A stretch of DNA of 64,000 nt from Octopus vulgaris (lineage: Eukaryota): positions 116,994,001 through 117,058,000 of the forward strand of contig OX597819.1 of the NCBI GenBank assembly GCA_951406725.2. The letters are read 5' to 3'. Of this stretch, positions 1 through 64,000 are shown piece after piece (position 1 is the first letter of the stretch; each line of letters begins with the position of its first letter). Position numbers and translations under genes: made by a program. The notes under the pieces are model-generated. The model searched no databases, was not told the DNA's origin, and was given only the letters and a program-made list of their open reading frames with translations.

Positions 1-519
1 TATTTATTCATCTCTAAACACACTCATTTATTTTTTCTATCATATGCAAGCTATTGATTTATGTAAGTCCGTTGCGTTATTATTATTTATTCTTTCTTTT
101 ACATATAATATCTAGACCGTTTCCAGTAAAACATATAGTTCAGCAAATAAAATCAATACATTTACACAATCTGCAAAACTGTATTTCTTGAAACATTGAG
201 AAAACGTAAAAGCAACTAATCTGTAGCCATGTACAATTCACTCTTAAACTAAGAATCATTTAATACATGAAGTAAATGTTATGTATTTTATGTATATTGT
301 TTGTTTTCAACTTGATTACAATGCAGATATACAGGCATTTGCTTGGGTATTTAAATGGATATCCATAATACCGTACAGAAAATGTTTACTTCACATCGCT
401 GTAACCATACACAAATAGATACGTTTTGGCAAGCGTCTGTCTCAAATGTTTTCGTTGCTAATTTTAAATAATATTCATATTTCTAATTTTAGAGTTCTAT
501 CTAGCAGATATAGTGGCCG

Positions 520-830
520 TACACAGTCCTATTTGGTTTAGGTCAAATTTAATCTGTCCTCTGTTGTATAGACCCAGATCATCCCTGCTCCATCACATGT
601 ATGATGAAATACCTTCTTGCCATTTTCGATGCGTCTCATTTTCTGTACGTCCGGAAATCCACTTACCGTATAAGATTTTATTGAAGACAGCAGTGTGAGA
701 TTTAAGGAAGTTTCGGTTGCTATTTGGAGCAGGCCAAAATATGTAGGTGAGTTGTAAACTCGGTAATGACTGAGACAAACGAAAGCATACCGAACCCTAT
801 TTTGTGGAAAATTATTGTTGGACGTTACAT
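520..830 (-). mobile_element. Degraded RTE-clade LINE 3' coding fragment
   Basis: Minus-strand frames give YFGLLQ..., KILYGKWISGR...RKWQEG and ...EDR. These resemble the RTE C-terminal YFGHI-R / GK-G-R-RGR-RW / EDR-W pattern. The frames are broken by frameshifts. Confidence 0.4.
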
Positions 831-1147
831 TATTTAAGCACATTACACCCACTTCTCTATTTTTAACTTTCAGTTCCATTCTGTCAGATTCAAACCCGTA
901 ACAAGTTGCAGTGGGAGGGATGCGTTGTTGAGGGAGAAGAAGCTAGCATCATATAATAAGGTGTTGACATTCATGAAAGTACTAAAAAAATAATGATGGA
1001 AAATATAGTTGTATGTAGAATTCGTACATGCTTTAGAATTTCCAATACAGTAAATTTCAGGTTCGTGGTTCTTCTATTAATATCTAACACGTATCGCAGT
1101 TTGTTTGTGACAAAATTACCGGCTACGAAACCACGTAATTTGAGAAC

Positions 1148-1289
1148 GGGGCGACACCAGTAGGACTGCTTCGTAGGGGCGACACCAGTAGGACAAGCAA
1201 TTAGTGAGACAAGAGATTGCTACATATTCCGAGACCTGTAGGACAAGCGATTAGTGAGACAAGAGATTGTTACGTATTCCGAGACCTGT
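1148..1289. repeat. Nested short tandem duplications (19 bp x2 overlapping 50 bp x2)
   Basis: ggggcgacaccagtaggac at 1148-1166 and 1176-1194. gtaggacaagc.attagtgagacaagagattg.tac.tattccgagacct at 1188-1237 and 1238-1287. Confidence 0.9.
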
Positions 1290-1814
1290 TTTGAATTTCG
1301 AATAAAAATTAATATTTAAATGACTTTACATCTTAATTTTAATATGCTTCATCCCAAACCAAATAGTAGCTGCTATTTTATATTTTAATCACAGTTGATT
1401 TAACGTCATCGATAAGTTCGATACATTATGTATTATATTTGGTTTAAAAAAAATGTTTATTATTCTATTGAAAATCATATTTTTCTCGTTTACAACCAAA
1501 ATAGCCGACAAATTGGCATACTTACTCTTTCTATTCTCGCACAAAGAATGGATTAGAATTATATTCGCAAACTTCAATATAGATATACGACTACGTCATA
1601 TATCAGTTTACGTCTAGCAATGATTTCCACAATTTATCCCCAAGCAAGGAAACATATTCAGACAATCCAGGAAAGTAAAGATATATACGAATAAAACAAA
1701 TTATCCAGGCATACGATTTATCTAAGAAACAACAAACTGTTCAACTTTGAATGCACTGATAACTGATGAATGTTTGGCCGAAAGCTATTTTAAAGCGTGG
1801 AAATTTAAAACACT

Positions 1815-1954
<140 letters not shown>

Positions 1955-2296
1955 AATAATTGAAATATCTGCTAGGACATTGTATTAATGGAATTCGCTT
2001 TCACTTAAAACACTTCCTTTCACATTATTTTGTATGCTTCGATCTTTCCTAAATGTAAAACATGTAACATACATATTATATATTATATACAACATTTTCC
2101 TTTAAATCCAAATATCGACTCTTGTGATGAAGTCGCTTCACCTTTAAAAATTGCAACCGCTATTCTCTTAAACCAAACGTCGCTGTTTCAATGTTAAATG
2201 TTTCTCAAAATTGTATTTTTCTAGTCAAAATGCGTATGAAAAGAAAGTGGGATGGCCATAGATTAAACACTTTGCAAAATATGTCTGCTAGTCGAG

Positions 2297-2531
2297 AAGG
2301 CGGCGAGTTGGCAGAAACGTTAGCACGCCGGGCGAAATGCGTAGCTCTATTTCGTCTGCCGTTACGTTCTGTGTTCAAATTCCGCCGAGGTCGACTTTGC
2401 TTTTCGTCGTTTCGGGGTCGATAAATTAAGTGCCAGTTACTCACTGGGGTCGATGTAATCGACTTAATCCGTTTGTCTCTCCTTGTTTGTCCCCTCTGTT
2501 TATCCCCTTGAGGGTAGTAAAGAAATAGGTT
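2297..2531 (+). mobile_element. tRNA-derived SINE, family B, full length with TSD
   Basis: Head ggcggcgagttggcagaa...gttcaaattcc (A/B-box-like). Central ttcggggtcgataaattaagtgccag domain (Meta-domain-like). 11-bp TSD tgctagtcgag at 2286-2296 and 2532-2542. Other copies at about 17.0, 21.1, 35.0 and 52.4 kb. Confidence 0.9.
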
Positions 2532-3400
2532 TGCTAGTCGAGTTTTTACGCAACAAACTACATAATCGAAGCTACAATTTTATGTATAAAATTTGTGTAT
2601 GTGTAACGGGCCACAGCAGACCGTATGTCTGAAACGATTACAAATTTAAGTAATTTCATTAGATCTTTAAAAATAATCAGATCTGATAATAAAACAGTTT
2701 CTCTTTGATGGGCAACTGAAATTAATTTGTATATATCTTCATTACATTAGATACTGCATTTCATCTCAAGGGACAACTCATATGTGAAGAGCGTCATTTA
2801 GAAAGATTTATCTGAATACTATCTACGTTAGTCGGAACAACATTATCTGCCTTTCTGCATGTTCATAAGAACCCTAATACATTTGCAGGATTTGTTTGCA
2901 TGTCCCGGAATGCCATCTAGCATGTTCACTGTAAATTTCCTTCGGGATCTAAACGGGTACTAAAATCGTGTATGATACTACCAACTACCTAAACCAGTTT
3001 GGCACGGTCCTCCTCAGATTATTGACATTATTTACTCAGGAATTAAAAGGCAGTCACAAATATACATGTCATAACGAGATGCTGGGAATGAGGAGGGAAT
3101 TGAGTTATGGTAGAATATATTTTCTATTTCTGAGGGACTTCAGAATTTTATCAGCTCTTCTGACATTTGTTCAAATGGGTATTAAGTTTGACTTCTTGCA
3201 ATATTTACTAACATATTTACATAATCGTTAAATATATTGAGCTAAATAGGCGATATTTTGCTTCTTAAAATCTTATGTTTAATCGATTGTTGAATCTTTT
3301 GGAGAAGCGCACCGAAAGCACCGAAGCACCCAAACTTAAGATTAATATTATTCGAAGACAACTGTACATGTTTAGACATAAATTAGCATTTTTAATAACC

Positions 3401-3623
3401 TACTCTTTACTCTTTTATTTGTTTCAGTCATTTGACTGTGGCCATGCTGGAGCACTGCCTTTAGTCGATCAAATCGACCCCAGGACTTATTCTTTGTAGG
3501 CCTAGTACTTATTCTATCGGTCTCTTTTGCCGAACCACTATGTTACGGGGACGCAAACACACCAGCATCGATTGTCGAGCGATGTTTGGGGGGACAAACA
3601 CAGACACACAAACGTATACACAC

Positions 3624-3711
<88 letters not shown>

Positions 3712-3856
3712 GGGCTTCTTTCAATTTCTGTCTACCAAATCCATTCACAAGGATTTGGTCGGGCCGAGGTTATAGTAGGAGACGCTTGCCCAAAGTGCCA
3801 CGCAGTGGGACTGAACTCGGAACCATATAGTTCGTAAGCAAGCCACTCCTACGCCT
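3401..3856 (-). mobile_element. tRNA-derived SINE, family A (CORE-like box, internal microsatellite, LINE-like tail)
   Basis: Homologous to 10101-10565 and 14304-14767. Minus strand has the head ggcgtaggagtggc...ggttccgagttcagtcc, the ttgggcaag box, an internal (TA)n and a (gagtaaa)n tail. Confidence 0.9.
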
Positions 3857-5339
3857 GTCTGTAACTTTCAAATAGATACAGGCAAATGTACGTTTATGAA
3901 GCAATAGTAACCCTCTGTATGGTAATTATATAATTAAATTAGTATCGAACAGTTTTTTTAAAGGTGAATTAAAGTGTGAGAGAATATTCTCGAATAGCGT
4001 TAGAACGTTACATAAAGAGAACATTTATGGCAGAACCAGCTTTCTGCGAACATTTTATTATATTTGTAATCATATAATTCCTCTTCGCGCTGTTTCTTTT
4101 ATTTTCTGCAATAATTTTATTTCATATTTTACTCGTCTGATGTAACTTGTCATCAGGTGTTAGTAATTGCATCATTGCAGGTGAGAACATTCATAAAGCA
4201 AGCGGTCCTGTTTGATATTTATCTGCTCTCATTATGTGTCTCTGTCTCTGTAACACTCTCTCTCTATGCAATACTTTTCAACTACAAAAGTCAGATCATA
4301 TAAACTTTGACAAACTAAACGTAATTTAATATTAACAAAACTTTAATAATTGGATTTCCAAACGAATGTGTACATATATCGATAGCGTATCTATTTCTAC
4401 AAAACTTTTTCTTTTTATCACACAACGAAATTATTGACAGGTTTGTCGCCATCTTTAATTACTGTTTATCGCTGTGTTCAGCCGTATTTCATGTACAATG
4501 AATAATTGTATAAAAATATTTCTGCTGCGATTGTCTTCAAAAATTATTATTTAAAGAAGCCACAGAAAGCATCTTTCGAAATGTTACTTTTCTTGATAAA
4601 TTTTAAAATCCATGTTTCGATATTTCTATTACATATTCTAAATGGATAAAATAACATTAACTCCTGGGCGAGCAAGATTTTTGGGAACTGTATAACATTT
4701 AAAATACTTAATTCCCTAAGAATGATATATTTGCGACTGTAAACGTTTGATACATTTATTTTCTAGTAATTGCTTAAAATATAATTTGTTTCCGGAACTA
4801 TATAAGAAACGTGTATTACTTGAAAACGCGAATATGTATGTAATTTCTCTTGTAATCGCATGAAGATATTAAAGAAATACACAACATATCATACAATAAC
4901 AAGTATACATATTCGTTTTCTTAATTGATTAATATCACCGGATTCCGGAAAATGAACGGAGCGGCAGAGGTCTTTGCTTCTACACTTGAAATCTGGGATG
5001 CAAATGTAATTAATTGCATCGAAGTAAAAAAAAAAAAAGATGTAATGCTAGTCGTAGATGAGGTAGACGCAAATTCATTTGTTGTCCTCAAAACATGTAA
5101 GCGTGAATAATATACCTTATCAATGACATAAGATACAGAGCAGAGGCTAAATCTATAGGCCAGTCTCTCTGGCTTCACACATCAGGAAAATCATGGTGCG
5201 AATAGTCAGAAAGAAACTGACTGCATTCCTTGAAAAGATTTACTTTCTGATTGATGGGTGGTTTTCTACCAGAAGATATTGACTGACACAATGTTTGCAG
5301 GACTAAAACGCGATGTTAAGCTCAACAACACAAATGTGA

Positions 5340-6396
5340 AGTGATATATCACGAATTTTCAAAAAAGCTACGATATCTCGGTATACCGGGAGTGTGATTA
5401 CACGAGTTTTCTAAAAGATAATAGGTAGTAGTGGTCAATGGAATCACACGAAAGAGAAAGCACGAATAAGGAATTGTGTCCCCCAGGTCACAGCGTTAGT
5501 GCTGCTGCTATTCATAGCGGCCCTCTCAGACATAGCCTCAGCTGCTCAGATAGCCACCGTTGCTAGGTATGCAGACGATACAAAAGTCTCTTCGAGGATA
5601 CAGAACACGGGAGATGTTGCATACCTGCAACAAGAGATGGATGCAAATTGAGGGTAGGCTAAAGACAATAATAAGTGGTTTTAAGTTTGAAAAAACTCAA
5701 GCCCCGCGCTAATAACACACGAAACTGAATGAAATGCAGACGGGAAACACAGGTCAAGGTGGGATTACAAAACCAGTGCCAGAACTGGGCATTAGCAGGA
5801 GTAATGGTTAATTATTCCATCCGAATCCTACTATGTTGACAACAAATACAAATAGCTGGCGGGACGGAGCCTTAGAACATTTTGGAAAGAGAGAAAAGGA
5901 AGCTATGATAGTTTGCTGGGGGTCGTATGTCCTCAGCCGCGTAGGCTACTGCTCCAAAATATGGTCACAACACATTGTACAATGTACTGCGGTACTGGAA
6001 ACTTTAAAACGCTACTCTCTAAAAGGAGGGCGGAAAAGATATGCAGAGAAGATATCTGGAATTTTCTGGAAGGACTTGGTTGGGTACCACAGTCCCAAAT
6101 ATCATAATATCACCATCAGGGTTCCAGAACAGATACTGCAGCAGATTAGCTATCCCTTCAGAAACTCCTGAGAGACCTGCATGCAGTGGATGTCGGTAAT
6201 AAAGAATGTATCTCCTCCTGCCAAAATTTCCGGATGAGCCTATATCGCGGCTGGCAACGTAGATGAGGCAGGGACGTCAAACTTACTCATTCGCAACTTC
6301 CGCAATCTAGAAAAGGTTTTTATGTAATGATAATGTAGCAAAACTAACGGCGTTACCCTTGCATAAACTCGGCTCTGGAGTTGAAACAAGTAAAAA
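5340..6396 (+). mobile_element. Old CR1-like LINE 3' fragment (RT remnant)
   Basis: gtgtccccccaggtcacagcgttag (VPQG-VLG-like) and tatgcagacgatacaaaagtc (YADDTKV) near 5570-5590, plus YCSKIW. Collinear with the better-preserved copy at 48556-49730, including the 3' end. Confidence 0.8.
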
Positions 6397-6631
6397 GGCA
6401 CAAGCAAGTACTTGCTGAATGTTAGAAATGCGAAATGATATTGTTGTAAAGCGAATGATTTTCGAAATTAAAGATAATGTGAAACCTATGTTTATAACAA
6501 TTCTAGGCCGTTAGCTATGACTATCATTTACTCTAAAATTTCATGTTGCAATATCTGCGATTAAATGTAAATAGAATAATGACTCCTTTAATGGTATATA
6601 TATCCTTTGATAATTGATATATATATTAATG

Positions 6632-6658
<27 letters not shown>

Positions 6659-6663
<5 letters not shown>

Positions 6664-6862
6664 CCAAGAAAAAAAGCAACAAGAATGGATTAGTAGATTT
6701 GTACTAATCTACTAATCCATTCTTGTTGCTTTTTTCTTAGTTATAATCACCCCACATTATTTCATGGTTAATACCATAAAGAATTCTGGTGCATCTAAGT
6801 TAAGTGCCATATTCATTGGAATTCATTGGAATTCACTTGAATCTTAATTGTTTTGCTGAAAT
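6659..6862. repeat. Near-perfect 87-bp palindrome plus unique tail, embedded in (TA)n
   Basis: taaccaagaaaaaaagcaacaagaatggattagtagatt-t-gtac-t-aatctactaatccattcttgttgcttttttcttagtta, centred on gtac at 6701-6704. About 115 bp of tail follows, then (TA)n. Confidence 0.85.
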
Positions 6863-9014
6863 TATATATATATATATTATTTGATAATTATTTAAGGAAG
6901 TATGCAGCCTCTAATTCTCGCATACAAGCAAGTCCACAAATTCAGGGGGAACAGGAATCTAAAAGCAGCTCTTCATATACTATATTATTGCCTACAGAAA
7001 AATGAAATCAATGTTTACGTTGCTATCATATTAAGTCGCTGTGAGTAACACAGAATATCTAGACCGACGCTCACTTATTTATTTCATCATGGAGCTAGAG
7101 CCAAGGTACTTTAAATGAAAATAAATACACCGCATCTTGATTTTATGCATCCTAATTTATTTTATTTATCCTGGTCCGTAAAATATATTGTTTATGCTTA
7201 CAGGCCGTCGTATTTATTATTTGGAATCCACCTCTCACCTACTATTGGCATTCTTTATATATAAAATCTCTTTGTCCGATATTGTCGTATTCACAAACGA
7301 TGTTAATTTAGGTAGATCATTACCGAGCAACAAAAATAACCGATTGTTTATATTGTATGTCATTTAAAATAATGTCAGAGAATACAGTTTCTAATTTCCA
7401 ACTCGTCAACATCAAGTGATGTGCCTTTCACCGCTATGCAAACCTGTATGCTGCTGGATGAACTTCACTGATATCAGAATGTCACCAAAAGTATAACCAG
7501 ATTTGTAATACGTAATTATTCAGAAAAAAATATTTATTCAGTCAGGATGTTTACTTCAAATTTATAGTTTAATGTTCCAAGTATTAAATAATGTAATATT
7601 GTTATACCTGCTGGTTTGTGAATTACTGGCTTTTGTGATGATTACATAGGTAATATCTTTTGTGACATTATAGAAGAAAATTTACTGATTCATACATTAT
7701 GACACGTAATTAATGTGTATGGCTGTATATTTCTCAAACCTTATCAAAATATAAAATAAGCATGGCTAGACTTCACATCTGAGGAAGTTGAAAAAGTAAA
7801 AATGCTATTAGCGCTTAATCAATAATTATTTTATTCACCACAATTTTATTGAAATTTGAATTTATAAATTTCCCTTCTAAAGCTATGTTGCCGATTACTG
7901 ACGAACGTAAGCAAGACATTCATAATTATTTGAGTGGCAAGTTTTTCCAACCCAAAAAACTTTTGCCTTGTCTTGTAAGCTATTAGCGCGTACTTTATTT
8001 TTTTTTATACCTGTCGCATATATGTGCAACCATACAAACGTAATATCTTTAAGCAAACCTACAAATACAGTGAGAAAATCATAGCATTTTTGCAATTCCG
8101 TTTATTCTAGAATAATACACTCATTCTACTGCATCAATATAGTCAGTTAAGTAGGAAAATTCACGACATTATCGACGTCAAGCCTAGGCTGATGTTTGAA
8201 ATTGGCAAATAAATTTTAGATCTTTGGGTAGATTTGTAGCCTTTTCCATTATAAGATAAAGTAAATAAATATTAAGTGTTTTTAATTGAACTGTTCAATG
8301 CGTCGATAAATAATACTTTGCCATTTCTATTGCAGACTCTAGAAATGAAGCTAATATATAAAATCTAATGACATACATAACAAAAGGTGACAGAATGATA
8401 TACAGAGAATCTTATAAAAGTCATATCCGTAAAACAAACCTGGGGATGCAAAGACAAGAATAAGAGATTCGTTGACGATAAGAATGAAATTGGAAACAAT
8501 GCCCATCGTTTATTTGCTTTTAATACGATGGCAAGAGACTTATGGTCAGATTGAAACAAAAGGAAGTATGAGAATGTTTGTACAAAGATTAGAGTATATT
8601 TACATAAATCAGAATAGGCTAAAAAACACGTTTATCGGCAACGTCAAATATGAATTGCAAAGGTGAAGCACAAAAATCGATATGAAATCACGATTAGGAA
8701 TTAAAAGGAGATCTTAGAATTGCAACTGTTACAGTGAAATATTCTTTGTCGTATTTTATTTATATATTTATCAGTCTTCGATATTATTCAACCGTTTCCT
8801 TTAGATATCTTCATTAGGTTATTTTTTTATACGAGCTGTATTTGTTGTTCTGTTTCATGTTTTGATATTCTAGAATGGATAATATCTACTTAGGTAAAAT
8901 CTATATGGGTAGGAATATATTTATAAAATCGAAGAACAGATGCAGAACAAGACAAAACAAAAGTTGCATGAGATTACTACAAATAGATTTCGCTTTTTAT
9001 TAGATAAACAAAGA

Positions 9015-9737
9015 GTTGTATACATCTATATGCATGTATGTAATTCGTATACATACACACATATATATATATATACATATATATGTATATATATATATGT
9101 GTATATATTTATATGTGTACGCAAATATATGTATATATATATATGTTTACACGCAGATAGACCCTTTCACATACATACGCATGCAGACGCAAAGAAACAC
9201 ACACACATATATATTCATGTATGCGAGTTTGTGCGTATATAATTATGTTTATATAAAAACATGCATATATATATATATATATATATAAAGACATTCGTGT
9301 ATATTTCTTTGGATATACACAAGACAGTAGGTACATGTATAAATGTTTGTGAATCTATTTAACTATCTATACATACATATATACATACATACACACATCC
9401 ATACACATATATATACATATATATACATATATACATACATATATACATACATATATACATACATATATGCATACATATATACATACATATATATATACAT
9501 ATATATATACATATACATATACATATATATATATATACATATATATATATACATATATATACACATATATATACACATATATATATACGTATATATATAC
9601 ATATATACACATATATATATACACACATATACACATATATATACACACACACATACATATATACATACATATATACATACATACATACATATTCATATTT
9701 GTGTGTATGCCCCCGCGCGCACACACACACATATATG
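9015..9737. repeat. Degenerate (TA)/(CA)/(TACA) microsatellite field
   Basis: Read directly from the sequence. It is the source of the many YI/HT-rich ORFs here. Confidence 0.9.
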
Positions 9738-10100
9738 CATCTACTCTGTACGACAATATGGATTATCTCGCTCGCTGGACTGAATAAACTTTTCCTGAAT
9801 AAATGTCTAAGTGGCAGTGCATGGCAGTGACACGGGTGCCCTTAACGTAATTTTCAGACAGAACCATACTCATCTCTAAATTTTGTTTGCTTTGGTAAGG
9901 ACATATTATTGTGTTTTATGATCTCAATGTACACATTATTTCATATCTTAAAATATACAACTATATATTCAATTCAACCCAAAGAAGTCAGTCTTGCAAT
10001 TTATCTAACTCAAAAAGTTGGTGTATCGACAGACTTCATAGTACTAAACCACTCCCAGTCATTTATTCTACCCTATAATAAATTTTGCACATATTTTGTC

Positions 10101-10325
10101 TTACTCTTTTACTCTTTTACTTGTTTCAGTCATTTGACTGTGGCCATGTTGGAGCACCACCTTTAGTCGAGCAAATCGACCCCGGGACTTATTCTTTGTA
10201 AGCCCAGTACTTATTCTATCGGTCTCTTTTGCCGAACCGACCGCTAAGTGACGGGGACGTAAACACACCAGCATCGGTTGTCAAGCAATGCTAGGGAGAC
10301 AAACACAGACACACAAACACATACA

Positions 10326-10399
<74 letters not shown>

Positions 10400-10565
10400 T
10401 ACGACAGGCTTCTTTCAGTTTCCGTCTACCAAATCCACTCACAAGGCATTGGTCGGCCCGGGGCTATAGCAGAGGACACTTGCCCAAGATGCCACGCAGT
10501 GAGACTGAACCCGGAACCAAGTGGTTGGTTAGCAAGCTACTTACCACACAGCCACTCCTGCGCCT
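10101..10565 (-). mobile_element. SINE family A, full length
   Basis: Minus-strand head ggcgcaggagtggctgtgtggtaagtagc...ggttccgggttcagtctc, box cttgggcaagtgtc, internal (TA)n(TG)n, tail ggtgctccaacatggccacagtcaaatgactgaaacaagtaaaagag. Confidence 0.92.
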
Positions 10566-11260
10566 CATCTTTGTGAGTTTTCTAGAATAGAGCTTGATTA
10601 GCGTGGCTGAGTGTAGGGTTTTTAGAGCGGTTAGTAACATGATAGTATTGCTACTACTCTGCGCGCGGAAGCGACACAAGGTATGGTAATCATTCGTCTT
10701 TGTTTGCGTGTTTGTAAAGTTACCGGAAAACGGCCAAACGGATTCTCACATTTGGCAGGAATACTCATTGGGTGATTGGTTCAAATGCTGAACATTTGGT
10801 TTGATTATCTTTAAAAAAAAAGACAAAACTCGAACTTCCAAATTTTCCGATGAGCATATTATTTTGTTCACTTATGTTTTCATATGAATTGACCCTTCTC
10901 GGCGTGTGTATAGATCCTATTGTACCTATCCACGTATACACGTGTGCGTACATACATACATTTCCACATACATACGTAAATACAGACATTGATATGAAAT
11001 TGTGTTTGTGTGAGTGTGTGTACAGGGACGACTTCGCGTGTCCGGTTTATGTACGACTTGATATCTAAATTTCGCCGGAGCATAATGGCTATATTGAAAA
11101 AACAGAAGGCTTTGGAATTTTCTGTTGACAATATCATGATGAATAGAGAAGAATGTTCTAAGCTCATATGAATGTCATAGTTCGAAAAAAAAATATTTCT
11201 CAGGGATGCACACAGAAGTTAACTGTTTTGGGAGAAGATTAAAAGTAAATCCTGAACCAT

Positions 11261-11262
<2 letters not shown>

Positions 11263-11305
<43 letters not shown>

Positions 11306-11430
11306 TGAGTGAGTGAGTGAGTGAGTGAGTGAGTGAGTGAGTGAGCGAGCGAGTGAGTGAGTGAGTGAGTGAGAGAGAGAGAGAGAGTGAGAATGTGCGT
11401 GTGTATGCATGTATGTGTGTGTGTATGCAT
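11263..11430. repeat. (TG)n(TGAG)n(GA)n microsatellite
   Basis: Read directly from the sequence. Confidence 0.95.
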
Positions 11431-11560
11431 GTATAGAAAATATATATTATTAATCTTAAAATGGATTAATCCCATTCGATAATATCTAAGTCTACGAAAA
11501 AAAATTACTTTATTAGATTTGCATTTATGTTTCGTATACATGTATGTGTGTACGTGTATG

Positions 11561-11610
<50 letters not shown>

Positions 11611-12095
11611 CACACACATATCTGCCTCTGTGTGTGTCTTCTCGGATCTCGGGCATCCTCCATCCGATTGCGCTCAAATTTGATACGTAGATACCGACGG
11701 TATCAGGGCGTATATAAGTCTTGAAAATTATAAAAATCGATTCGATGTAAGAATGGCATCAATAAAGCCGTGGGAACGTGCATTTGTACGCGCCAGTACA
11801 TCAGTCGAACGTTGTTTTGACAAAATTTGGTTTAAATGTTTGACAACTTAGCACCGTACAGTGGCTGTGGGGCGTTTTGCTCGTAATATATACATATATA
11901 TATATATAACTACAAAATTAGAAAATGGAGAAACATACTTAAATCAATAAAACATCAACTATCAGATGATACCCAATCAATACTTTATTACACCATTACA
12001 TATCAGTAAAGGCATTATACAAAATATAAAGTAAATATAAATTGACAAGGAAATAGAAATATAAAATATAAAATATAATATGTAATTATATCATA

Positions 12096-12206
12096 TCTGA
12101 CAGCTGTTTCGGCAGTAAGGGCAGTCATACCTCATTTAACCTATAAGCCATAAAGGCAGGTATAAATGAGGCATTAAGAAAGGATGCCCCACGGCCTCTT
12201 CAGAGA
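12096..12206 (-). ncRNA. Type I hammerhead ribozyme motif (H1, long stem II)
   Basis: Reverse complement of the motif at 12934-13043. Confidence 0.75.
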
Positions 12207-12933
12207 ATTTAATTTGTTATAATTGTGAAAAAAATTATTTTTCCATATACATATAAATATAAAAATATAAAAATGTAAATTATAAAAACTTGTGCATAAA
12301 CTCCATAATGCTATACATATATATAATACTCATTGATACAATAATGCAAGGTAAACAAAACAAAATAAAACAAAATATATATCAGTGTATATATTAATAT
12401 TAATAAGCACAGTTATTTTACATATTTAGCTAATAGTTCTAAAAACTAACACCAAGTACATCCATTCAAAATCGAAATAACTCATAGTTATTTCGATTTT
12501 GAATGGATGTACTTGGTGCTAACTTAACTGTATCTATTATTATTATTATTATTATTAATATTAATAGTAATTTATATTGACTTTTATAGGTTTATAATTT
12601 TATGAACTGAACTATGTTTTTTTTATTATTATTTTCAGGTATAGGGATGATTTTAATTTAAATAGTAGTAAGCATACATCTCCCTATGTGTTAGTTTTTA
12701 GAACTATTAGCTAAATATGTAAAATAACTGTGCTTATTAATATTAATATATACACTGATATATATTTTGTTTTATTTTGTTTTGTTTACCTTGCATTATT
12801 GTATCAATGAGTATTATATATATGTGTAGCATTATGGAGTATATGCACAAGTTTTTATATTTTACATTTTTATATTTTTATATTTATATGTATATGGAAA
12901 AATAATTTTTTTCACAATTATAACAAATTAAAT

Positions 12934-13043
12934 TCTCTGAAGAGGCCGTGGGGCATCCTTCTTAATGCCTCATTTATACCTGCCTTTATGGCTTATAGGT
13001 TAAATGAGGTATGACTGCCCTTACTGCCGAAACAGCTGTCAGA
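12934..13043 (+). ncRNA. Type I hammerhead ribozyme motif (H1, long stem II)
   Basis: tct-CTGAAGA-ggc...gcc-GAAA-cagctg-TC-aga. Stem I is tct/aga, stem II is closed by ggc/gcc, and stem III is the palindrome ACAGCTGT. Predicted cleavage is after 13040. Confidence 0.78.
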
Positions 13044-13403
13044 TATGATATAATTACATATTATATTTTATATTTTATATTTCTATTTCCTTGTCAATTT
13101 ATATTTACTTTATATTTTGTATAATGCCTTTACTGATATGTAATGGTGTAATAAAGTATTGATTGGGTATCATCTGATAGTTGATGTTTTATTGATTTAA
13201 GTATGTTTCTCCATTTTCTAATTTTGTAGTATTAATTTACGGTAATATTATTACCTTTGCCCATATAATACAATAGATGAACTAATTGCTTGGCAATTTT
13301 TAACATCTATGTATTAGTCTTGTTGGGTACCTATCTAGCAGTATATTGGATATATGTTATCCCATGGTGGGTTGAATTTTTCAACCCCTATCTCATTTTA
13401 TAA

Positions 13404-13476
<73 letters not shown>

Positions 13477-14303
13477 CATTATTTTCCTCTTTTACTCGTT
13501 TCAGCAATGCGGCTGTGGCCATACTGGACCACCGCGTATATATATATATATGTATATGTGTGTTTGTATGCGTGCGTGGGTGCGTGAGTATGCTTGTGGA
13601 TGTGTCTGTGTGTAGAAATATGTATGTATGTATGTATCTATCTATCTGTATTTCTATCAATCTATCTGTTTATCGATCTCTATATGTATTTGTCTAATAA
13701 ATAATTTCTAGAAAGAAAAGATTTATAGATTCTTAATGAAGTTATATATTACTCTATAGAATTAAGCTTGCAGGTATTCAATGCACGTTTGCGTTTCACT
13801 GGGAAATAATAGATACAGTTTGTGCTGTAATATTAGTACTTAAGCATCCGTAAATATAAAGTCTGTAATACTAATTTCGTTATATTTCAGTCATACTTAT
13901 CTGGAAGTTCAATGAGCTCCCGCTGGTACTTGCAACTCAGAGATTGTTAATTTGATACACACATTTCGAGTAGAATTATTTCGGTGAACCAGCTTTCTTC
14001 CTATGAGGATGAAAATGGTGATTTACATATTTTCTAAGAACAATGATCATTAAATTACGAAGCCATAAACATCTTAATTGGTATAAGTTATAATTTGCTT
14101 ATAGCAAATTTTATAACAACTCTTCTTCCTGAGTAATACGTGAAACTAGAATTTTAGATTAATAAATACAAACTTGCGTGTCAGATTTTGAATATTTCGC
14201 GGTATGTAACAATAGTAGTGTTACCCGGCATGCAATGATTGAATTGGGAGGCATATATTTCACATTATGATTATCAAAATCAATTATAGCATACATACAA
14301 TGG

Positions 14304-14533
14304 TTACTCTTTACACTCTTTACTCTTTTACTTGTTTCAGTCATTTGACTGCGGCCATGCTGGAGCACCGCCTTTAGTCGAGCAAATCGACCCCGGGACT
14401 TATTCTTTGTAAGCCCAGTACTTGTTCTATCGGTCTCTTTTGCCGAACCGCTAGGTGACGGGGACATAAACACACCAGCATCGGTTGTCAAGCAATGCTA
14501 GGGGGACAAACACACACACACAAACACACACAC

Positions 14534-14602
<69 letters not shown>

Positions 14603-14767
14603 TACGAGAGACTTCTTTCAGTTTCCGTCTACCAAATCCACTCACAAGGCATTGGTCGGCCTGGGGCTATAGCAGAAGACACTTGCCCAAGATGCCACGC
14701 AGTGGGACTGAACCCGGAACCATGTGGTTGGTTAGCAAGCTACTTACCACACAGCCACTCCTGCGCC
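14304..14767 (-). mobile_element. SINE family A, full length
   Basis: Near-identical to 10101-10565 outside the internal microsatellite. Confidence 0.92.
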
Positions 14768-15931
14768 TTATAATTTAATTTTTATCAAATTGTTTGGTAC
14801 TTACAGAAAGGTAATGCCATATATTCTAGAATAAGCGTGTATGTTAGTATGCGTTATTCGTGTTTATTTTCTTGCTTTTTGTTGCACGTATCTTACAGTT
14901 CTGTTTCCCAAAGTCATATTAAAATCTTAATGTTATTTTTTGAATCCATGTAAAAATTTCTGCGAAACATGAATGCCGATATAATCAAATAATTTCTCTT
15001 TTTTATAAACTGAGATGTTATCCAATGGGATTAGATCATTTTAAGATTAATAATATTATATTTCGTTTTTGTATGTTTCTCTGAGGCGTGTATGTACACA
15101 CACACACGATGCACATTATATATATATACATACATACATACATATACACTTATAGGGTTAGATACATACATTCTTAGATTTGTAGATAGATCGTTAGATA
15201 CACAGAACAACTGAATAAATCTTCTATAATTGAATATATATTGTGTACAAACTATATAAGATTGCTTTAGTTATTTGTTTACAAAATTGAAAGTAGATTG
15301 CAAAGAGGATTTAAATGTGTTTACAGTATTAAATATGTTTTATAATGATTCTAAAGCAACGTTAACTTGGCAATTAATATTATATTTGAGACAGATATAT
15401 TAGAAACAATTGCAATGCCATTATAAATAGCGCAGAAATATTCGGCAATGTTTTTTTTTGTTTTAGATTTCAATATATTTTTCACATGTAATTAATTTGC
15501 GTCTAATAATAAATATTAATATTGAATAAACAAAATATTGCCATGCATCATTCTTGTGTACACGAGGGATTTCGCTAAATATGTTAAATTTGTTAAAAAA
15601 GATTTTTTAAGAGGAAAATAAATACTGTTAATCATAATTAGTAAAAGTAAACAGACAAAAAATATTAAAATATTGCAACTAAATGTTAAATCTTAATTCT
15701 AATATCAAACATATTGTTAAACATACTCTTCTATACGTTTCAGCCAGGCGGCTGCGGTCATGCTGGAGCACCTCTGCGAATATATTTCCTATATAACTAT
15801 GCATAGAACGAGTTATTTGCATCGACTTCCATTAACGACTCAAATAGCAGGTTGTAATTGTCACGGCGCTTTAAGATTTGAGTTCAGCTTCCTATTATGT
15901 AGACTTATGCGATTCTTCTTTCTAAGCCCAA

Positions 15932-16200
15932 TCTCTCTATATATAAAACTGAGAATGTGTGTCTATCTGTGTGAATCCCTGAAACTTGAGAACTACACAA
16001 CCAAATTCATTCAGATTTTACACATGCCTTACTTAGGGTCCACGGTGTGGAATGAGCTCGCTCTGGATGCAATTGGGCCCGCTGTCCACGGCTACGGGAC
16101 CACAGTGAGCGCTATGGCTCGGCTCGGCTCGGCTAAATACCTAACTAAACAGCGACAACTCCATTAGGTCATACAAAATTTATAATCCCTACCGTCTTCC
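15932..16200 (+). mobile_element. Possible Helitron 5' fragment
   Basis: a|tctctctatatataaaactgagaatgtgtgtc resembles the 5' end of the Helitron at 46319. No 3' hairpin/CTAG was found, so the right boundary is uncertain. Confidence 0.4.
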
Positions 16201-16738
16201 GTAGTGTAATATAAAAGTAAAAGCTATTAATCACATTATTTCAATCGATCAAACAGGATTAAACACTAACGTTAATAAAATTACAACAAAGAGACAAGTA
16301 AACCAATGTCCATTGTATCGGTATTAATTTTAAATTACAATAACTAACTTATATGATAAATTGCGATCAATCTTCCAATCCATATAAATAATAAGCCCAC
16401 CGGTCTTTCATATATAATACTATAATGAAAGTTCCAGCCTTATAAGCTTTTTCAAAAACAAAACACGATTGAAATTAACTTAACATATATTTTTATGTGT
16501 GAAAAACATTATTTCATCTTTCATAAGTTTATAATAAAACAATACTTACTCATTAATATATCACCACTACTAGTTATAATATTAAATTACCAGTGACTAA
16601 CATAAACTTAAATTTTATTAAATAGGAAGTAATAAAAATACATATAAATCATTATTAAAAACCATATGTTTAAAGTTAATTAAACTGTTTAAAAGATCAT
16701 AAAATTTATATACATATATATATATATATATCTTTAAA

Positions 16739-16932
16739 TGTTATAATTTAGAACAAACAGTAAGGGGTTGTCTTTAGAATATTCGGAGTTACGTATGTAT
16801 CGTAGCTCTTTGTTCCGTATTTCGAAACTCCGAGTACTATAATGACCAACTTCTATTGTTTGTTCTAAATTATAAAACATGCAAATAATCCTCTATTTAT
16901 CTAATATCGAGGTCTCATTCATTTGTTGTTAC

Positions 16933-16940
<8 letters not shown>
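16739..16940 (+). mobile_element. Short fold-back element related to the 57.2 kb family, retaining only the 3' half of a hammerhead
   Basis: tgttataatttagaacaaacag...ttcggagtt is inverted to aactccgag...ttgtttgttctaaattataaaaca. It contains cGAAActccgagTA. The tail cctctatttatctaatatcgaggtctc matches the reverse complement of about 57205-57235. Confidence 0.6.
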
Positions 16941-16981
<41 letters not shown>

Positions 16982-17002
16982 TATATATCGGAGTTAGATA
17001 AG

Positions 17003-17160
17003 TATTTCCTTACTGCCCGCAAGGGGCTACACAGAGAGGGGACAAACAAGGACAGACAAACGGATTAAGTCGATTATAACGACCCCAGTGCGCAACTGGT
17101 ACTTAATTTATCGACCCCCAAAGGATGAAAGGTAAAGTCGACCTCGGCGGAATTTGAACA
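17003..17160 (-). mobile_element. SINE family B, 5'-truncated
   Basis: Reverse complement of about 2375-2528. Confidence 0.85.
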
Positions 17161-17428
17161 AGGCCGGTTTATCGGATTACCTTAGGTTTCACGTCCATAA
17201 TAAGCTTGGATTTTTGGCGTATAATCAGAACCCAAAACCTTATGGCTAAAGTCCTCTCTTTAGCTAACAGGTTACGGGATCGGATGATATGCCATAAAGC
17301 AAACCTAAGAAAATCACATAAGAGGGCATAATCTCACTTTAATATATATTGCTCTACAGCTTAAGGTGCGCTTCTTTTGATCGGATTCATTTGTACGGTC
17401 GATATACAGACACACATACATATATAAA

Positions 17429-17479
<51 letters not shown>

Positions 17480-17482
<3 letters not shown>

Positions 17483-18006
17483 GAAATAAATCCAAACTTA
17501 CATGGAAAAATTAGATTTAGGATTTTATAGTATAAATATATTATATTATATTATATTAAATTAGAGATAAAACCACTATTAGGCAAATCAAACAGTGAAA
17601 AACCTAAGCCAATACATAAAATTAATTTAAAAATATAAAAGTTAAAATTTAAAAAATTATATAAATATTTTAAACTTATAAATTTTAAATATATATATAT
17701 ATACAAATATATATATATGGGTGTGTGTATGTATGTATGTATGTTTTTATATTTATATATTTATTATTTTATTTATTAATTTATTTATTATTTTTTTTAT
17801 AATTTATTTTATTATATAAATATCAAAAGTATTAAAAGTTTAATAAAAGATAAAAAGTTAAAAAGTAAAAAATAAAAAGTTACTTTTAATCTTTTATTAA
17901 ACTTTTAATACTTTTGATATTTATATAATAAAATAAATAAACAAAAAAAAATTAATAAATAAATTAATAAATAAAATAATATATAAAAATAAAAATATAC
18001 ATACAT

Positions 18007-18062
<56 letters not shown>

Positions 18063-18208
18063 ATATATATATTTAAAATTTATAAGTTTAAATTATTTAA
18101 ATAATCTTTTAAATTTTGACTTTTATATTTTTAAATTAATTTTATGTATTGGCTTATGTTTTTCACTGTTTGATTTGCCTAATAGTGGTTTTATCTCTAA
18201 TTTAATAT
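17480..18208. repeat. AT-rich large inverted repeat in (TA)n
   Basis: 17553-17858 is inverted to 17881-18208 (for example attagagataaaaccactattaggcaaatcaaacagtgaaaa / ttttcactgtttgatttgcctaatagtggttttatctctaat). About 70 bp of unpaired extension lies on the left. Confidence 0.85.
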
Positions 18209-18220
18209 TAAATATATATA

Positions 18221-18475
18221 TATCCTTCGAAACGTAGAGTAGATGAAACCATAGCGACTGAAGAAGGGTTTTTTCTTTGTGTTAATTGTCCTGTACTCCA
18301 TTTTTTTGTTGTTTTTAAAAAATGTCCAGTTCCTTTGGTTTGTGTCTATGTTTTCGTTTCTCTTTGTGTTCGACATCCCTTTGGTGTCCTGTACTCATAT
18401 ATGCGTGTATATGTACATGTAGAGGTAGGTACGTACATATATGTTTATACATATGCATATGTTTTATTTCATTTA

Positions 18476-18480
<5 letters not shown>
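18221..18480 (+). mobile_element. Partial copy of the 22.9-24.4 kb repeat family (H6)
   Basis: Diverged reverse complement of about 22915-23156. Confidence 0.85.
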
Positions 18481-18532
<52 letters not shown>

Positions 18533-19312
18533 TTGTGTGTGTGTATATATAAATATGTGTGTGTGTGTCTAAGAAATAATGACGATTTAGTTGAATTCGG
18601 TACTTAAGTTGACGCACCAAATCTGTCCAGTCGTCTCCGCACAGCTCGAAATTAAGTGAAAAAAATGCAAATAAGTAACAAGGTATCAGTGCAATACGTT
18701 CGTTTCAAAGAGTTCCATTAAACTGATCAATGCAAACATTACATCAGTTTGAAATAAACTGCTCTCCTCGAATGCGTACGACCATATATATTTCCAACAT
18801 ACAGCGTACTCCATTATAATTTTTTTTGGCAAATACGACCGTATTTCATCGGTACTTCGTTTTAGATTTGGTTTCCAAAATTCTTTATGTGATTTCGTGT
18901 GTTGAAGCATATTCTGTTGAATCTGGGGAGAGTCATTTTCTTTTTGAGCCTTATAATTTAACACACCCACCGGTATTTCTTATTTTTATTTTCCTAAAAT
19001 TTTCGTTGCATCTTGCAACTTTTTCAAAAGTCTTAACTGTATCCTTTATTTACACTGCGTTCCTTTTTGTTTGTTTGTGCGCATGTGTGTGGGTCAGTTT
19101 GTGTGTTTGCCTATGCATGCATGCATGTACGTTTGTATGTATGTGTGTATGTATGTATGTAGTATGCATGTGTGTGTATGTATACATGTGTGTATGCATA
19201 AGTATATATGTATATGTGTGTGTGTGCATCTGTATGCATGTATTCTGCATATTCACGTGCTTGCATGTCCGTGTCTGTATGTTTTATGTATGTGTGTGAG
19301 TGAGCGTGTGTT

Positions 19313-19355
<43 letters not shown>

Positions 19356-20290
19356 CTCTGTCCTCTTGTGTGTGCATGCCTGTGTGTGTTTGTGTGTGTG
19401 TATTGCAAATAGATACTGATATACATTACTTATTTTTCTTATTATTGTAGTACAATCAATGTAGGGAAAAATACCTAAAACCTACTATGAATTACGGTGG
19501 CAGAAGGAAATAATGGGGTCAATAAAGTGGAATGGTGATATAGCTACATTCATCTTTATCTTTATCACATTCAAATGAGCACATGCTGCGACTAGTTTAC
19601 ATCTTAGAATTCAAACATTGGGAATTGACAGTTAAGTTCTTGTTTGTGATAAATGAATTACTGTTAAATACTCTTCCCTACCCCTATTTCACTGTGACCA
19701 TAAAATCCGCTATACCTACATAGAAGTATATATCTCGGAAGATGCTAGCAAGACAATAATATATAGAGTCAATGTGATAACCAGAACGCGAAAGAGTAGA
19801 GGTGACTTACTGTATTATTATTATCATGTAAAATGGGCCTAAAAAGGAAAACAAAGGAGGTCACATTGAGATTAAGAATGGGAATTAAAAATGTGGGGGA
19901 AAATTGCGCATCTAAACTCAGCAAATTTTATCTATTAAAATATTAGAATTTAGAAGAGAATTTAAGGACGAGTAAAAGAAGAAAGATAGATAAAGCAATC
20001 TAAGCCATAAGAGTGAGGACATTTCATATGAAAAGAAACAATAGAGCTTAATCCTAGCATAATGTTAAGGTGATCATGATAAAACTATTCAACAATGACC
20101 CTATAATAAGATTTAGATATCATCCGAGTAGGAGTATTCATTTTCTATTGAATCAAAACCTAGGATTAAGAGCTAAAAAGTAAGTTGTATATTTTATAAC
20201 AGTTACACTTATTTAAAAACCTTCCAAAAGGATATAAGGTAAAAAAAACGGCTAGATTGCGTGCAAATGTATGTGTGATTGTGTGTGTAA

Positions 20291-20357
<67 letters not shown>

Positions 20358-20358
<1 letters not shown>

Positions 20359-20662
20359 TTATTTATATATATTCAGCTAAGAAAAGAAATGGAGCAACAA
20401 TTAACAATTGGAAGTTGATCATTGGTATTAATTTAGCTTAATTATAGTTCAAGATTTAACGATTTTTTTCCCTTTTTAACTTCTTTTTCATTTTCATATT
20501 TCTCCGATAATATATTTCTAACGTTTGTTAAATGGAACGAGATAAATACAAATTTACTTCGAAATAAGAAGCTGAAACAGCTGTAAATGTTCTTTGAACT
20601 ACAGTTAGACTATGAACTTTTAATACCAATGATGAACTTCTAATTATTCTTAGCTGAATATA
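20358..20662 (+). mobile_element. Degenerate fold-back element with hammerhead remnant
   Basis: Terminal inverted repeat tatattcagctaagaa / ttcttagctgaatata and inner inverted repeat aattggaagttgatcattggtattaa / ttaataccaatgatgaacttctaatt. ccgataa at 20504-20510 and GAAAcagctgTA at 20574-20585. Abuts (TA)n. Confidence 0.55.
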
Positions 20663-21049
20663 TTAAACCATGTTTTACCATTTAAATTACCAACTACTTT
20701 TATGCTTATAGCAAGGCCTAAACATTGTGAGGTAATACACTAGTAGTGCCTACGAATACATTTATCCCTTAAAATAACCTCATTACTCATTTTCAACGTA
20801 GTAATTATTCTATCGGTATGTTTTGCCGAATTGCTAGCATGCAGGGACGTAAAAACACAAACACTGGTTATGTGCAGATGTGTTTAAAAATATATATCTA
20901 CATACATAAACGTTTATATTCTCTCGATTCGAAAACAACTGAAGTGAGATCATACGAACCCACAATGACCACAAGTAGGCCGTTGTCATATTTTGTCGAA
21001 AAGCTGACTTCAAATAGAGATAAATAAACTATTTTATACCTTACGTTAT

Positions 21050-21270
21050 TGATACTGGCTTTAAATTTTGGCATAACGCCAGCAAGTTCTGAAGAGGGGA
21101 TAAGTCGATTAAATCGACGCCAGTGTTCTACTGATACATATTTTATGGAACACGAAATGATGAAAAGCAAAGTTAACACCGGCAGAATTAAAACCCAGAA
21201 CGTCAAGACGGACGAAATGCCGCTAAGAGACTTCCCGGCGGGCTAACGATTCTGCCACCTCGCTTGCCTT
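21050..21270 (-). mobile_element. Diverged SINE related to family B
   Basis: Minus-strand head aaggcaagcgaggtggcagaatcgttagcccgccggg...atttcgtccgtc and a gtcgatttaatcgactta segment, as in 2297-2531. Confidence 0.7.
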
Positions 21271-21479
21271 TATGATGTTATTAATATTGAGACAGGAAAT
21301 TTTATGAAAACTCTTGTGAATCTCTCGGTTATCAGTCTCTAAGATAAAGAATTAAATGTTCAACAATATCGTATTGGATATATTTGCATTAACATTTACA
21401 ACATGAATAAAAATATTAGTTTTATACACATATATATACACACATGAAAGTCAACCACCGTCGGCCATACATTACTCAA

Positions 21480-21830
21480 ATATTTGGAATGATATTAATG
21501 CGTTCAAAGAACTTTATTCAAAAGTCATGATTACTAGCAATATTAATGTATTGTTTTTAGATGCATTAAATAAATGCAGAGCGATATATTACCAACGTGT
21601 ATCATGGAAAGTCATTATGGTTTCAGATCAGGTCGTTCTACTGTGAACAGGATTTTTTGCTCGTCATCTTCAGGAAAATGCATCAAACATCACACGGCAT
21701 TTAACCAGGGCCTTTGTCGTTTTAATAAAAAAAATTCGATACTTTTCATATGACTCTAATCAGTTCCATTTTCCATAAAATTGGATGCCCCTCTAAATTC
21801 TTCATCTGGTTCAAACAACTCCTTCGTGGC
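21480..21830 (+). mobile_element. RTE-clade LINE RT fragment
   Basis: Translates, with frameshifts, as ESHYGFRSGRSTVNRIF..RHLQEKC, AFVVLIKKFDT and KIGCP. These match the RTE RT motifs GFR..RST.D.IF..RQLQEKC and KAFD. Confidence 0.65.
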
Positions 21831-21914
21831 ATGAAAGTTCATTTTATCTCAGCGGCTCCCTTTCCATTAATTAGTTAATGTGTACACACGCATATATGTG
21901 CGCACACACGTATA

Positions 21915-21990
<76 letters not shown>

Positions 21991-22359
21991 CATACATGTG
22001 TATACATACATATATATATATATCCAATATAGGAGAAAATTTCTCGAAAAAAATTACATCAACGGCCAGCATATTAAAAAACACCCTTAAAGGTTAAATT
22101 CACAAACAATTTATATGTAAGGGCAAAAGAAAAAACCTCCAATGCCAAAATATGCCGAAAATAGACACAACGTCAATATATACACACACACATGCACACA
22201 CACACATACACACTCGCATATATATATATATAGATATATATTGTTATATTTCGGAATGGTCATTTTGCCAGTTTAGCCAATAAAAACACACGCACTATAT
22301 ATTTGGTGTTATTTTGCTTCAGTGTTATTTATTTTTTACGTTATTGTTAATCTTAGTTC

Positions 22360-22403
22360 GGCCAGAGTTCTTTCGTCACACTCCTGTGACTGCATCAGTG
22401 GTC
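22360..22403 (-). ncRNA. Hammerhead-like motif, variant core (H2)
   Basis: Minus strand: gacca-CTGATGCA-gtcac aggagt gtgac-GAAA-gaac-TC-tggcc. Confidence 0.5.
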
Positions 22404-22676
22404 CTTTGTTTTCTTCTTTCTTATTTGTGTCTCTCCTTACTAACCGTCAGCCATTTTGTATTTCTATTGTATGCTTTCATTTGCGCATGCTTATATCTCT
22501 ATGTGCGTCTATGTTTGTTTAGTGTGTGTATGTGGGGGGATGCCTGTAATATTTGTATCTTCTGTTTGTAGATGCACATAGAGACATAAGCATGCGCAAA
22601 TGAAAACATACAATAGAAATACAAAATGGCTGACGGTTAGTAAGGAGAGACACAAATAAGAAAGAAGAAAACAAAG

Positions 22677-22720
22677 GACCACTGATGCGGTCACAGGAGT
22701 GTGACGAAAGAACTCTGGCC
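22677..22720 (+). ncRNA. Hammerhead-like motif, variant core (H2)
   Basis: gacca-CTGATGCG-gtcac aggagt gtgac-GAAA-gaac-TC-tggcc. Stem I is cca/tgg and stem II is gtcac/gtgac. Confidence 0.5.
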
Positions 22721-22910
22721 GCAACAAGATTAAGATTAATTTAAAAAATAAATAACACTGAAGCAAAATAACACCAGATATATAGTGCATGTGTTTTTAT
22801 TGGCTAAACTGGCAATATGACCATTCCAAAATATAACAATATCTGTTTCAACACACGACTTCACATAAAAATTCTTGCACAACAATACATATATATATAT
22901 ATATATATAT

Positions 22911-24428
22911 ATGTTAATAAAATAGAACATATGCATATATATAAACATATATGTACGTACCTACCTCTACATGTACATATACACGCATATATGTGTACAG
23001 GACACCAAAAAGACGTCGAACACATAGAGAGACGAAAAACATAGATACAAACCAAGGAACAAGACAAGCAAAAAAAGAGATACAGGACAATAAGCACAAC
23101 GAAAAATCCCCTTCTTCAGTCGCTAAGGTTTCACCTACTAAACGTTTCGAAGGATAAAAGCGAGACGTATACTTCGAAGAAAACTTCCTTCCTGCGAAAA
23201 GCAAATCAATTAAAATTCTGAGATCTTTTCGCAGAGGGGTAAAAAAAGCAAGACGGTAACGACAGTACAAACATATAAACAGTAAAAAATATATATATAA
23301 ACAGTGGAAAAATAAATATATAACAGTGAGAGACAGGACAAGGAGAACAAGATAAGAAGGGCTGTTAACGCCAGACGAAAAAGTATTGCAAACGCTGGAT
23401 TATAGTGGACGACGAGAGAGAAAGAATGTCGACCAGTAGCCTTTGAAGGCGGGCGAGAAAAGACAGGATAGCAGTTACGACGGAAGTATCGTCGCAGATG
23501 GACGACGGGAATGGGGGAGGAGGAGCAAGAGGAAGAGAGAGAAGAAGGGGAATGGTGCGAGGAGACCATGAAGAACGGTGAGGGGGAGAGAGAGAGGAAG
23601 AGACAAGTTAAGTGAGGGAAAAAAGACGAAAAAGGGAATGGGAGAGAAAGAAAGAAAGATGCAGAGTCGCGTGAGAGTTAATATCAAGGCTAACTTGATA
23701 AACAGAACAATCTTACTTAATAGGGTGCGTGCGTTTAGTCGTATAATATGTTAATAAAATAGAACATATGCATATATATAAACATATATGTACGTACCTA
23801 CCTCTACATGTACATATACACGCATATATGTGTACAGGACACCAAAAAGACGTCGAACACATAGAGAGACGAAAAACATAGATACAAACCAAGGAACAAG
23901 ACAAGCAAAAAAAAGAGATACAGGACAATAAGCACAACGAAAAATCCCCTTCTTCAGTCGCTAAGGTTTCATCTACTAAACGTTTCGAAGGATAAAAGCG
24001 AGACGTATACTTCGAAGAAAACTTCCTTCCTGCGAAAAGCAAATCAATTAAAATTCTGAGATCTTTTCGCAGAGGGGTAAAAAACAAGACGGTAACGACA
24101 GTACAAACATATAAACAGTAAAAAATATATATATAAACAGTGGAAAAATAAATATATAACAGTGAGAGACAGGACAAGGAGAACAAGATAAGAAGGGCTG
24201 TTAACGCCAGACGAAAAAAGTATTGCAAACGCTGGATTATAGTGGACGACGAGAGAGAAAGAATGTCGACCAGTAGCCTTTGAAGGCGGGCGAGAAAAGA
24301 CAGGATAGCAGTTACGACGGAAGTATCGACGCAGATGGACGACGGGAAGGGGGAGGAGGAGCAAGAGGAAGAGAGAGAAGAAGGGGAATGGTGCGAGGAG
24401 ACCATGAAGAACGGTGAGGGGGAGAGAG
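22911..24428 (-). mobile_element. Tandem direct repeat of an element of about 680 bp (family H6, pseudo-LTR-like)
   Basis: 22911-23590 and 23748-24428 are nearly identical, with a spacer of about 157 bp and (TA)n on both outer sides. Strand is assigned from hammerhead-like core words on the minus strand. Confidence 0.8.
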
Positions 24429-24451
24429 AACGGTGAGGGGGAGATATATAC

Positions 24452-24488
<37 letters not shown>

Positions 24489-24490
24489 CA

Positions 24491-24582
<92 letters not shown>

Positions 24583-24597
24583 GGTGTGTGTGTGTGT

Positions 24598-25343
24598 GGT
24601 CTGATCAATAACAACCCGGACTGTTGCCATTGGTAACGCATGCATAGTAACAACACTTCGTACAGATTGACTTTGAAATCTGCTGTGCATGCACACTAAG
24701 ATTTGATCTTTTGGCTCACTTTGGCTCTTTACAGCAGTGCTTGGAATAAACGTGTGCAGCGTGTGATCGAGGTATTGAATACGACAGAGAAATGGGAGCA
24801 AAGAATCTGAATCAAATTTTGATTGGCTATACGTGCTGCTCAGAGACTTGATCAAAGTTCTCATAATGTTTTCATGCTTCTCGACACACTGAAGGAGATC
24901 TTGTGCAACTGAAAACCGTGTGTCTTTTTGGTCAGCCGATAGCAATTTTGGCACGAACCTCGCTGATATGCGTCTTATACCCAAATATTCAGTGATAATG
25001 GACTGACCTGAACCGTAACTGAACTGTACATCCTCTGATAAGTGGTGATTTGACGATTTCCTCTTACTGCTGCATGCTCGTGTAAATTCTGTTCTTCAGT
25101 TCTACTGGTTGTGGGTTTCCCAGATCTTTCTTCAATATCAAAAATTTTCGGCCATTTTGGAAACGTCTAAACCGCTCATAAACTTGTGGTGTGATGCTAA
25201 TACACTGTCCTCCATATATTTTTGCAGATTTGTGTAGGCCTCTGAATATGAAGTTCAAAGAAAATCTTTGCCAAGCGACTTTACTCTGTGTTTTTCAGCT
25301 TCATTACTATGACAAAATTCCGGATATTTATTGTCAGACCTAG
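24598..25343 (-). mobile_element. Internally deleted Tc1/mariner transposon
   Basis: Imperfect TIRs ggtctgatcaataacaacccgg (24598-24619) and ggtctgacaataaatatccgg (reverse complement of 25320-25340). Minus strand encodes YERFRRFQNGR (HTH region) and [20 protein letters not shown] (mariner WVPxxL linker). The catalytic domain is absent. Confidence 0.8.
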
Positions 25344-25529
25344 TATATATACATATACATACATGCATACATACATACATACATACATATGTGACCGCAT
25401 GTGTACTGTTGCCGACATTTTATTCCGTCTTCCCTTCCTTCTTTCTTTCCTTTCCTGAGCGTCCAATAACACTATATATGTTCCACGTCCTGTGTTTTCA
25501 TGCTTGGATTAACTATATATATATATATA

Positions 25530-26371
25530 GAAAATAGTAAAAAGTGAAAAAAGTACAGAAGGCTTAAAGGTTAAAAAGTATATATATTTGCGTCAATATG
25601 TCTGAAGAATATTAAAAATTATTTTCTTATAATGACATAGTTTAGAAGAAAGAACTGTTTCGCGTTTAGCTTTTCAAATTTCTTACGACGTTATGTTTAT
25701 CTTGAATAGAGTTATCGTTATGTTTATGTTTAAAAGAGTTCTAAATAAGGGGAGGTAATGAGTGATTTCTTCCGGTGTAAGGGAGATAATCGCTTAATTT
25801 TTTTTCCTTTCCCTTGGTGTGAATTTCTCTGTATCAGTATGTTGGCATGGTTAAGTCTGGGCTTATACTTTTCAATGGAGAATGTTTCGTTGTTTAGTCT
25901 AATTTGTGTTGATGATCCGATAGCACATTGGTAAAATGGAAAGATTAAAAATTGTGGTAGAAGTTGCTTTGCGCATTTCTCAATGTGCTCACTAAAAGGT
26001 ATCATTCTGTATTCTGGGAATGCAATCTGTTGTCGATGCAGTGGTAGATCGAACTGTGCAACATGTCCAAACCTGCTAGAAGGATCAGAATTCCTCTTTA
26101 AAGAGTGACAGTAATTCAAGATCAAATCTAACATTACTTGTGCCTCTGAAAACATAATTTATGTCATAAAATGCTCGGGCTGCCACCAAGACTACGTGGG
26201 ATCCACGGGACACACTCAGACGTAGATGCACACTGCATCGACAACAGATTGCATTCCCAGAATACAGAATGATACCTTTTAGTCAGCACATTGAGAAATG
26301 CGCAAAGCAACTACTACCACAATTTTTAATCTTTCCATTTTACCAATGTGCTATCGGATCATCAACACAAA
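25530..26371. mobile_element. Penelope-like GIY-YIG endonuclease fragment with inverted duplication
   Basis: Plus strand from about 26044 reads GRSNCATC...ITCASENIIYVIKCSGCHQDYVGSTG..LRRRCTLHRQQI..PFS.HI..C. Segment 26231-26371 is repeated inverted at 25903-26043, and this continues on the minus strand to ...EKYKPRLN and a 3' UTR. Confidence 0.85.
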
Positions 26372-26433
26372 GATCAAGAAGACACACACATAGACAGAGA
26401 ACGGATTTTATATAATAGATATACTCAACATTC

Positions 26434-26468
<35 letters not shown>

Positions 26469-26499
26469 GGTTTCGAGCTCAAGCAGAACGCACTCACCA

Positions 26500-27500
26500 G
26501 AAACAATGTACTTCGACAGTGTATGGGTCATTGATAACCATAACACCACGACCAATGGGTATTGCCGTACGCGTCTTTGATAAAGAGAAATTGATTGAAA
26601 CTATACCAATCATAGTGTGCATCGCGACCAATGAATTGGCATACAACGTAGGCGGGCTCATATGTTTATGTTACATTAATTGCTCTCTCATAAATGCGCG
26701 GTGTTGTTGACTTCACTGAGGTTTTCAGGTCAGACAACTGTTTTACATCGCATACCCCGCGTTATAGTATACGCTCAACCACTGTGAAAAATAGGGAGAT
26801 TGTACCAAAATCCTTACGAACTTTGCGGCTTACGGAATGAATAATTGGTCTGAATGTATACTAATAAAGATAAGGAACTTTCCATAAATTGGATTCAATA
26901 AAGAGGAAAATGTTAAAGGAAAAAATGCACGAAAGGTTTTAGACATTGCTTCTCATCTTCACGAATACTTTAACGAATAGAGGATCTTTACTGAATTTAA
27001 AACTGAGAACGCTCCTTTGGCATCCCTGAGGTATTTCCTACGAAAATAATCTACATGGAGAAATTGTTTTTGGTGGTAATGCCAGAAGCAATCGCGATTG
27101 TGATCGAAGGCGGTTCATTAGTCAATTTTCCGTTGAAAATTATGTGCAAAGAAATGGTATCACAATACCCCAGAGGCATTGTTTAATCACGGTATACTAA
27201 AGACGTTCAGACTGGCAGTTCTGCTGTGCCTCAAGGATGATTATTGTCGGAAAATGTGCCAATGATTATTCCAAAAGTGCTCTCAAAAATGCTTAGATCG
27301 TAGTCATTTTCCGTTGATTACTAGGGTTTTATGCCCCATAAATTCGTACATAATACACATTGTACATCGCTACATTTTTTGACACCAAAATAGCTAATAA
27401 ACTTGGCAACGTAGATGACCACAAAATTGTGTGTTTCGACCTCATGGTGGATGTTTTCTTTTTGTAGTAAAAAGGAGCTGTGCAAAGACATACTTTATTT
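26500..27500 (+). mobile_element. Possible highly decayed piggyBac-like transposase remnant
   Basis: gacaactgttttacatcg (DNCFTS, compare DNxFTS) near 26733 and a weak FxKxKxI..W-like segment upstream. No TIR or TTAA was found. Confidence 0.25.
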
Positions 27501-28199
27501 GGTAGCCGAAAGATTACTGGATATCATACATTAAATTCCGCAGCTCAATCTTCGAATCCGCGCCTACGCTCACACAAATACATACTCACACACATATTCA
27601 TATAACAGACTCTGTGATATATATATATATATATACATACACACACACACACATATATATATTGGCTATAACAAATATACAGATATTCTTCAAAAGTGAT
27701 GTCAACATCCAAGCTTCCAATATATACTTATGTGTGTGTGTGTATGTGTGCATGTGTCTGTGTGAGTGTGTGGACACATGTATACATAAATATGTGTGCG
27801 AGTGTCTGCATACACTAATTCGTGTGCATGTGTATCGGTGTGTATGTTTAGGCGTATGTCTATAAAGGATTGTGTCTCTATTCTACTCTCTCATGTTTAA
27901 AGAGTAAGAAATATTTATTGTTGATTGCTCTCGGCTCTCAACAAAATGCTTAGAAGTGATTAATAATCAGTTTCATAATAACTGACGCTTGAAATATTAA
28001 TGTCATACAACGATATATTATTAATGTCATCATATTACTTATATGCAATATATAACTTTCAGTACTGATGTCATATTCTTTCTGAATATAGACTTCCGAT
28101 AGGAACTGTAAAATTGGGCAGAAGTAATTCATCTTTTGATATATATAGCGATATGTGAATGTAGTGTGTCCTCTCTCTGTCTGCGTCTTTAGATGCCGC

Positions 28200-28267
<68 letters not shown>

Positions 28268-28281
28268 TGATGATGATGATG

Positions 28282-28334
<53 letters not shown>

Positions 28335-28374
28335 GATAATGATAATAATAATAATGATAATGATAATAATAATA

Positions 28375-28421
<47 letters not shown>
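28200..28421. repeat. (AAT)n/(GAT)n trinucleotide microsatellite
   Basis: Read directly from the sequence. Confidence 0.97.
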
Positions 28422-28422
<1 letters not shown>

Positions 28423-28646
28423 GCACTAAGCATATATCCTGCATAAGCCTATATGTTGGTGTCTACGTATGTACAGTGACTTTATGTTTGCCTATATAAC
28501 TACTTTCCACAACATATATACATGTACACAGCCACACACAGATGTTTGTGAGCATGTATATATCGATGGATGGATAGATGCATGTATATATATATATATA
28601 TATGTTCATATAAATACATAATTATAAATATATATATACATACATA

Positions 28647-28712
<66 letters not shown>

Positions 28713-28718
<6 letters not shown>

Positions 28719-29002
28719 ATCTCAATATGACTAACCACTAAGGGTGGATGTTACTGTAGCTTGTAGCCCCAAGAGAACATCTTCTCCAGCTGGCTATTGA
28801 CACACTTTCTGTGCCCTATCGGTATCAAAGGGAAGTCATCCTTCCCTCGTGAACCTAAGTGATACGCACGGACTGCAGTTTCTGGGTATTGACCCGTCAT
28901 CAGCGCCTGACAATCACCGGTTTTCGATGGAAGGGTCCCATCTTGGGGCTACAAGCTACAGTAAATCCACCCTTAGTGGTTAGCCATATTGAGATGGCAT
29001 AT
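28713..29002 (-). mobile_element. MITE-looking element of about 290 bp with hammerhead (family H3)
   Basis: Terminal inverted repeats of about 62 bp at 28713-28774 and 28941-29002. Abuts (TA)n. A hammerhead lies in the unique centre. Confidence 0.8.
28868..28906 (-). ncRNA. Minimal type I hammerhead ribozyme motif (H3)
   Basis: Minus strand: gcg-CTGATGA-c gggt caat accc a-GAAA-ctgcag-TC-cgt. Stem III is the palindrome ACTGCAGT. The first pair of stem II is a C-A mismatch. Confidence 0.75.
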
Positions 29003-29173
29003 ATACTTCACATTGTCGTGCAGTTACTGTCATTATCTCGTTCAGAGTTTTATTATTGCGTTTATATATATATATATATTAGAAGAAATGAAGTAATCAG
29101 AAGATCGGATGGTTTATATTTACAGATATTTATTTATATATTACACTTTTTACATATATATCACATCACTTAG

Positions 29174-29208
<35 letters not shown>

Positions 29209-29454
29209 ACGTAAAATATAGGGTAGTGAGATTTTTTAGAAAATATAGTACCAGTGGCTCCGCATGTATAAAACATTGATAGACAACATATTTCCAATAT
29301 AAAATGGTGTACATTTAAACACAAGAGAAAAGTGCTTTCAAAAAGCAGATTTTACAGGTTAGATGAAGTAGTCAAATCGATGAAAACAACATTTAAGTGC
29401 ATTCTTCAAAAGGAATGAAAAATAAAAAAAAACTTTTAAATTGTTACTTTAATC

Positions 29455-29527
29455 CGGTCAGACCTAGGTTTCAAAATTTTTTTAGCAAATAAAATAATTT
29501 GCTAGACTAATGTCTCATCAGTGACCG
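29455..29527 (-). ncRNA. Type I hammerhead ribozyme motif (H4)
   Basis: Minus strand: cggtca-CTGATGA-(42 nt including the hairpin tagcaaat/atttgcta)-GAAA-cctagg-TC-tgaccg. Stem I is a perfect 6 bp and stem III is the palindrome ACCTAGGT. Confidence 0.75.
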
Positions 29528-29991
29528 CGCTATGACACTAATTAAGAGACGAATAACACGTATCTCATCGTTATACACTATATTTTTTTCAAATTCACCG
29601 CGCAAGCGCAGTTTCAGTGGGATGTGAGGGAATAAATTTAAAGATCACTAAATATACATAAAATATAGGGTAGTGAGTTTATTTTATTTAGACATTTAAC
29701 TAACAGTGGCCTAGTATGTATAAAAAGTCAATAGACAACATATTCTCAATAAAAAATAGTGTACATTTAAACACAAGAGAAAATGCCTATAACAGTCAGT
29801 TTTTTTTCACGCTTGAAGTACTCAAAACACATTTAAGAGCAATCTTCAAAAGGAATGAAAAACATTCATTCTCCGCCGACTGAAACTTGCGCTTGCGCAG
29901 TAAGTTTGAAAAATTATAATGTATAACGTTCAGACACGTTTTATTCGTCTCTTAATTATATGTTAGTACTATAGCGGGTTAACTGATGAGA

Positions 29992-30379
29992 GTGGAGGCG
30001 CAATGGCTCAGTGGTTAGGGCAGCGGACTCGCGGTCATAGGATCGCGGTTTCGATTCCCAGACCGGGCGTTGTGAGTGTTTATTGAGCGAAAACACCTAA
30101 AAGCTCCACGAGTCTCCGGCAGGGGATGGTGGTGATCCCTGCTGTAATCTTTCACCACAACTTTCTCTCACTCTTACTTCCTGTTTCTGTTGTACCTGTA
30201 TTTCAAGGGGCCGGCCTTGTCACTCTCTGTGTCACCCTGAATATCCCCGAGAACTACGTTAAGGGTGCACGTGTCTGTGGAGTGCTCAGCCACTTACACG
30301 TTAATTTCACGAGCAGGCTGTTCCGTTGATTCGGATCAACCGGAACCCTCATCGTCGTAACCGACGGAGTGCTTCCATC
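29992..30379 (+). mobile_element. tRNA-derived SINE, family C, with TSD
   Basis: A box tggctcagtgg, B box ggtttcgattcc. TSD aactgatgaga at 29981-29991 and 30380-30390. Near-identical to 62626-63011. Confidence 0.93.
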
Positions 30380-30381
30380 AA

Positions 30382-30448
30382 CTGATGAGAATTTCGTCTA
30401 GAAAATTATTGTATTTGTTAAATAAAAAATTGAAATCTAGGTCCGACC
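30382..30448 (+). ncRNA. Hammerhead motif (H4), separated from its 5' stem I arm by a SINE
   Basis: CTGATGA-gaatttcg...aaatt-GAAA-tctagg-TC-cgacc. Inverted homolog of 29455-29527. Confidence 0.55.
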
Positions 30449-30612
30449 AGATTAAAATAACAAGGCAAAAGTTTTATTTTTCATTCCTTTTGAAGATTAC
30501 ACTTAAATGTAGTTTTGATCGTTTTGACTACTTCTTTGACTACTTCTTCTAGCGTGTCAAAACTGCTTGTTGACGGCAGATTTCTCTTGTGTTTAAATAT
30601 ATATATATATGC

Positions 30613-30658
<46 letters not shown>

Positions 30659-31802
30659 CTACGTCAATGGATATGTAGGTAAACAGATGGATACGTAGAT
30701 ACGTACATGGATTACACGGGCAGAGAAGCACATACAAACACACACACACATATAGATGCATACACACCCACATACATATGTATATACGCATGCATGATGA
30801 CGCACACACAAGCGAACAAACAAATTCAACGCAGCACCAATAAATGACAGGTCAACGAATACTTAATAGGTCGCAAGAAGCAACGAAGAATTTACAAAAA
30901 AGTTTAAAGTAAATGAGTGAAAATCGAATCAGTGTGTGCGTTAATTAATAGGGTATTAATACAGAATGACTCTCCACCAGAACCATCCAAATATATGTAC
31001 GGCCGTGTTATTTTCAAAATATACACGAAAATGAATTCAGAAAAATAATTCTGAGTAGCAGGTGGCAATTATTGGAACAATTCTGTTTTAGATTTATTGA
31101 AATGCGAACGTGGATACACGAATCGTAAGTTTATAGATGTACCTTGATATCCACACGTAGTAGTGCGTTGCTAATAATCAATGGGAAATGGAAGTTTGGA
31201 AAATGTATTTGCTAGAGAAAAAAAACGTGAAGCAGCGAATAAAATTGTTTTGTAAATGCTGATTTCATTCAATGAGAAAAAGAGAAACAACATTGACAGA
31301 GGTACGAATAGAAATCATGTGATTAGTTTTTTCGTAATAGAATGCTATTGTTAAGGTTAATATCACATCGTTTAGAGAATGTGATATTAACCTTAAATGA
31401 AATCTGACTTGAATTAACAAAATGTTGCTTCTTATCATGTAAAAATTTGCAGTGCACCGATATTCGCTGCAACTGAGGTGGAAGCTTAATCCAGTGGTGC
31501 ATATTAAATTTTTAAAAAATAACTTTAATAAACAGAACATCAAGAAAGAAGACACGAAAAGACGTTTAAAAATTCGTTTGTTTTTCCTTCTGCTGGTATT
31601 AATCTCAAACTACTGCTTTTAAATTCAAGGATTTCTCGCATGAAATCCTATTAAGATTTGACAGGCATTCTAATGCAAAAGCATTTTACCGTACACGCAC
31701 ATTGAATCACACGCATACACACTCAGATATTTTCAGAAATATATGAAATACATGCACAAAATAAGATATATGTAAGTATGTATGCACACGTATGTATGTA
31801 TG

Positions 31803-31854
<52 letters not shown>

Positions 31855-31866
31855 CACATATTTGGA

Positions 31867-31899
<33 letters not shown>

Positions 31900-32088
31900 T
31901 GTGTGAGTGTATATATGTATCCATGTGTATATACATATAAATATATAGGTATACAAAATATGTGTGTATATATATGCATACATATATTTAGAGAAATACT
32001 TTATATACAAAGTTATACATATACGTATACAGAGTTATTTTGTACGCAAACATAAAAATACACGCACATATACATGCATATTTATATG

Positions 32089-32138
<50 letters not shown>

Positions 32139-32187
32139 CATGCATACATACATAAACACACACACAATATATATATATATATATATA

Positions 32188-32231
<44 letters not shown>

Positions 32232-34449
32232 TATTTTGAACTATAGCGGTACGTTTAATGATTCCTAAAATTCCAGTTCAACACAAAACACACAAATGTA
32301 AAGTTTGTGTGTGTTTTTATGTTTATCTGTAATTTAACTTATTTGCGAATTTGCAAGTGTGGTTGCGCCCAGTGCTTGAGTATTTGCGTTCATTGTGCAA
32401 ATGCATGTTACATAACAATATATAAATTTCTTAAAGGGTAATGTTTATTAGTAGGCCTAAACATACTGAATTACATTGAATTTTATGATTAGAATATTTA
32501 AAAGCTTTCATTCCTCTATTAAGAGGCTATATTGTTTGCATGTTTTGTGGTTGTAACATTTGTTTAAATACAAATATTTGATTACTGAAAGCTGAAAGCC
32601 TATAAATTCAATATAACTCGACATTTGAAGGTAATTCTCAATGATTATAATTTTCGGAATTTGACATTTGCTATTTTGAATGGGCATTTCTTCAACGTAC
32701 CATATATAATGTATCTCTATCTTTTGACAAGCATTGTCGTAGAATATTCTCCGGAGTCGCGTATTGTTTTCCTCGGTAGAGATCGTATTAAATTTCAATC
32801 GCAATCACTATGACATTTAATAAAAGGCCTCTTTAAGAGACATTTGTAAATTCTGTTTCTCCTTATCCTATGGCGGCAAGAATTTATTGGACTAACTATA
32901 TATAATCATTATGAAATTGTTTCCTATTATTTAAGCAAGGATCAAAAGGGCCAAACACATTATCCAGTAATTAAATGATGTGCCACCGAGGGACTTTAGA
33001 TAAATATGTCAATGGACCTTATGTGGCATGCCATTTCAGAATCACGAGTAAATTTCAACATTCCAGTGATACTACAGAGAAGATGCTGATGGTTTATGAT
33101 AGATAAATTAGTCGGCTCTTGTTTCACAATTATTGATCCTCAAATGCAATATATTCTCGACATAAAATTTTGATCATATTTCTGTTCATTACTTTTATGT
33201 ATAACATTTATTGTGAGGTTCGTCATTGCCTACCACTTCGAATTTTCTCTTGCATTTCTATATAACTTCTTACGTAGGGCGTTGCACGTTTAAGGAATGA
33301 AAAGCACTTATCAGAATTGCATTCGCATCAATAAATAATTTTCTTCTTATATATACACTGGTTATGTTAGTTTTCTTGATGTTCCAAAATTTGGCACCTT
33401 ACCACAGATTCATAAATATTGGCTTTGATTGAAAAAATTCTGCCTATAAGCTATAAATATTTTTTGATTTAAGAGCTGTTCTGTGATTGACTTGCTGGAA
33501 GTTATATTTTATGTGAACAATATTTTTTTCTATACTGTAGTTAATCTTCGTGGTAGCCATTATTGAAGAAATTAAGACAATCTCGGTTAGCAGTTTTTTA
33601 GTTGACGGTTTCTAGGGACTTTTCAGTAATATCTTGGTACATTTCAGTCCGCATTGTTCTTAAACAAAAGGCTATACTAGAGAATCCCTACAGTTATTCC
33701 ATTTTTACCAAGTCATAGACGAGAAGCTGTGTTTATTAGTATGAACTGATATATTCTAATGTTTATAGAGATCATCGCATATTTGTTAATGTGAAAGTAT
33801 CTGGGGATATCATTACATTATTAGTTATTGGATAACATGTTAGAAGTTGTATTATATGACATAATATTAGATATTAGATATCTCGCTTACATTGCTAACT
33901 AAATATATTTAATACGTACCAGCATATGGGATCCATTCCCATAAACATTATAATCTCTGACGGTGAGCTAAAGTATTATTCACATATGCGAATCCTTTTA
34001 TGCCTATTCGTACATTTAATTAGTGCAAGATATCGCCTTCATCAACGCTTCAGACTCTGTAACTTCACTATATTTAGAAGCATATTACAATTTTTCAGAA
34101 CTAGTTACAGTGAGATGCACAAAGGTTATGGTGCGATTTTCATATTTTGTAGCGTGCTTGGCAATGTTGAATGAACTTTAGGGAAGTTTGAGTTGGGAAT
34201 TCATTTCGATTCGGAATTTCGTTCTATTTCGAAATCGCTTTGTAACTGCACACTCAAATTTATATCGGAAGCAACCACAACTCCTTCCTAAGGTACCTGA
34301 ATTCAATAAACAACCAGAATATGATCAGTAAATAATGTCTATAATGTATACAAAGACTTGCTTCTTTGCATTGACGCCCCAATACGGTGCCGACGCCACA
34401 TGTAAATCCGATGCTAGCGCAGGTGACCGTGTGCATCGGCAGGTCCTCC

Positions 34450-37400
34450 TCTCCGAGAATTACAATTTTCTCATGATTGAAAGTTTCTTTTACGTTAAAG
34501 GAGTTACTTAATAAGCAAAATCGTCTGGAGAAACATGCCGGATAAGAGATAATAAGAAGGAATTTGGAAAAGGTGTATTTTGTTGGTCATTTAGGTTATC
34601 CATAATCTTTTCTTTTCTCGCATCAGTTTCTCCACCGATGATAGACTGATACGAGTTTGAGCTGGTCTCTGCTTAAGATTATCAGATTTTTCGCTCAGTT
34701 ACGTCCATTTTGAGGTTTCGTTTCCTTATATCGGCAGCGATATTTTCCAGTTGGTGAATTTACTGAAGTGGATTTCACGGGGAGATGTCTCTCTTCATTC
34801 TAAGCACAGGTAACCATCTCTTTCGTTGCGTTTCGTCGTGACTGATTATCTGCTTCGATTGTTGGGTGTTTCTAGGGAACCATTGTTTAGACGTCATATT
34901 TTATGCTTAGAAAGTGTCAGGGCTGTTGTTGGTGGAAATGTTTTCGCATTTGGATGCTTCAACGACAAAATACGCATGTTGCTCAATAGGAAAAGAGTTT
35001 TGAAATCACAACATTGTGAGACAATCTCTTATTATTATTTTTATTTCTTCATTGCCCACAAGGGGCTAAACATAGAAGGGGCAAACAAGGACAGACACAG
35101 GGATTAAGTAGATTACATAGATCCCAGTGCGCAACTGGTACGACCCCGAAAGGATGAAATGCAAAGTCTGAATTTGAACTCGGAGGAATTTGAACGTAGC
35201 GGCAGACGAAATACCTACTTCTTTATTACCTACAAGGGGCTAAACACAGAGAAGACAAACAAGGACAGACATAGGTATTACGTCGATTACATCGACCCCA
35301 GTGCGTAACTGGTACTTAATTTATCGACCCCGAAAGGAGGAAAGACAAAGTCGACCTAGGCGAAATTTGAACTCACAACATAACGGCAGACGAAATACCG
35401 CTAAGCATTTCGCCCCGCGTGCTAACGTTTCTGCCAGCTCACCGCCTTAAAACAACCTCTTCTTAATGAACCACCTCTGCCAGTTTTTCACTTGCTGTAT
35501 TGACTGATAGAATTTTGAAACCATATGCTTTCCGAAGGGGAAGGTTTTTAAGGTCGACATAGAATTTTGAGGAATATATTATTAGTGCTGCTAAATATTC
35601 AGTTGAAGTTGGTCTTTGGCCTTCTTGCTTCCGAAATTTTCATATTCACGTGTGAAATTGTTAATGGATTATTAAGTAATTCCTGATTTGCGTGTCAAAA
35701 TACCGGATATTAAAGCTGCAACGTTTGGGTGTTAGTAGGTATGGAGATGAAAATCTGCGCATATAATATGATTCAATATTAGAACAGTTCTTTAGGGTCA
35801 CATATGGATGTTTCGGAAGCAGCACAAATATTGTCCCAGAAAATGTATGAGAACAGCACGCTACCGAGAACGCAGTCATGTGTCACTCACATATGATCGG
35901 GAACTGTTTCGAAATTTGTTCCAATGAAATAGAGAACGTATTGTACCCTCATCAGAAGCTTGAATATGTGAAGCAAGGTTGTCTTGATGCGAGTCGTCAT
36001 GGCGTATCTAAGGCACATTGAGATAAGACTTTTTTCCACGTTGTCGTAGAGAAATGAATGGTTCCTATTCTCTTCTCTTTACTTTTTGCAGATTTCCAGT
36101 AGAGAAAATCACATCGATTGTACCACAGAGCATACAAAAACAGTATTATGATGCGGAGAGACTAAAATTTCTGGAGGTGGCTGAGAAAACCTTAAAATAT
36201 ATTGATTTATGCGATGGAGAAGAATGTTAATACTTTATGATCTCATTTCTTAAGCACAGCAATAACAATAGCATTTTTTGTACCTCGGTGTTCTACCTTA
36301 TGTAAATATTCAGAATATATAGTTTTGATTTAAGTTTCAGTGGCCATAGTTCAATAACTAATTAATAATTTTCCCCGATCCTCAGAAATTTAATCCCTAT
36401 TTTCCAGGCCATTTTCAGTCTTGAAATAATAGCTGTACATTTTTCACGATGAGCTGAGATATTTTTGAGGAAATATTCTGATGTCTGCAGTTTCCGATTC
36501 TGTGGCGAAAACAAAAGAATGTTTATTTTGACGTTTTAAGAGTTAACATTCTATCTGTTTATATCCGAACCATGTTGAATATATAAAAATGTTCACCAAA
36601 ATCTTGCTTAGATGACAGGCTTCTGCATATTTTTGAAGTATGTAGATGTGTTGTTGTCACCAATTGTTCCGTTGTTCTCTGATTTTTGCTTGACATTAGA
36701 CTTTGAATTTTAGATAGTAACATTCAGATTGCTTGATCATAGGTATTGATCCATTGACATCCAAAGCGTTTCGCTATTCCTTATTGATTTTATCTTTGTT
36801 CCTTTCAAAGCGATTGTGGCTACAACTGTTGATGTGATCAGTGACATTTTGTGACGGGCTAGTGAGGTTATTTCTAGCTCATTACCATTTTTCAACAATA
36901 CAGCGATGAACGTTGGCTTGTTTGTATCATAGTTTCGGGTGAACTATTGTTTAAAGATTGACTATGTGACAAGATTTTGAACTTATGTGACATCATCATT
37001 TCTTTGAGATTGTAATCACTGTCCCTTATGTGTCATGTCCTGGAAGACGATCTCCATACTAAATGTCTGCAGAACATTCATATGAACTGCGAGCTTCCAA
37101 GTGTGTGTTAACGATGAGAATGCAGTGATACGAAGAGGTTTTAATCGAGGAAATCACACTGATATTACACTCTTTAAAACATCTTTTTTAATAATCACGT
37201 CATCCCACACGTCTCTTACCCTAGCTTTGAAATCTCCTATTAGTAGAAAGTTATCTCGTATTGTTACTTTCAAAACGGTACTAATCAGTTGGTGGTAACA
37301 TTGATCTATTTCCATCTGGATTTGCACCACAACTGGAACGTAATCTGAGCTGAGTATAATAAAGATGTTTTGAGATAATGCTATAAAGAGAATCATAGCT

Positions 37401-37600
37401 TGTTTATCTATGAGAGTTGTAGTAAGTGGATGGTGTTTTATTTGTGTGTTCTTTCCATCTCCCTACAATATCTAGCCGGATCTCATTTCTTCTCATTTTT
37501 ATACCCGCGTGTGTTTTGTTTAACACAGGTCAGCTATATTAAAGACGAAACTAGCGAGATCTTTCAATAGAATAAATGCACATTGTTCTGGACAGGCAGC
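34450..37600 (-). mobile_element. Heavily decayed RTE-clade LINE (APE plus RT), interrupted by SINEs
   Basis: Minus-strand remnants occur in the expected order: YVP (YAPT-like) and LLIGDFKARV (APE GDFNA) near 37.2-37.35 kb, DCVLGSVLF (GCVLxPxLF) near 35.85 kb, and RWLPVLRM (RWxGHVxRM) near 34.8 kb. Confidence 0.6.
35031..35448 (-). mobile_element. SINE family B, full copy plus tandem partial copy
   Basis: Full unit at about 35213-35448 followed by a second unit starting at ggtatttcgtctgcc. Probable TSD acaa(t/c)ctctt at 35021-35030 and 35452-35461. Confidence 0.88.
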
Positions 37601-38483
37601 ATGGTTAAGATGAAATGTTCTTACATGTTTCAAGCATATAGTTGTTAATTCCAAATTCTGTTTCGTTATACTTTTGAGAAAATAAACAATAGAATGATAA
37701 GTAAAATTTCCTGGGCAGCGAAAACGTCACTACCAAACGTTAGCCAATATTTTCAGTGGTTTTCCACGGTCCGGATGAATACATATTTACGAACTAAATT
37801 TCCATGAACACATAAAAAAGTTAATTGAATCACACGTGCGCTCCGGTGTGACAAAACACGCCTATCACTTGTGCACATGTGTATAAATAATATACACACA
37901 TAAAAGCGCGTTTACACACAGAATAAAGTTCCAATATACTCGCAATATTTTATTCTTCAACCAATATATTAATGCCATATAATTCAGCTCATGTGTAGAT
38001 TGATTGAGTACCGGAGAAGGAACTACGTTTTTTTATAATGCGCGGTATTGGGCTGTTATTAAAAATATTTAGGTTAATGCTAGAATATATATATATTGCA
38101 GGGATATTAAAAAAAAGTGTAATTAGAAAATATGCAATGAGGAGAAAACAACAGGAGTCAAAATGTAATAACATTTTATTTTTAGAGGGTATTGGATTCG
38201 CGAAACCTTTAGAATAACGTAAAAAATAAATTATCGAACGTAATTAGATTAGGCCCTTCACATATTACATAAGTAAGCGCCGTGCCGATAAATGTATCTT
38301 CAAGGAAATAAAATCCCGGTAATTTGTGCGAGAGGAAACATGGTTGATATGCATTAGCTTTCCCACAAGGATGTTGTTTCATCTTACTGCGCGTCACATG
38401 ATTTAAGCAAGGAAAAAAAAGCGAAATAATAAAAATATAGGTTAAGTAATACATTGCATTTTCGTCATTCCCTAAGAGTTTTG

Positions 38484-38516
<33 letters not shown>

Positions 38517-38623
38517 TGGAAAGTTACAGGTATTATGCGGCACCCATACATGAACATGTTTAATATGAGACGCTTAGAAGGAAACAGAATTATCACTACT
38601 AGAATACAATGTATGTATGTGTG

Positions 38624-38660
<37 letters not shown>

Positions 38661-38661
<1 letters not shown>

Positions 38662-41300
38662 AAAAATAGAAATTGCAAATGCACTGATAATAGTTAAGAT
38701 ATTCAAAGCTTTAACCCGGTTTCAGGTTTTACACTGATTTTCAAAAGGTTCAAATAAAAAGACGTGGTTTATGTCGCAGATATTTTACTTCTGACTAGTG
38801 TATGAAGCTTGCTCTATTTTCAAACATAACGAGTCTTGCAAAGTTCGACCTGTACCTCGACCTCTTAAACCATCTTCCAAAATTCATAGACAATGATACC
38901 GCTATTGTAACTTTTGATGTAGTAAACCTCTATATCACTATCCGAAACTAATATGGACTAGAGGCAATAAAATTGTGGCTTCTGAAATTCCCTCATGAAA
39001 TTGCGGACAGAACTGAAAAGAGTTTCATAACTGTAGGATTAAAGTTTATCCTCGAAAACAACTTTTTTGCCTTCGATGGCAATATTTACAAACAAATATC
39101 TGGGATAGCGATGGGGACAAAATCTGTTTACATGGAGGTCCAGATATTATTTTTTCTCTCCCTAGTTTCAGCTCAGAACTGCGGCCATGCTGATGCACCG
39201 CCGTATTGCTACGCTGTTATTACTGAAAGCCTCCTCTAATATGTGGCACTTGGTGAAGAATGGAGTTTGGTGTAGCTACCCTCATTTGCACCTCGTGCCG
39301 TGAGGTAGGTTCATCTGGAACTCCCGACGGGAAGAGGTACCGCCTTGATTTTAAAATCCCTACCTCTACTTTGTGCAGGTTCTTAAGGCTCTTTGGGAGA
39401 ATATTAAAAAGCTGTGGGCCCTTGAAACACAAGCTGTTGCAGTAACTGGTCCTGAAGCGTGATGGCATTGCTGGGATCTTTGGCACTATGCAGTGTCGTC
39501 CCATTCTGATATTGGCGTAGCTTTCAATGCCAGAATTTGGCAGAATTCCTTCCAGGATCTTACAGATATATATTACTGCATACGTATCCCGTCTTCCCTC
39601 CAGGGAGTAGAGTCTTAGAATATAAATTAAAGTATGACTTGATCTTACACAAATATCAACTGCAAAATTGGAAACGTTACTTTGATGACTGCGTAATCCT
39701 ATGAATGCACACATTTGGAAAGTCTAGTTGACAACATAAATAATAATATTAACTTTATCATGGAATACAATAAAACTCATCTACCATTCCTGCATATAGT
39801 GATCTTCGAAAGAGATAAAAACTTTGAAACATATATCCACTATACAGATTCTAAAGAGTAATTAACTATCCTCATGCCAATAATATTTATTCTAGCAAGA
39901 AGAATCTGCACAATTGTATCAAAACCGGAATCTCTCAATAGAAAGCTCCAGGAACTAAAACAGGTATTACTTAAAAGACAATATCCATTAATGTTTATAG
40001 ACAAAAGAGTAATACTGCCAAAGCAATAAATATCGAGGAAGTACGGAAAACGATAAACGATCCAGATACATCCAATACTCTCTACCCTTTATTACACAGC
40101 TCAAGAAACACAGTGTTTTACAATATTATCCACCAGAATATCCCACTATTAAAACATGACCCAAGAATGAAACACACATTAGAAATACACAAAACAATCA
40201 AAAGTAAAAGACAATGAAATTTACCACCCCGTTAAATTCCTCACAAATTACCTTCCCAAATTCCTACATTTACCGTCAAAAAGTGTGGTCGCCCCATGTA
40301 CGGGACTTGCATCAACCTTATTGGGGACACAGCATAAGCTTCTAATATGAACAAATTTTTACCGTAAAAATCACTTTACATGTTCTTAAGCAAATTTAAT
40401 ATCCGCAATGAAATGTTAAGGATGTAATGAAAATTACATCGGTCAAACAAAGCTTACTCTAAGAAATAGACTGGTCATTTACCGACAACAAATATAAGAC
40501 GCCAGTAGTAGACAGACTCCGCTGAGTGGACACATAGATATATGCAAAAATTACCTCGTCCAAATTTCAGGTCTCCCCACTCGACGTATGTTCAGTGAAT
40601 ACGACAGGTGAAACACGGCTAGACAAAAATATACTTTCATACAAAAGTATAAACCAAGGCTTAACAAACTATTCAGCCAGAAAACTCATCCTGGCACTTA
40701 TCATGAAGAACCTACACAACTAACAACCTAAACGTTAACCATTGGATTACATACAAGCGAATCATGTCCACTCTCCCACCAGACAGATTAAATTTGGAAT
40801 GCCTTGACTGTAACTAAACATGTTCACTAAACCGTGTCGGTATTCCAGTTAGGCGCAAAATACACTCTCACGTGACACTAACGCACGGGTGTAGCGGGAA
40901 ACGCACAAAAGTTTATAGACTTAATCATTCGTTCATTCTGAACAAACACTTGACAGAATATATTCAGAGCATTGATTGTCAGCCTTTACTTACGACACCA
41001 TATATTGTCACTTGACGCACGAAGACGTAGTGGAGAACCTACAAAAAATTCTTAGAGCAGGCATGTGACTATCCTCAACCGAAAGAATCCTATTCGAAAC
41101 ATATACTACTTTGAGCCATGAACTCCCTATATAAAAAGGTCCAACACTAGTCAGAAGCAAGACAGCTGCCACTTGAGCCATGTCTTTCTATTTGAAATGT
41201 TTTGAAAATAAGTGTAAACTGTGTAACCGTTTAAAGCTTTACATATATAAATAAAGAATATTTTAATTATTCTCAAAGCGTTTTCATCTTCTATTTTTCT
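38661..41300 (+). mobile_element. Decayed Penelope-like retroelement (RT plus GIY-YIG) with inverted pseudo-LTR
   Basis: RT: IVTFDVVNLY, FILENNFFAFDGNIYKQISGIAMGT, NWKRYFDDC, INFIME...LPFL. Endonuclease: KCGRP..GTC, C*GCNENYIGQTKLTLRNRL..YRQQI, PLSGHI, FIQKYKPRLN (40280-40670). Segment 38661-38770 is an inverted copy of 41173-41300. Confidence 0.88.
39147..39618 (-). mobile_element. CR1-like LINE 3' end nested inside the Penelope RT
   Basis: LRLYSLEGRRDTYAVIYICKILEGILPN...FKGPQLFNILPK, homologous to 49250-49715 and with the same 3' stem-loop tail. Confidence 0.9.
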
Positions 41301-41564
41301 GGTTTCCACCCGTGTGGAATAAAATAGCACGCACTCACGCACACACATATATGTGTATATATAATGTATGTATAAATATACATATATTATATATAGTAGG
41401 ACTTTTACCGTTATATACAGTAATAATAAGGTGGCTAGTAAGTTCACACCTTTACAGGTACAATATAAAGTAATTTAAGATTAGGTAGGGTATATATAAT
41501 ACCACTTCCTAAAATAAAAGCAATTGCTCCTAAAACCACAATTATTAATTACTTTATATATATG

Positions 41565-41885
41565 TACTCTTTCACCACAGCTTTCTGTCACTCTTCCTTC
41601 CTGTTACTGTTGTACCTGTATTTGATAGGGCCAGCCTTGTTACACCCAGTGTCAGACTGAATCTCCCCGAGAAATAAGTTAAGGGTACACGCATCTGTGG
41701 AATGCTCAGCCACTTGCACGTTAATAAATGTGTTGCGACGTCATTGTTGCCAAGCTGTATCAGCCTTTGCCTTTTCCTTGGATAACATCGGTGGCGTGGA
41801 GAGGGGAGGCCGGTATGCATGGACGACTGCTGGTCTTCCATAAACAACCTTGCCCAGACTTGTGCCTCGGAGGGTAACTTTCTAG
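41565..41885 (+). mobile_element. Partial SINE related to family C, with a different 3' part
   Basis: 41565-41725 matches about 62776-62937. The downstream 160 bp differ from the family C tail. Confidence 0.65.
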
Positions 41886-42017
41886 ATACACACACACACA
41901 CACATGCATATATAGTCTGCTATATGAATCTACAAACCTATATTCTGATATAATGAATCCATAGACACATCTCCCTCTTTCTCTCTCTCCCCGTCTCCCT
42001 TCTCTCTTCCTCTCCTA

Positions 42018-42078
<61 letters not shown>

Positions 42079-42080
<2 letters not shown>

Positions 42081-42747
42081 CTACAAAATTAGAGAATGGA
42101 GAAACATACTTAAATCAGTAAAACATCAACTATCCGATGATACTCAATCCATACTTTAATACACCATTACATATGAGTAAAGGCAATATATAAAATGAAA
42201 TGAGATATACAGTAATAGTAAAAAGATAAAGAGATATAAGTAAAAAATTTCAAATATAATATGCAAATAAATCAAAACTGACAGCTGTTTCGGCAGTGAG
42301 GGCAGTCATACCTCATTTAACCTATAAGCCATAAAGGCAGGTATAAATGAGGCATTAACAAGAGATGCCCCACGGCCTCTTCAGAGAATTAAATTAAATT
42401 TATTATAATAGTGAAAAATATTATATAATCATATACATATAAATATAAAAATATAAAAATGTAAAATATAAAAACTTATACATCATAATGCTACACTTAT
42501 ATAATATAATACACATTTGTACAAAAAGGAAGGTAAACAGAACAAAATAAAACAAAATATATAACAGTGTATATATTAATATTAATAAGTACCGATATTA
42601 TACATATTTGGCTAATAGTTTTTTTTATAAAAAGGCTAACACATATGTAGATGAAAAATAATAATTAAAACCAAGGTACAGTTCATAAACTTCTAAAGCT
42701 ATAAAAGTTAATAAAAATTACTATTAATATTAATAATAATAATAATA

Positions 42748-42798
<51 letters not shown>

Positions 42799-42990
42799 TT
42801 AATAATAATAAAAAATAATAAAAATAGATACAGTTAAGTTAGCACCAAGTCCATCCTTTCAAGATCGAAATAACTATGAGTTAAGAAATGCTGACCACTA
42901 GGTAAAGAAAATTTAGATTAATTCGATTGGCTATTGGTTTGAAATTTAAATCACAAAAGAAAATTATACGGTTGGTTAGTCAGGGAACGC
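42079..42990 (-). mobile_element. Second, non-palindromic copy of family H1
   Basis: Collinear with the reverse complement of 12479-13229. Starts at the same aactacaaaattag boundary after (TA)n. The right boundary is approximate. Confidence 0.85.
42278..42386 (-). ncRNA. Type I hammerhead ribozyme motif (H1)
   Basis: Minus strand: ct-CTGAAGA-ggccgtggggca...tgccctcactgcc-GAAA-cagctg-TC-ag. More conserved than the AT-rich flanks. Confidence 0.75.
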
Positions 42991-45900
42991 CAATATTCAC
43001 ACACGCATCTACAGATCAATCGCACATACACATATAGTTATATGTATATACATACACTTATACACATACATAATCACAAGCAACAACTAGCACTTAGATA
43101 AACAAAAAAGGGAAGCAACTATGCTACCATTTAGTCCTTCAAAATTATAACTGTGCCTCAATAACAAAAGAACCATCCATGCATTCCATAAAATATTTAA
43201 TTTAGATATAAATATATTTTTAAAAATCATATATATATATATATATATACGTGTGTGTGTGCGTGTATGTGTGTGTATGTGCGTGTGTGTGTGCGTGTGT
43301 TTGTGTGTGCGTGTGTGTACGTGTCTGTGTATGTGCGTGTGTGTGTTTGTGTGTGTGTGTGTGTATACGACATTGATGCTAATCGTTAAATAATATAAAG
43401 AAAAAGGCAAAATTATAAAACACATTGTTTCTCAACCGAAGATTTTGAGGGATATTTATTTCGGCCTCCAACACATGTTCGCTATTAAAGATGATCTGCG
43501 TCACGGAACAAGTGAGAAGAATTCTGTAAACAAAATTCTGTCCCTCCACATTTGCAAAATATAATACAAAAGAATTAGTCGAATTGAATTATACTATTCG
43601 ATTAGTCAGTCTTGTGACCAAATGTGAGAAATCAATATTAATTATATGTATCAGCCACAAGCGTTGATCGATGGATTATGTATAACATCTTCACTTTAAA
43701 CTATTTTGTTTCCCCATATAATGCAATGCATAATGCCGTTGGTACACATTGTTTCATTCCGCGTTACTTCGGTATTGAGCGTGAGGCCAATGTTTCCTCA
43801 TTATAACAGAAAAACCTATTTAAGTTAAAACTGATTCCACTATTGTTTTCCATGTGGATGACATCTGAACATTCTATCATCAGAATTGTTGTATACAACA
43901 GGCTTCTAACAATGAATTTTGTCCACTAAACACATTAAGCCTGACCATGTCACCCAATCAACCTCAAATGCACACATTTACAATCCGTCATTTAGTTGCA
44001 ATCATGTAACACGCCATTAGTTTTTATATAATTAAAACTAATTTTCAAAAGCTTTTATTACACACAGTCATATTTTGTGAATGTCCAGGAATCGTTTATT
44101 ATTACACAGTCTCATTATTACTTTCTGAGCGTTATACAGCTTAACATTCTCTCTTTTTCACAAAACACTTACACATCCCCAGTTAATACGTTACATGATA
44201 TAAAAATATCGTAGATGACTACGGAAACTTTCTCAGCAAGATAATATTTACTGATATTATTTGGTTTTGTGGAGTCCACTTTTAATTTTAAAATGTTTTC
44301 TTATATATATTTTAGATTTATAACAAATGGATCCACAAAACATTCAAGTTTCGCTTCAATCCATCCAGTAACATACCACTTCAATCCATTAACGTTCCAT
44401 AATAGCGATCAGCTGTAAAAAATTCATTATTGTTATTATCATATCCTGCCAAAATGACATTTCTGTAACAGATTAACGAGACGTGCTCCACACACACTCT
44501 CTTGTTGTTCTTAAATAAAAATGGTCTCACATATGACATAGATCCCACACATTATCTCTTACTACACAAACTGCATTCCGTTTCGAGATGCAAATCATTT
44601 ACCCGTTCTATATACAAAATACTTCTCCCCGAACTACATTCGTTACATAATTCTTACCCTGAGTTGTGATATTAATTTCTATCCACACGACTCTAACAAC
44701 TGTCAACTGTGTGACAACATATATTCCAAATATCTTTGATTGAAATCTTTCACCTTTGCTCTTCCCTAAATACCCATTTTAACTGCTCTCCAAACGCCTC
44801 CAATCGCAAAAAAACTGTTCGAACGTATCTTGGCTTACACTCAGGATATCTCAGTTCTTATCGAAGATATCGTTGTCAATATGTCTATTTCAGATAGACA
44901 TTTTTGGCGCGCAGTCACCTTCTCATCCCTCAACACAACTATTATTTTCATCTCATACAGTTACGTTTCTAATATTATTTTGACACATTAAAAGCCTCAC
45001 ATGTCTTTTGCGTTACCAGATGCAGCATTTGTCAAATGTATTTATACGTATCCCATGGTAATCTCAAGATATTTTAGAATTTCATAGAGAATTAATCAGT
45101 CACTTCAAATATATAATAAGTTCACAACCTCTGAGATTATTTCTCGATTTTATATAATGCAAACATTCAATTCCTGCAGTTCCGGGCAGGACTAAGATCT
45201 GTAAGAAACCATTCTTAATTATAGAAACACTTAATTATTATTACTGAATGCGAGATATTTCCAATGAACAGTGATTAGTTTCAAGGTATTAAAGTTTATT
45301 TCATGAGCTTTCAGGAAATCTCATTTTAGATTTTGTTGGGGACATATTTGAAGTATGTACTTCTTAAAAAGTTATTTCGGAAGAATACAATCTTCGGAAG
45401 CAATGACATAATCAAAATCTCAAATAAATCAATGATCCAAGCGTCCCTCCTAATTGACGCTTGTTTTTATTTATTTATTTAAAAATTTGGCAATTCCGTG
45501 TCAAATGCAAAACACAAGTATTAACGATCTTGATTTTGATTAAACAGTTTAACACTTCTTGCAGAAAGTTGGAAGGTCCATGTAAACTATGTGTAAAACT
45601 TGTAGTTTCTTTAAGCGCTATTGCGATAGTTTCAACTACATACATGTTCAGTTACTCTTCCCTCTCAAATGAAACACCTACCTTTTACCTTAGAGGAGAC
45701 CATCGTTTCCATTCTGCTTTGAGAAGAGTAATCGAAAAACAGATAAGTGTCTAGTGAATTTTTATATAAAAGCATATTTTTTGTTACATCATGAATGAAT
45801 ATTTCGGTGATGTTTGAATGTGAATATGTATTATCTTACCCACTTGAAACTAGCTTTATCTCATTTACAAGGAAAGACGTCATGGATTTAACTAATATAT

Positions 45901-46318
45901 TTATAATTATATTAATTTATAGATTTACAATGTATGCGCCATTTATGGGGTATAATATATAATACACCTACATAGTTGTGTTATAATCAATGTGTGTTGA
46001 ATATAATGAGACTTTAAGTAGAAATTGTTGTTTTAAGAACGTTAACTCAGATAAAGCAACTTGCGAAAGCAGCAGATCTCATATATATACATTTTCGTGG
46101 GCAATTAGATCTGTGTTCACAAAGTACAAGATCTCATCGGATATCACCGAAAATAGTATTACGAAATGCCTGTTACTTCAAATGAATTTAATCCTAAAAT
46201 GCACATTTGATATCATATAAAATTAAAGGCATTGTACCATAAGAAATGTTATATAAAAAGTTGATCTTCTCGAAGGTGCAGTCTGGGTTTCAAGATGTAT
46301 GGAGTTGGAAAGAAATTA

Positions 46319-46715
46319 TCTTTATATATAAAAGTCAAGTTGTGTGTCTGTCTCCTACGATTTAGATGCCTAACTACTCCCATATTTTGCAGTGCAGTTT
46401 AACCAAAACCGGGTATCTTATAGTCGTGATTCATATCGAGCCTTTATGGGTATTAGCGCGCGTCTACGATGAGTCTACGATTTAAAAATAAATTTACCAT
46501 CATTTTTTCCCATTTTAATGCATTTTTCTGCTATTATATAAGGGAAGTAACTCTCTAAAAATGTCTACGATGAGTCAACGATTTAAAAAAAAAATTACCA
46601 TAATTTTTTCCCAGTTTTAATGCTTTTTTTTGCTATTTTTTGGCTATAACTCTCTTAAAATGCTTATATAGTTATTTCCCATACAAGCCCGAGCAACGCC
46701 GGGCGATACTGCTAG
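46319..46715 (+). mobile_element. Non-autonomous Helitron
   Basis: 5' TC (a|tctttatatataaaa), 3' hairpin gcccg-agcaacgc-cgggc (46687-46704), then CTAG|t. Internal direct repeat of about 75 bp at 46462 and 46563. Confidence 0.85.
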
Positions 46716-47357
46716 TTATTTATAAAACAAAGTACACACATTATATTAACTTGATTGAAGCCCCCTGCAACTGGGGTCCGATGTTCCATGTTAGATTTAT
46801 GATAATTATCATTAAATTATTTCCTCATGGTATTTTGTTTTTAATAATCGCATTTTCTCTCTGTGTGTCTGACAGTCTGTCTGCCAGTTACTGCCCCTCT
46901 CTCTCTCTCTCTCACACACACTCTCATCTCAGTAACTCAGAGATGTCATTGGTTTGATTTTAGAAATCAAAAAACCCAGAAGCGAGTATAATGTTGAGAA
47001 CGTAAAAGAGAATATGACTTCATGGAACAGTCTTCGCTTCGTGGGATATGTAAGACTCATCAATAAATATCATCCATTATCATATTCTATATATCTGTCT
47101 GTGTGATAAAAAGTAATTCGCATGAGAAGTTGTCTGAGTTTATATTAAATGCGAAGAACAAAACTGAGATTATTAGAAAATAATTACTAGTGTGGATATG
47201 AGAGACCCAATGAAGCAAGCCAGCAAGAGTGTAGACCAAATAATAAGGGCAGGGAAGAAACTGAAAACCTGAGTCTGTGCAAATATGAATATGTATATGT
47301 ACACATATGTATGTAAGTATGTATGTATGTATGTATGTATGTATGTATGTATGTATG

Positions 47358-47455
<98 letters not shown>

Positions 47456-48435
47456 TATTTCAGTAGGTGAATTAATTATCCAAGTATGGAGAATTCGGTT
47501 AACCGGTACCCGGGTAGCAAATTCACGTCAGAATTTGTCGAGAATAAAGGAATTTTGTTAAAATCGTCATTCGACTCCATTCTTTCACTTATATATATAT
47601 ATGTGTGTGGGTGTGTGTGTGTGTGTGTGTGTGTGTATGTAAGTATGTATATCTTTATACTAATGTATCATAATAATATTTATTCTCCGATTTCAAACGA
47701 CAATACTGAAATACAAACAAACGACCGAAAACTGATGTTTTCATATCTCAGTTTATACTGCGGTCTTAGATCTTAACACACACGTGGGTATAAAAGGGAG
47801 ATATCAATTTTGGAAGTGTGGATGGACACATAACGTCGCATGATCATGTGCATATTTTTTGCAAATCTCGCGAACTTGTGCTTTCAAAAGACACTGTACT
47901 GAAGTGTAACAATAAGTAAAATTATTTTTGACTTTGAGTTCGAAAAACGACAAAGGTTAACCATCCAAACTTCATTCATTATTTTTCTTTTACTTACATG
48001 CAATAAGTGTGTTATGTTTGGAGATTTTAAGGTAGTAAAAAATACATTAGCGTCTATTTCTAGCAGTGGGTGGTGAGGAACTAAGCCGACCGCTTGTTGA
48101 AATTATGCATATAATTATAAAATAATTTGTGAAATTTACATAAAAGGTTTTTATTTCAGCAATCGCTCCCTGGTAAATTCGTTATTGATTTTACCTTCTA
48201 TTATATATATATATAATTAAGAGTTAAGCAACAAGTTACTTCACTACATACCGAAAATTTAGAAATAGCAGCCAAAGACAGCCCATTCATTTTTACTACA
48301 AATATGATTCCACAGATAACAATATTTGTAACGCACAAATGCGAAAAGAAGAAAAAATCACAAGATTGTATCGCAGAAAGAAAACTGCAGTTTGTTTTAC
48401 GGGAGTGAAAAAAAATCTGTAAATATATATATATG

Positions 48436-48469
<34 letters not shown>

Positions 48470-48503
48470 TGTATGTATGTATGTATGTATGTATGTATGT
48501 ATG

Positions 48504-48555
<52 letters not shown>

Positions 48556-48559
<4 letters not shown>

Positions 48560-49726
48560 GAGAAATTGGGAGAATGGCTTCATGACTTTCTGAAGAATAG
48601 AAGTCAGGTGGTAGTAGCCAATTAACACGCAAATAGTGAGCGGTGTTCCGCAGGGCAGTTTTGGGACCACTACTGTTCATAATGGCCCTCTCAGACATGC
48701 CCTCAGCCACGCAGAGAGCCTCGATCACAAGTTATGCAGATGATACAAAAGTTTCACAGGCAATACAGAACCCTGAAGACACTAAGCACCTGCAATGTGA
48801 GCTGGACAAAATATACAAGTGGGCTGAAGAGAATAGCATACAGTTCAATGCTGAAAAGTTTCAAGCTTTATGTTATCAGCATGCAAAGCTGAATGCAATA
48901 CCCAATGAATACACTGGACCCGGAGGGATTGCAATCCCAGAGGCACAATCAGTGCGTGACCTGGGTATTTACATGAGTGATGACGCGACCTTTCATGTAC
49001 ATGTTGCTAAACTGGCAATGAAATGTAGACGGCTGGCTGGCTGGATTCTTAGAACCTTTAGAACAAGAGAACAATAAACCATGATGGTCCTCTGGAAGAC
49101 ACTTGTCCTAAGCCACTTTGACTATTGCTCTCAGCTATGGTCACCATCCAGTGTCAAGTTGATCACAGAACTTGAGGCGATCCAACGAAGGTACACGAAG
49201 AAGATAGCCTCTGTGCAGCATATAAGCTACTGAGAAAGACTCAAGAGATTAAAGCTCTATTCCCTGAAGCGTAGGCGAGAAAGATATGCCATAATATATA
49301 TCTGGAAGATCCTGGAAGGACTTGTCCCAAACTTTGGCATCGAGAGTCACACAAATGCCAGAACCGGGCGCTACTGCGTAGTACCAAGGACTCCAAATTT
49401 GCCATCAAGATGTAGGACAAGATACTGTGATAGCCTGGGCTTCAGAGGCCCACAGCTCTTCAATATCCTCCCGAAGAACCTGAGGGACCTGCATGGTGTA
49501 GATGCGGATGTCTTTAAAGTAGGACTGGATCTCTTCCTGTCAGGTGTCCAGGATGATCCAACTTCACGGCAGGAGGTGCAGATGAGAGCAGCTGCATCGA
49601 ACTCTCTCATGCACCAAATGACAGTTGCTAAAAAGCATTCGTGAGGTAAAATCATGTAGCAAACCAAATGGCGGTGCCCGAGCATGGCCACAGCTCATTA
49701 GCTGAAACTGGAAAAATCAAAATCAA

Positions 49727-49730
<4 letters not shown>
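48556..49730 (+). mobile_element. 5'-truncated CR1-like LINE (RT and 3' end), pseudogenised
   Basis: [50 protein letters not shown]. Stops at 49075 and 49231 and a frameshift near 48657. (aaatc)n tail. (TA)n on both sides. Confidence 0.93.
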
Positions 49731-49820
<90 letters not shown>

Positions 49821-50624
49821 GTATGTATGTATGTATGTATGTATGCATGTATGTATGTATGTAAGTATATATATATGTATATATATATATATATATGTAA
49901 GTATATATATATGCGCGCGTGTGTGTGTATGTGCGTGCTCGTTTGAGTGTGTATGTGTGTGTGTGCTTGTGTGTCTGTGAATGCTTTTATATATGTGTGC
50001 GCAAGTGTGTGTGATAATGAGTTTCTGTTTCCTTGCCTGCATATAATATGGAGACGCACAATTGCTAGTGTGAGTGCTTGTGTCATCAAATAAAGGTTTA
50101 ATTTCGATTATTCAAGTTGAAGTAGACACCACCAGCCATAATTTGTTAGTGGATGTTCTGTGACAACATCGTGTTGACTTTCTTGAAGGGAAGCTATCCA
50201 TTGACACACTCATAAATATTTCTAAATAAGAGAGGCATCAGTCGTGATTTATTCATCAATTCAACACGTGGATTAATACAGCTATAACTTAGGCGCAGTT
50301 ACTGCTGTATTTGTATCTGCCGTTATTATTATTCAGTAGCCTTACTTTTATCTCGTGCTTTCGCTGCACTACCGAGCTTAGTACTATACGACTTGAGTAT
50401 ATGCTAAGATTTGTTTCGTTGTTGATACATTTAGTGTACCCACAGTGTTATACGTAAGATGTGCGCGTTTTCTTGCAATATTTGTTTCTGTATTTTATAC
50501 GTATTCTTTATTCCTGGGGATTTTGTTACTTATTTGTCTGCATGGTTTTTACTCACTCTTAAAGAAACTATGATTCTCCTTGCTTTTCAGGTCCCGTATT
50601 TTTATGAAAATCTATTTACTATTG

Positions 50625-51145
50625 CTTAGTACTCAAAATAACAGTGAAACTAAGTTAAAGAGTACGAAGCCCAGTATAACCATCATGATTACTAGCCTGA
50701 TGAGGTTACACCAGTCTCATGCATCAAAACATATGTGTGTGACATGGTGATCTCATATCAAGATTAACAACGCATGACCTTGCAGGTGGGGCCAACTTAG
50801 AATTTCCTTGAGGTGGAGTAGCCCATCCCACTCAAATTGACCCTGAAGAAGGGTTGTTGAAGGATGTTGAACGAAACATCTATGGTTCCAAAGGCGAATT
50901 AACCAAACTCCAAAAAATCACTCTCAACACTATTTTTGCTCGTGATCAAAGATGCGCATATCGTCAGCCATTAAAGGGCATGCTCAACTGGTTAAGGTCA
51001 AACAACCGAGAAGCAAATCTGTGGTCATGAGCAGAATATTCGCTGTGGCTCATCTGTTATGCCAATACAAACCAATGTACATGATAACACAACCAATCAA
51101 TTATGATGAGAAGCCATGAGAGCCACTGCCTAACAAATGCCTAGA
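50625..51145 (+). mobile_element. Diverged copy of the 52.9-53.5 kb interspersed repeat
   Basis: Reverse complement of about 52995-53520 (for example agaagccatgagagccactgcct, gcatgctcaactggttaaggtcaaacaac). Confidence 0.8.
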
Positions 51146-52857
51146 TTGTGTCTTTCATCCAATACTGCCCGACAGTTTTGCCTTACCCAGATCCAAAGCG
51201 AAGCAGAATGGAATGCTTGCTCAGTGACACTTTGCGTGGAGGAAGCTAAGTCCCGCTGGTCACACAGCCTCTTCGCACTTCGCAATCAAAATCTGCTTCA
51301 CTGAGGATTAGTTATGCCGTGACTAATGAGCAGATACCAGCTAGATCTACGGTGTATCCAGCATTTACTCGATGATGAGTAGCTGTGGTCTCTGGTTGTT
51401 AGAAACCTATTTTTTTCGTACCTCGCCTCTTTCATACCTCGATAAGTTGTAGAAAAAGAAAATATAGCTGGTACATTGAATGCCATCAAACCCTTACAGC
51501 CTCTGTTAATCGGTCAAAGTTGTCGATGGATGTTCCACAGTGAAGACACCGTCGAAGAAAACCAAGGTGTCGATGAAGATCAACTAGTCGGTGTTTACCG
51601 AAAACAAATTAGAGGTGAGGCATATTTATAATTTCTAGAAAGCCCTGGGCTGACATTGCTACCGAGGGACACTGCTACTTTGGGATGAACTCTACATCAG
51701 TAGCGCTTACCCGAAATTGGCGCAGGGTGGCGAAAATGTCCTCTTAGCGTTCGTATATATTAATGAGTTGTACGTTTAATAGTTGCGATTACGTTTAGGA
51801 TGGCTTTCATCCGACCCAATCGTGAAGATCACATTTCAACTTACGTTTTGCCTCCAGGGTGGGGTGTTATCCTCAGTTTGGTTTTATAGGGAATGTAAGT
51901 TAAAATATAGAAGACGGGCTCTCTACTCATTGTCCAAAATCACGTCGAAAAATAAAATGAAATAGAGTGGAATGTATTGAGAGAGATGTGCTGCCTCCGA
52001 CTAAATTTGAAGACATTTGGTTGAATGTGGAGACGATGACTCGAATGAAGGGTCATACTGTAACCTGGCGCTTGCATGCTGTGTGGTGGGGAGAGAGACG
52101 CCAATGCCATTTACCACCTTTTATGCAGTATTGTTTGGGATTTCTGAGCCAACTGGTTAGTGTTCCTCCCACAATGGAGAATTTTGTTATAATTTTTCTC
52201 ATCAGTTATTCTTTACGCGTTTTTCCTATAAACCTTCACTGAGCTTCGTCTTTGTATAGTCTTAAATACATTTTCAGGATTTGTGGATAATGAATATACT
52301 ATTTTAACTTTTAGCCTTAGCGTTATTATTCTTATTAGTAATAATTAATGTAAGGAAATGATGGAATGGCTAGCGCTCCGGACGAAATGCTTAGCTCAAT
52401 GTCTCACCCGTTTTTATGGTCCGTCATTCACATTGTTTTCATCCTTTCGTGGTACATAAAATAAGTATTAGCTGACCACTACAGTTGATGTGATCCAATC
52501 AAACAGTCCAATCAAATTCATACACTTGTGGCTGTAGAAGAAATAATTCTAGTTATTATCACAGCAGTGAGTTGGTAGGCTCGTTTGTGTTTCGGACAAA
52601 AATGTTAGGTGCTATTTCTTATGGATCTTTATATCAAGATTTCAGATACCGCCAATTTCAACTTCTCCCTTTATTCTTACTACATTCAGCTCTTCAGGAA
52701 CGAGAGAATTGCAATAACATAACATGTAATATTTTAGGTATTTGATCGTTAGATTCCAAAGTTTGAATTGTTAGCCTCCTTTTTAATCCGTAAAGGAGAC
52801 AATAGATAGATAAAGGGGATTTTAAATTCTTTCATCTCAAGTGTCAAGACATAGACC

Positions 52858-52917
<60 letters not shown>

Positions 52918-52919
<2 letters not shown>

Positions 52920-53530
52920 GCCCTGATGCAGTACCAATGCCCTGATGCAGTACCAATGCCCTGATGCAGTACCAATGCCCTGATGCAGTACCAGGCAGTG
53001 GCTCTCATGGCTTCTGATCTTAACTGATTGGAAGTGTTATCATGTACATTGTTTCGTCTTGGTATAAAAGATGGGCTACAGCAAATATTCTGCTCAATAC
53101 CACAGATTTGCTTGTCAGTTGTTTGACCTTAACCAGTTGAGCATGTCCCTTAGTGGCTGACGATATGTGCATCTCTGATCACGAGCAGAAGTAGTGGGGG
53201 AGCATCATAGCCATGTGTTGAGAAGGATTCTTTGGGGTTTGAATAATTCACCTCTGGAAACATGGGTGTTTCGTTCAACGTCCTTAAACAAGCCTTATTC
53301 AGGGACCTTTTGAGCGGGATGGGTTACTCGATCTGAAGGAAATTCTAACTGGGCTCCACCTGCAAGGTCATGTGCTGTTTATCTTGATATGAGATCACCA
53401 TGTCGCGCACATATGGTTGTGATGCATGAGCCTGGTGTACCCTTATCAGACGGGTAGTCATGATGGGTATACTGGGCTTCGTATATTTTACCCCAGTGTC
53501 ACTTCGATGGCATGCTCTGCTCGCTCACTC
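52918..53530 (-). mobile_element. Interspersed retroposon-like repeat in (AAT)n with terminal 19-bp x4 reiteration
   Basis: Flanked by (AAT)n at 52858-52913 and 53531-53551. atgccctgatgcagtacca x4 at 52918-52993. Strand is inferred. Confidence 0.7.
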
Positions 53531-55531
53531 AATAATAATAATAATAATAATAGAAGTGAATATGTAAATAAGTGCAAGTCTGATGATTATTCTTCTATCT
53601 CGAAATCGATATCCATTAATTCTCTTTAATTGATAACATTTAATTGTACGCACTCTTTCTGTTTCTATTAGAGGAAATCGTAGACATATCCTACTGGACA
53701 CCTATCATCTATGAAGCATGTATGAGACATTCTAGGTAAAAAAAGATATATTACATTATATAATAATCTCAATAGAAAGTTACATCTTTGGGAAGCTGAC
53801 GGTTACTTCACGGGCTTCCAATAAATTTTCTTCTTAGCTAAAAACAACTTACGTTAAAATATCAACAAGATATCTTTGGCTATCCATTTCGTCGACTTAG
53901 GGACCATGGTTTTTCCAGATTCGGATATGGTAACATTCGATTATGTCATTTCCAAATTTGGCTTGAAATGTTTAAACTAAATGAAATTGGTCATTCGACT
54001 TTTAATATCTAATAATGGGCTAGCATGTGGTGAACATTTCTAGTTAGTATTTCATCAATATAATGAAATCCATGTATTAGGATTCGATCTACGTTATATA
54101 AAAAAAATACGATGTGGGTTCTTGTAGTCCGCTACAGTGCAAAGTGTAAAAAATTCTCATAGATTCAATGTGACGTAAAATATGCAACACAAGTGCTTAC
54201 AAATTAAGGGAATAAAATGACAAAATTCTTTTTTGTGTGTGTCCTACATATGTTTATATTGGTGTATATAAGCAAGTGTAAACTACTTTTGTCAAAGCTA
54301 TGAAATGCAAGGAGGAGAGAAAATATGCCATTCTACATCACATATTGCATGTATTTCCAGTATAATTGAAAGAGGAAGGAAGTGAATAACTGGATTGAAA
54401 GATAAATTATTAAAGGTGGGGACAATGATGATGATTTGGGGATGGAAATAAAAATGAGGTGTGGATGATGGCGATAAACATGATGATAAAGATGATGACA
54501 ATAACATCGTGGCTAGTAATATTGATTATAATAATGATAATGATGAAGAAATACGTCTACGAAGAAAAGGGATAGAAACAGGCTATTGGTAATAGAAAAA
54601 AAAGAGGAAATAAGGGGATACTATGGATGCAGAATTTTCAATGCAGTATATATTTATACATTTATATATGTATATAAGGTAAGTTTCTTCTCATAAAGAT
54701 ATCAAAAACGAGCTCTCCTTCGAAGCGGCATCTTTTGAATGAAATGAAAGAAATAAGAAAGAAAAGGAAATTAAAAGGAAAAGGGAAAATGGCAAAATGG
54801 AGAAAATAAGAAATACTCATGATATTGTTGGGCATTTATTGAGATTGAAATCGTTTCTAGATGTGTTATTTCTGTATTTTTTTCTTTGTATTAAATCGAA
54901 AATAACATTGTGAGACAGAAACAGAAAATGATATCACAAAGAACAAAAAATAGCACGAAGTGAAATTTATTACAAAGGGATTACATAAAAATAGTTGTAA
55001 TAATAACTCTGTGTATGAGTGTGTGTATGTGTGTCTGTGTATGAATGTGCTTGGGTTTGTCTATTAGCTTATTCTCACTCACACATGTAAACACACACAC
55101 ACATACACACACACAGACACACACATATGCGTACATGTATAGAGAAAAAAACAGTGGGAGAAGAAATATTTTTTTACCAGTGTTTGAGTTACTAATACTT
55201 TTTTCATGTTATATTAAGCTATTTTCGTCAGAGGCAAATATGATTTATGCGAAATATTTCAGACATCTATAATCTAATGCTATCATAAAATTACAAGTTT
55301 TCTTACGATACTATCGAAGCACAAATAAATATGTCCAAGTTTTACTCTCGTCAAAAAACGTAGAGCAGGACTCTCGAAAATATCTTGAATAAGATATATT
55401 AATATATAAATTGTTGTATGTATGTATATATGTATGTATATATTTATATATATATATATATATATATATGTATCTATTTATGTAAGTATATATATGTGTG
55501 TATATATATATATATGTATCTCCCACTCTCT

Positions 55532-55567
<36 letters not shown>

Positions 55568-56178
55568 CATACATATATACATACGTACACACGCACACAT
55601 GTATACAAGTCAGTGGACAAACAGAAGAAGAGAAATCAAGACATTTATAAAAGACATTACATGTATGTAACAAAAGACTTTGTTTCTTCAAATGATTCTG
55701 TGCTACTTACAGTTTCAAAGCTCGTGAAATATATCGGCGGGCACTGAAAATCATGATATATATGACGACTCATATATTAGGGCGTTGTACACAGGATCGC
55801 TTCATTGTGATTTCAATTACTTGTTCAATTACTTTGTGATGTGTTCTTGAGCGAAACTCTTCATCTCTCGTTGCTGTGCGCTCACTTCGAAACGATGTAC
55901 CTGTTCGGGCAACGTCGATTTTTTGATAGAGCGAGTACGATGCGAAAATGTATGGGATTATTTTAAGCAAATGATTTCTGTAAGTTGTTCAGCGAAAGCT
56001 CAATACACATATTTCGTCTTCGACGGGAGGGTCCGACGCGCGCGCACACACACACACACACATACAATTTAAACATAGGATAAAATCTTTAAGAATTTAT
56101 CATCAAGTAGTTAACGTGAAAAATATCATAAGGGAAACAATTATTAATTATTCCCTTTAAATACATTTATTTATATTG

Positions 56179-56310
56179 AGGACATTACTATACATAAATG
56201 TCTCACGCTAGGAGGGATGCTTAAAGTGAAAACAATGAAAATGTTTATTACGGTAGTTTTGACTTTAATAGTCCCTCCTAGCGTGAGGCATTTATGTATA
56301 GTAATGCCCT
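56179..56310. repeat. Inverted repeat with arms of about 55 bp next to (TA)n
   Basis: aggacattactatacataaatgtctcacgctaggaggga...aaagtgaaaac / gttttgacttt...tccctcctagcgtgaggcatttatgtatagtaatgccct. Confidence 0.85.
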
Positions 56311-56316
56311 TGCTAA

Positions 56317-56369
<53 letters not shown>

Positions 56370-56656
56370 TAACAATAAAGGGTGAAATTAATTAATTTGG
56401 AATAATTATTAATTACACCAAGTAGATTTCGGCATGTAAAAGCCTCATTCGAGGAAAATTTAAGTAATACTAAGCAATTAAGGGTTTAGCAACGAATTGC
56501 CTCACCACACACCGAATTTAGAAATACCAGTCAAAGAGATATAGCTATTCCTTCTGCTAAAAGGGAGATCTCAGTAAAAACACAGCACTTGAAAGGCAAA
56601 CACAGACAGGTAAGAAAGAATGAAATGACGGCAATCTATCATACAATTTTAAGTTA

Positions 56657-56748
56657 CCTACGGACGTACGTTTCGAAATCAAGTTTTAGGAAAGCATAAG
56701 AATTAGAAAATTCTACCTTACCCAAACTTCTTTTCTCATCGGCGTAGG
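56657..56748 (-). ncRNA. Type I hammerhead ribozyme motif (H5)
   Basis: Reverse complement of 56827-56915 with 3 extra nt in stem II. Confidence 0.78.
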
Positions 56749-56826
56749 ATACTACAAGTATGAATAATTGTATAATGCCTTCTAGTATCTCAAAATTTAA
56801 TATACAATTATTCATAATTGTAGTAT

Positions 56827-56915
56827 CCTACGCCGATGAGAAAAGTTTGGGTAAGGTAGAATTTTCTAATTCTTATGCTTTCCTAAAACTTGATTTCGAA
56901 ACGTACGTCCGTAGG
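56827..56915 (+). ncRNA. Type I hammerhead ribozyme motif (H5, U4C core)
   Basis: cctacg-CCGATGA-gaaa...tttc-GAAA-cgtacg-TC-cgtagg. Stem I is a perfect 6 bp, stem II is closed by gaaa/tttc, and stem III is the palindrome ACGTACGT. Predicted cleavage is after 56909. Confidence 0.8.
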
Positions 56916-57063
56916 TAACTTAAAATTGTATGATAGATTGCCGTCATTTCATCCTTTTACTGAGATCTCCCTTTTAGTAGAAGGAATAGCTATATCTCTT
57001 TGACTGCTATTTCTAAATTCGGTGTGTGGTGAGGCAATTCGTTGCTAAACCCTTAATTGCTTA

Positions 57064-57123
<60 letters not shown>

Positions 57124-57174
57124 TATTAAATTCCTAAATATCCCATAGAGATATTTTATATATATATATGTATA

Positions 57175-57630
57175 TTAATAGTAATGGTAAGACATCAAAA
57201 GAATGAAGAGACCTCGATATTATGTAAATAGAGGAATTTATTTTTAATATGATATGTGACAATTATCCGGTTGCCATGATAAAATTCCGAGTTTCGGATG
57301 CCGGGTCGGAAACCTGCAACGGTATCTCTTCAGTTATCGAGGCAATTAAAATAAGCTATGCAAATGGCCGTTAACCAAAGGGAAATAACTATGTAAATGG
57401 CCGTTATTAAGACCGCCAGGAGGAACAGTCTGCAATTAAAGTCTATGCAATCTTGAATACCACAAAGGATAAATACCTTTTCTAAACACCTGTCCTCTGT
57501 CGTTTCGAAGACAGGAATGCAAAAAGCACACTCCTCAAGTGTTATCATTAAAATGAATGGAATATAGCAGTAAAATCCCTTACAGTCTATTCTAAGATGC
57601 TCCATAGAAATTAAAATCATATATCTGAAT
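57175..57630 (-). mobile_element. Hammerhead-bearing element, family H7
   Basis: Starts after a TA-rich tract, shares its tail with 16885-16925, and contains the motif at 57278-57338. The right boundary is approximate. Confidence 0.55.
57278..57338 (-). ncRNA. Type I hammerhead motif, slightly degenerate (H7)
   Basis: Minus strand: gataa-CTGAAGA-gatacc...ggcatcc-GAAA-ctcggaa-TT-ttatc. Stem I is a perfect 5 bp. Confidence 0.65.
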
Positions 57631-60014
57631 ATATACAATGTATTCTAATTTTATTTACTTTTGTAATATATTATGTATGCTACGTTTTTCACTCATACAA
57701 TTAACGGTTATATTTCTTTGAAATGTTTATGATCATTCCGTATTAGGATTTGTTACTTTTATTAATTTTGTACTTTTTGACTCTTTGAGCTGTATTTGGC
57801 TTTGTCTTACCAAGTACATGGGACGTCATGAAAATTTCAGTAGATATATATAAAATAAATGGACAATATAGATCTTTAACAAATGATTTTTGATATTCTC
57901 CTGAACAACCATTTTAATTCCTGTATTTTATCTTACACGTAATGATGAATAGTGGCGCTGTGGTACTTTAAACAACTGTTCCGATCAGATGACACACTCA
58001 TCTCATAACAGTGGAAGAAACGCAATATAAGAAAGCATATTCACTCTAGGGATCTGGGGTTAATGAGACATAAATACGCGATTTAAGTGATACTGCTTAA
58101 TCATTTAATGTTTCAGTGCTTTGATATGTCTTTTTTTATAGAAATCGCATGAACAAACATACACACGTACAACACATGTATTTATACATATATTGATATT
58201 TGCTTTAGTTAGTTTGATTAATTGATATATTTTAATCTAACTTGCTAGTTACATGATATACTCACGTTTTCTACAACTATTCTGCCAGACTTCAGCTTCG
58301 TTGGTAGTTTTATACCATCATTATGACAAATAATGGCACTGCTAAAACTATATGAAATTTTGAAATACTATTAAGCGAAAGTGGTTTCAACTAGTTTCGA
58401 TATAACGATGGCGATTTCCATATATATCATGCAATTTTCTGAAGGTTCGTATGGAAAATTACATTTATATTATATACGATTCAACTACTTCACAATCTAC
58501 AATTCACTCCTCCAGTAATAGTGTGCATTCGTTACAACGCTCTTGTAATGGTTTCCATTATTCCAGTTCCGTGTGATTATTTGCTGAAGCATTTAAAAAA
58601 CAAAAATCTCAGTATTAGTATAGCAGATATTGTCCCAAGTTCTTTTATTCATTCTTCATGCATAATTTTGCTTCTAATTCACCGTTTTTACTTCTCTCGG
58701 AATTAACCATTTTTGTGCAATAGTCCATCACCGTATTCTGCAGAACATTGGCTATAATTTAGTAAAAGGTTTGCTTTGTTATCCTCAATAATGTTTACGT
58801 CAAACGTTACCTGCCTCCACTCATTATTCTAAAGTTGCCAAACTGATTGATACAAAGTTTATTTTTCCATAGTGCCTGTCAGGTATCCAACAAAATATGA
58901 TCTCCTGATTACGGTTTCTGACTCATTCTATACCTCTCATATATATGTCATAAATCAACAGAAATATCCAGACTTAAATCTTCAAAGCAATACAAGACAT
59001 AAATAGACTTACCTACTCACAAATAATTATTATGTAAAGGGAAGTTATTTGTGGTGATTTAATCCTGGAGTAAGAAATATATGTGGAAACATAAACTAGA
59101 TATTGATCGACTGCAGGCTATTATCTTTATCGATAAGACATCAAAATCTCAAATCATATGTATATATCTATATATATGTATATTATATGATACATACTGC
59201 TTGAAAAAATACAAGTCTACGTCTCAAAGTATGGTATAATGAAAATATATTATATCGGATTACACGTTATGTTTTTGATTTGATATTCCAATTTCAACAT
59301 GATTTCATAGATTTAAAGTTTTATGCCAGTTGTAAGTCTTTGATAAACGAACGGGAATGTAAATAACCTCTTTAATGAATTTGTATTTCTTCTTGTTACA
59401 AAAGCGTAGAAATTTGGCTTTGATATGAATTTCAGTAGTTGGAAACTTTTCCCTCTTATATTGCCAGTAATCACTAGGAGAGAAGTATTTCTTTGAATGT
59501 TACGTGAAGGGGAATATTACTTTCTCTTGTCAGGATTAAATAATCGTGTTTTACAAGAGCGATACCGGATCAATCAGTCCTGTTTTTGATCTTTTCAATA
59601 AGAGGAAACTGAAAAGTTTCTTCTAAAATTAAATAACAAATTTTATGACGACAGAACAGGGATTTTTCATATAGTCGGAAATCAGAGAACTTATAAAAAT
59701 AGGGGAGTGAATTCTATAGAATCAAAGATTTTGGTTCTGTAAGCGTAATATAATGTAATCTTTGTAACACTTTCATCTTGAACGATATTGGAACTTAGTT
59801 ATATCCCTTATATTACAACATACAGAATACAGTGAAGTTCTATAAAACTAAACATATCCTGCGAATAATGTATTTTGCTACTTGTCACTTTGATGTTGTA
59901 GAGGCCAAAATGTACTGCAGGAGAAATTAGTTCTGATCTTAGCGATTTATTTGTTTGAAACATGAGAAACTCTATTTTGTTGTTTTATATAATTTGAACA
60001 TATTGCGGTACACG

Positions 60015-60016
<2 letters not shown>

Positions 60017-60064
<48 letters not shown>

Positions 60065-60084
60065 ATATATATATACACACACAC

Positions 60085-60123
<39 letters not shown>

Positions 60124-60124
60124 T

Positions 60125-60179
<55 letters not shown>

Positions 60180-60292
60180 CTATATATGTGGGTGTGTGTA
60201 TATATATATACACACACATATATATGTATATACATATATATATATATATATATATCTATATATGTGTGTGTGTGTATATATATATATATATG

Positions 60293-60347
<55 letters not shown>

Positions 60348-60430
60348 GTATATATATATATGTATATGTGTATATATATTATATATATATAGAATATACG
60401 TATATATATATGTATACGTATATATATGTG

Positions 60431-60490
<60 letters not shown>
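60017..60490. repeat. Long compound (TA)n/(TG)n/(CA)n microsatellite
   Basis: Read directly from the sequence. Confidence 0.95.
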
Positions 60491-60491
<1 letters not shown>

Positions 60492-62625
60492 TCTATTTAG
60501 TCGTGTAAGAGAGAAAATAAAAATTTACTTTGCAAAAATCTAAAATAATGTAAAGCATGAAATGAAAACGATAAAGAACTTTAAGATTCATGCACTGAAA
60601 ATATAAATTAATTGAAGGTATTCCAGCTTAGCTTATCCATGAAACGCAAGGTTACCAACTGTGTTTTGTATTTTGTCACCAGTTATATATGGTGCTGTTA
60701 TTATTTTAGACAATTTGATACCAAAGAAGTGCCACAGTTAAGTAAAATAATGCATTGTAGTTAGCGGAAATGTACAGGAAACATTCGTTACGATATAACG
60801 CTGAAGTAATGTATGCTTGCGCATAAGTTACTCATTTCATGATCTACTATTATTGATCATGCTAAATTTCTTGTTGGAAAATACATTTCGCTGTTTGAGG
60901 CTCTGGATTTGAAGCAAAAGTTTCGGAGTAGATATTATGAGACGCAGCAACAGTTTATTAAAGACACAGAATGGTTAAGCTATTTATTTGTAAGTTGGGA
61001 ATGGAAGAAAACAAGAGCATTTGTTTCTCTAATATCGAAAGCTATTTCAGAATACATTCCATAGCATTTAAAAGTATATAGTGTATTGGAAATTTTCAAG
61101 AATGTCAGACATGGTGTGTTCATAGCATGGACTAATCTTATGAAATGTAAGATCCATTTACGAACGACGAGGTGGGAATATAACGTTACTTAGATGAAAC
61201 CGGAACAGTCTTTGAGGTTGAATCGGTATAACGCAACAACACAAATGTAGCAAGTGTGATAGAAGCGCATCATTCGAAGTAACGCCAGTAATTCTATCTG
61301 TTGTAATCATTGAGCGTGATTCAATACAAAATAACACTATTATTTCCTCTATTATATCCGGCTGTCAGAAAAATGACTTATAACATTGTATTTCTCAGTA
61401 TACAGTTAGGTTGTTCTCGAAAAGAAGCTAATCATATACAAGGCTAATTATTATTTTCTTATCTCTTTCGAAGATGTAATTTCGTTTATAATACATAATT
61501 CATGCGCTGTTCCTTTATTTTCTTTCCGACATAAAATGACATGTGGACTACCTATTATGTTGTTTAAATATGTTTTCTTTTTTTCGATTTATTTGCTAAG
61601 ATTTAATCAACTTTTTTTCCAGTATTGTAGCTGAAATGAAACTGAATGGCGAAGTATAATATCAATTTCTATATTGTTTGTTACCCAGTGTCATACAATT
61701 AAAAATATATATCAAAGTTTCATGCAAACGTCGAACACTGATAAAAACAATCTATTTTATATTTTAAGAGTATCATATAAAAAATTACGTGGCACACATT
61801 TATGTCAGCGAAAGTATTTTCTGAATTATTACGTGATAAATTGAATAATATAAAGGTATCTAATTTCGTCTGCAAACATTTTACAGAATAAGTATTTCAT
61901 AATGCATAGATTCGTTTCAATAATATTACTAACCGAGACTAATTAATCAGATTTATTTGTTTTTTCTCTCACTTCGATTACATTCTCGTTGTAATTCTAT
62001 TGGCTCAGGTTAAGTGCGATAATCATAATTTTCCTCTTGAGTATCCTTCGAGGAGATATGAGTTATCAGTGTAGCGATTAGAATTAAGGGTGCGGACATG
62101 ATCTGCTTTACAAATAGCACACTTCAATCCTGATTTTATTTCATCCATCGTGCGCAATAACCAGCGTACACTCAACAAATATTACGACAATTTTCTTTAT
62201 AATCTGCTATTTTCGTATACCCCTAGGTACTAGTTGTACATGAAGAGGGACTACTTAGTGTCCAAAAATTTAAGCTCTTAAGAGAGTTGGATGAACTTGC
62301 TTAAATCTGTAGAATTCATACTTAGTTGAGTTTATATTGTATTCATATTGCATATTGCATATTGTTTAGTTTATATTGTATTTATCGGATATCAGGTAGG
62401 GAACATTAGGTACGAAAGATGTTGTAATTGTTTTTGTTCCTTCTTTCCGACGACATAGTCAACCTAACCAAACGTTCTTGTAAATATTATGATGCATTCT
62501 ATTGGATTTATTCAAGAATATATCATTCAAAGTGTGAATCATTTTAAAGCTTAATCGAATGTGCTGTGAAAAGAAACTTTCACATATTCTTACCAGGTTG
62601 CAAAACCATATAATATGCTACCGAG

Positions 62626-63011
62626 TGGAGGCGCAATGGCCCAGTGGTTAGGGCAGCGGACTCGCGGTCATAGGATCACGGTTTCGATTCCCAGACCGGG
62701 CGTTGTGAGTGTTTATTGAGCGAAAACACCTAAAAGCTCCACGAGGCTCCGGCAGGGGATGGTGGTGATCCCTGCTGTACTCTTTCACCACAACTTTCTC
62801 TCACTCTTACTTCCTGTTTCTGTTGTACCTGTATTTCAAAGGGCCGGCCTTGTCACTCTCTGTTTCACGCTGAATATCCCCGAGAACTACGTTAAGGGTG
62901 CACGTGTCTGTGGAGTGCTCAATCAGTTACACGTTAATTTCACGAGCAGGCTGTTCCGTTGATTCGGATCAACCGGAACCCTCATCGTCGTAAACGACGG
63001 AGTGCTTCCAC
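62626..63011 (+). mobile_element. tRNA-derived SINE, family C, with TSD
   Basis: A box tggcccagtgg, B box ggtttcgattcc. TSD aatatgcta(c/t)cgag at 62612-62625 and 63012-63025. Confidence 0.93.
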
Positions 63012-64000
63012 AATATGCTATCGAGATTTTGCTCTATTTATAATTTAATCTGAATGGTTGTAGTGACAACTGTATTGGAGATTTGTTCAATAACATATTT
63101 AGATGAAATAGCATGCACGCTGAGAAGAGATTTGAACGATTCGTACCAGGCATTACTCCCGTAAATATACTTTCAGTTTTCTCTTAGACCTAAAATCTGC
63201 GCAGTTGTCTCTTATTTTCCTGTGTTCGTTGTCCGTTCAATAAAACTGTATATGCAATCTCACATATGGTTTAACAAATAAGGCAAATTTTCAAAACGTG
63301 CATATTCTGTTTCACACAGAATCTTACTATGTCCATAATGACGTAGCCAGCGAAATTGTGAAAACCACAACTGTACTCTCAATTTAAAAATAGAAATATC
63401 TCATGTATATTCTTCAATGTTCGATCCTATATTTTACAGACAACACTTAAAGCATACTTAAAACGTCAATTATTAGACCAAAAATAAGCTTTCACATAGC
63501 CCCTTTACGAATCCATCGTATTTACTGCAATATACTAAGGGCGTATTGTAAATCCTGTGTTGCTTTGAAAGAAACAAATATAGGAGAAACGTAATAAGTA
63601 ATTGACTGCCAAATTATTAGGACGTCGATGCGATTTAAAGTTGTAACCCGCTGTCTTGAAAAAGACTGGCGGTTTTCATCTGACAATGACTTTTATTTAG
63701 GTACTAACTTATTTTAAGCTGTCATCACACTGAATCACGATGCAGTCTATGTTATCTCAAGCATAAGACACATTTTAGGTCATTCTCTATAGCAACGTAC
63801 TAGTTTCGTTATTATAGTACAAATATGGAATATATGAGATGTATTATTTATGGTTTGAAAATTTATAGTGCATAATACATACTTTTGCAAATGTCGGTCA
63901 CTATTATAAAGGAAAGAGAAACCAAGCTACTAATTGCCACAGAGCTAGAATCATTCTCCCATGGGTTACTTAGTAACATCTTTTCTCTCAGAAGAAATGT

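What the first reader, a model, noticed from the sequence alone, without database searches (positions are those of the whole stretch)
13029..56909. Four families, four different perfect 8-nt palindromes in stem III
Seen: ACAGCTGT (H1, also 20.57 kb), ACTGCAGT (H3), ACCTAGGT (H4) and ACGTACGT (H5). H7 and the 16.8 kb element have near-palindromes. The sequence changes but self-complementarity is kept. Known: minimal type I hammerheads with palindromic stem III loops are proposed to cleave as dimers. Inference: selection for dimeric activity, with family-specific palindromes possibly restricting pairing to the same family.
Basis: partly seen in the sequence, partly recalled or inferred. Interest (0 to 1): 0.7.

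Follow-up and report, generated by a model that had tools for sequence, protein, structure and literature searches.

The report
Penelope hammerheads with reused dimer palindromes
The four palindromes are real and sit in hammerhead-shaped RNA motifs of Penelope-type jumping genes, where they likely let two copies pair up to cut RNA, as already published; unrelated families reuse the same palindromes, so they are not family barcodes on their own.

Summary
Observation confirmed. ACAGCTGT, ACTGCAGT, ACCTAGGT and ACGTACGT are stem III of type I hammerheads in Penelope-like elements (PLEs) and their non-coding derivatives; H1's parent has Hydra-clade motifs. Only the inner four bases are informative. 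They are palindromic in 32 of 41 families sampled from this genome (background 0.10). The two adjacent central bases are Watson-Crick complementary in 36 of 41 (shuffle mean 10.5), which no single hairpin can explain, and sister families switch palindromes by compensatory changes. This supports pairing between two copies: the published double-hammerhead model. The 'family-specific' part fails as stated. ACAGCTGT serves 6 families, including the unrelated element at 20.57 kb, and 13 of the 16 possible AC-N4-GT words are in use. Stem III plus stem I together make 587 of 595 family pairs incompatible, but compatible pairs are not rarer than chance (8 against 3.5), and stem III changes no faster than stem I. 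The window's own twins are inverted, on opposite strands, and likely inert. Cleavage was not tested. The scan reached the same verdict earlier in another genome (e1-8664523).

The parts
11909..13320 (.). H1 insertion: tail-out inverted pair of 5'-truncated ends (pLTR region) of a Hydra-type Penelope-like element; mirrored arms 11909-12452 and 12688-13230, right arm running on as a one-sided extension, left end beside (TA)n
   Evidence: 82-88% identical to ORF-bearing copies L060/L061/L052
12934..13043 (+). H1 type I hammerhead: stem I TCT/AGA, core CTGAAGA 12937-12943, 85-nt stem II domain, GAA 13029, stem III palindrome ACAGCTGT 13032-13039, C17 at 13040
   Evidence: 444 family pattern matches, control 0, 99 of 100 listed keep the 8-mer
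12096..12206 (-). H1 inverted twin hammerhead, palindrome at 12100-12107
42277..42387 (-). third H1-family hammerhead (other subfamily), palindrome at 42281-42288, within a PLE end at about 42060-42950
20523..20589 (+). core-deleted hammerhead of an unrelated repeat family using the same ACAGCTGT (20577-20584); intact relatives have core CYGATGA, stem II GTTTGTTA/TAACAAAC and stem I CATT/AATG
   Evidence: G14
28868..28906 (-). H3 hammerhead: core 28903-28897, 14-nt stem II domain, palindrome ACTGCAGT 28872-28879; in a short non-coding element with a small inverted arm beside (TA)n; sister of a 353-nt tandem family with ACTCGAGT
29455..29527 (-). H4 hammerhead: 6-bp stem I, core 29521-29515, decayed base of stem II, palindrome ACCTAGGT 29462-29469
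   Evidence: 7 of 13 family pattern matches keep the 8-mer
30382..30448 (+). H4 inverted twin, decayed: 8-mer ATCTAGGT, stem I broken
56467..57067 (.). H5 insertion: tail-out inverted pair of truncated units of a ~589-nt non-coding tandem repeat family, right end on (TA)n
56827..56915 (+). H5 hammerhead: stem I CCTACG/CGTAGG, core CCGATGA 56833-56839, 58-nt stem II domain, palindrome ACGTACGT 56901-56908
   Evidence: 522 family matches, control 0, 93 of 100 listed keep the 8-mer
56657..56748 (-). H5 inverted twin hammerhead, palindrome at 56664-56671
57278..57338 (-). H7 hammerhead with 9-nt stem III; family word ACTCGGAGT (4-1-4 symmetric), window copy decayed at one base
16821..16843 (+). 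3' half of a hammerhead (GAA ACTCCGAGT A), core absent, inside a small foldback 16741-16875

Best explanation
The palindromes are stem III of type I hammerhead motifs in the terminal repeats of Penelope-like retrotransposons and their non-coding derivatives, and they are likely kept by selection because two copies pair through them into a double hammerhead that is predicted to cut the RNA. SHOWN: hammerhead anatomy; PLE parentage of H1 (RT plus C-terminal GIY-YIG, Hydra motifs); palindromy far above chance across families; complementarity of the two adjacent central bases; compensatory switches between sister families; two same-strand copies per unit in ORF-bearing elements and in tandem arrays; reuse of the same words by different families. 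INFERRED: on a transcript with two same-strand copies (pLTR-ORF-pLTR, or a tandem array as in H5) the 8-mers form one 8-bp duplex and the stem I strands swap, both sites are cut, and a unit-length RNA is released that could be circularised and reverse-transcribed (the published model). A lone copy has only a 2-bp hairpin and is likely slow. Families drift among about 16 equivalent words. Most family pairs end up incompatible through stem III plus stem I, likely as a by-product of divergence rather than a selected barcode. The window's own copies are truncated, inverted, opposite-strand twins and are likely inert.
For: Inner 4 nt palindromic in 32 of 41 families, background 0.103; positions 3/6 WC in 37 of 41 (shuffle mean 16.3, max 27) and adjacent positions 4/5 WC in 36 of 41 (mean 10.5, max 23 of 20000 shuffles). 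First 100 rows of an unselected genome pattern with the inner 4 free: 77 perfect, 12 G.U, 7 ACCGAGGT, 4 broken (counted by eye). Sister switches: TGCA/TCGA/TCGG/CCGG at 71-76% identity, GTAC/GCGC, CTAG/CATG, ATAT/ATGT/ACGT. In the H3 group with near-identical flanks: 64 TCGA, 16 TGCA, 2 of the intermediate TCCA, 0 TGGA of 100 rows (by eye). Modelled dimer is 11-15 kcal/mol better than two monomers; 2-bp hairpins cost +2.0 to +2.9 against duplexes of -9.8 to -11.4. Same-strand pairs flank ORFs (L060/L061, L263); 49 of 100 listed H5 copies lie in ~589-nt tandems (by eye). H1 parent has RWR, DKT, YRDD, CxCx5C, YIG and CxxC, matching the Hydra description in PMC8557442. Published dimer model: PMC4209133, PMC6765202.
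Against: No cleavage or dimer was observed. Families are related, so the shuffles overstate significance, and most loci were picked by a pattern fixing AC..GT or by hand. A 2-bp stem III with tetraloop is described as typical of invertebrate hammerheads that cut well, and single-repeat coral and mussel constructs self-cleaved (PMC7229834), so dimerisation may help rather than be obligatory. Eight of nine Xenopus dimer elements did not cleave in vitro (bioRxiv 10.64898/2026.07.22.740005). For H1, half the listed copies are solo, 23 pairs are inverted and only 2 are same-strand within 12 kb (by eye). Some switches (ACGATCGT to ACAATTGT) can arise by CpG decay. Six of 41 clusters are not self-complementary, some being decayed or mis-registered single copies. 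The nearest-neighbour energies ignore tertiary contacts, and for H1, H3 and the H3 sister the dimer is no better than alternative monomer folds. Pfam and PDB searches did not recognise the RT; PLE assignment rests on motifs, layout and an ESM Atlas lead.
Confidence: 0.78

Rival explanations
1. Selected self-recognition code: lineages switch palindrome and/or stem I in order to avoid pairing with, and being cut by, other families.
For: The four window families are predicted not to cross-pair (heterodimer penalty 9-28 kcal/mol). 587 of 595 family pairs are incompatible. 0 of 5 nearest-sister pairs remain fully compatible. The TCGA to TGCA switch needs two transversions through a mismatched state that is rare among copies.
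Against: Words are shared by 2-6 families and 13 of 16 are in use. Fully compatible pairs number 8 against a shuffle mean of 3.5, so there is no repulsion; families sharing a word share stem I more often (6 of 44 against 22 of 551). Inner stem III pairs change at the same rate as stem I pairs (4 of 10, 6 of 15). H1 with G19 is modelled as stable as the homodimers. Cis pairing in tandems needs no family code.
Confidence: 0.1
2. The hammerheads cut mainly as monomers with a 2-bp stem III and tetraloop, helped by tertiary contacts or proteins; the palindrome serves only a faster optional dimer or is inherited from dimer-dependent ancestors.
For: PMC7229834 describes a two-pair helix III with tetraloop as typical of invertebrate hammerheads and reports cleavage of single-repeat constructs. 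Many H1 copies have no same-strand partner.
Against: Repeated compensatory changes at the adjacent central bases mean symmetry was still under selection when these families arose. The monomer stem III has modelled probability under 0.03 for H1, H3 and H5. The 4-nt ACGT families cannot form a hairpin at all.
Confidence: 0.08
3. The symmetry has a DNA-level cause: a site for a dimeric DNA-binding protein in the pLTR promoter (many words contain CANNTG, an E-box by recall), or palindrome correction by template switching during reverse transcription.
For: 22 of 41 families have A/T at positions 3/6, giving CANNTG. These elements make inverted junctions often.
Against: At least 13 different words, plus 4-, 6-, 9- and 12-nt versions, always registered on A15.1-U16.1. 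G.U and central GA/GA variants are fixed in some families, which suits RNA duplexes. Flanking 4-mers are palindromic at only 0.103.
Confidence: 0.04

Closest known systems
Minimal and palindromic-helix-III type I hammerheads in pLTRs of metazoan Penelope-like elements (Cervera and de la Pena 2014, PMC4209133; Lunse, Weinberg and Breaker 2016, seen only as a title and through review PMC6765202)
   Same: Type I topology, 1-2 bp helix III with palindromic loop, many families per genome with covariation, location in PLE terminal repeats, proposed dimer cleavage.
   Different: Here mostly 8-nt words with long (40-100 nt) stem II domains, and frequent mismatches at the base of stem II. The family-level counts of word reuse and cross-compatibility were not in the passages I read.
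Hydra clade of C-terminal EN+ PLEs (Craig et al. 2021, PMC8557442)
   Same: H1's parent has RW(R), DKT, CxCx5C, CxxC, C-terminal GIY-YIG, canonical hammerhead, (TA)n targets, inverted 5'-truncated copy and one-sided extension.
   Different: RWR or RWA instead of RWK. No tree was built. The copies examined are frameshifted.
Animal non-LTR retrozymes (Cervera and de la Pena 2020, PMC7229834; Li, Clavereau and Pollet 2026, bioRxiv 10.64898/2026.07.22.740005)
   Same: H5 (~589-nt units) and the H3 sister family (353-nt units) are non-coding tandem repeats with one type I hammerhead per unit.
   Different: The H5 unit is longer than the 170-400 nt reported. Arrays here often run outwards from a central inversion. 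Circular RNA was not shown.
Double-hammerhead of newt satellite and avocado sunblotch viroid (Forster et al. 1988, seen only as cited in PMC4209133 and PMC6765202)
   Same: Unstable stem III rescued by pairing of two hammerheads.
   Different: Stem III here has two base pairs plus a tetraloop, slightly more stable as a monomer.

Membership tests
Type I hammerhead ribozyme | Core CUGANGA...GAAA...NUH with stems I-III, ends in stem I | tested here: met
   H1, H3 and H4 have CTGANGA, H5 has CCGATGA; H4's stem II base is decayed; 20.57 kb and 16.8 kb lack the core
Type I hammerhead ribozyme | Compensatory changes in stems across relatives | tested here: met
   Stem I changes in H5, H4 and H3 sister groups; stem II changes in the H3 and H5 families
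Type I hammerhead ribozyme | G10.1-C11.1 pair at the base of stem II | tested here: inconclusive
   Present in H1 and H5; the H3 family has an A before GAAA and the 20.57-kb family U.U
Type I hammerhead ribozyme | Self-cleavage after H17 | not testable with these tools
   Only contigs of runs guessed to be RNA were available
Dimer-type (palindromic stem III) PLE hammerheads | Short stem III with self-complementary loop conserved by covariation | tested here: met
Dimer-type (palindromic stem III) PLE hammerheads | Two same-strand copies available on one transcript | tested here: inconclusive
   Met at DNA level for families (L060/L061, L263, H5 arrays). Not met for the window's twins, which are inverted; the only same-strand H1 copies are 30 kb apart. 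Transcripts not shown.
Dimer-type (palindromic stem III) PLE hammerheads | Faster cleavage as dimer than as monomer | not testable with these tools
   Only folding energies
Hydra-clade Penelope-like element (H1 parent) | RT with C-terminal GIY-YIG; RWK, DKT, CxCx5C, CxxC motifs | tested here: met
   L060: RWR, DKT, YRDD, CNCRNKNKC, YIG, CSLC against the description; Pfam gave no RT hit
Hydra-clade Penelope-like element (H1 parent) | pLTRs, inverted 5'-truncated copy, one-sided tail, (TA)n target | tested here: met
Hydra-clade Penelope-like element (H1 parent) | Phylogenetic placement of the RT | not tested
   No reference Hydra sequences fetched, no tree built
Non-LTR retrozyme (H5, H3 group) | Non-coding tandem units with one type I hammerhead each | tested here: met
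   H5 spacing 583-591 nt, no ORF of 110 aa or more in L243; H3 sister 353 nt. H3 itself was mostly seen as solo or inverted copies.
Non-LTR retrozyme (H5, H3 group) | Expressed as linear and circular unit RNAs | not testable with these tools
Family-specific dimerisation code | Each family has its own palindrome | tested here: not met
   11 words among 31 families, ACAGCTGT in 6
Family-specific dimerisation code | Cross-compatible families rarer than chance, or stem III evolving faster than other stems | tested here: not met
   8 compatible pairs against 3.5 expected; 4 of 10 against 6 of 15 pairs changed, only 5 sister pairs

The most novel reading that the evidence does not exclude
Stem III palindrome and stem I together form a two-part self/non-self code for retrotransposon RNAs: dozens of co-resident families are almost wholly orthogonal (587 of 595 pairs), and a double transversion such as TCGA to TGCA in the H3 group marks the birth of a lineage that escapes trans-cleavage or decoy pairing by its parent, while families that keep the code (H1 and G19) can cut each other's RNA in trans.
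Probability: 0.1. Interest if true: 0.7.

Novelty: new member of a known kind. Interest (0 to 1): 0.27.

Why it matters
As it stands it is a clean genomic confirmation of a published model: complementarity between two adjacent loop bases can only be used between two copies, so it is in vivo evidence of selection for dimeric hammerheads in PLEs, whose function is still open. The genome also offers natural reagent pairs for testing partner specificity: same word with different stem I (H1 and the 20.57-kb family), same stem I region with different word (H3 and its TCGA sister), and both shared (H1 and G19). If the code were selected, it would be a case of kin recognition among retrotransposon RNAs and a natural set of orthogonal two-part ribozymes.

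Tried and rejected
Rfam scan: no hammerhead among the 150 of 190 matches listed. My first scans missed H1 because stem II is 85 nt. I first took 20.57 kb for a chance match; rejected, it is a decayed hammerhead of another family. ACTGACGT looked like a non-palindromic exception but is the start of a 12-nt palindrome. RNA evidence: no RNA holder listed; contigs of four runs guessed to be RNA cover the H5 unit in pieces but cannot show ends, strand or circles; not used either way. Pfam and PDB sequence searches of the PLE proteins gave no useful hit. In one search the H4 core and H7 coordinates were mis-set, so its stem I and ensemble values for H4 and H7 are not used (H4 redone). One search crashed and was rerun. 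The Lunse et al. paper is not held. Two searches for a published family-code or heterodimer claim returned nothing relevant among the listed titles; some searches found the papers cited. I opened no supplementary files; those of PMC8557442 and PMC4209133 may list these very motifs. Hammerhead-like sites at 1763 (+) and 35955 (-) had weak stems and no relatives in the sample and were left unresolved.
Full report
1. Observation. Each lies between GAA and C17 of a type I hammerhead: H1 (core 12937, 85-nt stem II domain, 3-bp stem I), H3 (core 28903 minus), H4 (core 29521 minus) and H5 (core CCGATGA, 56833). A self-blast links none of the four families to another. H1 and H5 each have a near-perfect inverted twin, H4 a decayed one, and H1 a third copy at 42.3 kb. 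The 20.57-kb site is a repeat (310 candidates) whose four fetched relatives carry core, stem II and the same ACAGCTGT; the window copy has lost the core. H7 and the 16.8-kb element have 9-nt words symmetric around one unpaired base.

2. Chance. The first and last base of each 8-mer are A15.1-U16.1 and the next pair is stem III, both needed by any hammerhead, so only the inner four bases test the idea. I scanned 100 unselected 10-kb stretches of the same genome with stem III free: 18 hammerheads against 1 in reversed sequence, with words of 4, 6, 8 and more bases. A scan for 8-nt stem III found 11 perfect palindromes in 15 places of that sample. Genome-wide patterns fixing only AC..GT gave 1870, 12388 and 8551 matches against 195, 2191 and 674 in controls. 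In the first 100 rows, counted by eye, 77 were perfect, 12 used G.U, 7 were ACCGAGGT (central GA/GA) and 4 were broken. Pooling all loci held (random, pattern-selected, and 40 regions I picked by eye, deliberately including non-palindromic rows, many of which failed the stem filter) gave 166 distinct places, 0 in reversed controls, and 41 clusters: 31 perfect, 4 G.U, 6 neither. The inner 4-mer was palindromic in 32 of 41 against a background of 0.103. Positions 3/6 were complementary in 37 of 41 and positions 4/5 in 36 of 41 (shuffle means 16.3 and 10.5). Clusters are related and the threshold is arbitrary, so these are not independent trials. Still, positions 4 and 5 are neighbours and cannot pair within one hairpin; their covariation (AT 12, GC 11, TA 7, CG 6) points to pairing between two copies.

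3. What the elements are. The window is G000:C6:116994001-117058000 in a 2.8-Gb genome; earlier scan notes call it an octopus. H1 has 444 pattern matches; 99 of 100 listed keep the word; by eye 23 pairs are tail-out inverted, 2 same-strand within 12 kb, 50 solo. Long copies hold an RT frame and a GIY-YIG frame between two same-strand hammerheads (L060/L061, interrupted by a LINE-like insertion). The protein has RWR, DKT, YRDD, CxCx5C, YIG and CxxC, as in the Hydra clade (PMC8557442, section read). The inverted truncated copy, one-sided extension and (TA)n target match that paper's description (passages). Pfam and PDB did not recognise the protein; for a related element (L263) the ESM Atlas returned eukaryotic clusters, some with RVT_1 in 16-20% of members, a lead only. 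H5 has 522 matches, 93 of 100 listed keep the word, and 49 of 100 lie in ~589-nt tandems (by eye); the array fetched has no long ORF. H3 is a short non-coding element, 22 of 24 distinct copies keeping ACTGCAGT, sister to a 353-nt tandem family. H4 is older: 7 of 13 matches keep the word; no ORF-bearing parent was sought for it.

4. Compensatory evolution. Sister families alignable at 59-76% differ by double changes: TGCA/TCGA/TCGG/CCGG, GTAC/GCGC, CTAG/CATG, ATAT/ATGT/ACGT (groups chosen by me). One pattern spanning H3 and its sisters gave 1007 matches, control 0; of 100 rows 64 were TCGA, 16 TGCA, 2 the intermediate TCCA (one inverted insertion), 0 TGGA, and 18 other variants (by eye). Some switches could start from CpG decay; the transversion pairs cannot.

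5. Mechanism. A 2-bp hairpin costs +2.0 to +2.9 kcal/mol, the symmetric duplex gives -9.8 to -11.4, and a modelled cis double hammerhead beats two monomers by 11-15 kcal/mol in 11 of 11 motifs. For H1, H3 and the H3 sister, alternative folds are about as good or better. In the dimer the stem I strands also swap, so partner choice depends on both stems. The inferred cycle is the published one: a transcript with two same-strand copies cuts at both and releases a unit RNA (PMC4209133, passages and Discussion; review PMC6765202, passages). The window's twins are on opposite strands, and a read-through RNA would fold into hairpins with over 90% of bases paired, so they are likely inert. Against an obligatory dimer: PMC7229834 (passages and one section) calls a two-pair helix III with tetraloop typical of invertebrate hammerheads and shows cleavage of single repeats, though the axolotl motif of that build cut much better as a dimer; and 8 of 9 Xenopus dimers did not cut (bioRxiv 10.64898/2026.07.22.740005, abstract and passages).

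6. Family specificity. The four window families are predicted not to cross-pair (penalty 9-28 kcal/mol). But 31 families use only 11 words: ACAGCTGT 6, ACTGCAGT 3, ACCTAGGT 2, ACGTACGT 2, and 13 of 16 possible AC-N4-GT words were seen. Among 35 self-complementary families, 73 of 595 pairs have a fully paired stem III and 8 are also compatible in stem I on both sides; shuffling the words gives 3.5 on average, so compatible pairs are if anything in excess, as shared descent predicts. H1 with G19 is modelled at -1.8 and with G13 at +2.1 kcal/mol relative to homodimers, but with the 20.57-kb family at +9.7, through stem I alone. In 5 nearest-sister pairs chosen by script, 4 of 10 inner pairs and 6 of 15 stem I pairs had changed, and 0 of 5 stayed fully compatible. 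That last count is the one result that keeps a selected code open; the sample is small.

7. Known or new. Palindromic stem III and dimer cleavage in PLE hammerheads are published (above; Lunse et al. 2016 was not held, and is known to me from its title and the review). Searches for a family code or heterodimer claim listed nothing relevant; no supplements were opened. The term E-box and the hammerhead numbering are recalled. An earlier scan report on another genome (e1-8664523) reached the same verdict; it is an AI note, seen after my own tests. Verdict: new members of a known kind; dimer selection supported, family barcode not supported; interest 0.27.

Noticed in passing
L060:3249-3273, L052:4566-4590, L053:7828-7852: The H1 parent PLE has a frameshift at the same site between RT and endonuclease frames in 3 of 3 long copies examined; shared decay, assembly error or recoding not distinguished.
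   Followed up: no
window 22238-22842: Inverted repeat with 274-nt arms (95%); each arm holds a hammerhead-like stretch with an altered core and a 6-nt stem III (read by eye).
   Followed up: no
window 25903-26371: Inverted repeat with 141-nt arms (99%) that reads as the C-terminal GIY-YIG part of another PLE (translation by eye; ORF 25730-26158).
   Followed up: no
H3 family, 20.57-kb family, clusters G9, G13: Many families have a fixed mismatch at the base of stem II (C.A, U.U, A.C or A.A) instead of the G-C pair, including a 9-copy tandem array.
   Followed up: partly
L163, L167 and rows: A family with fixed ACCGAGGT (7 of 7 rows): symmetric with a central GA/GA in a CGAG context, recalled as favouring a stable tandem sheared pair.
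   Followed up: no
L234, L229, L259: A family with a 12-nt stem III palindrome; others have 4-, 6- and 9-nt words.
   Followed up: partly
G000:C1:115911115-115914230 and other rows: Tandem arrays of 353-, ~535- and ~589-nt hammerhead units often run outwards from a central inversion, combining retrozyme-like tandems with PLE-type insertion.
   Followed up: partly
window 1763 (+), 35955 (-): Hammerhead-like cores with weak stems (4-nt and 5-nt stem III words); no relatives in the sample.
   Followed up: partly
window 39164-39723, 48640-49709; 23713-25095: LINE-like RT fragments and a mariner-like transposase fragment by their translations (names recalled); duplication 22999-23506 / 23836-24343; 388-nt repeat 29990-30377 / 62623-63010.
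   Followed up: no
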